IMG/VR virus record: IMGVR_UViG_3300005546_000001 | Location: 32,001 to 96,000 of that record | Source: a virus | Taxonomy: Duplodnaviria; Caudoviricetes | Reading direction: 5' to 3' (one strand) | DNA length: 64,000 bases | Part shown: positions 1 to 64,000 of the stretch, one piece after another | Numbering within the stretch: the stretch's first letter is position 1 | How the letters are laid out: each line of letters opens with the position of its first letter | Notes under the pieces: model-generated | Seen by the model: only the letters and a program-made list of their open reading frames with translations | The model's database searches: none | What the model was told of the DNA's origin: nothing | Program-made: the position numbers and the translations under genes

Positions 1-66
1 CCTATTCCAGTTCATCAATTTATAGAATCTACTGCCCAAGAAATCATTACAACTTTAGTAGCGGAG

Positions 67-3000
67 ATGAATTCCGCGATAGATGTTTCGGGGGTCGCAA
101 CTGGAAATGACGTTCCGTATTTAGATACAAATGATTTTGTAAAATTTAGTGACGTTGTAAAAGCCGCGCCAATAGCAACTGGTGGATACACAGTTCAGAT
201 CGATCCAACTCTAAATAACGGATTCGCTATAAAAGGCGATTTTAAAGACAACTTTAGTGCATCTGGAATTGCTGTTGACAAAGATTCTGGAGATTTTACT
301 CCGCAAAAGGAACCTATTGTTCCTGATACCAATGTAATTAATTATCAAAGAGTTAAAAGTACTAAACCCGGCCCCGATCATACTGGAATGGAATTTAGAG
401 AAATCGATCTTCTAAATCCCTCATTTAAACTTAAAACCCTTCCATATGGTTTGGATGGAACTGAGCTTATTAACTTTCAAATTGATGATGGAAGTATTAC
501 TGGGGCGGACACATCCGGACTTCCAAATGTAATTCCCCTTCACTATCCAGTTCAAATTGAAGTAGCAGATATCTCGATAAATGGTGGTGCTGGCGAACTA
601 TTCGGTGTTATTGGCAGAAATAATACTCCAGTTGTATCTGTAATAATCGGAAGTAACACCATCGGTGCCAAGGTAGCTGGAATATCACACACGCAATTAA
701 TTCCATTCGTTCCATTTGGGCACGCACCAGATATAGATCATCAGTATTACTATGATTGGTATGCGGTTTGGACAGCTTCTGGTTTAGAAGTCTCGATAGT
801 TGAAAACTATCTTAATAATTTAGCTGGAGAAACCCCTCTTGCTACAGTTACAGCTATTAACCAGAATTCTGGGATTGTAACTATTAGTCTTTTGGGAGCA
901 TCCACAGTAGATGATATTCCAACATCGATTAGATTTTTTGATTCGAGTGATCCAACAAATGTCCGTGGATTTTCAACTATTAAATCTCGATCTGGTTCAG
1001 CTATTGAAATAGATAGCTGGCCAACAGATTTAGCTGTTGGCGATAAACTGGCGTCAAGCGATTCGGCAAGTGTTACAATAACAGAAAAAACGATATATAG
1101 CGGCGCAGCACCCGCTAATCGATATGGGAAACCACAACTCGTAGTTTCAAATGGTGGGGGGGTAACGGCGCGACAGTGGACAGCATCTTACGGTCCTGCC
1201 ATAGATGCTGTACTCTTAGACAATCCATATACAGGAGCACCCGGCAGAAGACTTCGAGTTGATACCGTTGCTTCTCGTTCTACTGACTTAGTTATAGCTA
1301 AATCCGGAAACACAGCAATCTGTACAATCGTTGGCGAACGCCTGCCGCTTCGGGGTGTAGCTAGAATTCTTTTGAACTATGATGTCGCAAAAATCATCGA
1401 TGTTACAGTTCAAGATTCAGCTTCTATATCTAGATGTGGGATACGACAGGGTGATATAATTGAATCTGACGCAGTTTTATCCCCTGATGAAGCTACAGCA
1501 CTGGGACAGTCTGTTCTTGATGAGTTTGCAAATCCAAAACCAAAAGGAACTATAACAAGAGAATCTTGGTTAACAACTAGCTTTCCTTGTCCAAATTATA
1601 CTGCTGATATTGATGTTCCTACGCAGTATGGAATTGATCCGACAACCGTATCTATATCTGATGTAAGCGTAGATTTTGGTGGATATGATTGGGAAGCCGA
1701 CGAAGGTGTCTTAATTTATCAGATATCTCTTGGAAATCTTGATCTTCAAGATGCTATTAATCGTCAGCTATTAGCCAATCAAGTTTCTACTGGACTCCAA
1801 TTCCGACCACTATCCGCGCCAGGATCGCGAATTTCAAGTGCATCTTGGAATGATGTTGATGCAGTTTCAATAGGAGTAAGTGGAACTGTATCTCTAAATG
1901 GAAAGACTGCTTCAAGCACATTTAATCCAGCAGACTATGCAGTTGGGGATCTTCGTGAAGCCCCAGTAGCTCTTGGTGGAGCTGTTACAAGTGGTGAAGT
2001 AGTTGGAGAACTTTTAGTAGAAATTATTTATCCACCACTTGATATTGATGCAGCGTCGGTTCAATGCCACTATCACCCCAAAACTAATTTAGTTATATAT
2101 CGCTGGGGGCGCCCACCGGGATTTATTTCTGGCAAAATAAAACGTAAGGTAGATGATGGAACAAATACCGATACTCTTGTATACAAACAAGTTGATGAAA
2201 TTTTTAATGAGCAGTATTCTCTACCATACGAGCCAGCTAGTAAATCCATAGAAGTCTTAACTGTAGGACTTGGTGATAAAGAAGGTGCTGGTGGGTACAT
2301 AGAACTGACATGCGTTCTTCCTCCATTAGTTGCACCAACAACATTTGATGTTGTCAAGTTTAAGCACAATGATACGATTGTTTTTGAAATCAGCCCACCA
2401 CCAACTGGTTCTGAAATAACAGGAAGAGCAAAATTCTTAAGAGTTTTAATCAGCGAAAATCCAGCATCGGCTCCAACAGTTCGCGCTGACTTTCCAGCCG
2501 ATGATGATGATGTAGCCAAGTACGAAGAAACTCCACCACCAGATGGAACTCCGTGGAGAATGCGCGTTCCATTTGTTGATACTGAAGCTGATGATACGGT
2601 GTACGCAGCAGCATGCTGGGTTGATGGGTTTTTAGAAGAAGGATTATTAACCACCCCATTCGATGCCACGGCGCCACCAATGTCAATCGGATCGATTTCA
2701 ACATCCGATTTCTTCAGATCAGATACTCAGGCCAACGGTGGAACTGTTGAAGACGACAACGAGTTAACTGGGGATACAGAGTTCACCGGAGTTTTTAGAT
2801 ACCACCTCGGGCACCACAATAGTAATATAAAACCGATATTTGAAGAATCTAATCCAATGACTGCTCCTACGGATACACCCACATGGAGCGGTCATTATGT
2901 AAAATCAAATCAGGATGTATCAGACGCTGATGTAACAAACGGTTATATCGATATCGAACTAAACAAAAAATTTCGAATGGGCCGAAAGAAGTGGAGAGCT

Positions 3001-5109
3001 TATCGGCCAGTTCAATTCACTGTAAAGGGCGTTAAAGTCCATGAACGAATTGGACCATCTCTAGAAGAAGAACGTACTAGAGAAATGATGTATCTCGTTG
3101 GATTTAATGGGTCGTCGTTTCCAGCCGTAGTTCCACATGTGGCTGATGGCTACTTCAACTACAATAGTTTTGTATTTGTACCCGGAGTAAACGGTTTAGC
3201 TAATACGTTAGCCACCGTAACTGGTGGTAGAATAAAACAAATCGCTGATGGTTTCAAATATGCTTGGGACAACATAGATGACGTAGGAATTCGCCGATAC
3301 ATGGTAGTTTTTTCTACTACTGTATTTGGTACAAAAGGGCCGGGAACCGATTCTAGTATCAGTACAGCTTTAAATGCTATTGCTGGGCAAGGTGCAATTA
3401 CTGTTTATGAAGCTACAAATACGACAAAAAATGTTTCTGCTCATGCTGTTGATGTAGGAAAAGTAGATCACCTGACTTTCCATAACGGCGATATAATTGA
3501 TGGGGTGACATTCACAGCAGGAAGTACTTACTACGTTTCAGTTCTTGGACAAAAGAAGAATGGTCGGTGGTCAACTGCTTTTGCTACAATATTTAACACC
3601 GCATCCGGCCAGCCTGCTGGCGGAGATACTGTAGCTCCCGGCGGTACTCTCACAGCTCCGACGATTCGTGAACTAAAGCGCGGCGGGCTAAAAATCGACC
3701 TGACAGCACCTACCACTGGCAACCTGACGCTTAGGCGATCAAATGTCTATGTGGCTAATGGAAATCACTCTACCGCTACTCTATGGTTATCAGGCTCGGA
3801 TTTAACTAGTTCAACAGCAACAGAATCTGTTGGAGTAATCCAAGAACCACCTACTGGTGGGTTCACAATCCCTGCTGATAAAGCAGTGCTGGAAGCAATA
3901 TTCGGCACTGGGGCTACGATTTCTGTTTATGCTACGTGGACTAATGATATTGGAACTTCTGGTTTCTCTTCAGCAACAACTTATAATTTAGCTACAGGGG
4001 AAACAGGCGCAGTTCCTCGCGATCCTGCAGCCCCTAGTACGCTGGCAACCCCAGTTCTAGAATGGGATAGTCGTGGCGGCCTAATGATTCGCAATATGCG
4101 AGCATCTGTTGATGACAATACAATTACTCGCTACTTTGTCGTAGTGTACGATAATTCAACTACTTACTTCGATTTTGCCACAAAAACGACAGCAGCGAAT
4201 GAAGCCGCAGCAAGATTTGATGTAGGACTCGGCCACCGTGCTTTTCTAGGACTAAAGAAAAAGAAACTTACAAACGTATTTGGTTCTAGTGGAACCATTT
4301 ACGCCTACTATTATGCAGAAAACGCACAGGGGGTTTCATCGGCATCTGCTAATTCTGCTGGATTGAGTCTTGCTACAACCGCTGAGTATTTATCTGATAA
4401 CTATGATGCTGCGCGTGTTATAGATGTAAGTGCGTTAATGTCATCGCCACAAAATTTAATTGTTAATGGCGATTTTGGATTTTCTACGGCTACATCTACA
4501 ACTCTAAATAAGTGGAGAATGTGGTTTAAAAGCGCCGGGGTTAGCCAAGCGAATACATTAGCTATAACTACAACTAGTTCTGATTTAATTTGGGATCAAA
4601 CTAATCATTGTATTAAATGGCAAAATATTGGTGTAGCTCCTGTTGTACCACTTAGGGGTTTAGTTCCTGGGGATTATTTTACAGTAACTTTCTTAATTAA
4701 AAAAGTTGGGAGTGTTACTCCAGACTTGAGAGTTAAATTTGTTAGGGGCGGTACGACAACAGATGATACAGAATCGGCACCATCTGGAACAATAGCTCTA
4801 ACTACAAGCTATGTACTTGTAGGTGCAAGAATGAGACTATCTACCGGAGCTGATGGCTCAGTTACTCAATGGTTAGAATTTGATACACCAACTACTTTAG
4901 ATACTAGTAATTATTTAGTGATTGATAGAGTTAGTTTAACAAGAGGAAAGCAGCCACATTCTTATATGTGGAATGAAAGCGATGATCAAACTGTTTTTTT
5001 TGCCGCAAGTCCTGCGGCAATAACTTCGCCAGATGTATCTGATCCATCTGTTGGAATTCAGGGTGGATTTATTGATGATGCATCTCTGGCCGTTATAACT
5101 TTAACATAA
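67..5109 (+). CDS. Large tail / host-specificity protein with C-terminal carbohydrate-binding-like module
   Basis: 1680 aa, Thr/Ser/Gly-rich beta-type sequence. Tail-hub-like segment (QDSASISRCGIRQGDIIES...A...G...L), Ig/Fn3-like stretches, C-terminal NLIVNGDF...IDRVSL CBM-like motif. Confidence 0.7.
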   Translation: MNSAIDVSGVATGNDVPYLDTNDFVKFSDVVKAAPIATGGYTVQIDPTLNNGFAIKGDFKDNFSASGIAVDKDSGDFTPQKEPIVPDTNVINYQRVKSTKPGPDHTGMEFREIDLLNPSFKLKTLPYGLDGTELINFQIDDGSITGADTSGLPNVIPLHYPVQIEVADISINGGAGELFGVIGRNNTPVVSVIIGSNTIGAKVAGISHTQLIPFVPFGHAPDIDHQYYYDWYAVWTASGLEVSIVENYLNNLAGETPLATVTAINQNSGIVTISLLGASTVDDIPTSIRFFDSSDPTNVRGFSTIKSRSGSAIEIDSWPTDLAVGDKLASSDSASVTITEKTIYSGAAPANRYGKPQLVVSNGGGVTARQWTASYGPAIDAVLLDNPYTGAPGRRLRVDTVASRSTDLVIAKSGNTAICTIVGERLPLRGVARILLNYDVAKIIDVTVQDSASISRCGIRQGDIIESDAVLSPDEATALGQSVLDEFANPKPKGTITRESWLTTSFPCPNYTADIDVPTQYGIDPTTVSISDVSVDFGGYDWEADEGVLIYQISLGNLDLQDAINRQLLANQVSTGLQFRPLSAPGSRISSASWNDVDAVSIGVSGTVSLNGKTASSTFNPADYAVGDLREAPVALGGAVTSGEVVGELLVEIIYPPLDIDAASVQCHYHPKTNLVIYRWGRPPGFISGKIKRKVDDGTNTDTLVYKQVDEIFNEQYSLPYEPASKSIEVLTVGLGDKEGAGGYIELTCVLPPLVAPTTFDVVKFKHNDTIVFEISPPPTGSEITGRAKFLRVLISENPASAPTVRADFPADDDDVAKYEETPPPDGTPWRMRVPFVDTEADDTVYAAACWVDGFLEEGLLTTPFDATAPPMSIGSISTSDFFRSDTQANGGTVEDDNELTGDTEFTGVFRYHLGHHNSNIKPIFEESNPMTAPTDTPTWSGHYVKSNQDVSDADVTNGYIDIELNKKFRMGRKKWRAYRPVQFTVKGVKVHERIGPSLEEERTREMMYLVGFNGSSFPAVVPHVADGYFNYNSFVFVPGVNGLANTLATVTGGRIKQIADGFKYAWDNIDDVGIRRYMVVFSTTVFGTKGPGTDSSISTALNAIAGQGAITVYEATNTTKNVSAHAVDVGKVDHLTFHNGDIIDGVTFTAGSTYYVSVLGQKKNGRWSTAFATIFNTASGQPAGGDTVAPGGTLTAPTIRELKRGGLKIDLTAPTTGNLTLRRSNVYVANGNHSTATLWLSGSDLTSSTATESVGVIQEPPTGGFTIPADKAVLEAIFGTGATISVYATWTNDIGTSGFSSATTYNLATGETGAVPRDPAAPSTLATPVLEWDSRGGLMIRNMRASVDDNTITRYFVVVYDNSTTYFDFATKTTAANEAAARFDVGLGHRAFLGLKKKKLTNVFGSSGTIYAYYYAENAQGVSSASANSAGLSLATTAEYLSDNYDAARVIDVSALMSSPQNLIVNGDFGFSTATSTTLNKWRMWFKSAGVSQANTLAITTTSSDLIWDQTNHCIKWQNIGVAPVVPLRGLVPGDYFTVTFLIKKVGSVTPDLRVKFVRGGTTTDDTESAPSGTIALTTSYVLVGARMRLSTGADGSVTQWLEFDTPTTLDTSNYLVIDRVSLTRGKQPHSYMWNESDDQTVFFAASPAAITSPDVSDPSVGIQGGFIDDASLAVITLT

Positions 5110-5111
5110 AA

Positions 5112-5519
5112 ATGAAACCATTTAAAAGCGCGTTTAAATCTGGAGGAACAGATACTCAAATTAGCTTATCAACGGGCACAAAAGTAATAACAGGAGTACT
5201 AATTAAACCACTATCGTCAAATGAAACAGATATGATAATTATTAATTCATCTATGGCTCCAGATAAATCTGGCACCATCTCAATAGATGATGAAATTATC
5301 TATTATCATGGTTGTCACAAGGACGAACCCGGAACCTTGTTTGACCTATTGCGGGGGCAAGAAGGTACTGTTGCAACCGAGCATGCTATCGGAACAGCAG
5401 TCTCCATACACGGCGCTGCGCGACACGGAAATCCTGCGATTGTTGATTCTATGATTGCGATGCAGGAAAAAATTATCGATCTTGAAATGAGACTAGTAAA
5501 ACTAGAGAAAAAACCGTAA
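5112..5519 (+). CDS. Virion-associated protein with C-terminal coiled coil
   Basis: IDDEIIYY...RGQEGT.A..H..G..V motif common in phage tail proteins; directly follows the tail gene. Confidence 0.5.
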   Translation: MKPFKSAFKSGGTDTQISLSTGTKVITGVLIKPLSSNETDMIIINSSMAPDKSGTISIDDEIIYYHGCHKDEPGTLFDLLRGQEGTVATEHAIGTAVSIHGAARHGNPAIVDSMIAMQEKIIDLEMRLVKLEKKP

Positions 5520-5576
5520 TAGTTGCAGCCAAAGACTTTATCTTTCAACAATTTATGGAAGGGGCATACTTGAACC

Positions 5577-6038
5577 TTGTTACGCATTGAAAACAAAGAA
5601 TTTAGAGATGGCGAGTTGCCTTCTTTCATAAAAAACACAATATTTCACTCATGTAAATTTAGAGGAAAACTCCCCGACTTCCATCTATGTGAATTTCATG
5701 ATTGTGATTTATCAGGAACTATAGTTAGGGAACTTGTTGAATGCATGTTATTTTCTTGCAACCTCAATCATGCTAATTTTTCGGATGCAGATGTGAGGTT
5801 CTCCAAGACAAACGCTGGTTCCCCTTGCACCGCTTATGGAGCCGAGTGGCAGGGAGTTTGCTGTACTCTAGACTGCGGTTGGTTTTCTGGAATTAAAGCA
5901 AATGAAGAAGATGCTGAAATATTTCTTATAATGAGCACGCTTCCTGATACCCCACTTAGAAAGAAACTTTTAAGGGGATTTTCTCCCGAACTTTTGCGTG
6001 AAACTAGAAGGCGAATGAAAAAGAATTTTCGGGCTTGA
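5577..6038 (+). CDS. Pentapeptide-repeat protein
   Basis: CEFHD CDLSG ... CNLNH ANFSD ADVRF repeats. Confidence 0.6.
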   Translation: MLRIENKEFRDGELPSFIKNTIFHSCKFRGKLPDFHLCEFHDCDLSGTIVRELVECMLFSCNLNHANFSDADVRFSKTNAGSPCTAYGAEWQGVCCTLDCGWFSGIKANEEDAEIFLIMSTLPDTPLRKKLLRGFSPELLRETRRRMKKNFRA

Positions 6039-6063
6039 CACAAGTTTAAGAATTCGTTAAAAT
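6035..6063 (+). promoter_or_regulatory. Sigma70-type promoter, probably leaderless transcript
   Basis: TTGACA (6035-40), 17 bp spacer, TAAAAT (6058-63); ATG at 6070. Confidence 0.75.
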
Positions 6064-6069
6064 AGAAGC

Positions 6070-6375
6070 ATGAAAACACCCAAAGATAAGGTTACTCTTT
6101 TGTCTGAAGCAAGAAAAAAGAGAGAAGAAAAACAAGTTGCTGTTCGAAATTCAATTCTTTTAAGCAAAGCAGAAAGACGGGAAGTTCAAGGATTTAAAGC
6201 GCGTCAACGAGAAATTGATACCATACAGAATCCTCTAAACTCAGATTATAGAGAATTTCTAGCCGAACTCCAGACTAAATATTCAATAACAATTGGCGTA
6301 ACGCATCAACTTGACATTGATAGCTATGAATTAGTTCCAATGCCAGAGCAACCAAAAACCCCGGAGACTGCATGA
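6070..6375 (+). CDS. Hypothetical protein
   Basis: ORF directly behind promoter, overlaps next gene (ATGA). Confidence 0.6.
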   Translation: MKTPKDKVTLLSEARKKREEKQVAVRNSILLSKAERREVQGFKARQREIDTIQNPLNSDYREFLAELQTKYSITIGVTHQLDIDSYELVPMPEQPKTPETA

Positions 6376-6671
6376 AAGTAACAACTTCAAGCAGTATTAA
6401 ACCTACAGAAGCCTTTTTTGGTGCCAAGGTAACTCGATGCAGATGCGGAGATCCTTGGAAAATCCATGCGTGCCATTGTTCACTATATAATGCGGACCCC
6501 AAAGAACACTTGGGTCAACCATGTCCTTATGGAAACGATCCTTGTCCAATTGGGGTACAAGATGATCTAGGAATTGTTTCTTACTGGCATAAAAACCCAT
6601 TAAAACGTTTTGTTTACTGGTTTAGAACCAGAATTTTGAATGAGAGAGTCAATGATGAAGAAAGTTTATAA
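6372..6671 (+). CDS. Cys-rich hypothetical protein
   Basis: Coupled ORF. Confidence 0.5.
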   Translation: MKVTTSSSIKPTEAFFGAKVTRCRCGDPWKIHACHCSLYNADPKEHLGQPCPYGNDPCPIGVQDDLGIVSYWHKNPLKRFVYWFRTRILNERVNDEESL

Positions 6672-6876
6672 AGTATTTTCAGTTGAACCGCAGCAAGTAG
6701 AGGTCGTGGCTAATGTGGGTGGAAAACCCACCAAAGTCTTGGCGCCTACTGTTGTAGCTCAACTTGTACCTGTTCATGATGATGGTTCTGGAACACTCAA
6801 AACCGCTGTAGATGCCGAGAATCTTAAGATGTTCGAATTGGGCGATGAAGTGACAGTTACCTTTTCATCGGAGTAA
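6652..6876 (+). CDS. Hypothetical protein
   Basis: ORF, start probably at MMKKV. Confidence 0.5.
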   Translation: MMKKVYKVFSVEPQQVEVVANVGGKPTKVLAPTVVAQLVPVHDDGSGTLKTAVDAENLKMFELGDEVTVTFSSE

Positions 6877-7435
6877 TTTGATTTGGCCGAATTGCACTTG
6901 CTTCGGACAATTCTTTTTCTAAAGCTTCAATTGCCAAAATCGCCTTTTCCTTTTTAATTATAAGATATGGCAGTATAGCTTTTAATAGTTCTACTACATC
7001 ATATTTCCTAGCCACGCTCCATTTGTAGCAGCGTTTTCTGTTACCTTTTGGTCGATAAGAACTAACTGTCCCTACAAACTGTGCAACCCATCTTATACAT
7101 GGTTCATCAGTAAGAGACATTGTTACGGAATAATGTGGAATATCATATTGCTTGGATTTGATTATACTTCCTTCACCATCAACTAATCCTGCGATATATG
7201 CGTGAATTGCCACATCGTTTGGCAACTTTATGGTTTTGGACCATGCTGAACCAACAGCATGACCGGCTCTGTAGCCATATCGTCGATTAAATAATCTATA
7301 TAAAGCTGCCCTATCTCGTTCTAATTCTTCAGCTAATTTACCTATAGTTAGCCTTTCAGAAATCAGGCGATTATACAAGGCATCTGATTGCTCAGTGGTT
7401 AAATAAGGACCACGAGTGTAATTTTTTACTTTCAT
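6857..7435 (-). CDS. Free-standing LAGLIDADG homing endonuclease with N-terminal HTH
   Basis: YIAGLVDGEGSI motif and PYLIIKKEKA tail; antisense to its neighbours. Confidence 0.85.
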   Translation of the reverse strand: MKVKNYTRGPYLTTEQSDALYNRLISERLTIGKLAEELERDRAALYRLFNRRYGYRAGHAVGSAWSKTIKLPNDVAIHAYIAGLVDGEGSIIKSKQYDIPHYSVTMSLTDEPCIRWVAQFVGTVSSYRPKGNRKRCYKWSVARKYDVVELLKAILPYLIIKKEKAILAIEALEKELSEASAIRPNQITPMKR

Positions 7436-7442
7436 GGTAACT

Positions 7443-7471
7443 ATGTTATCATATTTTCAACTTTAGCACAA
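7443..7471 (-). promoter_or_regulatory. Promoter of the homing endonuclease gene (leaderless)
   Basis: Minus strand TTGTGC, 17 bp, TGn-TAACAT; ATG follows 7 nt later. Confidence 0.55.
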
Positions 7472-7512
7472 GAGCTAAATGACAACAGGTAACTGTTGAA
7501 AGGAAAGAACTT

Positions 7513-7878
7513 ATGGCCACGGTGTTTTCAAATTCTGGGAAAGATATCGTCACCAATAGAATCAAAGGCTCTGGAACCGAACCAAACTATTGCGCGGTTG
7601 GAACTGGTGCTGGTACAGCCGCAATCACCGATACAACTTTATTTACAGAAGTTGAAACAAGGGTTGCTGGAACATCCACCCGCCAAACAACCACAACCAC
7701 CAACGATACATACCAGTCTGTAGGTACTATTTCTATCACTGCAACACGCGCCCTAACCAATGCAGGTTTATTTGATGCTTCTTCATCTGGCAACATGCTG
7801 ATTAAGGGAGATTTTTCGACAATAAATCTCGTAAATGGTGATTCGATCCAAATAACTGGCAAGTTGTCCTTCACCTAA
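7513..7878 (+). CDS. Virion structural protein (tail-fibre/decoration-like)
   Basis: AVGTG....TDTTL.TE..R..., NAGLFDASSSGNML, GDSIQIT pattern typical of small phage structural proteins. Confidence 0.65.
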   Translation: MATVFSNSGKDIVTNRIKGSGTEPNYCAVGTGAGTAAITDTTLFTEVETRVAGTSTRQTTTTTNDTYQSVGTISITATRALTNAGLFDASSSGNMLIKGDFSTINLVNGDSIQITGKLSFT

Positions 7879-8084
7879 TGCGGTGGCACCAAATTAAGCA
7901 TGGTAAATGGTGGATGCTCCAGTGGGGAAAACCTATTTTCTTTTCGCTTGGTATTCACATTGACCCAAGGATTTGGTATGTTGATCTGCATTTAATCGCT
8001 TGTATTATTACTTTTGGTCATTGTGAAAAGGCTTATACTGACTACAAAGCATGGTGGGCATCTAGGAGTCTAGAAAACGAATGA
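7878..8084 (+). CDS. Small Trp-rich hypothetical protein
   Basis: Coupled to both neighbours. Confidence 0.45.
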   Translation: MRWHQIKHGKWWMLQWGKPIFFSLGIHIDPRIWYVDLHLIACIITFGHCEKAYTDYKAWWASRSLENE

Positions 8085-8614
8085 GCGTAGTTGTTACTAA
8101 GTTTCCAACATCAAATTCTGTAGACACCGGGGCCGGACTAACGAATCCAAATAACGCGCACGCCGATGATGGTTCTTATGCCACCGCCGCACCGGGGAAG
8201 AATTTAAGCCTCGGGACTGCTTATGCTGGATTTGGATTTGACAGCGCAATACCATCTGGTGCCACAATAACCAAAGTTCAAATTATCTACCAGTATAAAA
8301 CTAGTACTACAAGTTCAGTAGCAACAGCAAGAGTCGGCGCTCAAGTCAGTACTGTGAATCAAGCAACTCACGATGATACATCTGAGCCTGCGGGTGATAC
8401 CACTATCACAGTTGACATAACTGCTGATCGTTCTTGGACACAAGCAAATCTTCTTGATGCTAATTTTAAGGCTAGATTATTGGCGGTTCAGGGAAGTAGT
8501 AGCACAGCCGTTACATTTTCATTCGATTTTATTCAAGTAGAAGTTACGTATACAACTATGTATACCGAATTAGAAAGTATAGGACGTGGCATGCTCCGAG
8601 GAGCCTTTAGATAA
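8081..8614 (+). CDS. Virion structural / lectin-like protein
   Basis: GFDSAIPSGATI motif, T/S-rich. Confidence 0.55.
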   Translation: MSVVVTKFPTSNSVDTGAGLTNPNNAHADDGSYATAAPGKNLSLGTAYAGFGFDSAIPSGATITKVQIIYQYKTSTTSSVATARVGAQVSTVNQATHDDTSEPAGDTTITVDITADRSWTQANLLDANFKARLLAVQGSSSTAVTFSFDFIQVEVTYTTMYTELESIGRGMLRGAFR

Positions 8615-9441
8615 TGTTTCTTTTAGCAAAATACAATACACAAACAGTTTTTACATTTCCAATGATTAAGCGCGGTGTAATCGATTTTGCTGTAACTGCC
8701 GACTGGACCCCAGCTACAGGTGACACCAAAATTAGTAAAGATGGTGGAAATGTTGCTAACACGACCAATAATCCCGCCGCTGTTGGTGGAACTGGATCTG
8801 CGTTGTGGACACTTACCCTAACAGCTACCGAACTTCAAGCTGCTGTCGTAGATATCCAGATTATTGATTCTGCCACAAAAGCCGTCGAAGATCAATTTTT
8901 TAAAATTTATACATATGGAAATGCAAGTGCAAAAATTATAGTAGATCTAAGCGATACAGTACGTCTTGGACTTACATCCCTTCCTAACGCAGCAGCAGAA
9001 GCCGCTGGTGGATTGTATACTCGCGGAACAGGTGCTGGGCAAATCAACCAACCCGCTAACGGTCAAGTTGATGCAAATACAGTAAAAATTGGTGGAACAA
9101 CCCAAACTGCTGGAGACGTTGGTTCTCAAGTTGCTGCAATAAAAGCAAAAACAGATCTTCTTCCAGATGGGATTAAGAAGAATACAGCTCTATCTAATTT
9201 TGCATTTTTGATGGTTGACTCTACAGATCACATATCTGCCAAAACTGGCCTAACAATTACCGCCACAAGATCAATCGACGGCGCTGCCTTTGCAGCCTGT
9301 GCAAATTCTGCATCAGAAATATCAAATGGTATATATAAGATAAATCTCGCCAATACTGATCTCAATGGTGATATGATTGTTTTGCGATTTACCGGATCTG
9401 GGGCAGATGATCGTTTGATTACAATTATCACGGAGACATAA
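8614..9441 (+). CDS. Virion structural protein
   Basis: T/A/G-rich with duplicated Ig-like halves (ISKDGG / RSIDGA). Confidence 0.55.
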   Translation: MFLLAKYNTQTVFTFPMIKRGVIDFAVTADWTPATGDTKISKDGGNVANTTNNPAAVGGTGSALWTLTLTATELQAAVVDIQIIDSATKAVEDQFFKIYTYGNASAKIIVDLSDTVRLGLTSLPNAAAEAAGGLYTRGTGAGQINQPANGQVDANTVKIGGTTQTAGDVGSQVAAIKAKTDLLPDGIKKNTALSNFAFLMVDSTDHISAKTGLTITATRSIDGAAFAACANSASEISNGIYKINLANTDLNGDMIVLRFTGSGADDRLITIITET

Positions 9442-10148
9442 TGCCATTTTCTCCTACTGATATTACCGGATGTAAACTATGGTTGAAAGCAGATTCGTTA
9501 GCACTCAATGATAATGATCCAATTAGCACATGGTCAGACTCATCCGGTAGTTCTAACGATGCTACTGCCAGCGGCGCTGTTCGCCCCACATTCAAAACTG
9601 CCCAAGTAAACGGATTGCCAGCAGTGCAATTTGGTGGCAGTCACTACCTTCTAACACCGTCAATTACTACAACCATAGATTCTATTTTTATTGTCTATAA
9701 ACATACATCTGGATCTGGCTATATTATAGAATTTGAGGGAAATGATGCTGCTAACGCACTTATAGCTGGATTTACAGCTAATGTTGAAACCTATAATTCT
9801 CCAAGAATATCAGTTGGAGCATATTCAACATCATTATTTAATCTTCATGAAGTTACTCGTGGTAGTGGAACTACCACATATATAAATGGTACATCCGTAA
9901 CGTCCGATGGAACTAATCAACACGCTGGGGGAGTATTCACGATAGGAGCGTCTAGATTAGGAACGGCTGACTTTGTAACTGGCTATATCGCTGAAATTAT
10001 TTTTTATGATTCTGTTTTATCTACAGGTGATCGCCAAAGCGTAGAAGGTTATATTAATACAAAATATTTTGTAGCTGCTGCTAGTTACGCGCGTCACACA
10101 TATTTACCTCCCGGAATAACTCAGTGGACGGTTGGATTTGAGAGATGA
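9441..10148 (+). CDS. LamG/concanavalin A-like virion lectin protein
   Basis: LWLKAD...WSDSSG, NGLPAVQF, GYIAEIIFYDSVLS. Confidence 0.75.
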   Translation: MPFSPTDITGCKLWLKADSLALNDNDPISTWSDSSGSSNDATASGAVRPTFKTAQVNGLPAVQFGGSHYLLTPSITTTIDSIFIVYKHTSGSGYIIEFEGNDAANALIAGFTANVETYNSPRISVGAYSTSLFNLHEVTRGSGTTTYINGTSVTSDGTNQHAGGVFTIGASRLGTADFVTGYIAEIIFYDSVLSTGDRQSVEGYINTKYFVAAASYARHTYLPPGITQWTVGFER

Positions 10149-12022
10149 AATATATAGGAGCACCATCCGGTATAGTAGGTACTTGGGTTACTCAAGGGCA
10201 CACTATAGCTACCCAGAATATTACTGCATCTGGCGTGGGTGCTGCTGCATTAAATCGCAATCCATTTAAAATAGTTTCCGTCGCCGGTATTGGTGCTGCA
10301 AGCCTAGTTCGATCAACAGCACACAGTATCTCAGCCGCCGGTGTCGGGGCGGCTTCTATTCTGAAATCTCCCGGAAAGTTCATCTTTCCATCCGGAGTTG
10401 GGGCTGCTCTTCTAACTACAAATATAACAAAAATCCAGTCAATTATCGCTGCTGGAGTTGGTACTGGGCTGCTAGTAAATCGGCCAACTAAAATAGTCAG
10501 CACTTCTGGAGTCGGCACACCCGCTCTAACCAGAACTTCCGTCCATATAATCAACGCTGTTGGTATAGGTGCAGCTAGCTTAATTAACTCTGTTTTGAAA
10601 AATATTTCTGCATCCGGAATCGGAACTGCATTTTTAAATATGAGCCTTATAAAAATCCAGGAAGTTGCTCCGGTTGGTGTTGGGGCTGCCACCATAATCA
10701 ACCAGCCTGCTAAAATAGTTTCGGCGGCAGGTGTCGGAGCCTCTGTTATCCAGACAGCTAAAACAAAGATTCAAAGTATAATTGCAGCGGGTATGGGGGC
10801 GGCGAGTTTAATAAAAACTCCGGGAAGAATTTTAAATACATCTGGTGTTGGAACAGCAGCGATTATAAACTCCCCGGTAAAAATCCTATCAGCCGCTGGC
10901 ATAGGTGCCGCATTTATTAACGCAGTTAAAATCGTCGCAGCGCTTATTTCTGCATCTGGAACTGGGGATGCTCAAATAACTAAACAGCCAGTAAAAATAC
11001 TGGCTTCTTCTGGAATCGGAAGCCCAAATATTTCTAGACTTGTAGGTAAAACACTGAGTTCTAGTGGTATCGGCGCCACCGTAATAACCACCCTAAAAGT
11101 AAAAATACAAGAAATTTCTGCGAGTGGCACTGGACTTGCAATTCTCATAAGAACTGCGTTAAAAGTGTTGAGTGGAACCGGAACCGGAACACCGTCAGTT
11201 CTTAGAACTCCGGCTCATTCTATAACCATTGGTGGGGTAGGCGCTGCCGCTGTAGTTAAACAGCCATCAAAAATAATTTCTATAGACGGTGTTGGCGCCG
11301 TTGTCGTAACTTTAACACAAGTAACGAGCAAAATAATTTCAGCCGCTGGAGTTGGAACTGCTGTACTTGTTCGCGGCGTTCTTAAGAATTTAAGTGGTTC
11401 CGGGGTTGGTGCTGGTGCTATAACCAAACAGCCTCGAATTTCTATTTCTACTAGCGGGATTGGAACAGGAACATTATTCCGACTTGTAAGTAAATTCATA
11501 TCCACTGCTGGTGTTGGTCTTGTTATTATAGCAAGGACTCCAAATAAGCAAGTCAGTGCGGTATCAACAGGAACCGGAAGTATTACAAGAGCCCCAGGTC
11601 ACATTATTTCTGGTCAAGGTGTTGGACTTGCTGGAATCCTAAGAAGTTTTCCATTCAGTTTCTCTGCTGCCGGAACTGGGGTAGCGTCATTATTCAAATC
11701 CCCAACTAAAATAGTTTCTGGAACAGCCACTGGAATTGGTAACATTGTTTGGATGCCAATAAAAATTATATCTGCCGTAGCAGTCGGCGCTGGACGGTTT
11801 ATTAGATCCGCTGGGAAAGTAATTGTAGCAACTGGTATCGGTTATGCGATAATTACTTTTATCAGTAGTGGGACTAGATTCCCAATTGTTCAGTTTATAA
11901 GAACTGGAATACTAAATCTAAGCAGATCAAGAACTGTTGATTATGAGCGCTACAAAGGCTCAGAACTATCTGGCGAAGTATCAGTAAAGAGAAGCAAGAT
12001 AACAAAAATTAGTGAGGAATAA
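10145..12022 (+). CDS. Repetitive fibre/spike-like protein
   Basis: About 29 tandem 19-21 aa repeats KIxSAxGxGxAxI. Confidence 0.65.
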   Translation: MKYIGAPSGIVGTWVTQGHTIATQNITASGVGAAALNRNPFKIVSVAGIGAASLVRSTAHSISAAGVGAASILKSPGKFIFPSGVGAALLTTNITKIQSIIAAGVGTGLLVNRPTKIVSTSGVGTPALTRTSVHIINAVGIGAASLINSVLKNISASGIGTAFLNMSLIKIQEVAPVGVGAATIINQPAKIVSAAGVGASVIQTAKTKIQSIIAAGMGAASLIKTPGRILNTSGVGTAAIINSPVKILSAAGIGAAFINAVKIVAALISASGTGDAQITKQPVKILASSGIGSPNISRLVGKTLSSSGIGATVITTLKVKIQEISASGTGLAILIRTALKVLSGTGTGTPSVLRTPAHSITIGGVGAAAVVKQPSKIISIDGVGAVVVTLTQVTSKIISAAGVGTAVLVRGVLKNLSGSGVGAGAITKQPRISISTSGIGTGTLFRLVSKFISTAGVGLVIIARTPNKQVSAVSTGTGSITRAPGHIISGQGVGLAGILRSFPFSFSAAGTGVASLFKSPTKIVSGTATGIGNIVWMPIKIISAVAVGAGRFIRSAGKVIVATGIGYAIITFISSGTRFPIVQFIRTGILNLSRSRTVDYERYKGSELSGEVSVKRSKITKISEE

Positions 12023-12403
12023 ATGGCAGAGTTTAATGGGATAATCAGCAACTTCGCAAATGACGTGGATATTTCATTTGACTGGACGATTACTACAGTT
12101 CCAGCACTGTCTACTATAGCTAGCGCTGAGTTCACCGTCAAGACTGTTGAAACTGATCCAGACTCTGCTGCTATTCTTGTTAAAATAATAACTCCAACAA
12201 ATTCTACAGGAGTTGGGCAAGTGGAAGATACTGGCTCCGATGGTACTGGAAAAATCAGATTTGATTTAACTCCTACTGATACAGCAAAACTAACTCCTGG
12301 TGTAATTTATGTTTACTGGGTTTATGTAATTTTAAATAGTGGGCAGACAACATTAGTGGAAAAAGGAAGCATCTTCTCGGCGCAGGGAGCTTCACATGTA
12401 TAG
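12023..12403 (+). CDS. BppU-like / baseplate-type Ig-fold protein
   Basis: GKIRFDLTPTDT..L..G..Y.Y.V motif. Confidence 0.55.
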   Translation: MAEFNGIISNFANDVDISFDWTITTVPALSTIASAEFTVKTVETDPDSAAILVKIITPTNSTGVGQVEDTGSDGTGKIRFDLTPTDTAKLTPGVIYVYWVYVILNSGQTTLVEKGSIFSAQGASHV

Positions 12404-12947
12404 AATGAAGCTATTAAGATTTTTGCTTTCTATTATATTGATCTTTTTTATAAGCTGCGGAAGTGGAGTCCACGTCAAAAATCATCCGTTTAAAGATAGC
12501 TCGATCTTTAATTTTGGAAAAGTTGATGACAATGTATATCGCGGTTCCCAACCATTAGAATCCGATTATATCGGGCTGAAGAAACTTGGCATCAAAACAG
12601 TTCTCGATTTAAGAGACGATCAGGTTAGTACTTCCCCAAAATTTGCTAAAATGGCTGGCCTAGAGTATAAACATGTTACAATGTCATCTACGCACACACC
12701 GAGATTGAAGGATGTTCAGACCGCTGAAGCAATTTTACGCGATCCTCTGAACTGGCCTGTCTTCGTTCACTGCGAGGGTGGCCGTCACAGAACGGGTGTA
12801 ATTGTTGCTGTATATAGAGTTATAGTTTCCAAATGGACGATAGATAAAGCTTGGGGTGAGGCTCTGAAATACGATTACTACTCTGATTTTGGACACCAAT
12901 CTATTGAAACGTGGTTTCTACGCGATTTTAAGCCTGAATTATTCTAA
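12396..12947 (+). CDS. Dual-specificity/tyrosine phosphatase family protein, probable lipoprotein
   Basis: YRGSQP, GIKTVLDLR, P-loop HCEGGRHRTG; N-terminal hydrophobic segment ending ISC. Confidence 0.85.
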   Translation: MYRMKLLRFLLSIILIFFISCGSGVHVKNHPFKDSSIFNFGKVDDNVYRGSQPLESDYIGLKKLGIKTVLDLRDDQVSTSPKFAKMAGLEYKHVTMSSTHTPRLKDVQTAEAILRDPLNWPVFVHCEGGRHRTGVIVAVYRVIVSKWTIDKAWGEALKYDYYSDFGHQSIETWFLRDFKPELF

Positions 12948-12967
12948 ACCAACCCGAACATCCTTTT

Positions 12968-13065
12968 TTCTTTAAAGGTCTCTTAAATCGCTTCCTAACG
13001 CGTTCTTGGGGGATTCTACGGCACAGTCTGAAATCAAAATTCATTTTCTGAAAAACTAAATTAGT
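12968..13065. repeat. Composite ~98 bp element, copy A
   Basis: TTCTTTAAAGGTCTCT, ATTCTACGG at +45, ACTAAATTAGT a further +42; same spacing as the copy at 57121. Confidence 0.6.
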
Positions 13066-13650
13066 ATGGCACACCGACCGATAACAGATAATTTTACTCT
13101 ATTCTTTGATTACGGAGTTTGGATTCCTGATAAATACCTCGATATTACTGGGGATATTAATGAGAAACTAGTTTTTAAAGCCATGCGTGGGCTAACAATC
13201 CTAGATTCTTTAGCAAGCAATGCACCAATAACAATCCGCCTATCTACTTCAGGTGGAGATGTTTACGACGGTTTATCCCTGTATGATGCTATAAGAAATT
13301 GTAAATCCAGAGTAGAAATCATAGGATTTGGAAAAGTATGGTCAATGGGTTCTGTAATTATGCAAGCCGCCGACCCCGGTGGAAGATTTCTAACGCCAAA
13401 CACAACGTTCATGGTGCATCAAGGATATTCGGGAATTACCGAGGATCATCCGGAAACAGTTCAAAGATGGGCCAAAGAAGACAAAAGAATTGGTAATAAA
13501 ATAAATCGTATTTTATACGAACGAAGCAAGTTAACTGCCGATATCTCGATTACGCAGAAACAATTTATAGCCGGAATCCAGTTCGATGTTTATATGGACC
13601 CAAGTACAGCGATCTCGGCGGGACTCGCAGATGCCATTCTTGCGCCATAG
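13066..13650 (+). CDS. ClpP-like serine protease
   Basis: STSGGDVYDG, WSMG (catalytic Ser), MVHQ (His), GLADAI. Confidence 0.85.
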   Translation: MAHRPITDNFTLFFDYGVWIPDKYLDITGDINEKLVFKAMRGLTILDSLASNAPITIRLSTSGGDVYDGLSLYDAIRNCKSRVEIIGFGKVWSMGSVIMQAADPGGRFLTPNTTFMVHQGYSGITEDHPETVQRWAKEDKRIGNKINRILYERSKLTADISITQKQFIAGIQFDVYMDPSTAISAGLADAILAP

Positions 13651-13654
13651 GCCC

Positions 13655-13683
13655 TTGCGCTAATCCAAAAAGTTTGGTATGAT
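13655..13683 (+). promoter_or_regulatory. Sigma70-type promoter
   Basis: TTGCGC, 17 bp, TGn-TATGAT. Confidence 0.55.
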
Positions 13684-13692
13684 AGCCACTAT

Positions 13693-14406
13693 ATGAATAA
13701 AGATGGAACACCTTCGGTGCTTTTCTTCGACATAGAAACTGCTGGTCCAGCTTCAATGACGGCTGATCTGGCAATTGTTATTTGCTTCGGCTATAAATGG
13801 CAGGGTGAGAAGCATTCTCATTGCTTGACAATTGATGAGAAATCTCTTAGAAAATTTGACGACAGCAAACTCCTAAAAGAAGCGTGTAAAATTTTTGAAG
13901 AAGCCGATTTAATTGTTGCACATTACGGCTCGGTATTTGATCGCCGTTTTATTCAAGGCCGCTTATTAATCAATAATTTACCGCCAATCCCACAGACTAA
14001 AATGAGGGATACTTGTTTCATGGCACGAAGTATCGCCAATTTTAGTCGTAATCGACTTGCGTACCTTTGCAAAATTCTGAATCTCGGTCATGCTAAGCTA
14101 GACAATAACTGGCCCGCAGCTTGGTTCTCCGTACTTCGCGGAGATATGGGAGCCCTTAAAAAGATGGCTATTTATTGTAAAGGCGATGTTCTAGCTCTCG
14201 AAGATCTTTATAATCGACTGAAAGCCTTTGATAGTCCCCATCCAAGAATGGTTATCGACCGAACAAAGTGCGGTCTTTGCGGCGGCGAAATCGAATACCG
14301 TGGTTTTTCATTTGTCGGACACCTCAGATACCGGCGCTTTGTATGTAAAAACCCTAAATGTCGCAAATGGGATAGAGAGAGAACAGCGATTAAATCCAAG
14401 AAATAA
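13693..14406 (+). CDS. RNase H-like DEDD 3'-5' exonuclease with C-terminal Zn ribbon
   Basis: FDIET, HYGSVFD, YCKGDV; CGLCG...CKNPKC. Confidence 0.85.
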   Translation: MNKDGTPSVLFFDIETAGPASMTADLAIVICFGYKWQGEKHSHCLTIDEKSLRKFDDSKLLKEACKIFEEADLIVAHYGSVFDRRFIQGRLLINNLPPIPQTKMRDTCFMARSIANFSRNRLAYLCKILNLGHAKLDNNWPAAWFSVLRGDMGALKKMAIYCKGDVLALEDLYNRLKAFDSPHPRMVIDRTKCGLCGGEIEYRGFSFVGHLRYRRFVCKNPKCRKWDRERTAIKSKK

Positions 14407-14457
14407 GCATCTTAGGGGCATACATGAAGGATATTTAACGCTATTTTTAGATTTCTC

Positions 14458-14486
14458 TTGACAAAAATCAAGGAATCTACTAAAAT
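14458..14486 (+). promoter_or_regulatory. Promoter of the tRNA/ncRNA operon
   Basis: TTGACA, 17 bp, TAAAAT, 9 bp upstream of the first tRNA. Confidence 0.85.
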
Positions 14487-14495
14487 AGCAGAGTT

Positions 14496-14582
14496 GCCAA
14501 CTTCGGGTAGCGGCGATCCCACGAGATTGTAAACCTCGCATTCTTCGGAGTCTCGGTGGTTCGAGTCCACCAGTTGGCACCA
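14496..14582 (+). tRNA. trnY: tRNA-Tyr(GTA), CCA encoded
   Basis: GCCAACT/AGTTGGC acceptor, loop TTGTAAA, long variable arm. Confidence 0.9.
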
Positions 14583-14586
14583 TTTT

Positions 14587-14658
14587 GGCAGAGTTCGTTA
14601 ATTGGTAAGCGGCTGATCTCCAAAATCAGTGCTGAAAGTTCGACCCTTTCCTCTGTCG
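14587..14658 (+). tRNA. trnW: tRNA-Trp(CCA)
   Basis: CTGAT-CTCCAAA-ATCAG, G73. Confidence 0.9.
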
Positions 14659-14729
14659 TAGTAGACCGCTGCAACGCGCCAACCAGAGCGTAGCGACTCG
14701 GCTAGTTACTGAGTCGAATCTGGTAAACT

Positions 14730-14817
14730 GGAAGCGAACCGGCTGGATCAGGGGAGAGTTTGCTAAACTCTTGGGGCGCTAGACGTGCCCTTGTGCGTTC
14801 GAGTCGCACCGTTTCCG
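14730..14817 (+). tRNA. trnS: tRNA-Ser(GCT)
   Basis: Loop TTGCTAA, long variable arm, G73. Confidence 0.9.
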
Positions 14818-14820
14818 CTT

Positions 14821-14903
14821 GGAGAATTTGGCATAGGCACGCCGCACGGTCCTGAAAACCGCAGGGGCTTACACCCCGGTAAGTTCGACTCTTACATTCT
14901 CCG
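14821..14903 (+). tRNA. trnS: tRNA-Ser(TGA), C33
   Basis: Loop CCTGAAA, long variable arm, G73. Confidence 0.85.
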
Positions 14904-14909
14904 CTTTTT

Positions 14910-14982
14910 GGCCCCGTGGTGAAACTGGATATCACAAAACGCTTCGAACGTTTAGTTGAGGAATCGTACTCTTCCGGGGTTA
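14910..14982 (+). tRNA. trnR: tRNA-Arg(TCG)
   Basis: AAACG-CTTCGAA-CGTTT; atypical T loop ATCGTAC. Confidence 0.8.
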
Positions 14983-14993
14983 TTGGAGTAATT

Positions 14994-15164
14994 ATGGAAG
15001 ATACAGATAAAGTGCCCGAATTCAAATTCGGAGTATTCAACTCTATGTTTAGATACGGGCTAGTAAAAAAGTTCTATGAAAAAGAAGCCGCTATTAAATA
15101 TGCGGATTACCTCAGTCACGGCGGACAATATTTCGTTGAACGAGTTGACTGGATAATGCCTTAG
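14994..15164 (+). CDS. Small hypothetical protein within the tRNA array
   Basis: GGAG RBS, ATG at 14994; the longer ORF-track start overlaps a tRNA. Confidence 0.6.
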   Translation: MEDTDKVPEFKFGVFNSMFRYGLVKKFYEKEAAIKYADYLSHGGQYFVERVDWIMP

Positions 15165-15170
15165 TTTTAT

Positions 15171-15255
15171 GCGAGCGTAGACAAATTGGCAAAGTCGGCA
15201 GGCTTAGACCCTGTTTTGCGAAAGCATCCTGGAGGTTCAACTCCTCTCGCTCGTA
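15171..15255 (+). tRNA. trnL: tRNA-Leu(TAG)
   Basis: Loop CTTAGAC, long variable arm, A73. Confidence 0.9.
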
Positions 15256-15259
15256 CCTT

Positions 15260-15332
15260 GCTGGTGTGGTGTAATTGGTAAACGCAGCGGCCTCAAACGT
15301 CGCTTATGGCTGTTCGAATCAGCTCACCAGCA
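15260..15332 (+). tRNA. trnL: tRNA with CAA anticodon (Leu), no variable arm
   Basis: GCGGC-CTCAAAC-GTCGC, variable loop TTAT only. Confidence 0.8.
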
Positions 15333-15406
15333 TTTTCAGTGGATGTGGGGCCTCCTGCATCGGCGCCCTTGCACACCGAGGCGCTTTTAATTTCGGGTGC
15401 TATTTA

Positions 15407-15478
15407 TCGCGCATAGCCAAGGGGAAAGGCGTGAGTCTGCAAAACTCTGATACATCGGTTCGATTCCGATTGCGCGAT
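15407..15478 (+). tRNA. trnC: tRNA-Cys(GCA)
   Basis: Loop CTGCAAA, U73. Confidence 0.9.
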
Positions 15479-15483
15479 CTTAA

Positions 15484-15560
15484 TGCGGGCGATAGCGCCA
15501 TTGTGCTAACTGCGCTCATAACGCAGATAAGGCGGGGTGAGACTCCCCGGCCCGCTACCA
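15484..15560 (+). tRNA. trnM: tRNA-Met(CAT), initiator-like, CCA encoded
   Basis: T1:T72 mismatch, loop CTCATAA, T loop TGAGACT. Confidence 0.8.
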
Positions 15561-15670
15561 TTTGAAACGCCAAGCGGCCACATGAAATTGGTATACCTCA
15601 ATTAAGGAGAACGGGTAAGAATGACCGACGCGCCGCCAGCGCGAGTACTGGCGACCTTGGCGCGGTTTTT

Positions 15671-15744
15671 GCCAGCGTGATGTAATTGGCACGCATTTAC
15701 CGCTTAAAACGGTGATTTTGGGGGTTCGAGTCCCTCCGCTGGCA
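15671..15744 (+). tRNA. trnL: tRNA with TAA anticodon (Leu), no variable arm
   Basis: TACCG-CTTAAAA-CGGTG, variable loop ATTTT. Confidence 0.8.
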
Positions 15745-15828
15745 TTCTTTGGTGCGAAGCTATGCTATGAATATTGCCATAGAGCGCAAACCTCCATTGG
15801 ATGTTAGGCGCTCGCACTGAGGGGACAT

Positions 15829-15900
15829 GGCGTCGAATGCAAATGGCTAGCAGCAAGTCCTTCAAACTTGTACTAGAGAGTTCAATTCTCTCCGGCGCTG
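15829..15900 (+). tRNA. trnE: tRNA-Glu(TTC), C33
   Basis: CAAGT-CCTTCAA-ACTTG, G73. Confidence 0.75.
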
Positions 15901-15977
15901 CTATTCCGCCTGACTATTTCGATGGCAGGCTGCGGGAGTACACTACAGAAGGAATTCTGAAAGAACTCCCTGCTTAT

Positions 15978-16050
15978 GGCGACTGTAGTGTAGTGGAAAC
16001 ATGGAAAGCTGTGAACTTTTCGTCAGTCCGTTCAAATCGGCTCAGTCGCC
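15978..16050 (+). tRNA. trnH: tRNA-His(GTG)
   Basis: G-1:C73, loop CTGTGAA. Confidence 0.9.
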
Positions 16051-16056
16051 CTTTAT

Positions 16057-16130
16057 TCTGGCGTCTTCTAAAGCAAGAACCATCGCTCTGAACGATGAGA
16101 ATCTCGGTTCGATTCCGTGCGCCAGTGCCA
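16057..16130 (+). tRNA. trnQ: tRNA-Gln(CTG), CCA encoded
   Basis: CATCG-CTCTGAA-CGATG. Confidence 0.85.
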
Positions 16131-16144
16131 ACTAATTTAGTTTT

Positions 16145-16217
16145 GCCGATCTAGTGTAATTGGCTGCACGCCCTCCTGATTAGAGGGAAGCTCAGGGTTC
16201 AAGTCCTTGGATCGGTA
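16145..16217 (+). tRNA. trnI: tRNA-Ile(GAT)
   Basis: CCCTC-CTGATTA-GAGGG (T37). Confidence 0.85.
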
Positions 16218-16221
16218 CTTA

Positions 16222-16326
16222 GGGAGTTTATCTCCCGACGAAGAGCCGGGGTCGCTGGTTCAACTCCAGTAAAGGGGACCATTTTATCCCCTGCTAGTTT
16301 AGCGTAAAACACCGGCTATGATTTTT
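16222..16326 (+). ncRNA. YrlA-type Y RNA / circularly permuted tRNA mimic
   Basis: Order is GACGAAG, AGCCGG, T arm, AAAGGGGA-CCA, loop, TCCCCTGC, D arm, CCGGCT. Confidence 0.75.
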
Positions 16327-16397
16327 GGAGGCGTAGTGTAAAGGCCGCACGATTGGCTGTCTACCATTTAGAGCGAGTTCGAATCTCGTCGTCTCCG
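16327..16397 (+). tRNA. trnD: tRNA-Asp(GTC)
   Basis: Loop CTGTCTA, G73. Confidence 0.9.
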
Positions 16398-16400
16398 CCT

Positions 16401-16474
16401 GTTCTCGTAGCCAAATTGGATAAGGTGCCAGTCTTCTAAACTGGAGATTCCGAGTTCGAGTCTCGGCGGGAACA
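16401..16474 (+). tRNA. trnR: tRNA-Arg(TCT)
   Basis: CCAGT-CTTCTAA-ACTGG. Confidence 0.9.
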
Positions 16475-16476
16475 TT

Positions 16477-16800
16477 ATGAAAGTTCTTTTCACTACTATT
16501 TTAGTAGCCGTATCTTTTCTTTGTACCGGCTTTATTGGTGGATTTTCTAGTTATACAGCGACAGCGTACACCCTAAAAGGCCGTACGGCTTTTGGTTGCA
16601 AAGCACACTCTGGAATAATAGCTGCTGATCCGCGCCAGATTAAACTCGGTTCTACAGTTTATATCAGAGCCGGTAAATACTCCGGAGAATATGTCGTGCA
16701 TGACACTGGCGTAAAAGGCCGTAGAATCGACATGTGGCTCCCCAGCCGAGCAGAAGCCTTGCGCTTTGGCAAGAAATCTGTTACACTGAAAATATTATGA
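16477..16800 (+). CDS. 3D-domain (MltA-like) cell-wall hydrolase with signal peptide
   Basis: TATAYT, IAADP..I.LGS, HDTG, RIDMW. Confidence 0.85.
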   Translation: MKVLFTTILVAVSFLCTGFIGGFSSYTATAYTLKGRTAFGCKAHSGIIAADPRQIKLGSTVYIRAGKYSGEYVVHDTGVKGRRIDMWLPSRAEALRFGKKSVTLKIL

Positions 16801-17000
16801 AAACAATTTGGATATTAACAGCGCATTCTGAAAGTGGTGATGATTTTGGCCCATTAGCATTTTCTAAGAAACCAACAGAAGCAAAACTAAAGAAAATTGC
16901 TTTTGATTGGGATGGTGAAGAAACAGAAGATGGTCCTGGTGACTATGGTTCTTATGTTTATTTGGATCTAAGTGAGGTAGAAGTTGATAAAAAAAGTTAA
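16797..17000 (+). CDS. Hypothetical protein
   Basis: ATGA overlap, start MKTIW. Confidence 0.55.
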   Translation: MKTIWILTAHSESGDDFGPLAFSKKPTEAKLKKIAFDWDGEETEDGPGDYGSYVYLDLSEVEVDKKS

Positions 17001-17099
17001 ATTTGTTTATCCAGAAGCATCAGAGAATGTTTCAAACAGCCCGTTCTTTATTTCTATAATGCAAGAAATTGTTAAACGACAGCGCGAATGGGTGACTAG

Positions 17100-17172
17100 G
17101 AACTCGTAGCTCAATTGGCAGAGCATCACTCTCTTAAAGTGAGTTGTGCGGGATCATTGCCCGCCGAGTTCA
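17100..17172 (+). tRNA. trnK: tRNA-Lys(CTT)
   Basis: TCACT-CTCTTAA-AGTGA; T loop ATCATTG. Confidence 0.8.
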
Positions 17173-17177
17173 TTTCT

Positions 17178-17266
17178 GCTCCCTTGGTGTAGTGACAGCA
17201 CGCTTGCTTTATACGCAGGAAGCCCCAGATTAGGGCGTGGCAGAGGTTTAATTCCTCTAGGGAGTA
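17178..17266 (+). tRNA. trnI: tRNA-Ile(TAT) with long variable arm
   Basis: CTTGC-TTTATAC-GCAGG; variable arm GCCC-CAGATTA-GGGC. Confidence 0.8.
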
Positions 17267-17269
17267 CTC

Positions 17270-17342
17270 GGATCGAAGGCTCAATTGGCAGAGTACCGGA
17301 CTTTTAATCCGGGGGTTGTGAGTTCGACTCTCACTCGATCCA
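17270..17342 (+). tRNA. trnK: tRNA-Lys(TTT)
   Basis: CCGGA-CTTTTAA-TCCGG. Confidence 0.9.
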
Positions 17343-17346
17343 CTTT

Positions 17347-17418
17347 GTCGGCGTAATTTAATCGGTAAAATACATCCCCGGTACGGATGTTTCAAGAGTT
17401 CAAATCCCAGTACCGGCT
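17347..17418 (+). tRNA. trnT: tRNA-Thr(GGT), C33, degenerate T stem (possible pseudogene)
   Basis: CATCC-CCGGTAC-GGATG; T stem AAGAG/CCCAG pairs poorly. Confidence 0.6.
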
Positions 17419-17423
17419 TTTAT

Positions 17424-17496
17424 TGGCGTGTCGTTTAATAGGCAAGACGGCAGATTGTTAATCTGTTAAGTGCAGGTTCGAGTCCTGCCGCGCCAG
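17424..17496 (+). tRNA. trnN: tRNA-Asn(GTT)
   Basis: Loop TTGTTAA, G73. Confidence 0.9.
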
Positions 17497-17502
17497 CTTT
17501 AA

Positions 17503-17577
17503 CTGTGTGTAGCCTAGTCTGGTTCAGGCACTTGGTTTGGGGCCAAGGTCACGGGAGTTCAAATCTCTCCACACAGA
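17503..17577 (+). tRNA. trnP: tRNA-Pro(TGG) copy 1
   Basis: C1-G72, A73, loop TTTGGGG. Confidence 0.9.
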
Positions 17578-17582
17578 CTTTA

Positions 17583-17656
17583 CAGGGTGTGGTGTCAATT
17601 GGCTGGCGACCCGGCCTGGAACCGGGAATATGCAGGTTCGAGTCCTGTCACCCTGA
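17583..17656 (+). tRNA. trnP: tRNA-Pro(TGG) copy 2, C33/A37
   Basis: C1-G72, A73, CCCGG-CCTGGAA-CCGGG. Confidence 0.8.
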
Positions 17657-17659
17657 CTT

Positions 17660-18175
17660 ATGAAAACAACAATAGCAACTTTATTTGTCGCATTGTTTCT
17701 TGCTGTTCCAGTGTTTTCACAAAACCGCGAACGGCACATGGATAATCGAGGTGTGTCAGAACACCGCCAAGAGTGGTTACAAGAACGTGCTCGAAATAGA
17801 GAACGAGAATCTCGTGATCGGCCTGTTAGAGTAGTTCCAGTAGTTCCGGTACGTCCAGTTCAACCTCGTATTGAAGATCGCCGTGGCGAGCAGCATCGCG
17901 ATTGGGATCGACGTGAACGCCACGAGCGTCCTTCGGGACCAAGAGTAGTGATCGTACCACGCTTGACATTCAGATTTCCTTTCTTTTACAAGGGAGCAAG
18001 AATCTACAACGCCTACGACTACGGATTTCGTGACGGATTCTACAAGGGACGAGAAGACTTCAGATTCGGATTTCCGTGTGATCCCGAATTCGAATTCGAT
18101 TACAGGCATTCATACGATGATCGTTATCGAGCGGGATTTCTTGCTGGATACGACCGTGGATGCCGTTGGCGCTAG
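17660..18175 (+). CDS. Secreted Arg/Glu-rich protein with GF/GY helical repeats
   Basis: Signal peptide; YGFRDGFYKG...YRAGFLAGYDRG. Confidence 0.65.
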   Translation: MKTTIATLFVALFLAVPVFSQNRERHMDNRGVSEHRQEWLQERARNRERESRDRPVRVVPVVPVRPVQPRIEDRRGEQHRDWDRRERHERPSGPRVVIVPRLTFRFPFFYKGARIYNAYDYGFRDGFYKGREDFRFGFPCDPEFEFDYRHSYDDRYRAGFLAGYDRGCRWR

Positions 18176-18184
18176 GAGATTTTT

Positions 18185-18331
18185 ATGCTTTGGACGATTT
18201 TGATCGTGCTTTTAGTTCTATGGTTACTCGGTTTGATCGGTGGAGTCGGGGGTGGTTTAATCCACCTCCTGCTCGTTGTCGCGCTGATCGTTCTTTTAAT
18301 CCAGTTGATTACTGGCCGAAGAGTAGTTTAA
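18185..18331 (+). CDS. lmo0937-family small membrane protein (48 aa, not in ORF track)
   Basis: MLWTILIVLLVLWLLGLIGGVGGGLIHLLLVVALIVLLIQLITGRRVV; GGAG RBS. Confidence 0.8.
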   Translation: MLWTILIVLLVLWLLGLIGGVGGGLIHLLLVVALIVLLIQLITGRRVV

Positions 18332-18338
18332 ATTTTTA

Positions 18339-18415
18339 GGGCTCATAGCTTCAATTGGTAAAGCGACTGGCCTGCAACCAGTAGACTCTCGGTTCGAATC
18401 CGAGTGGGTCCACCA
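18339..18415 (+). tRNA. trnA: tRNA-Ala(TGC), C33, CCA encoded
   Basis: G3-T70, ACTGG-CCTGCAA-CCAGT. Confidence 0.9.
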
Positions 18416-18420
18416 TTTTT

Positions 18421-18493
18421 GCGGATATAATTCAAGAGGATAGAATCCAAGTTTCCTAAACTTGCTATCCGGGTCCGAGTCCCGGTATCCGCT
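18421..18493 (+). tRNA. trnR: tRNA-Arg(CCT)
   Basis: CAAGT-TTCCTAA-ACTTG. Confidence 0.85.
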
Positions 18494-18496
18494 TTT

Positions 18497-18571
18497 GTAC
18501 GCATAGCTGAGATGGATTAGCGGCAGTCTGAAGAACTGCAAAGGCCCGTTCGATTCGTGCTGCGTACACCA
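18497..18571 (+). tRNA. trnF: tRNA-Phe(GAA), CCA encoded
   Basis: GCAGT-CTGAAGA-ACTGC. Confidence 0.9.
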
Positions 18572-18591
18572 CATCATATAAAGGAAAACAA

Positions 18592-18834
18592 ATGCATTAC
18601 CGAAATGGTCGTGAAGCTCATAACGGAGACAAGGTAGTAAAATTAGAAGGTGGGAAGATTGTTAGTTTCGGAGTGCTGCACAGCGCCACTCCCGGCAACG
18701 ATTACTGCAATGGATATATAGCTGTAGTACAGTCCCCAACCGACTACGCTTGTATGGTAGACTGTCTCCATGTAGATGACGTAGCTGAGTTGCTAGCAGA
18801 AAAAGGGTTAGCAACCCGACCGGCTGGTAAGTAA
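18592..18834 (+). CDS. Hypothetical phage protein
   Basis: AAGGA RBS; MHYRNGREA...CLHVDD. Confidence 0.65.
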   Translation: MHYRNGREAHNGDKVVKLEGGKIVSFGVLHSATPGNDYCNGYIAVVQSPTDYACMVDCLHVDDVAELLAEKGLATRPAGK

Positions 18835-18837
18835 TTT

Positions 18838-18908
18838 TGCTCGGAAACCAAATGGATCGGTGATAGTCTTTGAAACTATTTTAGTTGGTTCGATTCCAAC
18901 CCGAGCGG
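18838..18908 (+). tRNA. trnQ: tRNA-Gln(TTG)
   Basis: ATAGT-CTTTGAA-ACTAT. Confidence 0.85.
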
Positions 18909-18912
18909 CTTT

Positions 18913-18985
18913 GTCGCGCTGATATAACTGGTTATTATTCCGGTCCTGTAAATCGGCCATCGGGGTTCGACTCCCCGGCGCGGCT
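18913..18985 (+). tRNA. trnT: tRNA-Thr(TGT), C33
   Basis: CCGGT-CCTGTAA-ATCGG, T73, short variable loop. Confidence 0.8.
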
Positions 18986-19001
18986 CTTAGGATTAAATTT
19001 T

Positions 19002-19145
19002 ATGCCATATAAAGTAAAAACCCCATCTGGTGTTTTAGCAGATGGAGAATGGGAACGAATCGAAGATATTCCAGAAAAAATACCAGATCGATTTGAATAC
19101 TACTTTGAAACTGCTGAAGCAGAAATTATATGGGTTGACGACTAA
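19002..19145 (+). CDS. Small acidic hypothetical protein
   Basis: AGGA upstream, start MPYKV. Confidence 0.5.
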   Translation: MPYKVKTPSGVLADGEWERIEDIPEKIPDRFEYYFETAEAEIIWVDD

Positions 19146-19152
19146 TTTAGTT

Positions 19153-19190
19153 GCCGTATTGATGTAGCTGGAAACACGGGAGTCTTCCAA
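19153..19190 (+). pseudogene. 5' half of tRNA-Gly(TCC)
   Basis: GCCGTAT-TG-D arm-GGAGT-CTTCCAA, then an abrupt A-rich break; no matching 3' half nearby. Confidence 0.7.
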
Positions 19191-19198
19191 AAATAAAA

Positions 19199-19687
19199 AT
19201 GTATAAACAAAGATTTTGTAATGATTGTGGCTCTAAAAGAGATAAAAGAAGCAAAAGCGAACTTTGCTTAATATGCTTTAGAGAAAAAGTTAAACGCGAG
19301 GCTAATAAATATCAACCCGGATTTATTTAAGGTGGAAGTCAGTGGGCAGATAAGGATGGTTTAACTCATTATCAAAAAAATAAATCTCAATATTCTGCAT
19401 TAGCTATGCTCTCGAAGAAGAGAAGAAAGATTATTCTCTATAGTATTATAAATGAATACAAAGCTGAACGAGGGTGCAAGGATTGTGGCAATAAATTTCC
19501 AGAATATCCACAAGTTTTAGATTTTGATCATTTAGATTCAAATAATAAAAAGGCAGCAATTTCATCAATGCTACAGTTTGGGAATTCTTTGCAGTTAATA
19601 ATAGACGAGATTGCTAAATGTGAGTTAGTTTGTGCAAATTGTCATAGAATAAGAACTTTTAAAAGAAGACATAAAATTAGTATTTAA
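19199..19687 (+). pseudogene. HNH homing endonuclease with in-frame TAA at codon 44
   Basis: ATG 19199, CxxC..CxxC, TAA 19328-30; the frame continues into ORF 19406 (CKDC, LDFDH, CANCH). Confidence 0.7.
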
Positions 19688-19689
19688 TT

Positions 19690-19762
19690 GTGAAAGTAGC
19701 TCAATTGGCAGAGCGCCAGTCTTCCAAACTGGATGTTGCGAGATCGTTGCTCGTCTTTCACA
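19690..19762 (+). tRNA. trnG: tRNA-Gly(TCC)
   Basis: CCAGT-CTTCCAA-ACTGG; T loop ATCGTTG; A73. Confidence 0.8.
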
Positions 19763-19766
19763 TTTC

Positions 19767-19838
19767 GCCAGATTCGACAAGCGGAAAGTCACTACGTTTA
19801 CACCGTAGCATGCGTGGGTCCGAATCCTACATCTGGCA
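19767..19838 (+). tRNA. trnV: tRNA-Val(TAC)
   Basis: CTACG-TTTACAC-CGTAG. Confidence 0.85.
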
Positions 19839-19839
19839 T

Positions 19840-19996
19840 TCTGTGCGGTATATCGAAAGTAGCCCCCGCTTTGTCTGGTAAGGTTGCAAACGAACCAGCG
19901 AAGTACTTGGCAATCGGCGCCTGAAGCAGAAGCATGGAATGCTGGCCAGCAAGAAATGCGGAGCAGGAGATTGGCGCAAATTCGGGATAGCACAGA
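19840..19996 (+). ncRNA. Structured RNA containing a tmRNA-tag-like reading frame
   Basis: Ends pair (TCTGTGC/GCACAGA); 19886-19924 reads ANEPAKYLAIGA*. Confidence 0.45.
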
Positions 19997-19999
19997 TTC

Positions 20000-20077
20000 G
20001 CTGGTGTAGTGTATAAAAATAGGATAACACAGCCTTCCCGTAAAGGGCAAATGGCGGTTCGAGTCCGCTCATCAGCT
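20000..20077 (+). tRNA. trnT: tRNA-Thr(CGT), C33, enlarged D loop
   Basis: GCCTT-CCCGTAA-AGGGC, T73. Confidence 0.8.
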
Positions 20078-20084
20078 TAATTTT

Positions 20085-20630
20085 ATGAGGCCAGTTCTTC
20101 AATTATCCGCAGCATATGAAGCTGAGAAGTTAGTCTCAGTAGAAGATGCTTTCCTGCTTATCTGGAAGGGCGCCGCTGAACTCGTTGAACCGGACGGCGC
20201 CAGAGTCCTTCGCTCCCAGTACGATAGTTTCCCACAACCTTCCGTAATCCGCCTCGTTAAATATATCGACATCCGTGGAAAACAACGTCGTTCACATTCC
20301 AAAAGAAATCGTGTCCTAGGACGTGACGGCTACCGCTGTCAGTATTGTGGAGCTAAAGGTACAAACATGACTCTGACAATGGATCACATCTTTCCAGCAT
20401 CCCGAGGTGGGCAAACATCCCCAGAGAACCTTGTTACTGCGTGTTTTTCTTGTAATCAAAAGAAGGGTGATCGGACTCCAGAAGAAGCTGGGATGCGTCT
20501 CAGAAAGAACCCAACGTCTCTTACATATGGGATCGACCGTTCAATTATTTGTCACATCGCAGAGAACCGCCCAGAATGGGCCAAGTTCTTGTACATCGAT
20601 AGTAAGTACTCAGAAGCTTTTGAGGAATAA
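20085..20630 (+). CDS. HNH endonuclease
   Basis: PSVIRL, RDGYRCQYCG, TMDHIFPASRGG, NLVTACFSCN. Confidence 0.9.
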   Translation: MRPVLQLSAAYEAEKLVSVEDAFLLIWKGAAELVEPDGARVLRSQYDSFPQPSVIRLVKYIDIRGKQRRSHSKRNRVLGRDGYRCQYCGAKGTNMTLTMDHIFPASRGGQTSPENLVTACFSCNQKKGDRTPEEAGMRLRKNPTSLTYGIDRSIICHIAENRPEWAKFLYIDSKYSEAFEE

Positions 20631-20677
20631 CCCCGGCTTAGCCGGACTGTAGGATTTATGTCAGCCAAAGTTAACGG

Positions 20678-20704
20678 GGGGCCGCAAGAGCGGCCCCTTT
20701 CTTA
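20678..20704 (+). terminator. Rho-independent terminator of the tRNA operon
   Basis: GGGGCCGC-AAGA-GCGGCCCC followed by TTTCTTA. Confidence 0.8.
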
Positions 20705-20750
20705 TTATGCAGAACCAAAAAATCCATCAATAGAGGAAGAAGTCAGCCCT

Positions 20751-21170
20751 ATGCGCAAAAGTAATCTTTCCAACGAAGATGATATAGCTGACATCGCAAA
20801 TATTCTTCGCGATGGATTTAAAGATATTGGCAAGCAACTAGAAGATCAGAAAGACGAGATTGCTAGCCGCATGCCAGTCAAACCATCATTAACAGCTATT
20901 ATCGGCGCTGCTGTGGCTGTTTTAACTGTATGCTTAATTGTCGGCGCGTATCTTGTAACTATTACTAAATATAGTTCAGATCTTGCTGGAGAAGTAAATG
21001 TCTTAAAAACAACTATTCAAAATCAAAATGAAAAATTTATTAATTTGCAGACCCAGATTAATGATGATAAATTAGATGTCAAAACGATGAGAGCAGAAGT
21101 AAATCAGTTAAGAATTGAAGTTGCCCGAGTATCTGGAAGAGTTGTAGTTCCAACTCCCGCCATTCCCTAA
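20751..21170 (+). CDS. Single-pass membrane coiled-coil protein
   Basis: Start moved downstream of the terminator; TM segment then coiled coil. Confidence 0.6.
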   Translation: MRKSNLSNEDDIADIANILRDGFKDIGKQLEDQKDEIASRMPVKPSLTAIIGAAVAVLTVCLIVGAYLVTITKYSSDLAGEVNVLKTTIQNQNEKFINLQTQINDDKLDVKTMRAEVNQLRIEVARVSGRVVVPTPAIP

Positions 21171-21195
21171 CAATCAAATTAAAGGATAAAAAATA

Positions 21196-21423
21196 ATGTG
21201 TGTACCTTGCAAAGTAGTAACTAATGGTTTAACCGCTGTTGGTAAAATAAATGGATGGTATGGTGGACTAGAAGAACTTCATAGTAGAGGATTTGATCTC
21301 CCAGCATCAGCCTACCGCCGCGCCAAGGAAGTTTTGTGTGGATTTGATGATGATATGGACGAAGTTCTAAATTTCATTAACAACGGCCCATATGTGCCCT
21401 TTAAGAAAGAAATAATTCTCTAG
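21196..21423 (+). CDS. Hypothetical protein
   Basis: AAGGA RBS. Confidence 0.5.
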   Translation: MCVPCKVVTNGLTAVGKINGWYGGLEELHSRGFDLPASAYRRAKEVLCGFDDDMDEVLNFINNGPYVPFKKEIIL

Positions 21424-21445
21424 GGATAGCATATATGCTATATGA

Positions 21446-21820
21446 ATGGGATCAATAATGGCAGATCGTGACATAATGACTGAGTTAGCAGTCATGATAG
21501 ATCAATTAACTGATGCCGTGAAAGCACTTACTATCAAGCTGGATAAATTACAAGATGAGAAAGTTCAGTCTCTTTCAGAACAAATGGCACGCCAAGATGA
21601 GCGTTTGAAATCAACCGAAGTTATAGCTAGCTCAGCAAAAAATATATCCGACGTAATTTCAAATGAATTTAGTGCTCAGAAAGATAAGGTAGCAAAACTC
21701 GAAAGATTCTTTTATGGAATGATAATTTTTGTAATTATCCAGCTAATTGGGCTGCTTATTTGGCTGATAAAAATTCCCCATGCAATGGTAATTTTGAAAG
21801 GTATTTCATGGCTGAGATAG
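21446..21820 (+). CDS. Coiled-coil protein with C-terminal TM (XhlA/holin-like)
   Basis: Heptad region followed by a hydrophobic helix. Confidence 0.5.
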   Translation: MGSIMADRDIMTELAVMIDQLTDAVKALTIKLDKLQDEKVQSLSEQMARQDERLKSTEVIASSAKNISDVISNEFSAQKDKVAKLERFFYGMIIFVIIQLIGLLIWLIKIPHAMVILKGISWLR

Positions 21821-22266
21821 ATTTGGATGCTCTAAAATCAAGATTACGAATGATTCGCGCTGGAATGAGCCGGTCGTTTTGGAGTGATTTGCTGGTAGAA
21901 ACTGCGGCTGCAATAGTTGTAGAAGAAAGTGGTTATATAGTTGATGCTACAAAACCAGGAGATTTGTTATTTGGGTACATCCCAGGTGAACTTGCCGGAC
22001 AATCTTTAAAAACCATAATTCCAAAACGATTTTGGGAAATACATGATCAACATTGGAAACGATATTGGGAAAATCCTATCGCTCAAGCAATGGGCGCCCG
22101 CTTAATGGAGGTTCCTGATATGAGCGGAGCCTCCAAACGAAAGTTGGATATTGTTGGCCGGGTTAAGGACGGAACAGAGAAGAATTTGACTATCGGACTT
22201 TATCCATTTAAACCAAAAGAAACCGATCAAAGAGCCGCATTAGCGTTGATATCAGAGAGATTTTAA
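21808..22266 (+). CDS. Stand-alone PAS-domain protein (FixL/DOS-like)
   Basis: AAIVVEESGYIV..LFGY...EL.GQSL..IIP....H......Y...MG...GRVKDGTE. Confidence 0.8.
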   Translation: MAEIDLDALKSRLRMIRAGMSRSFWSDLLVETAAAIVVEESGYIVDATKPGDLLFGYIPGELAGQSLKTIIPKRFWEIHDQHWKRYWENPIAQAMGARLMEVPDMSGASKRKLDIVGRVKDGTEKNLTIGLYPFKPKETDQRAALALISERF

Positions 22267-22610
22267 TGCATCAATGGTTTTTTACACGTCCAAAATGGAT
22301 AGCATTTGGTTCTATGACATCCGGGGCTGTTAGTACTGCATATGGATTGTTTACATGCATTCGATATGCTCAAAGTGGACAATCAGTATCCCCAATATTT
22401 GGGACTGTTCCAATGGCATTTCCTACTGCCGCATTATTTGTAATTGATGGATTAGCGATCTTTTGGATTGGCTGGTTAATAAGAACTCAAAATTTTTCTA
22501 AAGCTAGAAACTACCCAAGATTAAGCGAAAACCATAAGGTACAATTAATTTTGGCTGCCATCAGTGCTATTTCTTTAATCTTAGTAGCTCTAATTGGGTC
22601 GTTTAAATAG
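22266..22610 (+). CDS. 3-TM membrane protein resembling a sensor membrane domain
   Basis: Three hydrophobic helices, PMAFPTAALF motif. Confidence 0.55.
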   Translation: MHQWFFTRPKWIAFGSMTSGAVSTAYGLFTCIRYAQSGQSVSPIFGTVPMAFPTAALFVIDGLAIFWIGWLIRTQNFSKARNYPRLSENHKVQLILAAISAISLILVALIGSFK

Positions 22611-22896
22611 CAGCTAGCTTGCTACATAATTCTTTAACGCTCTTACAAAGAGCTATCCTTCGAGCATGTTCCGGGCGATCTATGTCTTCAACCATTCGCT
22701 TTGTTACGCCCATCATTAATTTTGTTTCTTCCACGAAATCATTTACATTCCTTGCAAGCAAGCATACCCAAAAATTTCCTTGTTTAAAATAAGCAACGCT
22801 TATCTTCTTAAGAAAATCCTTATGTCGGGTTCCCATTTCCACTCGACTACCAAGTTTTATCTCATCATCAGTTAATCCGCGAAATATAAGTTTCAT
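22603..22896 (-). CDS. Hypothetical protein
   Basis: Last gene of the minus-strand block. Confidence 0.55.
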   Translation of the reverse strand: MKLIFRGLTDDEIKLGSRVEMGTRHKDFLKKISVAYFKQGNFWVCLLARNVNDFVEETKLMMGVTKRMVEDIDRPEHARRIALCKSVKELCSKLAAI

Positions 22897-23240
22897 AATT
22901 CCCCACTATCAAATTTCTTATAGCACTCATTACATTCCTGAATATTATTTACTCTTCCATCTGAGAATGCCTCAGTAAAATACCAAATGCCATGTTCACA
23001 AATTGCAAGTTCTACTTGCAATCCAGTAAATGGGCTACATTCTGGGTCATCCTTGATATACTTGCAATTTCTTGATTTTCGCATGGCTTGTACACCAAGA
23101 ACTTTTGCGTGCTCCTTGTCAAAAGCAAGCACTCCGACGCAATCTCGTCCAGATTCTATCGGTCCAGTTCCATCGTCTAAAATAGGAATTACTTCTTCGT
23201 ATTCAGGGGACATTACCCAATAGGGCTTTAATTCTTCCAT
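22893..23240 (-). CDS. Hypothetical protein
   Basis: Coupled ORF. Confidence 0.55.
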   Translation of the reverse strand: MEELKPYWVMSPEYEEVIPILDDGTGPIESGRDCVGVLAFDKEHAKVLGVQAMRKSRNCKYIKDDPECSPFTGLQVELAICEHGIWYFTEAFSDGRVNNIQECNECYKKFDSGEL

Positions 23241-23242
23241 AA

Positions 23243-23692
23243 TTACCTCGGCGCATATATTTCAATCCTTATATTTTCAAGCGGTGATAGTTTTTCCAGC
23301 ATTAGTGGCAGAACTTCTCCAAAGAAATCCAGTCCCCCGTTGCCACACCCAAGAGCCGGTATTGCTATCGAATCGATTTCTCCTTCTTTTATTACTCTAA
23401 CTAAATCATCCAACCCATCTTCAATCCATTCTATTTTTGAAGGATTTTTCCAATGAACTTTTGTTGGAAAAGAAATAACATAACGTGGCTCGAATAAATG
23501 CTCGCAAACGTACATCTTTCCCGGCTGTACTTGCCCAGCATCGCAAGCTATCTTATGTGCTTTAAAGCATTCTGGAAATCTTTTCTTGAACTCCAGCGCA
23601 ACTCCTTTACCCCAAGTCCCAACACAATTTACTGTGTTCACAAGAGCTTCACAATTACTAGAAAACAAATCGCCGTGTAAAACTTCAATCAT
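23243..23692 (-). CDS. Macrodomain ADP-ribose hydrolase (DarG/Poa1p-like)
   Basis: GDLF, NTVNCVG..GKGVALEFK, FPTK.HW, IAIPALGCGNGGL. Confidence 0.9.
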   Translation of the reverse strand: MIEVLHGDLFSSNCEALVNTVNCVGTWGKGVALEFKKRFPECFKAHKIACDAGQVQPGKMYVCEHLFEPRYVISFPTKVHWKNPSKIEWIEDGLDDLVRVIKEGEIDSIAIPALGCGNGGLDFFGEVLPLMLEKLSPLENIRIEIYAPR

Positions 23693-24300
23693 TACACTCC
23701 TATTTTAGTAGTCCACATCAAACTCAAGCCTCCGGCTACTATTTTAAGATCTATTACTTTTCCGTATTGCCCCGTTAGTATAAAAGCATCTTCAATTTCA
23801 AATTCCCAAAAATGCTCGGGGCTGGGATTTTGATTCATTAGCGGGACACTGATTACAAGGTTTCCCCTTGGATGAGTAATTCGTGCTAGTTCAGCAACTA
23901 CTCTTTCTGGATCATCCACATGCTCTAGAGTCTCACCGCAATGAGTGAGATAAAACTGACCATCATTGTATCTGGTAGCTATAACATCTCTGCATTTAAA
24001 TTCAATGTGAGGATTGTATTGCTGGCAGAAATCAATTACATTTGGTGAAAAATCCAACCCGTATTTTTTCCAAGTTGGAAAAACAGCGTGAACATGATTC
24101 AGGAGTTCTGCCGAACCACATCCTGCGTCAAGAAATGCCAGCGCCTGTCCGGGCCAGTATTGTTGAACGTCTCTGATTGCATTGTAAACGAAGACAGTCC
24201 GCTCAAAATCAAATCTTTGTTTGCCTGAGCTGATTTCGGATTGGTATTGTTTGTCCCAGTATTCAGGACTATTCAACTGCGGGTTTTCAGTTCTTTTCAT
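23692..24300 (-). CDS. Class I SAM methyltransferase
   Basis: LDAGCGS, GLDFS, ETLEHV. Confidence 0.85.
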   Translation of the reverse strand: MKRTENPQLNSPEYWDKQYQSEISSGKQRFDFERTVFVYNAIRDVQQYWPGQALAFLDAGCGSAELLNHVHAVFPTWKKYGLDFSPNVIDFCQQYNPHIEFKCRDVIATRYNDGQFYLTHCGETLEHVDDPERVVAELARITHPRGNLVISVPLMNQNPSPEHFWEFEIEDAFILTGQYGKVIDLKIVAGGLSLMWTTKIGV

Positions 24301-24725
24301 TCTACTTTCCCAGTTACAAAATTATACACCACGCACGGCTTGCCAGCCTTCTTCATTCGTCTGGTCATATCCATGCTTCCCTTCGAGTGTCCGTCCCACA
24401 TAACCAGCGCAGCGTCTGCATACTCCGCCATCAACTGATTCCTCTCAAATCCTGCGGCCATGTTCACCTTTCCACCTATACGCCATTTGGCTGGAAATTG
24501 TTTAACTGGAACTGCCGCACGGTATGCCGCCAGCTCCCCGATTTTATCGGCACCGCGAGCCGCGCCAGAAACTATTTCAGTAGGATGAAAATCTGTGTAA
24601 TCTTGCAATACACGCCAAACTTTGTTTCTCAGCAAGTCACACCCGTAACAATCTTTGTTCGGGTTTGCGTCGTGTCCCTTTATTGTACAACAAAAACTTC
24701 TCGAACCGGCTATTATAAGCTTCAT
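24297..24725 (-). CDS. SLOG/YspA-like (DUF2493) protein
   Basis: IIAGSR, IVSGAARGAD, AGFERN..M, WDG.SKG. Confidence 0.85.
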   Translation of the reverse strand: MKLIIAGSRSFCCTIKGHDANPNKDCYGCDLLRNKVWRVLQDYTDFHPTEIVSGAARGADKIGELAAYRAAVPVKQFPAKWRIGGKVNMAAGFERNQLMAEYADAALVMWDGHSKGSMDMTRRMKKAGKPCVVYNFVTGKVE

Positions 24726-25396
24726 TCTGCTCCTACCAACCCGTATTCGTGTGAAACTATTTTAGTTACAGGATCAATATCAATTATAATCGGTTTATGG
24801 GCTACGTTGTAGCGATCATCTAAAATCGCTGCGTTTATGAACGTTGTTCCGTTTATATCTCGAACCCCATATCCAGCATGAAGGTGCCCAAAGCAATGAA
24901 CTTTTGGTTTTACTTGCTGGACTCTTTCCAACAAATCTTCGCAACCAGCCCGCATATTTCCATACTGTGAATAATCTAGAATTCCAAATGGGGGACCGTG
25001 AGTAATCAGTACGTCTATGTCCGATGGAATCCATCGCCATTTGTCTCTAAGTGGCTGGCCCCTATCTAGATTGAACGCCCAGTCAAAAAAGCGCGGTTGC
25101 CACGGACTCCCATAGAACTTTACCCCATCTATTACAACTTCAGAGTCTTCCAGATATCTGGCATTTGTAATTAACGACTTTGCAAGATATGAATTTTTCT
25201 CAAAGAGCCAATCATGATTTCCGGCTATAACAATCTTTTTTTTCCCCGGTTGTTTTCCCAACCATTCATTAACCGCATTGATTTCAAACACGTCTCCCTT
25301 CATTGTCATGTCACCACAATGAATTAAAACATCACATTCAGGAATTACAATCCCTGTTCTACGGCAGTGCGTATCTGAAATGATACAGATTCTCAT
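24722..25396 (-). CDS. Calcineurin-like metallophosphoesterase
   Basis: SDTH, HCGD, AGNHD, THGPP, FGHLH. Confidence 0.9.
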   Translation of the reverse strand: MRICIISDTHCRRTGIVIPECDVLIHCGDMTMKGDVFEINAVNEWLGKQPGKKKIVIAGNHDWLFEKNSYLAKSLITNARYLEDSEVVIDGVKFYGSPWQPRFFDWAFNLDRGQPLRDKWRWIPSDIDVLITHGPPFGILDYSQYGNMRAGCEDLLERVQQVKPKVHCFGHLHAGYGVRDINGTTFINAAILDDRYNVAHKPIIIDIDPVTKIVSHEYGLVGAE

Positions 25397-25577
25397 GGCT
25401 TTGCTGTATAAGGATACTTCTCCTCATACTCCTTTGTTACTTGATCACAAATACAATGTCGAGCGCAGTGTGCGCAGTAGCAGCACAATTCTACATCTCG
25501 ACAAGTACATGTTATCATATTTGCTGTATTGATTGAACCCCCATATGGGGCCGAACAGCATTTACAAAATGGCCTCA

Positions 25578-25856
25578 TTAAAATCGTCCATCCCCGCTTG
25601 TTACAAATTTCTTCATATATTCTTCGTATCCTTTCCAGAATTCATCGTGGCACGAGCAATTACATCCACCAATACAAAGTTCATCCTTATCTTCTGAACC
25701 ACATTTCATACAGTATGCTCCGGGCCACCCACTCCACCAATGTTCCGTAAGTTTTTCACCATGTAGACTTTTATTAGCCGGACAGTCTATTTTTTCCAAT
25801 TGATAACAAGTTGGAATATGTTCCATTATCGTTCTCACCTTCTTGTCTTCGCCCAC
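25578..25856 (-). CDS. Cys-rich hypothetical protein
   Basis: Co-oriented ORF. Confidence 0.45.
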   Translation of the reverse strand: MGEDKKVRTIMEHIPTCYQLEKIDCPANKSLHGEKLTEHWWSGWPGAYCMKCGSEDKDELCIGGCNCSCHDEFWKGYEEYMKKFVTSGDGRF

Positions 25857-26332
25857 TCTGCGCCAATTAAATCTCCCAAAGCTAAATAAATCGTCTGGAG
25901 TCTTGTCTTGAGTGCTTTTCTCTGTTCTACTCCCGCTGTAGAGTAGTGATTCGCGGCGTTCTCAGCCCATTTAAGACACTTTGAGAAAGAAACCAAGGAA
26001 TGAGTCCCCCCAGATACTCTCGGGCCTCTAGAAGCCACCCAATCAATTCCCGCCGATCTCACGCAGATGTCCAAAACCGTATCCGGAAGTCCCGAAATCT
26101 CACCCCAATCTTTAGCAGTCTTTACAGCGAAACTAAATTCAGAGTCAATTTCTGATTCTAAAGCAGTTGGCCTATCTCGTAAATAATCTTCTTGTAAAAG
26201 CCGATCCAGTGCTTGTGCTGGAGACTTGAATGTTCGCTGTCGGCGCGAGTCCGAGAGTTGTTTAGCTAGCGCGACGTGTTCTACTAATTTAGTTTCTAAT
26301 ACGTTCATGAATAATGCCCGCAAGATTTGCAT
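25835..26332 (-). CDS. Hypothetical protein
   Basis: Co-oriented ORF. Confidence 0.55.
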   Translation of the reverse strand: MQILRALFMNVLETKLVEHVALAKQLSDSRRQRTFKSPAQALDRLLQEDYLRDRPTALESEIDSEFSFAVKTAKDWGEISGLPDTVLDICVRSAGIDWVASRGPRVSGGTHSLVSFSKCLKWAENAANHYSTAGVEQRKALKTRLQTIYLALGDLIGAEWAKTRR

Positions 26333-26432
26333 GTTTCTCTATCTGAACTACTTCTTATACTTTCATTTTCCATATAATCTGCCGCATATGAGTGGCATCT
26401 ACATTTACACCAAGTTGGTTTATCTTCCTCTG

Positions 26433-27290
26433 TCATTCTAAATAAAACTCCTGTACTTTATAATCTTTATTCAAATCTATCTGGCGAATATCTTTGTAAA
26501 CACTTCTTTCATTCATTTCGGGCTCGCTCATATTTTCTAGCTGAGCAATTTTTTCTTCTAGAGTTCCTTCCGGTTCTCGCCCAGCGCGGTGGTAGCTGTA
26601 GAATCCTGCGTGATATGCTCGGGGGACATTTGAGTAAAAAACCTCGTAGTTGTTCTTTTCGATTATTCTGGCTATCAAACCATCTTGTTCTGGAAATAAA
26701 CTCCTATACCGTGAATTCGGAAACATCATTTTCAAATACCCAGCCATGTCTTCAAAATACTCTGGAACGTTGTGAACTAAAATTTCCCGAACTGAATCAA
26801 GTGGAAATGAAACCCCAAGACTCTGATAATCTTGGCAAAGGTAAACAAGCGCCGGATCTTGCTTGGGTTCATAGGTTCGAAACTGATTCCTGCACAGACT
26901 GAGCGCCCACGGTTTAAACTGTTGGTGGATTTTCTCTGCACTGCTAAAATAGTCGGCGCCTACCCAAACATCTTCTTCTATCAAGTGTAGAACTTCTACG
27001 CCACAATGTTCTGCAAGCCACAGCCCTCGCGCCAGTCCAGTTAAAATATTATCGGAATTCCCTATCCCCCTGCGTTCCATAGCTACGGAAACAGAGCTAC
27101 TAAATCCAGGACAAAAAGCACCACCCCGTTCAAAATCCCCAAACGTTTCCCAATTTTCTTCGTCTGGTTCTTTATCAAAGGATAAATGATACCGATTTTC
27201 TTTCCACCCACCAGCTAGCATAATTCGGCGAATTGCTAAAATTAGCATCTCCGGTCGGCGCCAAGCTGGAATAACTACAACAGAGTTCAT
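26433..27290 (-). CDS. GT-A fold glycosyltransferase
   Basis: VVIPAWRRPE, LIEEDV, PRAYHAG. Confidence 0.7.
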   Translation of the reverse strand: MNSVVVIPAWRRPEMLILAIRRIMLAGGWKENRYHLSFDKEPDEENWETFGDFERGGAFCPGFSSSVSVAMERRGIGNSDNILTGLARGLWLAEHCGVEVLHLIEEDVWVGADYFSSAEKIHQQFKPWALSLCRNQFRTYEPKQDPALVYLCQDYQSLGVSFPLDSVREILVHNVPEYFEDMAGYLKMMFPNSRYRSLFPEQDGLIARIIEKNNYEVFYSNVPRAYHAGFYSYHRAGREPEGTLEEKIAQLENMSEPEMNERSVYKDIRQIDLNKDYKVQEFYLE

Positions 27291-27459
27291 TCATCCTCCA
27301 GCGGATTTTCAAAAGTCCATTGAGAAACTCCATTAATTCTATAATCATCAAATTCTTTACCATCCCAAGATTGATCGTAAACCCATCTATCGAACTGATT
27401 TTTTTCATTTGATGGAATTAGATAGTTGTGCCCATCATCGTCTCTGACAAATCTGTATC

Positions 27460-28005
27460 TCATTCACCATCCTCAAACGTTTCAATCGGCCCTTCTATAG
27501 CTGGATGTCGCAGCTTCACCAGCGTTTTTGGTGGCTTTTTAGTTAGTGGCCTTTTTGTTAAAGGCAGTCTCGCAATTCTTTTGTTTTTTAGTTTTTCTTT
27601 TCTGCGTTCCTTCTTATCTACCATTCTCTGTTCCTTCGCTTCTTCTCTCAGCCGACGATTTTCCTGTCGCTGAAGTTCTCGCTCTCTATCTTCTTGGATT
27701 TGTTCCGGTGTCTTTTTGGTATTCGATGGGCGCTTACCCATGTTTGCTCGTGCTGATGGCGGCGCTTTAATTGTTCTGAGCGTCAACCCAACCACACCGC
27801 CACGTATCCCAGCAACCTGAAAGATACACTGCTTCCACGGTAGCAACTCCCCAATCGATATAAGCCGTTTAAGATAAATATCTACTTGCGTAGCAATCGC
27901 TTCTTCCGCAATAGGCCCGCCCTGTAGTCTGGATGGCTGAGCGAGTTCGTCCGGCTGATGTTCTACTAACTCGTCCAGTAATTCTTTTTCTTCTGGAGCA
28001 ATCAT
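27460..28005 (-). CDS. Hypothetical protein with basic coiled coil
   Basis: Co-oriented ORF. Confidence 0.55.
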   Translation of the reverse strand: MIAPEEKELLDELVEHQPDELAQPSRLQGGPIAEEAIATQVDIYLKRLISIGELLPWKQCIFQVAGIRGGVVGLTLRTIKAPPSARANMGKRPSNTKKTPEQIQEDRERELQRQENRRLREEAKEQRMVDKKERRKEKLKNKRIARLPLTKRPLTKKPPKTLVKLRHPAIEGPIETFEDGE

Positions 28006-28209
28006 TTCTTTTCCCCTAACTTTCTACGCAAGTCTCCATTTTCTCGCAGGAGTTCTATAATCCGTTTATCACGCCCTTCCATCGACTCGCGGAACCTTTG
28101 ATTTTCAAGCCACAAATAATGTAAAAAACAGTCAGCTTCGTTATTGTACGCGCCAGTGCCGAATTTTTTCACATACTCTGTAATAGCTGGAATCAAACTT
28201 TCGTCCATT

Positions 28210-28605
28210 CTATTCTTCTGTAAATTTATCTCTACTCAACCAAACAAGCATTCTATCTGGTTTAATAATATAGCATTCATCCGGATCAGTTGGGTCAAGT
28301 CGTACTTCTGCTGAAAAGTGGTCCCATGTCAGCCCTTTCCCATTTGCTTCGGCTTTATCAAATCGAGATTTAACAAATTGCAAATAATCCTCTGCTAAAA
28401 TAATCCCATGAAGTTCGGCAAGATCTTTTATAGAGCATACTTGTTCTTCTGGTCGAAATAAAATAAGTGGAAAAATTCCTATTTCATTAGCAGGACCGAT
28501 ATACTCTGTAGTTTCTTCTTTTGTTATAGAAGACTTTGGAGCTTTCTTAGCAATTCTTTCTTGAAATACTTTATCTGTCTCTGCTTCTAATTTTTTGTAG
28601 TCCAC
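28210..28605 (-). CDS. Hypothetical protein
   Basis: Co-oriented ORF. Confidence 0.5.
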   Translation of the reverse strand: MDYKKLEAETDKVFQERIAKKAPKSSITKEETTEYIGPANEIGIFPLILFRPEEQVCSIKDLAELHGIILAEDYLQFVKSRFDKAEANGKGLTWDHFSAEVRLDPTDPDECYIIKPDRMLVWLSRDKFTEE

Positions 28606-28761
28606 TATTTTACCAACCTATCTTCAAAATCTTGTTTGATGTAAGACTCAAGATATCTTGCTCGCTCTTGAAGCGCCGCCGATTTATGCCGCCGTAGCCA
28701 TTCAATTTCTTCTTGTACTATTCGACGCCAATCAATTCCTTCGTACATTATTTTAACTCCT

Positions 28762-29532
28762 TTATTCAATTCTGTCTAGTGAATAATATGGATGACTCTT
28801 TAAATCTTCTGGCAAAAGTTCTTTGTTAAACGGCTGCGGAGTCCAGAATCCAACGCAAGTAGGATGTACATCTACAATCCCCGGTTTCCAATCCAGGAAT
28901 TTATCCTGATACCAGTCACCACGCCATTCGTCAAAGTGTCCGTGAATTTGGATTTTGTACTCAATATCTTTTGGTTTTCTAGCATACCCAAAATGCCAGA
29001 TATCCGGATACTCAGGTAAAGCTGAAAATGGAGAGTAAATAATTTCTTCAGATGGCGCCCCTACTCTAACAATCCTGTCCTGCATCATCGGGTCGGTACA
29101 CGCCCAGTTAAAAGATCTCCAAAAATTCGTCATTCGGACTTTGTACCACTTCTTTTCTGGCATCGATTGCATCAGCGCGATTCCAGATTGAAGATTTTTT
29201 GCATCCCAAACCTCGTCGGCGTCTACTACAACAATTAAATCTCCGTGTTTTGTGTAGTTATAAATTTCATCTCTATGTTGTCCTTCGTTATCCCACCGCC
29301 CTTCCACCAACCGGAGTTTATTAAGAACGGATGGCCCGGAATTCAAAATTGTTTCTCTCATCTGCTCTGGGGAGTCTGGACAAACTAAATTAGTCGGCGT
29401 ACCGTGACTTGGCTGACTGGCAAGCATGACGTAAATCTCGTCTACAAATGGCGCTACAGAACGCAGCGCGTAGCTAATATAGTCAGCCCCATAGTGAACA
29501 ATTGTCAGAGAAACTATTTTACCCATGTCCAT
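28762..29532 (-). CDS. GT2-like glycosyltransferase
   Basis: SVAPFVDEI, VVDADEVW, WHFGYA. Confidence 0.75.
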   Translation of the reverse strand: MDMGKIVSLTIVHYGADYISYALRSVAPFVDEIYVMLASQPSHGTPTNLVCPDSPEQMRETILNSGPSVLNKLRLVEGRWDNEGQHRDEIYNYTKHGDLIVVVDADEVWDAKNLQSGIALMQSMPEKKWYKVRMTNFWRSFNWACTDPMMQDRIVRVGAPSEEIIYSPFSALPEYPDIWHFGYARKPKDIEYKIQIHGHFDEWRGDWYQDKFLDWKPGIVDVHPTCVGFWTPQPFNKELLPEDLKSHPYYSLDRIE

Positions 29533-29849
29533 GAGTTCTCATTTTTTCAAGAATCTCGGCAACCGCTCTAATTACAGCTAAAGTTTGTCTGGAACCAATC
29601 TGCGGTTTTTCTTTTTCACTAATTCCTTCTCCGTATAGTTCATCGTAAATCATTTCTAGATGTTCATTAGAGCGTTTTAACAGACTTTCAGCAGTTATCA
29701 TATCGTTACCCCAAACTCCAACAGAATAGTTTGAAACTCCATCCATTCAAACTCATCGTAGGATTTTGTTTTTTCAGCTTTTCTTTTTAACCCGTAGAAA
29801 ATCGCCGAAGCGCGGTCTAGCAGTTCAGCTTTGTATTCTTTTTGTGTTT

Positions 29850-30431
29850 TCATAATTCTCCTAAAGCTACACGAATGTCTTTGCCATCGATTGCATTTCC
29901 AACACAAGTCCATCCATCTCGCTGTCTTGTCGCGAACATTTCAAGTCGGGTTGCATTCGGATACATCCTCTCGATTCTATCTTGAACTTCTTCTGGCTTT
30001 TGGCTGTGCTTTCCTCGCGGTGCAAAAACTACTTGTTGTATCATACACTCAGTTGGGCGCATTGAACCTCGAACTCCAAGCAAAACATCTTCCGAGTTTG
30101 AAGCTGTGTAATATCCCGGATTGTAAATCAAACTTTCGTCTTTTGTCAATTTAATCCAAGTAAATGCTTTTGTAGCATACCTAAATTCCCATGCTTCAAA
30201 TACTTTAAAAGCTATATTTAATTTTGGCGGAACAGTCCAAAGAAATAATGCACAATTCTCAGCGCTCACTTTGTCCACAAGTGATGATAGTTCAAAAATT
30301 TCTTCGTCTGGCATCAAGTTGTAGTATTTTTCCGCGCCCCCACCAAACTTAGTTTTGTTTCTTCTTTCTCCCCCGGCCTTACGGCTATTATATTTCCAGG
30401 GCAAATCGACACATAGGACATCATATTTCAA
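29850..30431 (-). CDS. MT-A70 family adenine methyltransferase
   Basis: VDLPWKY, LFLW, HSQKPE, LEMFA.....GW...GN. Confidence 0.9.
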   Translation of the reverse strand: MKYDVLCVDLPWKYNSRKAGGERRNKTKFGGGAEKYYNLMPDEEIFELSSLVDKVSAENCALFLWTVPPKLNIAFKVFEAWEFRYATKAFTWIKLTKDESLIYNPGYYTASNSEDVLLGVRGSMRPTECMIQQVVFAPRGKHSQKPEEVQDRIERMYPNATRLEMFATRQRDGWTCVGNAIDGKDIRVALGEL

Positions 30432-31039
30432 TGTTTTGTTAACCCCAATTTACTGATTTGCATAATAGCCGTGTTTGTTTTATTAAACTCAGCTTCTATG
30501 TTGTTTGCCATGTTAAAAATCATGTGCTCAATCGCAAGCGCCAGTGCCCTTATTTCATTACTTTGAATCTTCGGTGCTGGTGACTCCGGTAAAACCGGCG
30601 GATCGATTTCCGCGAGATACTTGTCTGCTAGCTTTAAAAGTTCCGATTCTACTTCTTTGCTCATTCTTCATCCTCACCTAAATCCCAATTTTTCGGAAGG
30701 TCTTTTCCAGTTTTTTCTTTGAATCGTTTGTTCATCCAAAAAATTATATCATCATCTGCTGGACCAAAATCTGCATTTTGCCTAAACCATTTTAGATATT
30801 CAAGTTCAGTTGCTCTTTCTTTGCTCATACTCTTACTCCCAATCTATTCAGGACTGCCATCAATTCGCCCCATAACTTTTTATCATAACTCTGCGGGCGT
30901 TCTCCGTCTCCCCTAGCTACACCCCAAAGTTTGTGAAACAGTTGTCGGGCTAGTTGCTGATCTTTAACAAGTTCCTCAAATCCACCACAGCCATCTGTGC
31001 TAGTTACTTTGGGAAATAACTCATCTATTTCTTGTTGGA

Positions 31040-31699
31040 TCACTTGGCCTCCTGGAGTTTTTGCCACTCTTTTTTGTCGCTTTCAATAATCGAATTTATT
31101 TCTGGATTCGCAGCGCCTACTACGCTAAGCTGGTGATAAGCTAGCAAATCTTTCATTATCGTAATTTTCCATCCAGCATCTTTCAGTGTTTCAAACATGT
31201 ATTGGTCGCCAAACCAGTGCTTCAAGGTATTTGGAATCGGATACACAATCTCCGCTGCCTTTCGGGGGAGAAAACTAAAAAACCCCATGACCCCGCCTAC
31301 TGCGTGCTCTACATTTTCGATATCTGGCTTTCCTTGCAGAACTTCTCCAGTGTACAAATTCGGAACCAAGACTTCGTTTGGATACTTCGCTATCCGCGCC
31401 AGAATCGTTTCATACCAAAAAGGTGGCAGAGCAGCGTCTGTTCCAAGCCCTATTATATCATATCCATCGCTTAACCCACAATGTAGTATCTGATTCCACG
31501 CACGATTACAGTGCATGTTCTCTTGATTTACAATAATCGAGATTTTTCCAGCAAACTCATCTCGCAGCAGTGCCTTGATGTTTGCGTCTGCTCCGTTGTC
31601 AACTACTAATATAGTCGCCGGAGTATTTATCAGAGAATTAAGGCAGCCCCGCAATAAATCGTGCAGCCGAAATGCCGGTAAACCAACTAAAACACGCAT
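31040..31699 (-). CDS. GT2-like glycosyltransferase
   Basis: LVVDNG, N....AWNQ, WFGD. Confidence 0.75.
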   Translation of the reverse strand: MRVLVGLPAFRLHDLLRGCLNSLINTPATILVVDNGADANIKALLRDEFAGKISIIVNQENMHCNRAWNQILHCGLSDGYDIIGLGTDAALPPFWYETILARIAKYPNEVLVPNLYTGEVLQGKPDIENVEHAVGGVMGFFSFLPRKAAEIVYPIPNTLKHWFGDQYMFETLKDAGWKITIMKDLLAYHQLSVVGAANPEINSIIESDKKEWQKLQEAK

Positions 31700-31975
31700 T
31701 TAAACCAAATATCCATAGTGTGGAAATATGCCAACCGCTATTATTTCATTTTTTGGTATCTCTACATCTGGATAGCTCTTTCCTATCCCATTGGACTTCC
31801 CCATAATTCTAAAATTAGTATATCCATCATTTGGATCAATCCAGCCATGAATAATTCGCCAATCTTGCATACTATGTTTGTGAGTAAGAATTAATATCTC
31901 GCGATATGAACCGGATGATAGAGAATTAACAGGAACCCATTCTATTGCATGAGGAATCTGATTCATTATTTTTTC

Positions 31976-33169
31976 CTATTTGAAACTATTAATAGTATTC
32001 GCAACGTATTTCATGTGCTCAAGAGTCAACCCAGGCCAAACTCCTAAGAACATTGCATCCCGCATCAGTTTGTCCGCAACTGGAAATTCTTGAAACAAAT
32101 GTCTGTATGGTTTGTGGCGCGTGACATTCCCCGCAAAGAACGGACGCCCTCGTATTCCCCGCTCTTCAAGGAATCTAGAGAGTTCATCACGTCGTCCTTC
32201 CATCTCCCCCATCAGCGCCATTGAAAATCCGAAGTAACTCGGTTCTGCCCCTTCAAAAACTTCCATAGTTTGAATTTCTAAACATTGTGCATTATCAGCC
32301 AAATATTCCCAGTTCTCTTTACGTCGCGCTACAAACTCATCAAGTCGTTTCAGTTGTTCTCTAAGATATGCTGCTTGAACATCTGTAGGCTGAAGATTAA
32401 ATCCAACACTTTGGTATGTGTACTGATCGTCATATTTAACACCGTCTATTTCATTCACATACTCAGTAACGTGATCTCCAGCGAATTCTGGCGCCCGTAC
32501 TAGCTTGCCCCAGTTCCGCAGACTCCGCGCTTCCAAAGCAATATTTTGGTCGTTTGTTACGATACAACCACCACTCCCAAGTCCGTTCATTTGATGACTT
32601 GGATAAAAGCTGAACGTTCCAATGTGCCCGAAGGTTCCTACATGCTGACCGTTGAGTTTTGAGCCAAGAGCTTCGCAGCAATCTTCAATTACTATCGTAC
32701 CATATTCATCAGCAATTTTCACCAGCCGATTCATATCTACAGGGTTCCCCATAGTATGTGCAAAAAGAATTGCTTCAATATACCCGTATTTTCCAGTTGT
32801 TAATCTATCAAGCCGCAGTGCTTGTTCTACTTGATCCAAATTTATATTCTGAGTCTCCATGTCGTAATCAACAAGAACTGGAGTCAGTCCAAGATGTAAA
32901 ATCGGGTTGAGTGTAGCAGGGAATCCACAGCCGCTAGTCAGGACTTTGCTCCCCGCTGGAAGATTTAGCGCCTTCAAAGCTAAAAGATTTGCTGAGCTTC
33001 CTGAGTTAGTAAGCAGAGCGTAGTTACTGCCGACATAGCTGGCGAACTCTTTCTCAAATGCATCACATTCGGCACCGGGACCATGCCAGCCACTCCGCAT
33101 CGCTCGACGGACTGCTTCATATTCCCGATCTTCTGAATCTACTATTCCCGCAAATGGAATTGATTTCAA
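31976..33169 (-). CDS. PLP-dependent NDP-4-keto-6-deoxyhexose 3-dehydratase (ColD/RfbH-like, DegT family)
   Basis: NSGSSANLLA, EDCCEALGS, SFYPSH (His at the catalytic Lys position), FFAGN. Confidence 0.85.
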   Translation of the reverse strand: MKSIPFAGIVDSEDREYEAVRRAMRSGWHGPGAECDAFEKEFASYVGSNYALLTNSGSSANLLALKALNLPAGSKVLTSGCGFPATLNPILHLGLTPVLVDYDMETQNINLDQVEQALRLDRLTTGKYGYIEAILFAHTMGNPVDMNRLVKIADEYGTIVIEDCCEALGSKLNGQHVGTFGHIGTFSFYPSHQMNGLGSGGCIVTNDQNIALEARSLRNWGKLVRAPEFAGDHVTEYVNEIDGVKYDDQYTYQSVGFNLQPTDVQAAYLREQLKRLDEFVARRKENWEYLADNAQCLEIQTMEVFEGAEPSYFGFSMALMGEMEGRRDELSRFLEERGIRGRPFFAGNVTRHKPYRHLFQEFPVADKLMRDAMFLGVWPGLTLEHMKYVANTINSFK

Positions 33170-33924
33170 ATTAAACTCCTATACAAAGAATCATCCAAAC
33201 TCACGTCCGCTGGTAAATTAGCGGACACTTCCAATCTTGACATCATGGCAACTCCCCGTGTCTCGCTCGCCAAGTCAAAAATACTCTGCCGTTTTCCTCC
33301 AACGTGTAAAATCTCTGGCAAGCTTTCAAAGTTTTCAATACACCAGTCAATCTTTTTTGCTGCTTCTTGAACGTACATCCCCGTAGTAATCTGGTCTGTG
33401 TAAGCGCGGGGATATTTCCAAGGACTTGGTTTAAAAAGTGTTCTGATTATTTTTCCGCTACCAGCAAGTACCGCTTCTTCTCCCAATGCCTTCGTCAGCG
33501 CATAGTATCCCAGAGGATTTACCGGGTCGGTTTCTTTATAATTTCCTTTTGCTCCATCAAAAACATATGCTGTGGAGATATGTAGAATTGGTATTCCTGT
33601 AGCTACAAGATTTCTGACACCAACTACATTAGTTTCGTAGCATTCTGTCTTATGAGTTTCAGCAGCTTCCACGGCTGTCCATGCCGCACAGTTCACTATT
33701 AAATCTGGGAATTCATTAAGAGTTTTTATTCCAAGATGCCCAACAGTTACAAAAAAATTGTCTATACTTTTATGATTTGTAAAATCAAATTCAACACGAC
33801 ACGGCGCCCAATCAAATTTTCTTAATTTCTGAAGTTCAGTTCCGAGCAACCCCGAACCGCCAAGTAAAAGTATTCTTATCGGCCCGTTCATTTCATACCA
33901 CCCATAATCAGTTTCACCGCCCAT
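33166..33924 (-). CDS. rmlD: RmlD-like NDP-4-keto-sugar reductase
   Basis: GGSGLLG, NCAAWTAV, YVFDG, YALTK. Confidence 0.85.
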   Translation of the reverse strand: MGGETDYGWYEMNGPIRILLLGGSGLLGTELQKLRKFDWAPCRVEFDFTNHKSIDNFFVTVGHLGIKTLNEFPDLIVNCAAWTAVEAAETHKTECYETNVVGVRNLVATGIPILHISTAYVFDGAKGNYKETDPVNPLGYYALTKALGEEAVLAGSGKIIRTLFKPSPWKYPRAYTDQITTGMYVQEAAKKIDWCIENFESLPEILHVGGKRQSIFDLASETRGVAMMSRLEVSANLPADVSLDDSLYRSLI

Positions 33925-34691
33925 TACAGATTTTCATCTACAGAGCATCTAAAGTTAGTTTTTACACAAAGTAAATCGTGGAGATTGTCTCCAATTTCTT
34001 GCCGGTCAGTTCGTTTTAAAGTATCTTTAGCTGCCGGAATCAAATGCCGATAATTAGTGCGAACGAAATGTTCTTGATCTACAAATGGAAATGGATCGGA
34101 ATGCTCAAGTTCATAGACTAACGGCATTTTATAAGCTGCGGCTATCGCAAATCTCAGCGGGGTTACAGTTTGAGGGGCGGCGCCATCCTGTTGCGGCAAA
34201 ACTTGGAGTCTTGATGCGGCAAATTCATGATCTGGGATATCGAACGAATTTGGTGCGAATGTCCATGCATCTTTTCTTAATTCATTAAATATTAATGTTC
34301 TCCGTGGAGTTTCATAACAATTCGTAGTTACAGTACAACGTTTAAAAGCAGTATAGTACCCCAGCTTTTGATGACTGCCCAGTACAACAAACTTTGCCCC
34401 GTGTCTTTCTGAAATTCCTTTGTCTGAGCACCAAACTTCATCAAACTCTCCGAACTTTTCTGGTGGATAGCAGCCTTCGCGTTCAATATTCCACCAGATT
34501 ATTTTGCAGTTTCTAGTTGGTAGCGGACTCGGAAGCTCTCCATTAATCGGACTAACGATGTAAACGTTGTCCAAGCCCCAGTCTATCTCGTCTACATAAC
34601 AAGTCGGAAACTTCGAGAGTTCCACTAACTTCCAAAAATGTATGTAGCTGTCGTAATGCCAGCGTGTTCGGCAGAAGATTACTTGACTCAT
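33924..34691 (-). CDS. Glycosyltransferase-like protein (GT-B-like)
   Basis: Lies in the sugar cluster; WWNIE, PLRF..AAA. Confidence 0.45.
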   Translation of the reverse strand: MSQVIFCRTRWHYDSYIHFWKLVELSKFPTCYVDEIDWGLDNVYIVSPINGELPSPLPTRNCKIIWWNIEREGCYPPEKFGEFDEVWCSDKGISERHGAKFVVLGSHQKLGYYTAFKRCTVTTNCYETPRRTLIFNELRKDAWTFAPNSFDIPDHEFAASRLQVLPQQDGAAPQTVTPLRFAIAAAYKMPLVYELEHSDPFPFVDQEHFVRTNYRHLIPAAKDTLKRTDRQEIGDNLHDLLCVKTNFRCSVDENL

Positions 34692-34866
34692 TTATACTCA
34701 AAGCCGAATCGAGATAAAAATTCTCTAAATGTAAAGAATTTTTTATCCCCATTAAACTCTACAACTACTTCGTGTGATTCATCTGCATCAGAATCAGTAA
34801 TAAGATCTTCCAAATCTTTTATGCTATCTGATGTAACGGATATCAATAATCCATAAGATGTTTTCA

Positions 34867-35130
34867 TCAATGCACCACCGATCTGTTTTCTCCCACAAGA
34901 CTATCGTGGAGTTCTTCTTGGTTTACTTTTCTGGTTTCGGCTATTTGCCTGCCAGTTTCAATCAGCCCGACTCCAATTGCTTTTAAAATCAAAAGTGCCC
35001 ACGGAATTGTTAACGGCGCTGTTATCCACCACCACGCCCAATCTATCTTCCCCGACAATTTCAGAACTCCCATTGCTACAACAAGAAGTTCCGGCAAATC
35101 AATTTTCCAAGTTAAAAGTTTAGTTATCAT
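34867..35130 (-). CDS. Small membrane protein
   Basis: LKLSG.IDW.WWW..APL motif. Confidence 0.6.
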   Translation of the reverse strand: MITKLLTWKIDLPELLVVAMGVLKLSGKIDWAWWWITAPLTIPWALLILKAIGVGLIETGRQIAETRKVNQEELHDSLVGENRSVVH

Positions 35131-35319
35131 ACTATTTTAGTTCCCAAACATACCACCCTCTACCATTACAATACATACATTTCCTAGTTGGTGCAGCATC
35201 TATCTGAGTTTCTGTGCGAAGATGGTGATCAATTTTAACTTCTCCATTGCCATTGCAAACATGGCACTCTTTTGGTGATGGAATAAATCTTGGCGGTGGT
35301 GGCATATTATTATGCTACT

Positions 35320-36273
35320 TTATTTCTTTGATTCTGTCAATTCTAAAATCATCGGGAGAAGTTCTCGTTCCACTCTTGATTGCCAAGTATGATTTTCGTG
35401 GACTTCCGCGCAGCCCATTGCTGCGATTACATCCCTATCTTCTTGATCCTCATAAAGATAAAAATCAATCTTCTCTATGAGTTGATCAATGGAATCCCAA
35501 ACATCTAAATCATTTCCAACTTCCCAATCTTTTTCAATTCCATCATAATTGTGAGAAAGAACCATCGCCCGACATCCAAGGGCGCGGAGTAGCCTGTCGC
35601 TCGAATAGCGTTCAAGATTATAGTGACTCAGATTCACGGCTATTTTAGTTGACCTGAGTGCTTCGGCCTCAACTGGTTCTAAAAGTAACGGTGATGAACT
35701 CGGCCCAGACCAGCCATGCCCCGCTATCAAAAATCTAGAACCGTATCGCTCTGTCAGTCTAGCCACCATATCGCGCCTGAATTGTGAGAGTGGAAAAGCA
35801 TCCCCAAAGTTTGATCCCAAAAACAGGATTTCCGGCCAGTCTCCTCGCGGCCCATCTGGTCGATACAAAGTTTCATCAAACCCAATGTCCATGTAAGAAG
35901 AATTAGCACCTTTTTCTTTCATGACAATTGGATCAGCTTCGTTGCTAAAAAGACTTAAATCCAGCACTCGGCCCAGTTGCCAATACCATTCAGGCAATGG
36001 CTGGCGTACATCCCCGCTCCACGCAATTGTTACCCCCGGCAGCGCGGCAGCGTCTTGCGGCGAGAGAACTGTTGGATCTTGAAGCTGCATGAAAATTACA
36101 TCCGGAGCGAACTCCGTTGCGGCTTTTAGAATCCCCGAAGAAGTGTTATCTCCGCGCTGTCTAGCCGCGCACCAATCGTATTCTAAATAATCTGTCGAAA
36201 TAGAACGCAGAGCATTGCGCAGGGCGTGCTGGGGACTGTTTTCTACCACTAAACAGACATGAAGAATTTTCAA
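35320..36273 (-). CDS. CgeB-like glycosyltransferase (Glyco_trans_1_2)
   Basis: ILFLGS, YSSDRL..ALGC, HTWQSR; probable TTG start at 36273. Confidence 0.85.
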   Translation of the reverse strand: MKILHVCLVVENSPQHALRNALRSISTDYLEYDWCAARQRGDNTSSGILKAATEFAPDVIFMQLQDPTVLSPQDAAALPGVTIAWSGDVRQPLPEWYWQLGRVLDLSLFSNEADPIVMKEKGANSSYMDIGFDETLYRPDGPRGDWPEILFLGSNFGDAFPLSQFRRDMVARLTERYGSRFLIAGHGWSGPSSSPLLLEPVEAEALRSTKIAVNLSHYNLERYSSDRLLRALGCRAMVLSHNYDGIEKDWEVGNDLDVWDSIDQLIEKIDFYLYEDQEDRDVIAAMGCAEVHENHTWQSRVERELLPMILELTESKK

Positions 36274-36872
36274 TCTGGCATCTCCTCCATCCAAACTTTT
36301 CCACAATCTGTGCATTTGCATTTGTCACAGCATCCATCTGAACAAGTCCCGTAGACTTCGTAGTTATTATGTTCGCACTTTATTTCTTTTAGTCTTTGGT
36401 TAATCAATGGAATCAAATCATCTGTTGTCATCTTATTCCCTTGTAACAGATAATTTCTGTAGAAAGAATTTTTTGTAATTCGGCAATCCACATTAGCACA
36501 ACTTCTCTACGATCTGGATTGCTCCATTCAAATTGTTCAAAATTTAAATATCTGGTTATTGCATTTGATAATTCGCGACATCTTTGTCGTTTCCAAATTT
36601 GTTCTGGCATTATTCCTAGTGGTGGCTCATAATAATAGTTATTCATTTTAATTTTTAAAATTCATTCAAGAGTCCAGCATCTTCTAATGCTGACTCAAAC
36701 GATTCGAGTACAGCCACTGCATTCCTCACCATGTCGAGCTGCGCTGAATTTGCTAAAAGGAATTCTGGCTTTATATAACCGCCCTCTGTAATATCGTACC
36801 AAAAGCCATCTGAACCCCCTTGCGGTTCAGCATTCTCTTGAAACTTCCAATCAATTTTTTCAGGTCGTTTTT

Positions 36873-37565
36873 TCATTTTATCTCCAAATAAGTTGGTTCT
36901 AAAAGTAAGTATTCTCCAAGAACTTTATTGTTTTCGTCATAATTTCTAATATTGGAATTGTGTAGATGATAAGCTTTTATGCTTTTACTTGGATTTATGA
37001 CATCATAGCCCGCTTCATTTAAAATAAAGCAAAGTCGATTATCGCATCCGGGAATTCCAGGACTAAAATAAGAATTGTCAACTGCTGCTTGCTTTATCGG
37101 CCCTTGAAAAATAAAAGCATCCTGTGAATCTATAGCCACCCAATGTGCTGAATTTCCATTTCCATCCACATCCCACCTACTCAGCGCCCAGCAAACGTTT
37201 GTCATGTCTTGCGTTTCCACAAGAAGGAGTGAGTCATCAAAATAAATATCTGAATTTTGAATACAATTTATATCGGTTGGGGATGTTCTTTCGTTGATAA
37301 TTGTAAACAAATCTCTGAATGTTGGACGTTCAAATTGATATAGCACTACTAAATTTTTTGCAAATTTTGGAAGTTTTGTTTCTGCTCCTTCCACTAGAAC
37401 TATAATTTCATCAAATAGTTTAGAATCAATATTTTTTTGAATACATATATCGTACTCATTCCTACGCTCTATATTTTTTTCATCGTAGTATGTGGTTATT
37501 GATCTGAACATGGATTTATAATCCTTCCTATCAAAGTTAGATGTGCCATTACTTTTTGTATCCAA
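36873..37565 (-). CDS. Glycosyltransferase-like protein
   Basis: NSDIYFD, ALSRW, SQDAFIF, GCDNR, HLH; start may be 37511. Confidence 0.55.
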   Translation of the reverse strand: MDTKSNGTSNFDRKDYKSMFRSITTYYDEKNIERRNEYDICIQKNIDSKLFDEIIVLVEGAETKLPKFAKNLVVLYQFERPTFRDLFTIINERTSPTDINCIQNSDIYFDDSLLLVETQDMTNVCWALSRWDVDGNGNSAHWVAIDSQDAFIFQGPIKQAAVDNSYFSPGIPGCDNRLCFILNEAGYDVINPSKSIKAYHLHNSNIRNYDENNKVLGEYLLLEPTYLEIK

Positions 37566-38061
37566 CTAATAAACTCTTCTTCGGATTGAGTTCGTTTAGC
37601 ATAGTTACAATTAGAACAACATGGGACACAATTATCTACTGAATACCCAAGAAACTTCATCAACTAGCGAATGAAGCCGCTCTTTGGTCACATCAAGTGC
37701 GTAACCATCGTTTACGAGCATTTTTAAAAGTCTATAAATTTCAAAATCCATATTTCCTCCTTACTTTATATGCTCCGCTATCATCTGAAGCGCGGATGAT
37801 ATTTTATTTAATCGCTCTCCTATAGCTATGAGCATAACTACTATGCAGAATAGCCAATAGCATATTGCTATATTATTTTTATTTTCTATATCTTTTTGAA
37901 GTTTATCCAATCTTTTACCGAATATTTCTTCGAAATGATATTTAAATTCATTAGCAGTCATTTTATCTCCACCAACTTCTCTATGAGCTCTTGTAGTTGA
38001 ATTAAGATGATTAAAGCTATAAAGGACAGTAGCCAGTACACTAAATTCCGTTCTTTATCTG

Positions 38062-38115
38062 CCATAGAATGGCCCGTGGCGGCGTTTTAAAGCCCTTGGA
38101 GAGATTTTTATTTGA
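38062..38115 (-). repeat. Partial inverted copy of the composite element
   Basis: Minus strand reads ...AAAAATCTCT...GGGCC-ATTCTATGG with the same spacing. Confidence 0.45.
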
Positions 38116-38131
38116 AAAAGGATGTAGGAGT

Positions 38132-38473
38132 TCACTTGCTTTCTGAAGACTCGGAAATAGGCTCTAAACGATAATCGTCTGATGCGTCGTATGGACAACT
38201 ATTTAAGCCGATAAGCACAGAGCCTTTTGTGAGATGAAATTCGTGGTATATTCCAGGTGGAACCCTATGTAGCTCACCAGGTTTCATTTCAGTTCCTACT
38301 CTAATAGGGTTTGCAGAGAAAAACACCGTACATTTTCCAGATGAGAGTATAAAAATTTCCTCTTTCAATTTGTGGTAGTGTTTTCCAATAACCGTATCTT
38401 CTTTAGCTACTATAAGTTTGGCTTCCGGATATGAAAATAAATCGCGCCTCGCGTCAGAATGAGTTGGCTCCAT
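38132..38473 (-). CDS. Cupin (FdtA/RmlC-like sugar isomerase/epimerase)
   Basis: HSDARR, GKHYHKLKEE.F, VPPG..H. Confidence 0.7.
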   Translation of the reverse strand: MEPTHSDARRDLFSYPEAKLIVAKEDTVIGKHYHKLKEEIFILSSGKCTVFFSANPIRVGTEMKPGELHRVPPGIYHEFHLTKGSVLIGLNSCPYDASDDYRLEPISESSESK

Positions 38474-38642
38474 TATTTTAGTTCCTCTAATTTATTTATT
38501 AACTCAAGTTTTGCTTTTGGGAGTGTCACGTCTAATGGAAACTGATCCAATACAAGTTGAAACTCATCTTCAGTCAAATCGACTTCTTGAAGAACGTATT
38601 TCATTCCGTATCTTTCTGGGACTTTTGTTATTCTATAGTAAC

Positions 38643-39602
38643 TCATTTAAGTTTTTCCATTTCTGCATCAACCATCATTTTCACTAGTTCAGCAAACTTT
38701 ACACGGGGTTCGAAGCCTAAAATTCTTTTGCTTTTGCTTGCATCTCCTAGCAACAAATCAACTTCCGCTGGCCGAGCCAATTCCTTGTCGTATTCCACAT
38801 AATCTTCCCAATTTGGGAGTCCGGCATATTCAAATGCTAATTGCACAAATTCTTTTACCGAATGTGTTTCTCCAGTTGCTATTACAAAATCATCGGGAGT
38901 TGGGTGCTGTATTATCTTATAAATCCACTCAACATACTCAGGCGCATAACCCCAATCTCGTTTAGCATCTAGATTCCCTAGAACTAATTTAGTTCTGCGC
39001 CTAGCAGCGATTTCTGCCGCTGCGATGGCTACCTTTCTACTTAAGAAAGCTGGTCCTCGACGCGGCCCTTCGTGATTGAAGAGAATACCGCAGTATACTT
39101 TCATTCCATAAGCTTCCCGCCAAATTCTCGCAATATTATATGCAGTTACCTTCGATGCTCCATACGGAGAACGCGGATAGAATGGTGTGTTTTCATTCTG
39201 CGGAGTTTCCTGAACCTTTCCAAACATTTCGCTCGAACACGCTTGATAGATTTTACAATCTATCTTCAGTATTCTCACAATTTCCAAAATTCTTAGTAAA
39301 CCATTTGCGTTGATATCCTGAGTGATCCCTGGATGATCATAAGAATCTCTAACCTGACTCATTGCCGCAAAATTATAAATTTCATCTGGTTGTGATTTTT
39401 CTATAGCTGCAAAAAGGCTGGTTGTGTCCTGCATGTCCGCAGTATGAAGCGTGATTTTATCAATTACGTTTGATAGATTAGAAAGATTTGGTTGGGAGAT
39501 TCTTCTGGCAATTCCGTGGACAGTGTAGTTTTTAGAAACTAAAAGATCGGCTGTGTGTGAGCCGTCCATTCCGGTTATTCCAGTTATTAAAGCTTTTTTC
39601 AT
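38643..39602 (-). CDS. gmd: GDP-mannose 4,6-dehydratase
   Basis: ALITGITGMDG, YPRSPYGASK, GILFNHE, RDWGYA, RPAEVD. Confidence 0.95.
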   Translation of the reverse strand: MKKALITGITGMDGSHTADLLVSKNYTVHGIARRISQPNLSNLSNVIDKITLHTADMQDTTSLFAAIEKSQPDEIYNFAAMSQVRDSYDHPGITQDINANGLLRILEIVRILKIDCKIYQACSSEMFGKVQETPQNENTPFYPRSPYGASKVTAYNIARIWREAYGMKVYCGILFNHEGPRRGPAFLSRKVAIAAAEIAARRRTKLVLGNLDAKRDWGYAPEYVEWIYKIIQHPTPDDFVIATGETHSVKEFVQLAFEYAGLPNWEDYVEYDKELARPAEVDLLLGDASKSKRILGFEPRVKFAELVKMMVDAEMEKLK

Positions 39603-39608
39603 AATTTA

Positions 39609-39919
39609 TTCTCGGTTGCGGGAGTCCCGATTCTCCGACCCGCCCTTGTCCCATCTCCTGATTTGGAGCCCAGAGTTTCCTCCGGTTAGCCGAGGACCGT
39701 GCGATTTTATTTATCGTTCTTCTCTACACTAAACCGAGAAATTCAAAATCGGTGCGGATGTTTGCTAAAGAGGATCGCCCAGTACACCCGCACTAAAACT
39801 GGTTTTCATTGAAATTAGCGCAGCTCAGGTCGCTTGATGCTTCGTTTGTGTAGTCCAGGTCTGCATTTAGGCACTTGCTTTCTACAACCCCAACCGCATC
39901 ACCCTCAATGACTGCGCTA
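39609..39919 (-). ncRNA. Three tandem structured RNA domains upstream of gmd
   Basis: Terminal inverted pairs at 39609/39740, 39751/39794 and 39816/39919. Confidence 0.45.
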
Positions 39920-39924
39920 CTAAA

Positions 39925-40314
39925 TTAGTTGTCATCCGCATAAGGCTCTATGTTGAGAATGAGCCCCTCGCCCATACTATTCTTTATGCTGTTACGTTTC
40001 TGAACAAAATTCCCATGCTCATAAAATATGCCGGCTTCGTACACGTTTTTGCTTGGTCGAATCTTTAGGCGAATTTGGCGATCTGCATCTGCGTGAAAAG
40101 AAAACGGCAGTGAATACTCCTGCTTGGCGATTTTGATTATGGCACCATTTGGCAACTTCATCCATCCGTCAACTACAATTGGAAACTTTTCTACGCCTAC
40201 TCCATGAATTTCAACCGTGTAGATTCGGCTCGGTTGTCGTTCCTGAGCCGTTCCGACAAAACATATCCCTAACATGAAAACCACTAAAACCAATACCTGA
40301 ATAATACTTCTCAT
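39925..40314 (-). CDS. Secreted hypothetical protein
   Basis: Signal peptide ending TAQ. Confidence 0.6.
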   Translation of the reverse strand: MRSIIQVLVLVVFMLGICFVGTAQERQPSRIYTVEIHGVGVEKFPIVVDGWMKLPNGAIIKIAKQEYSLPFSFHADADRQIRLKIRPSKNVYEAGIFYEHGNFVQKRNSIKNSMGEGLILNIEPYADDN

Positions 40315-40486
40315 TTGCCCTCCTATTAGTTTTCTTCTGCGTATTTTCTAAGCCAGCTTGCTGCCGCAGTAATTTCGTTATCCGTTATTGCGGTTCCAAA
40401 TCCGTACAAGTAATTAGCTAGCCTTAAAACTTCGTCTTTGTCTTCTTTATTCATGTTTTGTTCCTAAAAAACTTGATTTGGTGGCA

Positions 40487-41158
40487 TCAGAATCTGTAGA
40501 ATACACCACCACCAACATTATAGCTTCTTACTGTGGTGGAAACCAGCCCGTTATCCAGAACAAGAAACCCTGCGCTGGCTACAGCCTTTGCTCCGAAGTG
40601 GGAATCGCCGAATCGATAAAAATACTCCCCAGTGAATCTTGCACCAGAAGCATCAGGATCGCTACCAAACGCCCTTGTCAGAGCTTCAGCCCGAAATATA
40701 AACTGATCTCGAACATTCAATCCCACACCAACAGTCGGTGTAAATACTCGGTCGTTTGCGCGAGGATTAAAATGAGTCTTCAGTTCTCCACCAACAAGAA
40801 CTGTCGGTCGAAATGTTCCAGTCCCAAAGTTCTTTGTTAGAAAGAGAGAATCTGTTACTACATTCCCATCTCCATTTGCAGAAGGAAGTGCTTCAAGGAC
40901 TGCAAATCTATTTGACAGAACGAATCCCTTGGAGAAATTGTAATCTCCGTCAATTCCAATCTGCCAGTTTGTCCGCGCAAAGTTCTGATCTACGTTTGCG
41001 GACGCTACGACAGCGACATTATTCTCCTGCGCTTGTGCGGCGCCGACAAACAACATGACTGTAAGTACAGCAAACAAAATCTTTGTAAACAATTTATTCA
41101 ATAGTTTTTCTCCTGTGTTAAATTTCAAACCCTTAATTATGCTCCAAGTTTTTCCCAA
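40487..41158 (-). CDS. Outer-membrane beta-barrel protein
   Basis: Signal peptide (AQA), alternating beta strands, C-terminal YRF. Confidence 0.7.
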   Translation of the reverse strand: MGKTWSIIKGLKFNTGEKLLNKLFTKILFAVLTVMLFVGAAQAQENNVAVVASANVDQNFARTNWQIGIDGDYNFSKGFVLSNRFAVLEALPSANGDGNVVTDSLFLTKNFGTGTFRPTVLVGGELKTHFNPRANDRVFTPTVGVGLNVRDQFIFRAEALTRAFGSDPDASGARFTGEYFYRFGDSHFGAKAVASAGFLVLDNGLVSTTVRSYNVGGGVFYRF

Positions 41159-41160
41159 TC

Positions 41161-41298
41161 CTATTCAATGAGATTCTGGCAAACATGCTCAAAACAAATT
41201 TCAGTTATTTCATCATCGGTTACGTCGTCATGAAATTCAATTTCATCGGTTACTTTTGAGCCAACTATATTAGTTTTTGCTGTAATTTTTACTTTCAT
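41161..41298 (-). CDS. Small hypothetical protein
   Basis: Start MKVKI, downstream of the hairpin leader. Confidence 0.5.
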   Translation of the reverse strand: MKVKITAKTNIVGSKVTDEIEFHDDVTDDEITEICFEHVCQNLIE

Positions 41299-41315
41299 AT
41301 TTTTAATAGGCTCAA

Positions 41316-41388
41316 GCCGGGGGCGAGGTGAACTCCCCCGGCGAGCCATTGGGCAAGCTTGAAAGGAGGTAAAAGCTTCTTGCCCAAT
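41316..41388 (-). ncRNA. Two-hairpin sRNA/leader exposing an anti-Shine-Dalgarno sequence
   Basis: ATTGGGCAAG/CTTGCCCAAT stem with loop ACCTCCTTTC; GCCGGGGG/CCCCCGGC stem. Confidence 0.55.
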
Positions 41389-41395
41389 CCTTTTT

Positions 41396-41424
41396 ATTCT
41401 AAACTATTTTATTGTCTGTGTCAA
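41396..41424 (-). promoter_or_regulatory. Sigma70 promoter
   Basis: Minus strand TTGACA, 17 bp, TAGAAT. Confidence 0.8.
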
Positions 41425-41426
41425 GT

Positions 41427-41966
41427 TTAATAAAATCCCTTTAAAGCTTCTTGAGCAGCAGCTTTTGCAACTCGATACATTGTTCTTCTATCACCGTCGC
41501 GTACTTTAAATTCGAAATCAAAATTATCTTCATTATCAAGAGCTATTTCTGACGGATGATTTGGGTCGCGATCATCAGCTACCCACTGTGAACCATCCGC
41601 GTTTAAACGCGATATTTTTATTGCCATTCCATTTTCTTTACAAAACTGAAATTCGTTTGGGAATCTCATGTCAGCTATCAGCGCAATATCTGGGGATTCT
41701 TCTTCTATTTGATATTTAAGACAATCTACCCAAACATTCTCATTAATACTTCGCATGATATCTGTACCAACTAATTGTAGAATTCTCGGATCTTTATCTT
41801 TCATCCACCCAATTGCACGGCAGAATGATTTTAAAGCTGTTGCAAACGAGTAAATTTCAACTACGACTCCTAGTTCTGCTTCTTGTATATTTTCCCGTAT
41901 AGTCCGAGCGAGAAGATTCTTCCCCTGTCGCGCCTTATACCCAATTCCAACTATTTTAGTTTTCAT
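41427..41966 (-). CDS. Deoxynucleoside monophosphate kinase
   Basis: G..ARQGK, R.LQLVGTD, DMRFPNE, HPSE. Confidence 0.85.
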   Translation of the reverse strand: MKTKIVGIGYKARQGKNLLARTIRENIQEAELGVVVEIYSFATALKSFCRAIGWMKDKDPRILQLVGTDIMRSINENVWVDCLKYQIEEESPDIALIADMRFPNEFQFCKENGMAIKISRLNADGSQWVADDRDPNHPSEIALDNEDNFDFEFKVRDGDRRTMYRVAKAAAQEALKGFY

Positions 41967-42556
41967 ATAATTTGTAAAATATCACTCCATCCAAAAACCC
42001 TTGTTATATTGTGATTCAATTCAACATCCTGATTCCAAGGCTGATTAAACAAAAGAAGTTCCTTGTTTGGATAATCCAGGATTTCTTTAGCTAACTGCGG
42101 ACTGTCATCTACATACAAATCGTAATCCAGTTCTAATTTAGAGTGTCTTCCAAACGCATCTAGGGCGATGTAAGTATCGTATGGAAACCTGTGGTATTGC
42201 AGCCAGTTTATTGAGTCCCCAACTGTGTTACGATTTCTTGTTGAAACTATGTCCACCCTATCAGTTGGCATGTTATATTTTTCTTTTAGATATTTTACTC
42301 CATCTACGGAATCATGGATGACTGGCATCTTTCTCCAAATCAACCATGCTAAATCGAAGTAGCGCCACATAAGATGCTTGGCTGCTTCAATCCCAAACTT
42401 TTCTTCTACAACTTGAAAGATACTGAAGTACTTATAAGCATCCCAAGACTCCCAATCTTCTGTAGAATAATTAGTTCCAAAGTCTGTGTTAAGTTCTCGC
42501 AAAAAAGCATCTTGTAATCCCGCAAGAACTCCATCCAAATCAACTGCAATACGCAT
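41963..42556 (-). CDS. 5'(3')-deoxyribonucleotidase (HAD, NT5C-like)
   Basis: DLDGVL, VDDSP, FNQPWN. Confidence 0.85.
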   Translation of the reverse strand: MRIAVDLDGVLAGLQDAFLRELNTDFGTNYSTEDWESWDAYKYFSIFQVVEEKFGIEAAKHLMWRYFDLAWLIWRKMPVIHDSVDGVKYLKEKYNMPTDRVDIVSTRNRNTVGDSINWLQYHRFPYDTYIALDAFGRHSKLELDYDLYVDDSPQLAKEILDYPNKELLLFNQPWNQDVELNHNITRVFGWSDILQII

Positions 42557-42809
42557 TTAAATCCTTTCCAGTAAACGCCAACCACCACAAAAATCTGAAC
42601 AGTCATCACACAACCATGTAGACCCACATTCACAGTAAAAAACATGAACACTTTCCGGTGGCAAAAAAATTCCACAGTGGCAGATTTTCATAGCTTTTTA
42701 TCTGGAACACACTTTCCCGGTCCATGTCCACTTCCTTGAATATTACAAGGCTTGCCACAATAAGCACAAGTATATGATTGGATTTGTTCGTTAGGTAAAA
42801 TTTCACTCA

Positions 42810-43231
42810 TTATAGATTCTCATCCTCTTCTATTAATTTTCTAATATCTCTGAGTTGTGTATACACCCCTTGAGAGCGTCCATTTACTTTGTCCAGTGCG
42901 CGAAGGCAGCGTTCGGTGGCAGCTTTCCAAACTTTGTGATATTTTGGCGGCTGTTCTTTTGCTTCAAGAACAGTGCCATACCATCGTTCAAACCCGGCAA
43001 TTAATTTAATTGTCATAGATTCTCATCTTCCTCAATTAAACGGCGGACTTCCTTACATGCATCTTGCCATCTATGATTATGAATATCAATTTTTGCAGTT
43101 TTCTCCACCGCCCTTAATGCTCGTTCAGTTGCCGCTCGCCATGCTTCTTCGGAGTTAGGCGACCAATCGTTCTCTTCGCAATAATCATTAAAAAATTTAT
43201 CGTATCCTTTCAATATATACACTCCTTCCAA
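42810..43231 (-). repeat. Two tandem paralogous small ORFs (42810-43016, 43013-43231)
   Basis: Both contain W.AATER.LRA..K and end LIEEDENL. Confidence 0.7.
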
Positions 43232-43932
43232 ATAATCGGATCTTCGTTCATAGTTTCCAGCCAGTATTCCCTACCAAGCGCAAGGTGTTTTCCAGTCTCA
43301 CTCCCCAATGCCCTCGGGATATTTTCGTAGTACTGTCTCGGTTTTATAAGTCCTGCCGCCGCCTTCACATCCAAACTATCCATACAGAGTTTTGCTGCCG
43401 ATGCCCTGCGCTGCATGTCCAAGTCTTCTCCGCCGAACAAACCAAAGTTTACATCAAATCCGCCCAAAACTTCAACTGCTTTTCTAGTCATGACTGTAAA
43501 ACAACCATCCCCGGTCCTTCTTCGGACTAAAGAAACTCCGTTCCTTATGAACTCTGCTGATGGCTTGTAAGGACTAAGTTTATCTGTATATGAAAAGAAA
43601 TCATAGCCTGTTTTCTCTATTGCGTCAAGATATATTTGAAAGACTTTTGGATCGACTAGCAAATCATCGTTAAGGATAAAAAGAACGTCAAGATTTTTTC
43701 TTTCTTTGAAATATTTTATGGCGCGGTTGGAATTTCTAGCTACTCCACCATGTTCATTTGCAATAATCAAATTATTTCTAGACACAGAAAAATTTATATC
43801 TTTAAGAGAATAGTCATCAAACACTACTATTTTAATTGCCCCTCCTGCTAAAGAATCCAGCAATCCTTTTAGCAATTCTGGGCGTCTATAATGTAAAATC
43901 GCTATTAACGGGTTCAACCCCATATCAACCAT
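43210..43932 (-). CDS. GT2 glycosyltransferase
   Basis: VFDDYS, ILNDD, GGFD..FG.FGGED. Confidence 0.85.
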   Translation of the reverse strand: MVDMGLNPLIAILHYRRPELLKGLLDSLAGGAIKIVVFDDYSLKDINFSVSRNNLIIANEHGGVARNSNRAIKYFKERKNLDVLFILNDDLLVDPKVFQIYLDAIEKTGYDFFSYTDKLSPYKPSAEFIRNGVSLVRRRTGDGCFTVMTRKAVEVLGGFDVNFGLFGGEDLDMQRRASAAKLCMDSLDVKAAAGLIKPRQYYENIPRALGSETGKHLALGREYWLETMNEDPIIWKECIY

Positions 43933-44005
43933 CCAATTACAAGGACTTTAAGAATACAAATTTCCACTAGATTTTCTTTGCACATCTGGGAAAATTTATT
44001 CCACA

Positions 44006-44641
44006 TTAGTCGATCCTCAACAATGCTTCCAGTTCTTGAATTCCTTCTTGAGTTATATTTGGATCGCTGGCAAGTTCTACAAGTCGTTCTCGGTATTCAT
44101 TTGGGCGCCGTTCCCAGTCCCCAAAGAGTTTGAGCATCTCTACCAAAGGAAATTTATAACCCTTCGCTTGGTACTTCGCCGCTCTAAACATCGTACTCAC
44201 AGGACAGTGAATATGTTGAATTCTCAGACGTTTTTCTTTTTCATCAGTCTCAAATTGAGGATCAACTAAAACTTCGTTTCCGACAATCCCAGCACGAGCG
44301 ACTGAGAAATCGAATTCTTCTATTACAGCATCCAATGTACCACAGAACTGCCGTATTAAATTAAAACGGTTAGTTTGATTTTCTGAATTCTTCGTAATAA
44401 ACAAGTATGACATTGGAGTTTCGGATTTCAATTCCGCGATGCCCCTCAACTTCAAGTACATCGCAGTCACTGCATCTTGATCCGTTGCGAAAATATCCAC
44501 ATCTGAATAGTGTGCCGGAGATTCATTCGTTGATGCCGCAAATCGCGCCGCTCCACCGGCTATAAAACAGCCACCAACAAGCAAACTCTGGAATTCTTGG
44601 AATCTCGCTAGTTCATTTACAATTGGAAGTTTTACAAAGTT
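44006..44641 (-). CDS. Pol-beta-type nucleotidyltransferase (CCA/poly(A) head-like)
   Basis: FIAGGAAR, DVDIF, FDFSV. Confidence 0.7.
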   Translation of the reverse strand, partial: NFVKLPIVNELARFQEFQSLLVGGCFIAGGAARFAASTNESPAHYSDVDIFATDQDAVTAMYLKLRGIAELKSETPMSYLFITKNSENQTNRFNLIRQFCGTLDAVIEEFDFSVARAGIVGNEVLVDPQFETDEKEKRLRIQHIHCPVSTMFRAAKYQAKGYKFPLVEMLKLFGDWERRPNEYRERLVELASDPNITQEGIQELEALLRID

Positions 44642-45891
44642 CATTCCTTCACCCCACACGCCTTCAAGAATTTACTTCTATCAAACAAAGAATTTGTTTC
44701 TTTTAGCTTGTCCGCAAATCGCTTTGCCATGCAACAAATATAGCAGCGCCCGTCGCCCGCTACTGACGGCAACTCATGATGTGAGTTTAGTAAAACTTCT
44801 GCAATCAATTCAAAATCTTTCCTAGTCATATTCCTCCCACTGCCACCAAAATTCTACAAAATATTCTGGATTCTCTTCGTCTTCCACCGCCGGTTCATCG
44901 CGATCTTCCCAATCTTTTGGATCGCATGCGTAGTTCATTTTTCACCTACTAATTTAGTCGCCGAATCTTGAGTATTTCGTCGAGCCCTTTGTCAAAAGTC
45001 CCCCAAACTTTGATGGCAAACGCAGCCTCTCTTCTGCGCCGAAATGCAAGAATTGCATTGTGATCACCATCTATCCATTTTTTAATTTCAGTGTCCCAAA
45101 TCCCCCAGAGTTTCATGCTTCCTCCGTATCAAGTAAAATCTCAGATCGTAACCTAATAAATTCATCCGGTAAAGGAATTGGCGCGCCTCCATTGCTCATC
45201 ATCTGATAATTTATGTGCATTTTATCCATCACTGGCGTTCCCAAATTAAACAGAATTGCAAAACACATGTTCGGGCAGAGTTTTGTTGGAACATAAAAAT
45301 ATCCGTCAAAAATATCTGCGAGGATAAAATCGGCTTTGCAATACGGACAGCGCCCGTTACGAATTCTGTGCCGCTGTCTGAATTTCCTGAATAACATTTG
45401 CTAGCTTTCTCACTGATTCCAACTTCCTTGCTTCTCTTTCGTCCCAAGCATTCAAGCATGTTTCGGAACAAAAATCTTCCATCCATGCACATTTTTTGCA
45501 GAATGCATCGCCACAATAATTACACTCATTAAGTTTTTTTGAGAATCTGATAGTCATTCAGTCTCCCCGTCTGGCATATTAAAAGCACATTTATCAGAAC
45601 AAAAATCTGGATAATTAGAACAGTTCGTGCAGAACGGTTCTTCGCAATTCCCACAAATTTCAATACATTTTGAATCTTTCATTAAAACTTCCTTGGATTA
45701 TTTGAGGAAATCCATCTATAGCTTGTCCCTTCCGTTGGTTGCGGCCTTAAATGTTCATGAAGTTCTTTACTTTCATGTCCACACCATTTACAACGAATCC
45801 CTCTATACATATCATCCGAAAAGTTTTCATAGTTTTCAGAGCCACACTTAGAACACTCGACTTTCTGTTTCAAATTAATATACATTTTTTC

Positions 45892-47016
45892 CTAAATCCT
45901 CGCGGGACTGACGACGAATCGGCAGTCAAATAAATCGTCCACATGTTCAAAAATCACCCTGCTCATTTCTTCAGCCCCATACCAAATTCTAACTTTTTTA
46001 CTTTTGCCCACGCCAGCCGCGAAATAGTCACTCTTAAAGCCCTGAGTCAGTTCGTTACTCCCTGCCCCACCTTCAGAATCTATCTTCGTAACTACCGAAC
46101 CGTCTTCAGTGCCCGCGATTTTTATCCCGTCTCTTAAAAAGGACACCGCAATGTAGCCGTGAGAATCATCTGACTTCGTACCAGCGCTAGTTAGTTTCAA
46201 AGCACTCAACAATTCTCCAGAATCTACCTCTATAAACGACATTCCATTATTTTTAAACAGCGCTGAAACATTTGGCGGGCCTTCTATCGCCGCCGGACAT
46301 GAATATCTGATTCCTTGCGTCGTTCCGATACTTAGTTTGTTTTCGGAAATCCCGAGATAAATTGTTTCTTCCACATTTGAGAGAACTTTTTCAAATGAAT
46401 CAAGAAAAATTACCGGAATCAGCGCGTCTGCTTTGTTTATAATCGCTTCGTTTTTATGAGAAGCTCCGGCTATTTTATGATTTGACGCGGCTACGGCCCA
46501 CACCTGCCCCGGCCTGAAAATCAATCGGATACTTTGAAACATCCCCGCTCCACCATCTACCAGCGCCTTGCGAACTCGCTGCAAAAGTGCCCGGAGAGCT
46601 GCGACTTCCAACGGAATTTCAAGTGGCGGCGCTGACCACGCTGGCGGCAAAGTTTCGATGTGGCGCACGGGCCACCGCGCTACTAAATTAGTTCCTGAAA
46701 TCCTGACGCCCGCACCCCCAGAGTCAGTCAGATAACTTGATATTGTAAGAATTTCTGATGAAGAATTTTGACACGTTGTAATAAATTTGGAAAGTGGTAG
46801 AAAAGTATCGCCATGCTCAAGAACTTCCGCTTCCAAATCTATTTCGAGTACTTCATGTCCGTTAAATATTCTGAAGGAAGCTGTATCATCCTGAGCGTGG
46901 AGAACGATGAATTCTGAAGCGGCCTTGTCCTGCGCGTTTTTACTAGTCGTTCGCGCAACTGAAGAAATTAATGACAGAACTTCCTGAAGAATGTCACGTT
47001 GGATTTTTATTTGCAT
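45892..47016 (-). CDS. dnaN: DNA polymerase III beta sliding clamp-like protein
   Basis: 374 aa; MQIKIQRD.L...L, EAEV...G...LP, C-terminal VVSPARI. Confidence 0.75.
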   Translation of the reverse strand: MQIKIQRDILQEVLSLISSVARTTSKNAQDKAASEFIVLHAQDDTASFRIFNGHEVLEIDLEAEVLEHGDTFLPLSKFITTCQNSSSEILTISSYLTDSGGAGVRISGTNLVARWPVRHIETLPPAWSAPPLEIPLEVAALRALLQRVRKALVDGGAGMFQSIRLIFRPGQVWAVAASNHKIAGASHKNEAIINKADALIPVIFLDSFEKVLSNVEETIYLGISENKLSIGTTQGIRYSCPAAIEGPPNVSALFKNNGMSFIEVDSGELLSALKLTSAGTKSDDSHGYIAVSFLRDGIKIAGTEDGSVVTKIDSEGGAGSNELTQGFKSDYFAAGVGKSKKVRIWYGAEEMSRVIFEHVDDLFDCRFVVSPARI

Positions 47017-47622
47017 TTATGACCACTGCTCCGCCATTGCATTTGCAATTCCTTGAAAGGTTTTGCTGCGCACCTTTTCTCTCTCTGCTGGCGGTAGAGA
47101 TGCTGCTTCGACATACCAACGTGCCATGCGTTTTCCACTTTTAAACATTGTATATTCTGGCTCAACTAATTTAGTTGGTACTAGTGGTGTAAGATTTTTC
47201 AACCATAAGCAAGTTTTCTTGGCTTCTGTGTGCCCAAATTGAAATGGCTGAATAATTTGATTTGGTTTTCTCCATCTTGTACTCATTATTCCAACAGGAT
47301 TTTCTATACAAATTTTATCTATATTTGCATTTACAAGACTCATAAAGAATTTAACCGCATCTTCTCTATCTTGCACCCTTGTTGGAAATCTATCTTTATA
47401 TTCAGGCTTAAACCATTTATTTCCTGTAGTTGTAAGATATGTACAAGGTGGGTGTGCAACCATCAAATCCCACTTTTGTTTTAGCATTTCTGAAATATAA
47501 CCCTCAAAATGCTGGCCGGGAATTTCCGTTGGCAGTAAATCACAACTCCAAGCATCATGCCCTCTTGCTTTAAAAGCTTCTCTAACTATTCCGCTGAATT
47601 CACACGCAATTAGTACACGCAT
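47017..47622 (-). CDS. DNA cytosine methyltransferase-like protein
   Basis: VLIACEFSG, AHPPCTYL, IENP, RSKTF.GIA. Confidence 0.8.
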   Translation of the reverse strand: MRVLIACEFSGIVREAFKARGHDAWSCDLLPTEIPGQHFEGYISEMLKQKWDLMVAHPPCTYLTTTGNKWFKPEYKDRFPTRVQDREDAVKFFMSLVNANIDKICIENPVGIMSTRWRKPNQIIQPFQFGHTEAKKTCLWLKNLTPLVPTKLVEPEYTMFKSGKRMARWYVEAASLPPAEREKVRSKTFQGIANAMAEQWS

Positions 47623-47727
47623 TTTATTATATTCTTCGCTTTATAAATCCACCAACAAATCCAATTGTAACTCCAAATAAAAATCCGCTAATCCAAACAT
47701 AAACAACTCCGGCAATGAGATTAAAAT

Positions 47728-48732
47728 TCATTTCATTATTTCCTTCCACGGACTCACTACTATTTTAGTAGCCCCCGCCAGTAAAAAATCGTCAAGTCCT
47801 TTTCCAATCTCGGCATCCCACGTAGCCACGGAGACTGTACAGCCCGAGCGCGCCTGGATAGCATCGTACTGTCTTTGCATTGCATTTCTAACAAATTTAT
47901 TTGTCTGCCAGTCCATATCATAAGCAAAAACTAGAGAATCAAAATTCAAACTAGCGTTGGCAATTTCCTGCATCGCTGCATCTGTCCCGGCTTTTCCTAG
48001 AATCGGCAGGCCAGTTAACATCCCCACCAAATCAGATTTTAACATCCCCTCAACTATATATGCAACTCTCCCCTTACCCGGAACCCAGTGTACCGGACAT
48101 CCACTGCTTGCACCGGAATCCATGAGTTCTTTTTTCCCGTCCGGAAGAATTTTAAGATACGAACTAAACCACTTGTATTTAGTAGTTTCCGAATACGTGC
48201 GCATTTGGAGCGCTCGAATTCTTCCTTGTATATCTCTGACGGGGATGAGAAATCCCGGTCGAATATTTGCCTTCCAATTCGATTGCTCCCTAAAAAATCC
48301 AGGAACGCGGTCGAGTATAAAACCTTCTCCAGAAAGTCTTTCGGCAACGTCGTCAGTTGTTCTGTAGTTAAGCTGGGCAATTTGTTTCTCCGAAAGTCCA
48401 CGAGAAAAAAGTGATTCCTTTTCTCTGTCTTCTAGTGTGAGCATTTCTAACATCCGGTTATATACGGCGTGGCGCCTGTGAATGCTCGCAGGAAGCGGTC
48501 GCTGTGGGGTGGCGTTTGCTGGCGTTTCCAGACCGTTTGCGAGGCTTTTATGAATGAACCGACCATCAGATGCCACCCGGTTACTCTGGCTTCTTAAACA
48601 AATAGAGATTCGTCGCCCGTTCCTTATAATGTAAGTGCAGCCTCTATTTGAGTTACAAGCCCAGCATCTGTCTGCGTAGTTAACCCTTTGGAAGCCACGG
48701 CTAAAATAGTTGCTCATGGATAAACTTACCAA
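47728..48732 (-). CDS. Primase-like TOPRIM protein (DUF3854-like) with N-terminal Zn finger
   Basis: CWAC..C..C, VEGMLK, AYDMD, KGLDD. Confidence 0.75.
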   Translation of the reverse strand: MVSLSMSNYFSRGFQRVNYADRCWACNSNRGCTYIIRNGRRISICLRSQSNRVASDGRFIHKSLANGLETPANATPQRPLPASIHRRHAVYNRMLEMLTLEDREKESLFSRGLSEKQIAQLNYRTTDDVAERLSGEGFILDRVPGFFREQSNWKANIRPGFLIPVRDIQGRIRALQMRTYSETTKYKWFSSYLKILPDGKKELMDSGASSGCPVHWVPGKGRVAYIVEGMLKSDLVGMLTGLPILGKAGTDAAMQEIANASLNFDSLVFAYDMDWQTNKFVRNAMQRQYDAIQARSGCTVSVATWDAEIGKGLDDFLLAGATKIVVSPWKEIMK

Positions 48733-50338
48733 GTTGTATCAACCCTGTCTACCTCCCTCAAAAGATATCTAATTGCTTTCGCCGCTTCTAGCGCCAATTC
48801 ATTTCCCGGTGACATGTCTAAACTTGTTCCCCCAGCTTCATCAAGCCTGTTTAATAGTTTTTTTATTTCTGTATACATTTTAACCTCCGTTTTTCACGTA
48901 TTCCTCGTATTCAGCATCTCCCTGTCTTACATCATCCCACATTTCATTTTCGGATTTTTTATAAAACTCGCAAGTTGCTGCGATAATGGATTTTACCCAC
49001 TCTGCTACATGCTCTGGTCCATCAAGTCCTGACAGCCCGCCAAGCAAAACCTCGTATGGCTGCCGTTCTAGAACTAAACATTCTTCACAGAATGCACAAC
49101 TAATTGCACCAAGCGATGAACAGCAAACCCCTAATGCTGGTTCTCCACAAACTTCACATTTTAAATCGTTCATTCTTCCTCCTCTAGATACGGAAGTACA
49201 TGTTGTGGGAGAACATGACACTCACAACCACACCGGGCTGTCTTTCCGTCACCATCGACTGTTTCATAAGCGCATTCAGCGCAGCGCCAGTCTCCATGCA
49301 TACACGGCTCGAACATTCGCCAGCGAAGTACCGGAGTTAGATTTTCTATTCTTTCGTCTAAGACTGTCATTTCTTCCCCCTTTTTGTCTTCGGTTTTTCT
49401 GGTGGTTCGGCGCGATATAGCGCCAGAATCCCAGCAATCTGCTCCAGCGCTTTACTACCCACCGCATCACTCTCAATTCTAAACCCTGACTTATCTTTCC
49501 ACAAGAACAAAAATATTTCAAGACTTTTATCTGGTTTGAGTAGTTTGCCTACTCCCACAGCTAGTGAGTTTAGAAGTTCTTCATCGCTTGAAAAACCCAA
49601 AGAAATCTTTTTCCCCTGAAACGCAACAAAGGGTTTTTCTTTTTCAAATATTATTTCGGAGTCTTCAAGAGCAAACAAAATCAATGATACCCCGGAAAAT
49701 ATACTCAGGGATTCATACGGTTTTTGAATTAGGATGTTGCCCACTTGCTATGTCCTTTAAAACTGACATTAACTCTTGGTGGCGGCGTTCCTCATCTCGG
49801 CATGTATTACAAATTTCGCCCATCATTGAGTCTATCATCTCTCTACATTTCCAACAGCGGAATCCAATTATTTCCCCGCGCCAGTTTTTAATTGAGTTGT
49901 TCATTTCTACTCCGATTTCGCAAGCTGTTTGATTACAAAGTAAGCTATTATGCTGGATATCAGAGCAAACGGTCCTGTTATACTAAACATTGTGGTGATT
50001 ACTCGATCTTGGGTGCCCCATTCTGTAGGCACTTTGTAAGTAACCGCCTTCTTTATCATCCAATACGCCAACACCCAGCATAGTAACCAGCTTAGAACTA
50101 AAATAGTTATCAGCATTATTTGTACTCCGGTGGATACAAGATTTTTCCTCTGTATTTACTTGGAGATTCTGGCGCGTCAATGAACAGGCACCACTTTCCG
50201 GCAATACACGAATTTTTACTGTGCGGTTGTTCTGTCCACTGGTCACAATGAATGCAGCCAAAAGTATCACATGCTTCAAAAAGAGATGGCAGTTGCCCGC
50301 ATCGATTACAGTTTGCTCTGTTCATTACTCTGCTCATT

Positions 50339-51826
50339 TCATCTCCTTTGTGCAACTGCCGCAGTGGTCCTTACTTCACCCAGTTCTTCAGCAGCGCCGT
50401 TCTCCCGCTCTGTTAATCGGAGTTTGGAGCCTCTAAACACGAGATTGATTCTGTCCTCGATCTCGCCTGCCCGTGCCTTTAAAATTGACACCCATCCAAA
50501 TCTTATCGGAGATTTGTAAATTTTTCCGTTACAATCTCGGCAACGAACATACTCATTTGTTGGATGTTTTGGTTTGTTTTTATTGTTTTGTTTATACAGC
50601 GCCATTTCTTCTGGCGGACAGTCGCATAAGAATTCTGCCTTGCGCATTCGCATCGCGAGGATGATTGAGCCGTCAGATTCAAAAGCTGACGTGCCAGCCA
50701 TCTCGCTCCCGCTGAGTTCTTCTTCTCTGAATGCAGCGCCCATTCCAGCCTTGTTCATTTTAGACAACAGAACAATCAAGATTTTGTACTTCAACGCCAG
50801 CAATCTAAACCCACGGCTAATTGCTTCCAGTTCGTTTACTCGGTTGTTTCCGTCCCCTCGGCTAACCAACTGCGCCTGATCTACAACTACAATTTTTACC
50901 CCATCATTTTCTACTCTGCGAATAATATCTTCCTGAATTTCAAAAAGAGAAAACTTTTTATCTGAGACGAAAATCGGCAGAGTTTTTATGTGGTCCTTGA
51001 TTCTGTGGATTTCTTTTAGCTCGGGCTCCGTAAATGCTGGTTCACCGTATTCAAGGGAACCTCTAAATTTGTTTGCATTTGAAATTATGTCGTCCTTATT
51101 AAACTGCATAACCGCACGTTCAAACCATTCTTCAGCGCTCATTTCGAGAACATAAGCCGCTCCCGGTATACCATCTTCTACCGCATTAGCAAGAAGAATA
51201 TCTTCCGCTAATAATGATTTTAATGACCCAGGTGCCCCAGTTATCATCACAAACTCACCCGGATGCATTTTCATGAGCATTCGATCCACAGTCGGTAAAG
51301 AAGTCGTGTATCCAACAACTCTACCAGCCTGAAGTTCGGCGAGTTTTTCATCGTGTTTCAGAGCTATTTCGCTGAACGGTTTTGAAGGCTCTGATCCTGG
51401 CGCTGCTATCGAAAAAATCTGTCCAGTTATCGTAGCCGCTGATTCAGAACTTCGGGTTTCTCCGGCGTCCAAGAGTTCGGCCTGTTCTTTATACAGCGCG
51501 GACAGCCTACGTCGTGCGGCTAGCTCGCCACAAAGTCGCGCAGCCGCCTCGCCGTCTACATGCTCTAGTTCAAAACAATGCTCTAAAAATGACAGCGAGT
51601 CTGGTCCAAGTTTTTCATTTAGCCGTAGAACGTCAACAACATGAGCGATGGAAACTTCCGTATCACTTTGGATTAGTTGTTCGATTGCCCACAATGCATC
51701 GCGGTTCGTCTCGTCGCTGAGATCGTCTGGCCTACATAGCGACAGGACTTTTCTGGCTTGACCTTTAAGAGCCCCCGCGAGGCATTCAAATTCACTACGC
51801 AACGAAATTAATAAACTGTCTGACAA
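50339..51826 (-). CDS. dnaB: Replicative DNA helicase, DnaB-like
   Basis: GAPGSLKS, LEMS, VVVDQ.QL, LKARAG. Confidence 0.85.
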   Translation of the reverse strand: MSDSLLISLRSEFECLAGALKGQARKVLSLCRPDDLSDETNRDALWAIEQLIQSDTEVSIAHVVDVLRLNEKLGPDSLSFLEHCFELEHVDGEAAARLCGELAARRRLSALYKEQAELLDAGETRSSESAATITGQIFSIAAPGSEPSKPFSEIALKHDEKLAELQAGRVVGYTTSLPTVDRMLMKMHPGEFVMITGAPGSLKSLLAEDILLANAVEDGIPGAAYVLEMSAEEWFERAVMQFNKDDIISNANKFRGSLEYGEPAFTEPELKEIHRIKDHIKTLPIFVSDKKFSLFEIQEDIIRRVENDGVKIVVVDQAQLVSRGDGNNRVNELEAISRGFRLLALKYKILIVLLSKMNKAGMGAAFREEELSGSEMAGTSAFESDGSIILAMRMRKAEFLCDCPPEEMALYKQNNKNKPKHPTNEYVRCRDCNGKIYKSPIRFGWVSILKARAGEIEDRINLVFRGSKLRLTERENGAAEELGEVRTTAAVAQRR

Positions 51827-53264
51827 TAATCACCTATCCTATTTCAATATCTTCAAGTTCTAGTTCATGTTCAAATTTATCTTTTGCTTCTAGGAACTCC
51901 ATAGCTGCAATACGCAGCGTTTCACAATTTTTTATGCCAGATGCGTAAATTGCAAACTCCTCAAAATCGTATGGAGCCCCACTGAAATTTTCTCTAAATT
52001 CTTCCACGGTATTGATTTTCATTTTATCTCTCCATCGCCATCAACTGGTATTCCCTGAGATTTTCCTGCGACGTGTAATTTCGTCTCGGCTTGAACTCCG
52101 CCTTATATATTTCGTATCTGTGCCAGTAATCTATCAGAAAACTCAGCGCCAATTCCGGTCGCACATCAATTACCCAATCATCACAATGCTTGCTGGTAAA
52201 AAACCAGTGCAGTCCGTCCAGTGTTTCTTCCGTACTCCCAGCGCGAGTTATAAGCTCCCTAACTCCTGTAGCAGTCTCTGGCGCAACGCTCGACCATCTC
52301 CTGTACTCACAGTACTTTTGGAGTACCGTCCGCAATCCTTCTGAAAACTCTACTAATTTAGTCATCTATCTCCAAAATCTTCTAGTATTTCAAAATCATC
52401 GTCACAGTTGTCATTCTCACACCACTCATGAACAAATTTATTATCTTGTAGTTTAATGATATCTCCGGGAATTATCCAAACCGAGCAATTTATACAGCGA
52501 CTTCTAAAGTGAGCGACCCTAGCATTTTTTGATATTGGTGGGCGCACTATTTTAGTCATCTTTCTGTTTACTCTTCCAATTAAGAACTATCAAAACATTT
52601 TGGTACATTGCATCATAAAACTTTTCTCCGTGGAGCAATGCATGAAGCTGCTTCCCAGAACAATATTCAACGAGTTCTTGGATAGACCAGTTCTCAAATG
52701 GTTCTACTTTAGGTTTTTTAGTCCTTGCCATTCAATGTCTCCTGTATTTGCAGTCTAGTTTTACCGTATCCTATTTTAGCAACTGTTTTGATTACAATTA
52801 AACACCATTTAGGAAAAATTCTGTACTGGTTGCCTCCATATGCTAAATCTGAACCAAAGCACCAATCTGTATCCCCACCAAAATAATCGACTTCCGGATT
52901 TAGTTCTTTAACAGCTTCGTCGAGCGGATCGCCAACAACTCGCTTCTTCGGCGCTGTTGCAAGCCACGATTTGAATTGCTTTTCAGAAATTGGAAATGGT
53001 GTCATAAAGAACTCACTTGTTTATAAACTGTAACAAGTTCTTGAACTGGTACAACTTCCGGGCATTCTATTTCTTCTCGCCATCCCCAAGGGTCACAATC
53101 TTGATTTTCTGTTGCCGGTGCGTCGTAGTTTGTGTGGTACAGTTTTCCGTCATGCTCAAAAACAAGTGAGTGTGTGACACTCCAGCGCCTATGGCCGATT
53201 ATTTTGTCTTCGACCATTCCACCACTTTTGTACATCTTGTCTTCGAGTTGCTCTGGTGTGAACT

Positions 53265-53711
53265 TCATTTCTGCTCCTTTGAATTTCTATCATACAAAAC
53301 AACGGCCACACAAGTAGCAAGATTCATACACTCCCCGCTTGGAATTTGGGCGCGATGTTTTGCCTTTTCTTGTATCCATTTAGGAACTGAACCATCTTCG
53401 GGGCCGAAAATATACACTGGATTTTTTGGGTGTTGGAGACTGTAGAGAGCTGGCGCCCAGTCCAGCTTTTCAACAATTACCGCGCTTTCCCAATCAATAG
53501 AAGGAAGACTCTCCACGTCTAACATTGTAACGTGGTCGTAAACTTTCATTCTAAATGGGCGCGGCCTGCGGTTCCCTTTCTCTCCAGTAGCCGGAGTAAA
53601 TCGTTTTCCAACAGTAACTACAGACTCAGCACCAAGACAAGCTGCTGCTCTTTTTGTATTAGCAACGTTTACTTCATGCTTCGGACTAATCAGAACGATT
53701 GTTGCTGACAT
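53265..53711 (-). CDS. SpoU/TrmH-family RNA methyltransferase
   Basis: PK..VNV, IFGPEDG, MNLA....VVLYDR. Confidence 0.85.
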   Translation of the reverse strand: MSATIVLISPKHEVNVANTKRAAACLGAESVVTVGKRFTPATGEKGNRRPRPFRMKVYDHVTMLDVESLPSIDWESAVIVEKLDWAPALYSLQHPKNPVYIFGPEDGSVPKWIQEKAKHRAQIPSGECMNLATCVAVVLYDRNSKEQK

Positions 53712-54345
53712 TTTTCACCTCAGAGAGTTTTCTTCACTCCGCATACCGTACAACGAGCGGAGGTTATTTTTGCGGCAAGTTCTTTCTTAAGAGTCCCTTC
53801 TCTCATTGTTGAGTTATGAACTCGAATTCCCTTGCCATACTTCGCGTCTTGATATGCGCTCTCGCACGTACATGGAATTTTTACTGTGTTCTCCATTTTA
53901 TTCTCCTTTACTAATTTGATACAAAGCAACTTTTGTGTATTAATACACAACGTGGAACGATTATTTTAGTTTTATCGTAAGTATTGAAATGCCTTTGTCC
54001 GTCCTTACTTAGCTTGACGACCATCGCAAAGATTTTTCCTACCGAAGAATTAAACCGAATATAGTCCGGTCCAGCATACTGCTCTGTAACAGTCAGCTTA
54101 TCAAGTGGACCGCCTATTGCAATAAATGTTTGAACTTTCATTGTAGTTTATTTGGTTGGTTTTTACAAGAACATTCGTGTAAGTATGCGCCTTTGGCGGG
54201 CTACTATTTGAGCGGTTCTGAGTCATCTCTTTGATATGAAATGAGTTCGGCGTTATCTTCTTCATATCCATTCTCCACCACGCCGAGTTTGGTAAGTTTT
54301 TCCACCGCTTGCTTTTTTGTATTTGCAGAAATATCAACCCAAAAT

Positions 54346-55326
54346 TTAATCGGAAATCTGTAAATCGCCATCTTCTTCTCCTTCTTCGTAAATGACTTCA
54401 AATCCTTCTCGCTTCAACTGAAAACAGAAGGGGCGTGCAGCACAGTACGCGAGACATCTGTAAGCAACCCCCGGCCTGCTTGACAATTCAAACTCTGGCC
54501 CCATTTCTTCCAAGTACGCACGAGCTTCTGCTTCTGTTTTGAAATTCGAGCGATTCCCCTTGGCGCGGACTGCTCCCGTCTTCCGTACCCGCCACGTATC
54601 TCGGCGCCAGCGCTCTTCTGGAGTACACTCGAAAAGTTCTTCATCTGAAAGATTTTCTGCTGCTTTGTGAAGTGCGACTCTTTCTTTTAGATACTTTTCT
54701 ACTTCTTCATCTGGCCACAAAGGAATCTCAATGATAGCACAGCCCCAGTCCGGATAATCTTTCGTTCGTTTACAAACTATTTTAGTTCCGTCTTCAGTGC
54801 TGACTTTGTACTTTCCGTTTATCCCAGCAAACGACCAGTCTCTAAAAATCGCGCAGATTCTCGCGCTGGAGACTTCATAGCCGTGTTGCCTGAGCAAGTG
54901 CGCGTAACAATTAAGTTGCTGATGCCATTCAAGTTTTTCAAACTTTATTGCTGAAGTCTTCGTGTGCTTCCAGTCTGTCAAAATATGATTTTTGCTGTCG
55001 TATGTAGTATGAAGATCGATCTGTCCGCTGATTTTTACACCTTCAATCGTAGTGAACAGTCGTTCTTCGATCATCTCAGATTCATCGGGATTTAAATTTC
55101 CGACTCTTTCTAAGAGATCGTGAACAGCAGAACCGAGCACACTGTAAATATTTTCACGAGGATCTTTTGTAATTTCTGAATCATGACGCCGAGTTAGCTG
55201 CGTGACCTGAACTGGCTTGATGAGATCAGTTATGCTAAAAGCAGATTCGCCGCGCGAATACGCTGAGAATTTAAGAATCTTTGCTAGCGGTCTGGGAAAT
55301 TCTGAAGGTAGCTCCGTGTAGTTCAT
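54346..55326 (-). CDS. PD-(D/E)XK (Cas4/RecB-like) exonuclease
   Basis: GSAVH, SGQID, TDWK, QLNCY, C-terminal C...C..FC. Confidence 0.8.
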   Translation of the reverse strand: MNYTELPSEFPRPLAKILKFSAYSRGESAFSITDLIKPVQVTQLTRRHDSEITKDPRENIYSVLGSAVHDLLERVGNLNPDESEMIEERLFTTIEGVKISGQIDLHTTYDSKNHILTDWKHTKTSAIKFEKLEWHQQLNCYAHLLRQHGYEVSSARICAIFRDWSFAGINGKYKVSTEDGTKIVCKRTKDYPDWGCAIIEIPLWPDEEVEKYLKERVALHKAAENLSDEELFECTPEERWRRDTWRVRKTGAVRAKGNRSNFKTEAEARAYLEEMGPEFELSSRPGVAYRCLAYCAARPFCFQLKREGFEVIYEEGEEDGDLQISD

Positions 55327-56338
55327 AGTTTAAAAACCGCCAAAAATATTATCCAAACAATAATTGCAACAGTAATTATGAAAATTGTTGCCATTGCTAG
55401 ATTACTATTTAATATTCTTTTTATCATTTTACCACATCTGATTTACTTTATCTACCATTCGTTTTGCTAAAGTGTAAACGTACTCTGTTGCATCGCTGTC
55501 TCCCGCGAATAATTCACAAGCGTCACAGCGCTGGATTTCCAATCCTGTTCCATCGGAATTCATCAGCAAAAATCCATATCCTTCACATGCTTCACAGTTC
55601 ATTTCTCCCCCAGTGCCTTGCCAATTGCTTCCAATGCCATAATTTTTCCAATTGTTTCATCGTACCCATCCATTCCAAGCATTGCTTTGCACGCTTCCAG
55701 CAACTCAGGCGCGGCTGCGACAACTGCTGCGTTAGCTCTCTGCTCTCCTAAAATATCCTGTTTTCTGTTCTTGTCGATGACAAGTCTCGCTATCTCTCGT
55801 CCCTGCTGCTGTTGAACGTAGTACCTAGACTCACCGATTCGTTCTCCACCCATAATTTGATACGAGTTGAAAATCCACGGCCCCGATGTGTGTCCCATCA
55901 TTCTTCCTCCATTTCTTTCTTACACAACCCACATGTTACATCTTCTTCTACATCAGTACTTTTATCCTTGCTTAAAATCAGCCCACATTTTGTAAGTTCT
56001 TCTGAAATCATGTGGATGTTGTGTAGTTCCGGTTCAAATCTCGCTGTTGATTTTTTAAATCTGTTGTATCTTGTTCCTCTTTTCATTTTCTCTCCTCTGG
56101 ATCTCCGCAGTATCTGCATTCCGTATTCCGTAATGCACCGTGCCATAGCTCTCGATTGAAAACACACATTCCTATTGGGCTTTTTTCACAACCCCAAAAA
56201 GTAGAAACAGAATGATCAAGAAAACAGAAATCTAAAATAAATTTCTTTGCGATCTCATCGATTTCATATTTTAAATAATCGATGTACCGCTGTTTCTGTC
56301 TGATTCTTTCAGCACACATTTTTTGTGTTGGTGTTAAT

Positions 56339-56668
56339 TCAGACATCTCTCTCCTTTATAATAACTCGTTCAGATACAAGGTATGCAAAGATAGCTTCTT
56401 GGTTGTAGTGCTCAAGTGTGATGTCCAAAATTTTGTTGAGTTCTGATTCGGTACAACAGACACGCACCGGAATTACTCTGTCTTCATGCAGAGTACCTTC
56501 CGAGTTCACCCACTGTCCGCGCCCCGGTTTATAAACTGTCAATCCACCCGAAATCCTGCGAATTTTTTCATCCCATCCTTTGTGGTGTCGTGTCCGCGCG
56601 GGGCGTCCGTTCATTTCACACGGAACTAAAATTTCCCAGAGCATTTTACCAAGTAATAGGTGGCCCAT
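56339..56668 (-). CDS. Conserved hypothetical phage protein
   Basis: WEILVP...GGLT....GQW. Confidence 0.55.
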   Translation of the reverse strand: MGHLLLGKMLWEILVPCEMNGRPARTRHHKGWDEKIRRISGGLTVYKPGRGQWVNSEGTLHEDRVIPVRVCCTESELNKILDITLEHYNQEAIFAYLVSERVIIKERDV

Positions 56669-57120
56669 AAACTACTCTTTCTGGATGAACTGTGCAAGGA
56701 TGAATGTGTTCGCCGGGGCGAATTACAATCATAAGTGGTTTTCCACATCTACAGCGCGGATCAGGTCGCTTTGGTCGCCACGGCTCCCCAACTGGACACT
56801 CTGGAACTGGACATCCTTTTTCATGCTCTTCCCAAACATCTTGAACTGTGCGTTTCTTCATTCTTTCTTTCTCCTGTAAACTCCAAATCTCTCGCTCAAT
56901 CCAACACACCGCGTTACTTAAATCCCTTGCTAATTTTTTCTCTGTTTTTGTGGCAGAGATTTTTAAGTAATGTTCCGCTCTGGCTTTCATGCTTTCTAGT
57001 CGAGTTGGATACAAATCAGCATACTCAAACTCTGGACGGTAATCAACTACCAAGTCCAGCTTTCCATTCTCAGCTTGTTTTAGCTTCATTTTCTCTCCAA
57101 GGGGTACTCTGCTATGTTTT

Positions 57121-57218
57121 TTCTTTAAAAGTCTCTCTAACGGGCTGAGAACGTCGTTACGGGGCATTCTACGGGCAAGTTTGCCGGTGAAAATCAGTCC
57201 CCTGAGAACTATTTTAGT
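57121..57218. repeat. Composite ~98 bp element, copy B
   Basis: TTCTTTAAAAGTCTCT, ATTCTACGG at +45, ACTATTTTAGT a further +42. Confidence 0.6.
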
Positions 57219-57564
57219 TGTCTGGTAGAATCTCCATCCGTTCGGCTGTCACGACATCCCTAAAAAGGTTTCCGTAATAAAATCCTTTCCATTTGACATC
57301 GTAAAGACGAACTCTCTTCACAACCACAGGGCTGCACTCATTCCTTGCAAATCTTTTGGCTTTGTGTTTTCTAAAAAAGGCGTGAAACCCTTTATCTGGA
57401 TTTTCATCTAGTTCGCCAAGAGTGCCATCAGAATTATAAATCTTTCCTACTTCATAAGATAAATTTTTATAAATCGGAGAAAATAATCTATCATTTTTTA
57501 CCAAGAATACCTTCCACGCTAGCATTTCTGGCATAATAAACTCTTTTGCATTTGAAATACACAT
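57214..57564 (-). CDS. Hypothetical protein
   Basis: AWKVF...GFHAF phage motif. Confidence 0.55.
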   Translation of the reverse strand: MCISNAKEFIMPEMLAWKVFLVKNDRLFSPIYKNLSYEVGKIYNSDGTLGELDENPDKGFHAFFRKHKAKRFARNECSPVVVKRVRLYDVKWKGFYYGNLFRDVVTAERMEILPDN

Positions 57565-57572
57565 TTTTCCTC

Positions 57573-58001
57573 CTAGCTCACCATCTTTGAATGATTTGAA
57601 AAATCAAGAACTTCTCCAGTAATCCCACCTAGTACAAAAATACTTCCCGGCTGAAGTACTAGAGTGTGTCCCGCTGGAACAGTTTTTATTTCAGAAGTTT
57701 GTAGTGGAGTAGTTACAGAATCAAATAACATGACCGCATCTGAAACTGGCGCACAATTTATCAGAACCTCGTAATGTTTCGCCAAAACCGCAACGTGCGT
57801 AATTTCCCACGGCTCCTCTGCGCGAGGAAAAACAACCGGAAATCTGTTTGTCACCCCCCAACATGCTCCGTAAAGACTTGCCATCGGCTCTCCAAACCAC
57901 GCCCTGAAATATGCTTCGTAATCTATTTCAGAACCATCTTCAATCGGTGAGCCTTTCCATAACCCAATTTCAAGTTCTATCGGCGCGAATTGCGGTATCA
58001 T
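57573..58001 (-). CDS. Tail-fibre/structural-family protein
   Basis: TN...V.FP.A...W.ITHVA...KTV.AG. Confidence 0.45.
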   Translation of the reverse strand: MIPQFAPIELEIGLWKGSPIEDGSEIDYEAYFRAWFGEPMASLYGACWGVTNRFPVVFPRAEEPWEITHVAVLAKHYEVLINCAPVSDAVMLFDSVTTPLQTSEIKTVPAGHTLVLQPGSIFVLGGITGEVLDFSNHSKMVS

Positions 58002-58595
58002 TTTAGTCGCCCTTTCTTGCTACTTTTTTCTGAGCTACATCGTACACCAAATACTGCTCGGCTTCTTCTTTAGGGATTTCTTTCCAACCTTGTATTTCAA
58101 TTCCTTCGATTTCTTCCCATTCATAACTATCTATAGTTTCCTTGACGGCACTTTGAATTTGTTCTGGATCAAGGACCTGAAAGAAGCTGTAAAAAGATTT
58201 GCCACCCAGCGCCGCGTTGTCCGGCACAATGAGATACAAATCAGAACTCAGAGTCTTTGAGACTTCTACCTTAAGATACTTACTCATTCAGCCTCCAATC
58301 CATCATAGAAATACAAGTCGTCATCATCGTGCCCAACAGATGTTGGCTCCCAAGTATCGCTGCAATCAGGAGCAAAGCATTTGGCTTCATACCACTCATC
58401 CCAATAGTGATCGAATGTTTCTTGTGTTGGAAACGGTTGGACATGACCGGCCCCACATTCTGGAGCATCCCATCCAGTTAATTCTTGCAGATAGCGAGCA
58501 ATCGCTTTCTTTCTATCCGTAAAAATCATCGGATCGAAAGCAGGAATTCCGCCGACTATTTCTTCAATTACATAGAATTTCATTTCCCCCCCCCC

Positions 58596-60473
58596 CTAAG
58601 ATTTATCTGACCAGTTATGCCCGACCTTTCCTTCTGCCATTGCTGGTACTGCTGTTAAACATTGATTCATACAGTCAGTCATGATTTTTTTCTGTAACTC
58701 GTGGACTTCCTCCATCTCTCGCTCCGGGCCTTCAACTACAATTTCATCGTGAATAAAAGCTGCTGGACGACTCGAATACCCGCCAACCCGAAGCGCCCTC
58801 GACACCGCACCAAGCGCCATCTTCGCCCCGTCAACCTCGGTCATACAAATTTCATAGTTCACGGCGCGATTGGGTGTAAAGAAATTATCCGGAATCCACA
58901 CCCGGCGCCCTAGCGGAGAAAGGCAGTATCCCCGATCTCTAACAATTGGCGGTCGTTCCTCGTGCCACCGCGCAACCCCCGGCAATGCTCTGAAAAAACT
59001 ATCAATCTCCCGCTGGGCTTGCCCGTAACTCATTTCCAGCCGAGTTTCATCCAAGCGTGTTTGCATAAACTTTTTTGTACCCGACATAAACAACAAGCTA
59101 AGAGTCAGAGTTTTATAAGCAAACCGCTGAACGTTTGTAATCTTATCTTTTGGGATTCCTAGACCATTGCTTGCAATTCTTCTGTAAGGATCGGCGTTTG
59201 GGAGATTAAACTCCTCGATCAATGAGTTTTCGTTTGCAAAAGGGGTGTCTGCAACAATTCTCAATTGATTATTTGCAAAGTCAACAATGGAAAAAAGATT
59301 TCCATCTCCGGCTTTGATTGTTTGCCTAAAAGAATAATCGAACTTGAAGTTCTTTATGAGACAAGGAGTAGACACCGCCGGTCCCCAACTGTTTGGTCTA
59401 GGAAAATTAAGATTTGGTTTAGAAACCTGACATCTGTGCTGCCATTGTGCGATCTGGCGCACGTCTGGGTGGATACGATTCGTTATTGGATGAATATAAT
59501 TCAATAACGGTGCGCAGTATGTTGAGAGATTTTGAGAAAGAGACGCGTAGTCCACCAGCGCGTCCACCAAATCGGGGAACTGTTTTCTATGTGGTAGCAG
59601 AGCTTCTTTAGCCGACGATTCTACTTCTTGTTTTTTCTTGCTGTCCCACTTCTTAGGAGTCAACCCTGTTTTTTCTTTAAACGCAACAATTAATTGCTGC
59701 GGGGAATCTATGTTGATACTTTCCTGCCCAAATAGCCCAATTTGTTTTGAAGGAAACTCAGCAGCGAAGTACTTCTTGAGTTCGGCTAGACGGGATGTAA
59801 TTGCTTCCGTTATCAAGCCGTGGACTTCCCGGTCGATTACCAGCCCATTCAATTCCATGTCCGCCAGCCCAAGTACGGCATCAAATTCAATCTTAGCTGA
59901 ACGAACCATTCCAAACTCAATTAGTTTTTGTCTAAGGATTTTATATATCGGAATCAGAACTTCCGAGTCACGCCAAGCATAGATTTTCTGTTCTTCACTA
60001 AGCCCTTCGCCCCAATCTGATTGTTGTTGATCCTTTGGCAGAATCTCATTTAGGTATCTCGCAGCCAAAGTATCCAACCGGCTCTTCCAAGTAAAATCGT
60101 AAGCCGGCTTCAATAAAATATCCGCTAGCATCGTGTCAAAAATAGGATCGGGATAAACTCCGAACTGATTGAGAAAGAAACTCGTTTCAAACTTGGCGTT
60201 GTGAATAATCTTCAGGATTTTTGGTTCGGAAAGAACATCAAGAATCGGCTGAATATCCGTGACATAATTCAGGTCGATAATCCACGAGAGTTCTTCCGTA
60301 GCAATCTGAATCAGCCTGATGCGGGATTTAAAAGGATCGAGTCCTGCGTCTGGGTCGTGCTTCCAGCCGTCTACAGGAGTTGTTTCAACGTCCAACCCGA
60401 TAACGCCAGCAGTGCGGCAGAGTTCGGTTATCTTCGGGAGCCATGAATTTTTCTGTACATAAAAACGTTTCAT
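58596..60473 (-). CDS. polA: Family A DNA polymerase with 3'-5' exonuclease
   Basis: LDVET, HNAKFE, YA..D; motif A DFANNQLR, motif B R...K, motif C IHDE; start MKRFY. Confidence 0.9.
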   Translation of the reverse strand: MKRFYVQKNSWLPKITELCRTAGVIGLDVETTPVDGWKHDPDAGLDPFKSRIRLIQIATEELSWIIDLNYVTDIQPILDVLSEPKILKIIHNAKFETSFFLNQFGVYPDPIFDTMLADILLKPAYDFTWKSRLDTLAARYLNEILPKDQQQSDWGEGLSEEQKIYAWRDSEVLIPIYKILRQKLIEFGMVRSAKIEFDAVLGLADMELNGLVIDREVHGLITEAITSRLAELKKYFAAEFPSKQIGLFGQESINIDSPQQLIVAFKEKTGLTPKKWDSKKKQEVESSAKEALLPHRKQFPDLVDALVDYASLSQNLSTYCAPLLNYIHPITNRIHPDVRQIAQWQHRCQVSKPNLNFPRPNSWGPAVSTPCLIKNFKFDYSFRQTIKAGDGNLFSIVDFANNQLRIVADTPFANENSLIEEFNLPNADPYRRIASNGLGIPKDKITNVQRFAYKTLTLSLLFMSGTKKFMQTRLDETRLEMSYGQAQREIDSFFRALPGVARWHEERPPIVRDRGYCLSPLGRRVWIPDNFFTPNRAVNYEICMTEVDGAKMALGAVSRALRVGGYSSRPAAFIHDEIVVEGPEREMEEVHELQKKIMTDCMNQCLTAVPAMAEGKVGHNWSDKS

Positions 60474-61694
60474 TATTTGTCGCAAAAACAAGGACGAAGA
60501 TAATTGCATTTCTTGCAATATGTATTTTCACCCTGATATTCATGATGGGGATAGTAAATAATGCGATCAGATGGTTTTTTATTCAGTTCAATGGATTTTT
60601 CTTTCTTTCTAATCATTTCACCTCCAACTATTTTAGTCAATCAAATCCAAGTATTTCTTCGTCTTCTCCAACCAATCCTTCAACCGTTTCCGATTCAGTT
60701 AATAGATAAACTGCATCACCTGAAATAAAACTATCGTTATCGAAGTCATCTATAACCCAACACCACACATCATTTATTTTGATTGGAGAAATAAACGCAC
60801 CAGTTGTAAATGCCGTGGTCGCATTAGTTATTTTCATTCTTCCTCCCCGTCAAACCATTTGCAATTTTCAGCAGCCGAAATCGGCAACCCCGAAGTTTCA
60901 AAAACTTTCATGCTCGTAAATGTTTTCCCACCCCACTTATCAAGTCCGCAACTTATTTTCATCACGCGGCTGTTGTCGAACAGCGTGGTAGTACTCTCCG
61001 CGAGTTGTCGGCCCGTCACGTTTTCCGGCTTCATTAATTTCAAAGTACACCAGCTACAATCGGCACAGTTCTTTTGCATTTATAATCCTTGCTCACACTC
61101 ATCATAAGAATGTAAATCAAACTCATCAGCACAATACTGTTTAACTGCCAACGCATGGAGACAAAGATTTTTGTTTTTATCAATTTCCTGTTTGAGTTTG
61201 ATATTTTCTGATTCTAGTTTAAAAACTCTTCGGCGCAACGACTTTAATTCTTTCTCTTTCTCTGCACCCAAGACTGAATCCGGAACATCAATTTTTATTT
61301 TACTCATTTTTCTCCTAAAATCTGCTCCATTGCAGCGCCGGAGTCTCCAGCATTCTCCGAGATTATTTGTACAGCCCGTCTGCGTTCTGAAAATGTCCTT
61401 GCGCGGACGAGTGCGGCGCATGTTTCTTTTTGTTCAACTAGAATTCTGGCGTATTTTGTATGAAGATCGGTTATTTCTTTTTTATGTTCGTCAATTGTGA
61501 TGACTTCGCCACCTACAAATTCTACACCATCTTTAATAGCATAGTGAAGTTTACCAAATGCATACCAATCTGGCTGAAGATAAAATTTCATCTTTCTTTC
61601 CTTACACCAATTAAAATAGGAATCCCAAAAGCTGTTACAATAAACAGCCCAATAGCTGCGCCAGCTAAGAATGCGTTGAGTTTCATGTTTGCTC

Positions 61695-62036
61695 CTAATT
61701 TATGAACTCAAACTGAATTCCGACTTCATTACCGAGTTCGATAATTTTAGCTTCGCGTTCTGAATCATTTGTAATTGATTCTGTATCGTTTACGAGCATT
61801 AACTGATCAGCGATTTTATTATCAAAATAATCAGAATCATCATAATCTTTGGTAACTAAATCCGGTAAAATTGTTGGTATATTTGCTGGCGATGTTAGTC
61901 CGTTAATTTCATCTTTTGTAGCCCCCGCTGCTAAAGCAGCAAACCCCAAACAACACATTTTCTTATCGGATTCCCTAAGTAAGAAAGAATTTAAATCGCC
62001 CCGCAACCACCGTTGTCTATCTACCCTGACTTTCAT
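61695..62036 (-). CDS. Hypothetical phage protein
   Basis: W.RG...MCCLG motif. Confidence 0.55.
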   Translation of the reverse strand: MKVRVDRQRWLRGDLNSFLLRESDKKMCCLGFAALAAGATKDEINGLTSPANIPTILPDLVTKDYDDSDYFDNKIADQLMLVNDTESITNDSEREAKIIELGNEVGIQFEFIN

Positions 62037-62037
62037 T

Positions 62038-62676
62038 TTATTCTCCTTTAATTATTTCTTGAATTTCCGGACTCTCAATCAACGCGACTAGCGCCATTTC
62101 GAGTGTTAAAATCTCGTGGCGTTTCTCGCGTGGCTCCTGTGCTAACTTGGCAACTAAATTAGTTGTGGTCGAAAACAAGTCGTACAAACTCTCATTCACT
62201 ATCAATTTGATTTCTCGAACATCTTCGATGCCAAGGCGCTCTTTCTCTCTGTGTACAGTTTCTTTAAAAGCCTGAGTTTCTTGGCGCGAGCGGGCAGTCT
62301 TCGCTTGTTCTAAAATCTCAGGATCGATTCGGCCTTCACTTGCTTGAGCGAGCATTGCTAAATCCCCAACCCTACTCAGTGGAACTTCTTTTGCAATCTC
62401 CGGGTCAACCCCCGCCAGTAAAAGTTTCCTCATAGGGAGCAACCAGTTTCCTACCGTAGTTACGGGGAGATTTAAAGTTGTATGTATGTAGTCACTCCAG
62501 TTGTTGTACCCAAGATCGCGCCAGAGTTCATCTTTCCATATCGGATGCAAAACCGAAGCGAACGACCACCACTTTTCGTGCAGCACGTCCCGAAGCCGCT
62601 GAGCTTCTTTATCCAACGCTTTCGCTCTCGCCAGCCTCTCCGCGCTAGACTCTGCTACTGTAGCTATTTCAGTCAT
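62038..62676 (-). CDS. Helical putative DNA-binding protein
   Basis: LW..LGY..W.DY....L.L HTH-like segment. Confidence 0.45.
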   Translation of the reverse strand: MTEIATVAESSAERLARAKALDKEAQRLRDVLHEKWWSFASVLHPIWKDELWRDLGYNNWSDYIHTTLNLPVTTVGNWLLPMRKLLLAGVDPEIAKEVPLSRVGDLAMLAQASEGRIDPEILEQAKTARSRQETQAFKETVHREKERLGIEDVREIKLIVNESLYDLFSTTTNLVAKLAQEPREKRHEILTLEMALVALIESPEIQEIIKGE

Positions 62677-62874
62677 TAAATTCCAAGTCTTCCGGCGCTA
62701 ACTCAATTTTGCTCCAAATAAATGTAGCAATATCTTCCCCACAATTATTGCAGTTTATGACACCATCCGCATAATCATCTGCTATATTATACAAATGATA
62801 TCCGTCAGTAGACTCACAATTTGGGCAGTTCGGTGAAACTTCTTCTAGTTCATGTTCACGATGATATGGACAGT

Positions 62875-63288
62875 TCATTTCGTTTCTCCTTGTGCATACA
62901 GTTCAATCTTTCCTACTCTCATGCCCAGCGCGCGGTTACAGACTGAGCAAAATGTTAGCACCCCGGTCGAACCTTCCAGCGCTCCCAATCCCAAAATTCT
63001 GTATGTCCCAGATTCTTTGTGTGTGTCGCTGAACTCCACCAATCTGAAAACCCTGTCGATTTCCAGATGTTCAGTTCGTACCACAGCATCACGGTCTTCT
63101 TCCAAATCTACGAAGTAAATCTGAGCGTTCTTTACTTCAAGAATCCGCGCTGCGAAGTGTCTCAAGTCTTTTGTGCGGTGAGCATGTTCTTTGATTTGTG
63201 CTCCGGCTTCTACGTGCCAAATCATTCCACCCATCCCAAGCACAAAAACCACCAGAACTAAAATAGTCGTCCTTAGATTAGTTTTCAT
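62875..63288 (-). CDS. Membrane-anchored hypothetical protein
   Basis: N-terminal TM. Confidence 0.5.
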   Translation of the reverse strand: MKTNLRTTILVLVVFVLGMGGMIWHVEAGAQIKEHAHRTKDLRHFAARILEVKNAQIYFVDLEEDRDAVVRTEHLEIDRVFRLVEFSDTHKESGTYRILGLGALEGSTGVLTFCSVCNRALGMRVGKIELYAQGETK

Positions 63289-63554
63289 TGTTCCCTCCTA
63301 TTCTTGATTTTCTAGAAATTCTAGAAGATCTTCTTCATTCTTAACATCCACCAGAACCCACCCACAGTTTTGACATTGGTATCTTTCAACAAATCCATAA
63401 GTAGTTTCTTGATCTCCGTATTCAACATAAGCGCCAGTAGTTTCTCCACTCTTATCCGTAATCGGGTAAATTGAAGCAATCTCACTTGTGACTGTGCAGT
63501 CGTCCATTACTTCTTCAAGCACAGTCCATCCACAATCTGGACATTTAAAATCTT

Positions 63555-63896
63555 TCATTTCTTTTCCTTCTTTAAAACTAATTGAGCGGGCGGCGACTCC
63601 AAATAATCCGCTGCGCGTCGTAGCCGAACTGGGTCGTCTCTGAACTTAGCGATTGCTTTGTTGCAACTCCAACAAAGCAAACCTCTTACACGATCTCGGC
63701 ACTGCGCTCCCTGAAATTTTTTATCCTTCAGGACGTGTTTGTGGTCAACTGACAGATTGTTTTTTGCGGGGAGCCGCATGCAAATCGCGCAGCGTCCATT
63801 TTGAAACTTTAGTATTCTACAGTATTCCTGCCAAGAAATCCCGTAGGTTCTTTTTAGCCTCGCATTCTTTGCGCGCTGTTGGAGAGTTAGTTTCAC
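63555..63896 (-). CDS. Endonuclease VII-like nuclease
   Basis: QNGRCAIC, VDH.H, VRGLLC..CN. Confidence 0.9.
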   Translation of the reverse strand: MKLTLQQRAKNARLKRTYGISWQEYCRILKFQNGRCAICMRLPAKNNLSVDHKHVLKDKKFQGAQCRDRVRGLLCWSCNKAIAKFRDDPVRLRRAADYLESPPAQLVLKKEKK

Positions 63897-64000
63897 TTGA
63901 GAATTTTTATCACCCGCTCTGTTGCATAGCTTTCGGGGCTATAAATATAAATAAGATCCCCTATATTAAATAGGGATGCCATGCCAATAAGAATACACAA

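Follow-up and report, generated by a model that had tools for sequence, protein, structure and literature searches.

The window, a 64-kb stretch taken from the genome of a soil phage, contains 29 exact copies of the 11-letter palindrome ACTA-WWW-TAGT, and every coordinate reported for them in the first-pass annotation is correct. Copies lie in frame inside a large tail-region ORF (2083..2093), ORF 10145-12022 (10487..10497 and 11705..11715), ORF 28762-29532 (29384..29394), ORF 31040-31699 (31605..31615), a GDP-mannose dehydratase gene (38983..38993), the sliding-clamp-like gene 45892-47016 (46682..46692), ORF 47017-47622 (47165..47175), and a PD-(D/E)XK nuclease gene (54776..54786). Others are placed close to gene ends: in frame near the 3' end of ORF 24722-25396 (24756..24766), in frame near the 5' ends of ORF 25835-26332 (26283..26293) and of a short ORF (41264..41274), near the 3' end of a primase-like (DUF3854) gene (47759..47769, a position shared with the related phage L009), at the 5' end of ORF 49907-50116 (50097..50107), at codons 2-5 of both a conserved 113-aa ORF upstream of DnaB (52352..52362) and ORF 52362-52559 (52546..52556), at codons 3-6 of ORF 41427-41966 (41950..41960), and at codons 8-11 of ORF 62875-63288 (63257..63267). 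The start codons of the ClpP-like gene 13066-13650 and of ORF 34867-35130 are abutted by sites (13055..13065 and 35131..35141, respectively), while the stop codons of a short ORF (19141..19151), ORF 39925-40314 (39919..39929), and ORF 57214-57564 (57208..57218) are overlapped. A gene junction carries the site 44948..44958 (stop codon of 44949-45116), and, upstream of the DNA polymerase gene, 60627..60637 falls on the stop codon of ORF 60637-60837. Sites were also found between tRNA-Gln and tRNA-Ile (16131..16141), 20 nt past tRNA-Arg (16495..16505), and, as had been noticed before, inside a tRNA, namely tRNA-Gln 18838-18909 (18875..18885). The last copy to be mentioned, 62153..62163, occupies codons 172-175 of a 212-aa gene on the minus strand (62038..62676), the candidate for the protein binding the palindrome.

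The complete genome is 130,856 bp (~131 kb) once the terminal overlap is removed (CheckV 100% complete), and holds 50 exact copies against the 0.3-0.75 predicted by Markov models of order 2-5. In the window, 100 dinucleotide shuffles yielded a mean of 0.08 copies and a maximum of 1, so that the earlier claim of a frequency far above chance, for which about 0.4 expected copies had been estimated, stands with an even lower expectation. We considered whether composition, codon usage, or a mobile micro-repeat generated the copies. Being AT-rich and holding stop codons, the motif suits gene junctions. However, the flanks of the copies are unrelated to each other, the spacer varies, the motif is enriched in a relative of 55% GC (5 copies seen, 0.04 expected), and all of the shuffle and Markov controls rule such an origin out, leaving it with practically no probability.

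The half-sites are separated by any 3-nt spacer in 54 sites, and the spacer is entirely A/T in 50 of them (non-A/T, 4/54). Across the whole genome, the same half-sites at other spacer lengths occur in 0-7 copies, and the next-best palindrome of the 4-W3-4 type in 4 copies. The centres of 46 out of the 50 exact sites are A-tracts without a TpA step. Read on the sense strand, the centres are AAA (16), AAT (10), ATT (10), and TTT (10); the sites are symmetric and unoriented relative to transcription. C is the favoured base at position -2 (60%) yet almost never stands at -1 (1/100). Copies with one mismatch number only 22 beside the 50 exact ones, implying that the site is nearly all-or-none. The NrdR box, which has a 4-nt spacer, was rejected as the identity of the motif, as only 7 sites with such a spacer exist in the genome.

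Selection acts on the motif at the DNA level and at the expense of protein sequence. The genes harbour 21 copies, whereas a shuffle of synonymous codons keeping all proteins gave a mean of 1.5 (maximum 6) and a shuffle of codon order 0.3. Neither of the two outcomes named in the first-pass annotation as refuting the observation was obtained, in this shuffle or among the variants and control palindromes. All of the 20 in-frame T-[KNI]-[IL]-V peptides in the proteome are encoded by the exact motif codons, in agreement with the proposal that the motif forces TKIV-type peptides; the three N-termini cited for it (MTKIV, MTKLV, and MKTKIV) are correct as well.

The sites occur on average once per 2.6 kb (smallest gap, 194 bp), and are spaced more evenly than random (gap CV of 0.74 vs 0.97, p=0.017). 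The replication block, at one site per 2.0 kb, is more densely covered than the virion block at one per 4.1 kb; virion genes and tRNAs have sites as well. Only 18 of the 50 lie deep within genes, compared with the 64% expected (p=7e-5). Two sigma70-type promoters in the window are overlapped by one-mismatch sites. On the plus strand, the promoter of the tRNA cluster (14458..14489), with a perfect -35/17/-10 arrangement, has its -10 box (14481-14486) covered by the near-match 14479-14489, as the first-pass annotation described. On the minus strand, the promoter 41396..41424, about 130 nt downstream of which the site 41264..41274 lies, carries 41403-41413 in its spacer, adjoining the -10 box. 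Altogether, 3 out of 10 strong promoters in the soil phage have an exact or one-mismatch site lying over them (p ~0.003), and 47 of the 50 exact sites are away from recognisable promoters. None of the promoters found in the relatives L007-L013 carries an exact site, and Cresawn et al. likewise argued against a promoter role for the repeats of Cluster O phages. The idea of a bidirectional -10 element (a TA-W3-T hexamer on both strands) was rejected as a general explanation, since a -35 box at 17 bp accompanies only 1 of the 50 exact sites.

The AlphaFold2 model of the 212-aa protein (pLDDT 93.6) begins with a helical, putatively DNA-binding part, a long helix and a helix-turn-helix (HTH) at residues ~14-150, followed by a C-terminal ribbon-helix-helix (RHH)-like part at ~154-212; a ParB CTPase domain is absent. 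Folding the N-terminal part from a single sequence gave a poor model, from which nothing could be learned. The structural matches are weak and, with Z of around 5, fall within background: the StbA DNA-binding domain (7pc1; Z 5.1, rmsd 3.8, 67 aligned residues, 22% identity) and KorB (Z 4.9; candidate residues 31-147) for the HTH, and TraM/MazE6/NikR (Z 4.7-5.6) and MatP (Z 4.5) for the RHH part. The neighbours in the Atlas, DUF3102 and DUF1016/ParB-HTH (0.88-0.89), are weak as well. Searches of Pfam, PHROGs, and PDB sequences gave the protein no name, and Foldseek against PDB returned no significant match. Despite these low fold scores, the protein can be predicted as a ParB/KorB/StbA-like HTH plus RHH protein without a CTPase domain, and such a layout suits a palindromic site. 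The only other HTH protein found in the genome, an IclR-like winged HTH (genome 125059-125481), is an orphan and was thus dismissed as a family-wide binder. The complete genome has no match to PF00589 or PF00239 (integrase, resolvase), PF13614 (ParA), PF02195 (ParB_N), or PF01381 (XRE). A divergent lysogeny module may nevertheless be present.

Enrichment of this core extends to six related phages, each sampled as 15-22 kb, and the candidate gene is present in every motif-bearing relative examined. The positions of the sites mostly turn over, while their density persists. The site inside the candidate gene is an exception, being exact at homologous codons in four phages (the soil phage, L007, L008, and L009) at protein identities of 45-67%; its spacer has undergone both synonymous and non-synonymous changes, and the amino acids differ. 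The base flanking the core varies among phages: A in this phage (G000; 61/100), L007 (18/18), and L009 (5/6), C in L008 (10/10), and mostly T in L010/L011. The start of the predicted recognition helix takes one form in G000/L007/L009 and another in L008/L010/L011. The DnaB phylogeny, the only informative one, as the trees of the candidate, polymerase, and nuclease did not resolve L008/L009, unites L008 with G000 and L007 (support of 100/99) against this grouping. The flanking base tracks the predicted recognition helix of the candidate rather than the DnaB grouping.

The relatives also bear on the possibility that the sites recruit or titrate a DNA-binding protein of the host. The core is identical across phages of 35-60% GC with diverged homologues of the candidate, and it may resemble both the central part of type-1 boxes (IscR/Rrf2) and the 5-3-5 arrangement of sites bound by the Lrp family. 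The switch of the flanking base between close phages speaks against a host protein, as does the lack of enrichment in the candidate hosts, where the motif occurs at or below chance in 121 Blastocatellia genomes and six sampled copies share no gene context. The link to Blastocatellia is a hint only, given by polymerase homologues at 27-32% identity, and the host itself is unproven. In a second phage clade, described below, a single motif is retained although the hosts include both alpha- and gammaproteobacteria, which also counts against a host protein. We thus regard a host protein as quite unlikely. The core persists in L013 and L015, in which the homologues of the candidate are only 24-35% identical, an observation running against binding by the phage protein that a conserved host factor would also explain.

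No nucleotide relative of the soil phage was found among cultured phages, and scans of IMG/VR with the capsid and the candidate alignment detected nothing (a metagenome scan, one irrelevant locus). In a blind test, homology to the candidate family alone led to five cultured phages, L338C, DLP5, RcZahn, SIO-2, and VspDsh_2, each of which turned out to possess its own dispersed palindrome of a 14-bp type (log p of -7 to -50; three control phages, -3.1 to -3.5; 51 bacterial loci, -6.1 at best). In three of the five, a site lies 78-98 nt before the start of the homologue, 8-9 nt 5' of its -35 box, and in L338C 11 of the 23 sites are 7-12 nt upstream of a -35 box. As the five form one clade, they count as roughly one independent observation. 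Among the loci bearing a homologue, L114, L115, and L016 lacked a strong palindrome, and L015 had a single copy in its 20 kb.

Corndog (Cluster O) was chosen because its repeats were already known. Among 991 ORFs, the family profile had a single significant Corndog match, gp122 (25.7 bits, E 4e-7; 170 profile positions; maximum of shuffles, 9.9 bits), which is remote (HHalign probability of 39%). gp122 is preceded, at 162 nt, by one of the Cluster O repeats. The 34 repeats of Corndog, which are 17 bp long, have been unexplained since 2015, and gp53, gp76, and gp90, not gp122, were considered as their binders (PMC4351075). As in the soil phage, they are nearly invariant palindromes of two half-sites around a 3-nt A/T spacer, at about one per 2 kb, at junctions and in genes, with a higher density in the non-virion arm; the host essentially lacks them, and the genome carrying them has no integrase (PMC4351075). 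The difference lies in the half-sites, which are 7-bp and GC-rich there but 4-6-bp and AT-rich here, and in the unrelated phage family. In the literature we found no report of the L338C, DLP5, or RcZahn palindromes, or of gp122 as a binder.

The conservation of the gene, the in-gene site held in four phages, the covariation of helix and flank, the palindromes of the cultured phages, and gp122 support the 212-aa protein, already named as a candidate in the first-pass annotation, as the putative binder of the palindrome; on these comparisons of sequences we consider it the probable one. A different phage protein or enzyme (a conserved small ORF, or a recombination, replication-loading, or packaging factor), with the 212-aa gene merely travelling along, is an unlikely alternative. 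The 113-aa ORF before DnaB and an 81-aa Cys-rich ORF are also conserved in the family and unannotated, the relatives were sampled only in part, and the sharpness of the motif resembles recognition by an enzyme. Such a binder leaves unexplained why three cultured phages have a site beside the promoter of the homologue itself, why an unrelated mycobacteriophage yields the gp122 match, and why helix and flank covary.

The best explanation overall, to which we assign a probability of about 45%, is that the palindrome is the putative binding site of this protein acting as a genome-wide repressor or roadblock. Two subunits would pair via the C-terminal RHH, their HTHs would each contact a half-site in consecutive major grooves, and the spacer, an A-tract, would be read indirectly. 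The protein would accumulate during infection and then fill the ~50 sites. Over a promoter of the host polymerase, a bound site would repress initiation; elsewhere, it would form an orientation-independent roadblock on early and middle transcription, that of its own gene included. Selection would then act on density and even coverage instead of position, and sites would arise where they are cheapest, namely at gene junctions, termini, and tolerant peptides.

Given that binder, repression is somewhat favoured as the main role. The same protein could have a structural job, tagging the DNA as self and organising it (positioning or spreading of copies as by StbA in R388, compaction, protection against nucleases, or delivery to packaging), with the overlaps of promoters reflecting secondary autoregulation. 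The even spacing, the coverage of virion genes and tRNAs, the turnover at persistent density, the scarcity of the motif in the candidate hosts, the best HTH match to the StbA domain (10.1101/2022.04.29.490116), and the recovery of DLP5 as a phagemid (PMC7326821) are consistent with it. This role is made rather unlikely by the genome without ParA, ParB_N, and integrase matches, by half of the L338C sites being at a fixed position beside -35 boxes, and by gp122 of Corndog, which was detected only in infected cells and not found in virions (PMC4351075).

Docking of a dimeric protein all over the genome, the original proposal for the sites, is thus supported, whereas its suggestion of host titration is disfavoured and L5 stoperators serve only as an analogy. 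To act at distance, KorB depends on its CTPase clamp at the N-terminus, and its sites number about a dozen; the soil phage candidate has no clamp domain and ~50 putative sites, as if density replaced sliding. MatP-matS, Noc-NBS, and SlmA-SBS are dispersed chromosomal palindromes, often coding and selected for density, that organise DNA; the dispersed palindromes and, for MatP, the RHH predicted in the candidate are shared, but these are host systems limited to a chromosomal zone. The KorB/OB system of RK2 resembles ours in palindromic operators both adjoining -35 boxes and far from promoters (PMC11790492); its ParB-type HTH with C-terminal dimerisation may have a counterpart in the candidate, given the weak structural match. 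StbA is a small two-domain protein with an N-terminal HTH that represses several operons and segregates DNA without an NTPase, but its stbS sites form a clustered array of direct repeats on a plasmid (10.1101/2022.04.29.490116), in contrast to palindromes dispersed in a phage. Like the putative repressor sites here, the stoperators bound by L5 gp71 (Cluster A) are dozens of genome-wide repressor sites, many at junctions and few at promoters, with a block of elongation proposed; they differ in being asymmetric, oriented with transcription (PMC4351075), and devoted to lysogenic immunity, while ours show symmetry and no orientation, and the genome lacks integrase, resolvase, ParA, ParB_N, and XRE matches.

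Apparently lytic phages with dense palindrome arrays were already known, though their description gave neither binder nor function (Cluster O; PMC4351075). The present analysis contributes a further motif family, and it puts forward a single protein family as candidate binder in three phage groups that are unrelated to each other. Only tentatively do we suggest that the soil-phage family, the L338C/DLP5/SIO-2 clade, and Cluster O (gp122) share one undescribed, widespread system, in which a ParB-like HTH-RHH protein lacking the CTPase domain would mark the whole phage chromosome as self through tens of cognate palindromes, evenly spread and specific to the lineage, silencing and organising it during lytic growth. 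If so, phages can regulate or tag their entire chromosome by recoding their own genes to hold sites, and site density replaces the sliding of KorB. As cultured phages encode three of the members (Corndog gp122, L338C gp74, and DLP5 gp67), the old question becomes a direct binding experiment. In itself, the quick turnover of sites around a stable core shows cleanly how selection on the DNA overrides protein sequence.

All 29 exact copies of ACTA-W3-TAGT listed in the first-pass annotation were recovered at their window coordinates, and its claim that they lie far above chance held, with 0.08 copies in dinucleotide shuffles of the window. Across the whole genome, 50 copies were found against 0.3-0.75 expected under Markov models of orders 2-5, and 21 copies within genes compared with 1.5 (maximum 6) when synonymous codons were shuffled with all proteins kept. 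The next 4-W3-4 palindrome had 4 copies, and the half-sites at other spacer lengths had 0-7 copies each. The three-nucleotide spacers were entirely A/T in 50 of 54 cases, an A-tract without a TpA step occupied 46 of the 50 site centres, and C was enriched at -2 and depleted at -1 of the core. Selection at the sites acts on DNA. The proteome has 20 in-frame T-[KNI]-[IL]-V peptides, where about three are expected by composition, and every one of them uses the motif codons.

Only 18 of the 50 sites lie deep inside genes against 64% expected (p=7e-5), and they are spaced more evenly than random (CV 0.74 vs 0.97; p=0.017). No orientation bias relative to transcription was detected. The replication/metabolism block carries one site every 2.0 kb, the virion block one every 4.1 kb. 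An exact or one-mismatch site overlaps 3 of 10 strong sigma70 promoters (p ~0.003, a value subject to AT composition), and the majority of sites are away from promoters. We propose, with a probability of roughly 0.45, that a dimer of the 212-aa protein encoded by ORF 62038-62676 (minus strand) would bind the palindrome, repress the few promoters overlapped by sites and form a two-way roadblock elsewhere, by which early/middle transcription, including that of the binder itself, would be damped. The main rival, which we regard as rather unlikely, takes the sites as a structural self-tag to position, protect or package phage DNA.

The search for relatives through polymerase homologues (42-75% identity) yielded five phage loci of 37-55% GC, and in every one of them the same core is present at 3-9 copies per 15-22 kb. 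Among further related loci, 2 exact and 5 near copies were counted in L013, one exact copy in L015 (60% GC), and two near copies in L016. Site positions mostly differ between homologous genes, and thus the trait under selection is site density. Conservation of individual sites stood in two cases, namely a site in a primase-like gene common to two phages, and one at codon 172 of ORF 62038-62676, where four phages share an exact site whose spacers and encoded amino acids differ. A 66% GC relative, L014, bears a different 17-nt motif in three copies (5665, 9945 and 20585), each abutting a promoter, one of which is that of the candidate-binder homologue; an XRE gene adjoins this homologue and is divergently transcribed.

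ORF 62038-62676, named as one candidate binder in the first-pass annotation, is retained as the likeliest and is probably the protein that binds the sites. It was found in 10/10 phage loci compared, four of which were chosen through the ORF itself. In its confident structure model (pLDDT 93.6), the N-terminal domain is helical and weakly resembles HTHs, among them the StbA DNA-binding domain (Z 5.1) and KorB (Z 4.9); the C-terminal part resembles ribbon-helix-helix proteins (Z 4.5-5.6). In the Atlas, the protein neighbours DUF3102 and ParB-HTH clusters. As these structural scores are within background, the predicted fold class, HTH/ParB-like plus ribbon-helix-helix, is one that we infer by reasoning. 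That another phage protein is the binder is improbable. The sole other HTH gene found in the genome is an orphan. In the phage studied here (G000), L007 and L009 the core is flanked by A, in L008 by C (10/10), and in L010 and L011 mostly by T. The flanking base tracks the residue, T or Q, with which the predicted recognition helix begins. This pattern cuts across the DnaB tree, in which L008 groups with G000 and L007. The covariation, seen in few phages, is suggestive of the candidate as the binder.

Alternatively, a host factor could bind the sites, which we consider distinctly improbable. The sole hint of a host is a weak polymerase similarity to Blastocatellia. In 121 genomes of this candidate host class, the motif mostly occurred in 0-5 copies, generally fewer than for the reversed pattern used as control. 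The 45-85 copies in a few genomes we attribute to an estimated lower GC. No shared gene context was found among six sampled copies.

Returning to the 212-aa protein, a profile search recovered 128 family members, two of which led on to cultured phages, namely Rhizobium L338C, Stenotrophomonas DLP5, Rhodobacter RcZahn, and Vibrio SIO-2 and VspDsh_2 (profile E 1e-16 to 1e-23). As a blind test, these phages were reached only by homology to this family, and each of the five has a dispersed palindrome of its own, of TGCAA-N4-TTGCA type, with 23 copies in 40 kb of L338C against 0.06 expected, 13 in DLP5, 12 in RcZahn and fewer in the Vibrio phages. The palindrome log p never went beyond -6.1 in the controls (3 phages and 51 bacterial loci). 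L338C, DLP5 and RcZahn each have a copy next to the promoter of the homologue itself, 8-9 nt upstream of its -35 box, where autoregulatory sites usually lie. Eleven of the 23 L338C copies lie likewise at other promoters, 7-12 nt before the -35 box. Against this, the five positives are a single clade, and three loci (L114, L115 and L016) have homologues yet no strong palindrome. In the eleven L338C promoters, the spacer that follows the -35 box is also conserved in sequence.

In Corndog, a Cluster O mycobacteriophage without lysogeny, a 7-3-7 palindrome whose spacer is A/T occurs 34 times and has no assigned function (Cresawn et al., PMC4351075). Among the 991 ORFs of Corndog and three control phages, gp122 of Corndog was the sole significant match to the family profile (narrow profile, 19.8 bits; broad profile, 25.7 bits, E 4e-7, profile positions 5-173; shuffles <=9.9). 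The HHalign probability for gp122 and the family was only 39%. Matches to gp122 at >90% identity came from 34 mycobacteriophage records and from no others in the collection searched. A Cluster O repeat lies 162 nt upstream of gp122, near its promoter, and gp122 was detected in infected cells and not in particles (PMC4351075).

We file the palindrome array among genome-wide phage operator arrays. The earlier comparison with L5 stoperators stands as an analogy for the proposed way of working but fails for membership, as the sites here are symmetric and unoriented and no lysogeny module was detected in the genome. KorB-OB (PMC11790492) is likewise similar in working, whereas the candidate has no CTPase domain and the phage no ParA. 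The Cluster O repeats share the architecture and possibly the protein family but differ in sequence. The finding matters in that it names, for three unrelated groups of phages, a candidate binder family that can be tested.

The phage genome is 131 kb with terminal repeats and rated complete, the window covering its positions 32001-96000, and the same phage is also represented by a JGI metagenome contig. It encodes PolA, DnaB, primase-like, clamp-like and annealase genes and 27 tRNAs; domain searches of the complete genome gave zero matches to integrase, resolvase, ParA, ParB_N or XRE. The tRNA gene cluster (ARAGORN; window 14496-19838) holds four sites, plus a near-site at its promoter. Before the window, in stretch L001 of the genome, the large terminase is apparently split into two abutting ORFs (L001:7898-8848 and L001:8848-9942) that match consecutive stretches of phrog_38 (profile 252-466 and 486-628), and a 599-aa ORF (L001:12015-13814), which immediately precedes the capsid genes, matches an AAA ATPase in its C-terminal part. 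A four-gene cluster at genome 111860-115932 (L003:17860-19661 and L004:1692-3932), with a ThiF match for one ORF of the region, includes a 645-aa gene with one palindrome site inside. An 11-nt-class repeat with about 12 occurrences, carried by a 296-aa ORF (L004:14869-15759), is the one other k-mer family that is strongly repeated in the genome. Two pairs of overlapping opposed sigma70 promoters lie outside the window (genome 5110/5119 and 98875/98896), the latter equivalent to window 66875-66896, beyond the window end. Directly upstream of DnaB, a conserved 113-aa ORF (window 52024-52365), kept in 8/10 related phages, may be a helicase loader or an initiator C-terminal domain, as its position and motif suggest.

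Follow-up and report, generated by a model that had tools for sequence, protein, structure and literature searches.

The uridine at position 33, just 5' of the anticodon, is near-universal in tRNAs. The locus described here, which lies in a 64,000-nucleotide stretch of DNA (the window) from a 131-kb uncultured phage, raises the question why 7 of the approximately 31 tRNA genes of this phage carry C33. The reading that we favour, tentatively and with a probability of about 0.46, is that these seven are transcribed, working elongator tRNAs, in which C33 is a tolerated pyrimidine swap and not the outcome of active selection. That they are charged and decode, and that tolerance is the cause, we infer.

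The C33 tRNA genes and their operon

The genes, their structure and the operon are read directly from the DNA, and the relevant features are as follows.

14458..14486, + strand: sigma-70-type promoter (TTGACA, 17 nt, TAAAAT), 11/12 consensus matches, best site of the region
14496..20077, + strand: tRNA operon of ~31 genes, together serving all 20 amino acids, with a few small ORFs interspersed
14821..14904, + strand: tRNA-Ser(UGA), loop CCUGAAA, C33; G73 and a long variable arm; scored at 42.6 bits by the type-II-like Sec model
15829..15901, + strand: tRNA-Glu(UUC), loop CCUUCAA, C33; the sole C33 tRNA without G35; found by ARAGORN at the relaxed threshold only
17347..17418, + strand: tRNA-Thr(GGU), loop CCGGUAC, C33; 29.5 bits
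17503..17578, + strand: tRNA-Pro(UGG) no. 1, canonical loop UUUGGGG, U33, G37; 52.5 bits; twin of the C33 copy
17583..17657, + strand: tRNA-Pro(UGG) no. 2, loop CCUGGAA, C33; 29.7 bits
18339..18415, + strand: tRNA-Ala(UGC), loop CCUGCAA, C33; G3:U70, A73, encoded CCA; 58.5 bits
18913..18986, + strand: tRNA-Thr(UGU), loop CCUGUAA, C33; Rfam 40.6 bits
20000..20077, + strand: tRNA-Thr(CGU), loop CCCGUAA, C33; 14-nt D loop; Rfam 40.6 bits

A preliminary description of this DNA had named these seven tRNAs as having C33 loops (all of them with C32-C33) and the remaining ones as having T33, and this is borne out by ARAGORN, Rfam/Infernal and hand reading, by which the other 24 genes have T33. Four of the loops, viz. 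cctgaaa (Ser-TGA), cctggaa (Pro-TGG no. 2), cctgcaa (Ala-TGC) and cctgtaa (Thr-TGT), are called by ARAGORN at its default threshold, the relaxed threshold is needed for ccttcaa (Glu-TTC) and ccggtac (Thr-GGT), and Thr-CGT (loop cccgtaa), which ARAGORN misses due to the 14 nt in its D loop, is recognised by Rfam (40.6 bits) and hand reading. For Pro no. 2 and Thr-GGT, model position 33 is also C in the Infernal alignments. Among the T33 genes are one resembling Met-CAT (15486-15560) and Pro-TGG no. 1 (tttgggg).

All genes of the operon are on the + strand and many are spaced only 2-7 nt apart; the promoter sits 10 nt upstream of the first of them (Tyr). Since the C33 genes lie 2-5 nt from canonical neighbours, downstream of this one strong near-consensus promoter, they should be co-transcribed with them. 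Whole-genome scans revealed no second tRNA cluster. The source IMG/VR record (130,977 bp) has direct terminal repeats and phage replication genes near the tRNA array, and its closest cultured match is only 26% identical.

The C33 tRNAs form four-stemmed cloverleafs whose anticodon loop has 7 nt and in which 19-22 stem pairs are present compared to a mean of 21.7 for the T33 tRNAs (ARAGORN structures), and stem pairing does not differ between the two groups either in the window or in the array of its sister phage, L010 (p = 0.19 and 0.26). The D-loop GG and T loops of the form G-TTCRAnT-C are found in 7/7 (tested at G53, T54, T55, C56, A58 and C61). In Ala, Pro no. 2 and Ser, the identity elements fit the anticodons, as had been described earlier, viz. 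G3:U70 and A73, C1:G72 and A73, and the long arm and G73, respectively. The seven genes depart from the canonical RF00005 model in lacking U33; their scores with it reach 58.5 bits, with Thr-GGU being marginal. The T stem of Thr-GGU is weak (three non-standard pairs), and judged from this sequence the tRNA may be impaired. Glu-UUC has 21 stem pairs and the T loop TTCAATT, and gave no Rfam match at E <= 10. In Pro-UGG no. 2, position 37 is A, where G37 is usual. The mean identity of C33-C33 pairs (0.567) is close to that of C33-T33 pairs (0.573), which supports the earlier view that the C33 changes are independent rather than due to recent duplication among these genes.

Frequency, anticodon context and turnover of C33

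C33 in phage tRNAs is not unusual as such, as about 4-5% of phage tRNAs have it. In an unbiased IMG/VR baseline, 25/643 phage tRNAs (3.9%) are of this kind, the share being 5.4% in arrays of at least 10 tRNAs and 7.8% in those of at least 20, and they occur with every middle anticodon base. Some phage lineages reach 20-30%. The window, with 7/31 (22.6%), is richer in C33 than the baseline for phages, 3.9-5.9% (binomial p = 3e-4 to 2e-3), and the rate in the lineage comprising the window phage and L010 (20-23%) is 4-5 times the phage mean. When one identical search pattern was applied to viruses and cells, viral contigs gave 58 true C33 and 25 register-shift matches, and cellular genomes 16 and 86, respectively (OR 12.5, p = 3e-14). 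The bases other than U at position 33 in the phage baseline are 25 C, 1 G and 1 A, and as these deviations are almost always C, a pyrimidine appears to be still required. Other positions are relaxed as well, viz. U8 (10.6% of phage versus 1.6% of cellular tRNAs), A21 (14.4% versus 2.2%), T54 (3.2% versus 0) and A58 (3.0% versus 0), and among the window tRNAs A54/T58 swaps and C55 are seen too.

The preliminary description had further linked C33 with G35. Within the window this link is present, as 6/7 G35 tRNAs have C33 and 6/7 C33 tRNAs have G35 (hypergeometric p = 6e-5; p = 5e-4 once weighted by the C33 anticodon preferences of 303 other arrays), but no U33-N-G35 rule is seen in L010 (2/6 G35 tRNAs with C33) or in the 303 arrays. 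The context bias observed among the 265 C33 tRNAs of these 303 phage arrays is as follows: Y36 is enriched (OR 2.27, p = 3e-9), as is R35 with Y36 (OR 1.96), Y35 with R36 is depleted (OR 0.32), and G35 is only weakly enriched (OR 1.48). In 53 independent arrays with at least two C33 tRNAs, there was no within-array clustering by the base at position 35 (weighted p = 0.32). C32 is equally common beside T33, and no context is specific to C33.

The only close relative, L010, has a syntenic array of 30 tRNAs with conserved gene order. Its C33 set is another one, consisting of Leu-UAG, Glu-CUC, Ala-UGC, Gln-UUG, Val-UAC and Thr-CGU, of which Leu-UAG, Val-UAC, Gln-UUG and Glu-CUC do not conform to a G35 rule, and T33 is what this phage has in Ser-UGA, Thr-GGU, Thr-UGU and Pro-UGG. 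C33 is common to both sister arrays in Ala-UGC, Thr-CGU and Glu (in L010 the syntenic Glu-CUC, 56.8 bits), an overlap of three, which does not exceed what chance would give (p of about 0.11, hypergeometric estimate). The flanking exonuclease gene encodes proteins of 87% identity in the two phages, with 4-fold sites saturated (30% identity), and the Ser ortholog of L010, which has T33, is 80% identical to the window Ser-UGA with a compensated stem change. In a second, unrelated syntenic family (L019, L023, L063, L200), C33 membership varies too.

Tolerance of C33 or selection for it

On the reading that C33 is tolerated, the phage would bring its own full decoding set, C33 elongators among it, and the constraints on phage tRNA arrays may be looser than, or different from, those on cellular tRNAs, so that U33 would act as Y33, flipping between U and C among isoacceptors of related phages. 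C33 would persist best where the U-turn contacts do not need the uridine N3-H, with support from the contact of the residue-33 2'-OH to N7 of purine 35 and that of the residue-33 O2 to C5 of pyrimidine 36; this preference for R35/Y36, together with chance, could generate the apparent G35 rule of the window phage. The observed context bias agrees with the table of U-turn contacts given by Grosjean and Westhof (PMC5041475). A natural, functional C33 tRNA is the eukaryotic initiator tRNA-Met, where C33 acts as an anti-determinant of t6A37 formation, both for yeast KEOPS and for E. coli TsaBCDE (PMC8887486, PMC5041475); however, this is a single initiator species, whereas those of the window are phage elongators with seven anticodons.

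Several observations argue against tolerance. The G35 concentration in the window is nominally unlikely even after context weighting (p = 5e-4), and for C33 to be 4-5 times as frequent as in phages on average, a factor particular to this lineage is needed. Further, as E. coli TsaBCDE cannot form t6A37 in vitro once U33 is changed to C (PMC8887486), pure harmlessness predicts that C33 should be depleted in U36 tRNAs, yet it is common there (113/946 in the 303 arrays). The canonical and the C33/A37 Pro-UGG standing side by side hint at divided roles, and the lower tRNA-model scores of the window C33 tRNAs imply that the function of some may be partly compromised.

If C33 is instead actively kept, then it may make the phage tRNAs poor substrates of host anticodon-loop enzymes or of modification enzymes that toxins require, and it is possible that translation of the phage then goes on while host tRNAs are under attack. 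We regard this as somewhat unlikely, but a number of the above results agree with it: C33 is about 12-fold commoner in phage than in cellular tRNAs with U replaced almost only by C, some lineages reach 20-30%, Ala-UGC, Thr-CGU and Glu have it in both sister arrays, and the canonical and variant Pro-UGG are both kept. The effects of C33 are also enzyme-specific, since E. coli TsaBCDE forms no t6A37 on C33 tRNAs (PMC8887486) and one archaeal TrmJ becomes inactive (PMC4105751). Against this explanation, E. coli TrmJ is unaffected by U33C (PMC4105751) and U33C gives no protection from gamma-toxin (PMC2275089).

Two known phage systems bear on this explanation. Phage T5 neutralises the PARIS nuclease AriB by means of its tRNAs Lys(UUU), Thr(UGU) and Asn(GUU) (PMC11464382, PMC12409363); these variants stay functional while host tRNAs, those for Thr among the targets, are cut, and they provide a precedent that loop or stem substitutions in phage tRNAs can defeat defence nucleases (PMC12409363). 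However, in this proven case the resistance lies at positions 39 and 41 of the anticodon stem, and C33 is found in 0/22 T5 tRNAs, U33 being present in 22/22. In cluster C1 mycobacteriophages, tRNA-Val(GAC) and tRNA-Val(CAC) have the C33 loops TCGACAC and TCCACAC and are kept by 144 and 142 phages, respectively, out of 161 (PMC10264068 and its supplement). The 'nuclease-insensitive phage tRNA' hypothesis was put forward for these phages, whose host is known, by van den Berg et al. 2023 (PMC10264068), who reasoned from established cleavage sites of VapC; position 33 is not mentioned there. The window C33 tRNAs are likewise phage-encoded and part of a large tRNA array, and as with the Val tRNAs (PMC10264068) their anticodon loops may differ from those of host tRNAs, but seven isoacceptors are affected and Val is not among them. 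Further points against selection of this kind are that no target enzyme is known, U8, A21, T54 and A58 are relaxed too, the overlap between the sisters is no larger than chance would give, the 53 arrays lack clustering by anticodon base, and no RNA repair genes point to nuclease pressure, as neither RtcB nor an RNA ligase was found in the whole 131-kb phage genome.

Less probable explanations

That some or all C33 genes are decaying pseudogenes carried in the operon is improbable. The C33 tRNAs of the window do score lower than its T33 tRNAs with the tRNA model (median 40.6 versus 50.6 bits, p = 0.01), the T stem of Thr-GGU is broken, Rfam misses Glu-UUC and Pro no. 2 lacks G37; however, overall stem pairing is no worse, and both Ala (58.5 bits) and the Val-UAC of L010, which at 68.8 bits is the top-scoring tRNA of that array, are excellent tRNAs with C33. 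Further, the phage has no U33 alternative for Thr, Ala or Ser-UCN, position 33 deviates essentially to C only, and as stem changes between orthologs are compensated despite the saturation of neutral sites, the structure appears to be under selection.

A similarly low probability is assigned to the possibility that C33 is native to these tRNAs in the host lineage, from which the phage would merely have copied it. Cellular C33 tRNAs exist, and they are concentrated in two actinobacterial chromosomal arrays, L335 (an Actinomycetota MAG; 10/33) and L337 (Trebonia kvetii; 5/14), which resemble the window operon in being dense (14-33 tRNA genes) with a third of them having C32-C33. However, these arrays are in cellular genomes, show no synteny with the window operon and look like accessory arrays rather than core tRNA genes; ordinary tRNA genes of cells seldom have C33 (16 true versus 86 register-shift matches), and a fixed host template would not yield different C33 sets in two sister phages.

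Two explanations give the G35 pattern a cause of its own. According to the first, which has little to recommend it in our estimation, C33 is a kept state that, by taking away the uridine which enzymes of bacteria read, would withhold t6A37-type marks and hide the loop from toxins, the whole NGN (NCN-codon) set having been converted against a G35-aimed factor, e.g. a TreThr-like ADP-ribosyltransferase, and the macrodomain of the phage serving as a second defence. The second, that the phage converted all NGN tRNAs to escape a host nuclease or toxin reading U33-N34-G35, is very unlikely. The 6/7 G35 tRNAs with C33 (p = 5e-4 after context weighting), the conversion of 3/3 Thr isoacceptors, the existence of a toxin that modifies G35/U36 of tRNA-Thr(GGU) (PMC13617354) and the macrodomain encoded by both the window phage and L010 are consistent with it, but the pattern is replicated neither in the sister (2/6) nor in the 53 arrays, and it has exceptions in Pro-UGG no. 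1, which retains U33, and Glu-UUC, which has C33 without G35.

Post-transcriptional editing of C33 to U33 by a phage or host cytidine deaminase, as the preliminary description had suggested by analogy with CDAT8, is the least credible, the strong conservation of U33 elsewhere being the sole point in its favour. In Methanopyrus kandleri, CDAT8 reportedly edits C8 to U8 in many tRNAs, which is similar in that a genomic C occupies a near-invariant U position; to our knowledge, however, no editing at position 33 is known, and no report of it was found in the literature searched. Such editing requires a dedicated deaminase, and the earlier remark that the window has none now extends to the complete 131-kb genome, where no PF00383 domain was detected at E <= 1 and a screen for the motif yielded no convincing candidate, the lone H-x-E...PC-x-x-C match being a Ubl-operon ORF without a deaminase domain; a host enzyme could conceivably act instead. 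C33 is found in unrelated phages of many hosts and in every anticodon context, and the bases around it show no characteristic motif.

The tRNA operon and its C33 members

The source record, from which the window takes bases 32001-96000, is a complete phage genome (130,977 bp, direct terminal repeats, 42% G+C), and the tRNA genes considered here form a single operon downstream of a near-consensus promoter:

14458-14486: sigma-70 promoter (TTGACA, 17 nt, TAAAAT), upstream of the tRNA operon
14496-20077: tRNA operon, about 31 genes, all 20 amino acids covered

With ARAGORN, the default threshold yields 27 tRNAs in this operon and a relaxed one 29; Thr-CGU (20000-20077), which is not in the ARAGORN set, was supplied by Rfam, and a Met-CAT-like gene at 15486-15560 is also counted. 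U33, the residue just 5' of the anticodon, is regarded in textbooks as invariant in elongator tRNAs. In seven of the approximately 31 genes the residue at this position is C (C33), and in every other tRNA of the operon it is T (T33).

Anticodon loops of the C33 tRNAs, all with C32-C33
Ser-UGA: cctgaaa
Glu-UUC: ccttcaa
Thr-GGU: ccggtac
Pro-UGG no. 2: cctggaa
Ala-UGC: cctgcaa
Thr-UGU: cctgtaa
Thr-CGU: cccgtaa

The preliminary description of these loops and of the identity elements of the tRNAs that carry them is accurate, as judged for the loops from ARAGORN and from the register in Infernal alignments. A frame-shifted reading of the loops, in which T34 acts as residue 33, was rejected, as there is no T at this place in Thr-GGU and Thr-CGU and the stems fix the register. 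The C33 tRNAs are also not copies of one another, and their origin as recent paralogs was likewise rejected. Since the C33 genes are only 2-5 nt from canonical neighbours, they are transcribed together with them. The C33 frequency of 7/31 is well above the phage baseline (p = 3e-4 to 2e-3), and six of the seven C33 tRNAs fall within the seven tRNAs with G35 (p = 6e-5 unweighted; p = 5e-4 when weighted for the anticodons that C33 prefers in general).

Occurrence of C33 in related phages, other phages and cells

The exonuclease gene that flanks the operon has hundreds of relatives, of which two are close, viz. those of L010 (protein 89% identical) and L013 (84%). As L013 ends at its first tRNA, a comparable array is present only in L010, a 69.6-kb Logan contig of a sister phage with a syntenic array of 30 tRNAs. 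At the 4-fold sites of this gene the two phages have reached saturation (30% identity), and they are therefore old relatives. Between orthologous tRNAs the identity is 55-87%, with compensated changes in the stems, and thus the tRNA structures are under selection. The C33 set of L010 consists of Leu-UAG, Glu-CUC, Ala-UGC, Gln-UUG, Val-UAC and Thr-CGU, and the Ser-UGA orthologs, which are 80% identical, are nonetheless unlike at position 33 (C33 in the window, T33 in L010). C33 is common to both arrays in three isoacceptors, an overlap which is not clearly beyond chance (p ~0.11, hypergeometric estimate). More distant exonuclease relatives from a profile search (nine in IMG/VR and several Logan contigs, 47-74% identity) are phages of 40-70 kb with 0-1 tRNA. 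No close relative was found in IMG/VR with the single protein, nor any match there to the exact tRNA patterns, which in JGI metagenomes returned one 3-kb contig with two tRNAs. The DNA polymerase of the window phage shows just 26% identity to that of Pseudanabaena phages.

To determine the frequency of C33 more widely, IMG/VR was scanned for CCNNNAA located 12-13 nt 5' of each of three common T-arm sequences, with the CT version as control, and each locus returned was checked with ARAGORN. At loci picked via a T33 tRNA, C33 is present in 25/643 tRNAs (3.9%), with the rate rising to 5.4% in arrays of at least 10 tRNAs and to 7.8% in those of at least 20. The same C33 pattern on 185,579 cellular genomes mostly found ordinary tRNAs in shifted register (16 true vs 86 shifted), as compared with 58 true vs 25 shifted on viral contigs (viral vs cellular OR 12.5, p = 3e-14). 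In cells, the C33 genes concentrate in two tRNA arrays of actinobacteria, L335 (10/33) and L337 (5/14). These arrays, from an Actinomycetota MAG (contig CAVRGA010000002.1) and Trebonia kvetii (NZ_RPFW01000012.1), are chromosomal, with 33 and 14 tRNA genes in 8 kb, and contribute half of the C33 genes of the cellular sample. A second syntenic array family from IMG/VR (L019, L023, L063 and L200) has a C33 set that differs in each member; its gene order is Cys, Arg, Arg, Tyr, His, Val, Arg, Val, Asp, Asn, Met, Glu, Glu and onwards, and the four C33 tRNAs of L200 all have G35. Among cultured phages, T5 has C33 in 0/22 tRNAs, and the Val-GAC and Val-CAC tRNAs of cluster C1 mycobacteriophages have it in about 89% of 161 phages (PMC10264068 supplement), on which that paper makes no comment. 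Our literature search found no paper describing C33 in phage tRNAs, and a standard review names eukaryotic initiators and one Candida tRNA-Ser as the sole exceptions to U33 (PMC5041475). C33 recurs among phage tRNA sets, where it has been little described, and is no special system of the window phage: U33 is missing from about 1 in 25 phage tRNAs, and from 1 in 4-5 in some arrays. The window contributes one further example of C33, together with the context rule and the controls.

Anticodon context and interpretation of C33

The context of C33 was compared in 303 non-identical arrays, containing 265 C33 and 2384 T33 tRNAs.

Anticodon context, C33 vs T33 tRNAs (303 arrays)
G35: OR 1.48, p = 0.013
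R35: OR 1.48, p = 0.003
Y36: OR 2.27, p = 3e-9
R35 with Y36: OR 1.96, p = 1e-6
Y35 with R36: OR 0.32, p = 6e-9

C33 is most frequent in Val (NAC) tRNAs and least frequent in those for Phe/Leu (NAA), His/Gln (NUG) and Arg (NCG); C32 and A38 are not commoner beside C33 than beside T33, and the replacement at position 33 in phage tRNAs is almost always C. This bias agrees with the structural table given by Grosjean and Westhof, according to which the 2'-OH of residue 33 makes a stronger contact to N7 of a purine 35 than to C5 of a pyrimidine 35, its O2 contacts C5 of a pyrimidine 36, and upon a U-to-C change both of these contacts survive while the N3-H bond to phosphate 36 is lost (PMC5041475). 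The context rule (R35 and Y36 favoured, Y35 with R36 avoided) is a concrete structural prediction. An idea that C33 marks family-box tRNAs with a cmo5U-type U34, which came from the union of the sister arrays (Ser-UGA, Pro-UGG, Ala-UGC, Thr-UGU, Val-UAC, Leu-UAG), was rejected in the IMG/VR sample (OR 1.47, p = 0.18).

Either the U-turn has no need of uridine in many anticodon contexts, or phages benefit from losing U33. Our preferred reading, to which we tentatively assign a probability of about 0.46, is that the C33 tRNAs do work, that Y33 has taken the place of U33 in them and that C33 is a tolerated swap. C33 would appear and disappear among isoacceptors and would persist where the R35 and Y36 contacts hold up the U-turn, and the G35 pattern of the window would reflect this preference plus chance in one of hundreds of arrays.

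The main rival explanation, rather unlikely in our estimation, is that C33 is kept since it hides phage tRNAs from host enzymes. Its strong enrichment in phages, the rates of 20-30% in some lineages and the presence of Pro-UGG as a canonical and variant pair are in accordance with this, and U33C blocks both t6A37 synthesis by E. coli TsaBCDE in vitro (PMC8887486) and one archaeal TrmJ (PMC4105751); however, it is without effect on gamma-toxin (PMC2275089) or E. coli TrmJ (PMC4105751). C33 is also frequent in U36 tRNAs (113/946 in the 303 IMG/VR arrays), which normally bear t6A37 and include all three Thr tRNAs of the window. This is not what simple tolerance would predict, and the phage U36 tRNAs with C33 may work without t6A37.

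Decay of some C33 members, chiefly Thr-GGU, whose T stem is defective in the Infernal alignment, is improbable: the tRNA-model score in the window is lower for C33 than for T33 tRNAs (median 40.6 vs 50.6 bits, p = 0.01), but as a group their stem pairing is equal. In the annotation of phage arrays, C33 is no reason to call a tRNA gene a pseudogene. That C33 is a feature of the host lineage is similarly improbable, the cellular sample having only the few true cases concentrated as described. The suggestion in the preliminary description of a host nuclease specific for G35 is very improbable. The G35 rule is not general, as the G35 tRNAs Ser-UGA, Thr-GGU, Thr-UGU and Pro-UGG of L010 have T33, and in 53 arrays with at least two C33 tRNAs the C33 sets show no clustering by N35, N36 or N34; a hint of shared N35 within arrays in a smaller sample (p = 0.03-0.06, window excluded) was gone at 53 arrays (p = 0.32). 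Hence the G35 pattern of the window, though striking, provides no foundation for further claims until it recurs.

Editing of C33 to U33, also proposed earlier, is the least probable. No deaminase had been seen in the window, and the complete phage genome likewise lacks a PF00383 deaminase, the single match in a zinc-deaminase motif screen being a Ubl-operon ORF without a deaminase domain; a CCA-adding enzyme, RtcB and an Rnl-type ligase are also absent from the genome. A macrodomain gene (PF01661, 70.2 bits) is located at 23327-23641 (-), about 3 kb past the tRNA operon, and is kept in the sister phage (L010:14042-14497, -). Macrodomains remove ADP-ribose. A link between the macrodomain of both sister phages and a described toxin that modifies G35/U36 of tRNA-Thr(GGU) (PMC13617354) is speculative.

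Other unusual features of the tRNAs

Residues U8, A21, T54 and A58 deviate in 3-14% of phage tRNAs vs 0-2% of cellular tRNAs, and the window array also shows A54/T58 swaps and C55, the latter at a near-universal pseudouridine site.

Unusual T loops in the window array
14909-14983: Arg-UCG, ATCGTAC
17100-17172: Lys-CUU, ATCATTG, A54 with T58
18421-18493: Arg-CCU, TCCGAGT, C55
19689-19763: Gly-UCC, ATCGTTG, A54 with T58
19767-19838: Val-UAC, TCCGAAT, C55

In Lys-CUU and Gly-UCC, the reverse-Hoogsteen pair (normally T54 with A58) is apparently swapped. A54 (10 cases) and T58 (11 cases) are each present in about 2.5% of the IMG/VR phage tRNAs and in none of the cellular sample. Gly-UCC of L010 shows this apparent swap as well (T loop ATCGTGG). 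In L010, the region between Ile-GAU and the next tRNA (L010:1768-1862) weakly matches the YrlA Y-RNA model over its full length (21.8 bits vs a threshold of 69), and the syntenic spacer of the window (16222-16326) has no Rfam match at E <= 10. The tRNA-like gene at 15486-15560, with a CAT anticodon, a gene-encoded CCA and an unusual T loop (TGAGACT), was missed by ARAGORN, and its sole Rfam match is Tymo_tRNA-like (30.1 bits). Lastly, a tRNA with a UAU anticodon (17178-17267, 50.4 bits) has a variable arm of about 22 nt, and the same slot in L010 (L010:2830-2903) is occupied by a CAU tRNA of ordinary length.

Follow-up and report, generated by a model that had tools for sequence, protein, structure and literature searches.

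A circularly permuted tRNA-Phe-like element in the tRNA array of a phage

Permuted tRNA genes that mature into tRNAs have, to our knowledge, been described in a few algae only, and we know of tRNA-shaped Y RNAs only beside Ro60 genes. tRNA pseudogenes and fragments occur in phage tRNA arrays, where the ordinary fragments are truncated. Tandem duplication is usually proposed as the source of the permuted tRNA genes found in Cyanidioschyzon merolae. In the nuclear permuted genes of this and other algae the 5′ half is preceded by the 3′ half (Soma et al. 2007, reviewed in PMC4090602). Their leader and trailer form a bulge-helix-bulge, and maturation into working tRNAs proceeds via a circular RNA (PMC4090602). 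The family of Y RNA-like A RNAs (YrlA; Rfam RF02553) has been described by Chen et al. (2014, PMC4201824) and Wang et al. (2018, bioRxiv 10.1101/312249). Nearly all YrlAs are found within 4 kb of a Ro60 gene, location on the same strand being a criterion, and Ro60 chiefly contacts their 5′ strand (PMC4201824). The YrlA of M. smegmatis undergoes RNase P cleavage within its sealed acceptor loop and has a CCA end in vivo (PMC4201824). The YrlA consensus of Rfam places the motif GNCGAAN0-1G at model positions 3-10, within a terminal helix paired to the 3′ end, and this motif is set off from the tRNA-like head by 11 bp of stem, in two steps of 7 and 4 bp. In two-piece tmRNA genes (RF04321, RF01850) the T arm, the 3′ strand of the acceptor and CCA are encoded ahead of the acceptor 5′ strand, and cutting of the precursor yields two pieces, which remain paired.

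The locus that we compare with these systems lies in a stretch of 64,000 nt (the window), which corresponds to bases 32001-96000 of a complete phage record of 130,977 bp with direct terminal repeats (IMG/VR). It occupies a 108-nt gap between tRNA-Ile(GAU) and tRNA-Asp(GUC) in a plus-strand tRNA array (14496-20077) of about 31 genes. Positions 16238-16317 of this gap contain all the parts of a tRNA in circularly permuted order, each tRNA position once, with neither gap nor overlap (Table 1). The 3′ half (nt 32/33-76, including CCA) comes first and is followed by a spacer and then by the 5′ half (nt 1-32), so that the permutation break is the 5′ edge of the anticodon loop. All the sequence blocks listed in a preliminary description of this DNA were recovered at the same coordinates, including AGCCGG (16244-49), AAAGGGGA-CCA (16271-81), TCCCCTGC (16287-94) and CCGGCT (16312-17), and the permuted order of the halves and the encoded ACCA reported there are confirmed. 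Twenty of the 22 stem pairs are intact. The acceptor pairs at five of its seven positions, with mismatches G6.A67 and C7.A66, and position 33 is a C. The tertiary nucleotides U8, A14, G15:C48, A21, G53:C61, U54:A58, U55 and C56 are retained and G18G19 is missing. A reading of the leader as a decayed tRNA 5′ half was rejected on inspection, the 6-mer AGUUUA alone being in common.

Table 1. Features of the permuted element, its neighbours and the promoter-like site of the array (positions in the window; tRNA numbering as nt).
Feature	Position	Strand	Remark
Sigma-70-like promoter TTGACA-17-TAAAAT (11/12)	14458-14486	+	Directly upstream of the first tRNA of the array
tRNA-Ile(GAU)	16145-16218	+	Upstream neighbour
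5′ leader hairpin GGGAG-UUUAU-CUCCC	16222-16236	+	Pair probability 1.0
GACGAAG	16237-16243	+	Fits the YrlA motif GNCGAAN0-1G
Anticodon-loop-like heptamer A32-C33-G34-A35-A36-G37-A38	16238-16244	+	Anticodon GAA at 16240-42; overlaps GACGAAG
Anticodon-stem 3′ strand GCCGG (nt 39-43)	16245-16249	+	
Variable loop GGUC	16250-16253	+	4 nt, with C48
T arm GCTGG-TTCAACT-CCAGT	16254-16270	+	5-bp stem; canonical loop UUCAACU (U54, U55, C56, A58; G53-C61)
Acceptor 3′ strand AAAGGGG (nt 66-72)	16271-16277	+	Discriminator A73 at 16278, encoded CCA at 16279-81
Linker UUUUAU	16282-16287	+	Resembles the ordinary U-rich inter-tRNA spacer of the array
Acceptor 5′ strand CCCCUGC (nt 1-7), then U8 A9	16288-16296	+	
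D-arm region GUUU-AGCGUA-AAAC and A26	16297-16311 (A26 at 16311)	+	Weak stem; 6-nt loop without G18G19
Anticodon-stem 5′ strand CCGGC (nt 27-31) and U32	16312-16317	+	Pairs with 16244-16249
Trailer AUGAUUUUU	16318-16326	+	Also the 5′ leader of tRNA-Asp; unpaired
tRNA-Asp(GUC)	16327-16399	+	Downstream neighbour

The minimum free energy structure of the element calculated with RNAfold (-37.6 kcal/mol, z -2.46) was equalled by one of 200 shuffled sequences. In it, the 5′ hairpin (16222-36) is followed by an unpaired GACGAAG and then by a four-way junction. The closing stem AGCCGG/CCGGCU has pair probabilities of at least 0.93, the sealed acceptor of 0.82-1.0 and the T arm of about 0.7. The D arm GUUU/AAAC proposed in the preliminary description is disfavoured, its pair probability being 0.01 compared with 0.7 for an alternative hairpin, GCUA-GUU-UAGC (16293-16303), which replaces it. 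No pairing between leader and trailer is seen in the minimum free energy fold or in the ensemble, the leader folding on itself.

ARAGORN found neither a tRNA nor a tmRNA in the native, linear order of the element, and called a tRNA when the element was circularised, duplicated in tandem or re-joined. Joining 16317 to 16239 yields a 73-nt tRNA-Phe(GAA) starting at C16288, with the anticodon GAA, A73 and CCA in register. The Rfam tRNA model RF00005 made no call on the native order, which lacks a collinear cloverleaf with a 7-bp acceptor. Rfam searches at permissive thresholds, run on this stretch, on the array and on the complete genome, produced no YrlA, tRNA or tmRNA call for the element. As a chance control, 702 chimeras were assembled, each joining the 3′ half of one of 27 real array tRNAs to the 5′ half of a different one. 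Pairing at the level of the element (an acceptor with at least 5/7 pairs and an anticodon stem with 5/5) was reached by just three of them. This indicates that the two halves of the element come from one tRNA or have been kept complementary. By comparison with the 5/7 pairs of the element, the acceptor is paired at 7/7 positions in 26 of the 27 real array tRNAs. The permuted feature is real and unusual.

The surrounding array serves all 20 amino acids and includes an intact tRNA-Phe. ARAGORN identifies 27 of its members, Rfam adds tRNA-Thr(GGU) (17347-17418) and tRNA-Thr(CGU) (20000-20077), and inspection adds tRNA-Glu(UUC) and an atypical tRNA of the Met(CAU) type. Spacers between the tRNAs are mostly 0-5 nt long and T-rich. 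CCA is encoded in five of the 31 tRNAs (Tyr, Ala, Phe, Gln-CUG and the Met-like one), and a T run follows directly in three of these five.

The heptamer GACGAAG can alternatively be read as positions 31-37 of a Phe-type anticodon loop. The pentamer GAAGA is common to the loop of the element, to the phage's own tRNA-Phe (CU-GAA-GA) and to the tRNA-Phe of Vibrio phage Pontus (UU-GAA-GA), and the 19-mer GTCGCTGGTTCAACTCCAG, which covers the variable loop and the T arm, is identical in the Pontus tRNA-Phe. A Phe-type loop would need just C33 and one G to yield GNCGAAG, and C33 is present in several tRNAs of the array. The Phe anticodon-loop reading of GACGAAG is as good as its reading as a Ro60 motif. 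The simplest description of the element is a complete, circularly permuted gene of the tRNA-Phe(GAA) type. The preliminary description had rated a permuted tRNA-Phe less likely than a Y RNA; it is in fact the better description of the anatomy, although maturation into a working tRNA is unlikely (see below).

A recent duplication of one of the array tRNAs was considered as a source and rejected, the identity of the element to every array tRNA being about 0.6, which is the general tRNA background; none of the array tRNAs is a parent-like copy. The succession of A73-CCA and UUUUAU is like an ordinary inter-tRNA junction and therefore suggests an origin from two tandem copies with a shift of phase. 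Thus a tandemly duplicated tRNA gene read in shifted phase is the most likely origin of the element, which recalls the C. merolae genes. As in these genes, the 3′ half is upstream, the break is in or beside the anticodon loop, the linker between the acceptor ends would be removable by normal end-processing enzymes and tandem duplication is the presumed origin. In contrast to them, the element shows no bulge-helix-bulge, no endonuclease or ligase is in view, and its cloverleaf is imperfect.

The preliminary description had interpreted the element as a Y RNA of the YrlA type, and this interpretation is partly supported. The motif it had named, GNCGAAN0-1G, is indeed present. As in YrlA, a CGAAG-type motif lies 5′ of a tRNA-like head in which a V loop, a T arm, a loop-closed acceptor and a D arm follow each other and which is closed at the position of the anticodon stem. 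The T arm fits the YrlA T stem-loop, and the D arm is weak. Its sequence, GUUU-AGCGUA-AAAC, has no GG and does not match the nearly invariant D stem-loop of YrlA (GCUC-A..GGUA-GAGC), and the YUAY that begins the V loop of YrlA is absent from the GGUC of the element. Unlike in YrlA, the motif directly adjoins the 6-bp stem of the head, and there is no outer terminal helix between the 5′ and 3′ ends. The element also differs in its fully encoded CCA and in its location in a tRNA operon without a neighbouring Ro60 gene.

Membership of the YrlA family was not borne out by the covariance model. When RF02553, whose gathering threshold is 69 bits, was run against the stretch 16200-16345, no match was obtained at E<=10, and in the scan of the whole genome the element was absent among the matches listed, the lowest of which scored 9.8 bits. 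The element thus stays below scores that ordinary tRNA-tRNA junctions of this phage reach, three of them scoring 11.7, 15.3 and 20.1 bits. These junctions, at 17471-17529, 17297-17396 and 16373-16426, each run from the 3′ half of one tRNA through a spacer into the 5′ half of its neighbour. A junction of two normal tRNAs in Proteus phage J3S (L001 2499-2564) scores 22 bits. Since such junctions score 11.7-22 bits, sub-threshold YrlA matches are to be expected in tRNA arrays by construction. The motif carries little weight as evidence: GNCGAAG occurs 29 times in the window, compared with 24 +/- 5 expected, and is not enriched; from its frequency in the window, the probability of a chance match in the leader is about 0.002-0.009. 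Searches of the complete phage of 130,977 bp returned no match for TROVE/Ro60 (PF05731), for which control genomes were positive, and none for RtcB, an Rnl2-type ligase or a CCA-adding enzyme; the Rnl1 search was empty, as were its own control genomes, and so carries no information. The earlier observation that the window contains neither Ro60/TROVE nor RtcB therefore holds for the whole phage. By analogy, the element may resemble the head of a YrlA in its mode of action while standing outside the family.

Homologues were sought at several levels. In a blastn search of 50,697 phage records, the element gave matches at the level of the T arm alone. The best of them, in Proteus phage J3S, was rejected as a homologue, being the junction of two normal tRNAs with no permuted element. 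No exact 25-mer of the element was found in IMG/VR (0 matches). The pattern GACGAAG-N11-15-GGTTCRANTCC had 98 matches in IMG/VR, and no permuted element was seen among the 80 examined, which proved to be coding sequence, tmRNA 3′ ends or ordinary tRNAs. A covariance model built from the single sequence of the element (R1) detected nothing but the element itself in its own genome, and nothing in one IMG/VR relative, whose capsid is 51% identical and which has one tRNA. When the proteins encoded nearby, one with a 3D domain and one RNase H-like, were used singly as queries against IMG/VR, no relatives came up, nor did any in the P0003 scan of genome contigs. A search with an alignment of RNase H-like homologues led to 11 loci of unrelated phages of 46-69 kb with at most one tRNA gene each and no array. 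A search with a capsid alignment led to the one IMG/VR relative (51% identity) and four metagenome contigs, and the closest capsid relatives have 84, 82 and 77% identity (P0122, P0123 and P0126). As a separate observation, three IMG/VR phage contigs (L038, L044 and L064) carry a conserved minihelix-like element about 50 nt upstream of tRNA-His. Its acceptor-type stem AUCAACG/CGUUGAU encloses a canonical T arm together with GACGAAG, and neither a D arm nor an anticodon arm is present.

The reading that we put forward, tentatively and with a probability of about 0.45, is that of a permuted, tRNA-Phe-derived tRNA look-alike which is processed, does not decode and is of some use. Because the element is inside the tRNA operon of the phage, it would be transcribed together with the array. 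The promoter-like site upstream of the first tRNA is the likely start of this transcript, as judged from its sequence; no promoter-like or terminator-like site was found on the plus strand at the element itself. The 5′ end of the element would be set by 3′ processing of tRNA-Ile, and its 3′ end by the cut that RNase P makes at the start of tRNA-Asp. These two cleavages in the neighbours would free an RNA of about 108 nt. A further cut by RNase P would be possible at 16287/16288, and is plausible because of the U at position -1, the U-rich leader, the T arm stacked on the acceptor and the presence of the 3′ ACCA. The cleavage of M. smegmatis YrlA in its closed acceptor loop is an experimental precedent for it (PMC4201824). 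After this internal cut, 3′ trimming to CCA would leave two pieces, one of 63 nt with a CCA end and one of 39 nt, and the two would remain paired (predicted energies of -37.6 kcal/mol together and -25.7 kcal/mol apart). The product, whether sealed or in two pieces, would have the shape of a tRNA with an open anticodon loop and would therefore be unable to decode. If put to use, it would imitate the tRNA body, or serve as a decoy for it, towards a tRNA-binding factor of the host or the phage. Use is favoured by the exact permutation, the stable leader hairpin, the retention of the element in a compact array and the absence of a parent copy; against it stands the "seal", which is a mere spacer with no designed tetraloop.

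A narrower form of this proposal appears unlikely to us. Here the phage would make a two-piece, CCA-ended look-alike of tRNA-Phe from its own operon with the help of host RNase P, and this RNA, born nicked, would act as a decoy or sponge for factors that handle damaged tRNA. Anticodon nucleases, repair sensors of the RtcR/RtcB type or Ro60/Rsr-PNPase could be its targets, the phage having no Ro60 of its own. Such a nicked decoy would be a free-standing, handle-less Y-RNA head. Two-piece tmRNA genes share with the element the upstream position of the T arm, acceptor 3′ strand and CCA, and the predicted cutting of a precursor into two pieces that stay paired. Unlike them, the element has C-G in place of G3-U70 and lacks both a tag reading frame and pseudoknots, just 39 nt precede tRNA-Asp, and neither ARAGORN nor Rfam calls a tmRNA.

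An inert relic is almost as likely as a processed look-alike. A tandem duplicate of a tRNA-Phe-type gene would have lost nt 1-31 of copy 1 and nt 33-76 of copy 2, or an excised monomer circle would have been re-inserted; what is left would be a non-functional permuted pseudogene, merely co-transcribed and degraded. The element is a singleton with no homologue in the searches made, and it is redundant beside an intact tRNA-Phe, which argues for this history. So do the acceptor with 5/7 pairs compared with 7/7 in nearly all real tRNAs, the degenerate D loop and disfavoured D stem, and the C at position 33. Moreover, the ACCA-UUUUAU is indistinguishable from an ordinary inter-tRNA junction, and other tRNA-free stretches of about 70 nt occur, and are tolerated, elsewhere in the array. 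Mismatched acceptor, D loop, C33, redundancy, spacer seal and singleton status would all fit a decaying by-product as well. However, the permutation is exact, with both breaks at the same place, which would be rare as the outcome of two independent deletions. The 20 intact stem pairs and most of the tertiary nucleotides have been preserved, yet no parent-like copy exists (identity about 0.6), and the leader has a stable 5′ hairpin and GACGAAG. As with tRNA pseudogenes of phage arrays, the element is redundant and imperfect and stands among working tRNA genes; it differs from the ordinary fragments in being a complete and exact circular permutation in which both long-range stems are preserved.

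A true YrlA-type Y RNA, in which host Ro60/Rsr would bind at GACGAAG and the head would serve to recruit PNPase or a different effector, is improbable, more so than the nicked decoy. The order of motif, stem, V loop, T arm, acceptor stem, D arm and stem is that of YrlA, the low frequency of chance motif matches lends it some weight, and so does the fact that Ro60 contacts mostly the 5′ strand (PMC4201824). Nevertheless, the model score falls below that of three plain tRNA junctions, the terminal helix, the YrlA D stem-loop and YUAY are missing, there is no TROVE gene in the complete phage, and the motif is equally well explained by a Phe anticodon loop with C33. Motif and topology are insufficient to call a Y RNA in a tRNA array, because junctions score 11-22 bits there and a Phe loop with C33 mimics the motif. 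Least probable is a working permuted tRNA-Phe, from which leader and trailer would be removed and in which U32 and C33 would be joined via a circular intermediate, as in C. merolae. All 76 positions are present, with the 3′ half first and with GAA, A73 and CCA in register, as the ARAGORN call on the re-joined halves attests. Yet leader and trailer form no bulge-helix-bulge site (PMC4090602 for this feature). The phage has no RNA ligase of the RtcB or Rnl2 type that could close the anticodon loop, and no CCA-adding enzyme. We know of no tRNA splicing endonuclease in bacteria, and its lack argues against such a maturation, as do the acceptor with 5/7 pairs, the missing G18G19 and the intact tRNA-Phe already present in the array.

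What would be new here is a solitary but complete permuted tRNA within the tRNA operon of a phage, with an encoded CCA and all the marks of an RNase P substrate. If the processed look-alike is functional, a tRNA-like head could have a job of its own in the conflicts between phage and host over tRNA. If the element is a relic, it could capture a stage in the emergence of such heads, and of permuted tRNA genes in general, from tandem duplications of tRNAs.

Three further families of observations concern the rest of the genome. On the minus strand of L002 (1475-3460; G000:C1 ~119975-121960) there are three repeats of about 60 nt with the in-stem motif GCAUAGRAGGUUCCUAAC, which sit directly upstream of a gene for a 582-aa protein. 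This protein has no Pfam family or TROVE label, and its nearest atlas clusters are unnamed viral proteins. A link between these repeats, or the 582-aa protein, and the permuted element was rejected, because the handle shared by the repeats, GCAUAG-stem-UCCUAA, is absent from the element. The repeats show no sequence relationship to the element.

Several tRNAs of the array are themselves unusual. C33 is found in tRNA-Glu(UUC) (15838-15910, loop CC-TTC-AA), in tRNA-Thr(GGU) (loop CC-GGT-AC) and in tRNA-Thr(CGU) (loop CC-CGT-AA), none of which is called by ARAGORN; a separate earlier note on the loss of U33 agrees with C33 in these three. The Met(CAU)-type tRNA-like gene (15485-15560) encodes ACCA and has a non-canonical T loop (UGAGACU). 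It is missed by ARAGORN and unmatched by the Rfam tRNA model, and its top Rfam match is Tymo_tRNA-like, at 30.1 bits, which is under the threshold of that family. The Ile(UAU) gene called by ARAGORN at 17178-17267 is, with 90 nt, unusually long for its isotype and scores 50.4 bits with the Rfam tRNA model.

Finally, two features lie between the tRNA genes. A hairpin followed by a T run, resembling an intrinsic terminator, is found at 15367-15389 inside a 73-nt tRNA-free gap, and could split the array into two transcription units. A protein of 107 aa with a 3D domain (PF06725, E 5e-10) is encoded at 16477-16800, beginning 1-2 nt past tRNA-Arg(UCU) within the array, and its mRNA may use the array tRNAs as processing punctuation.
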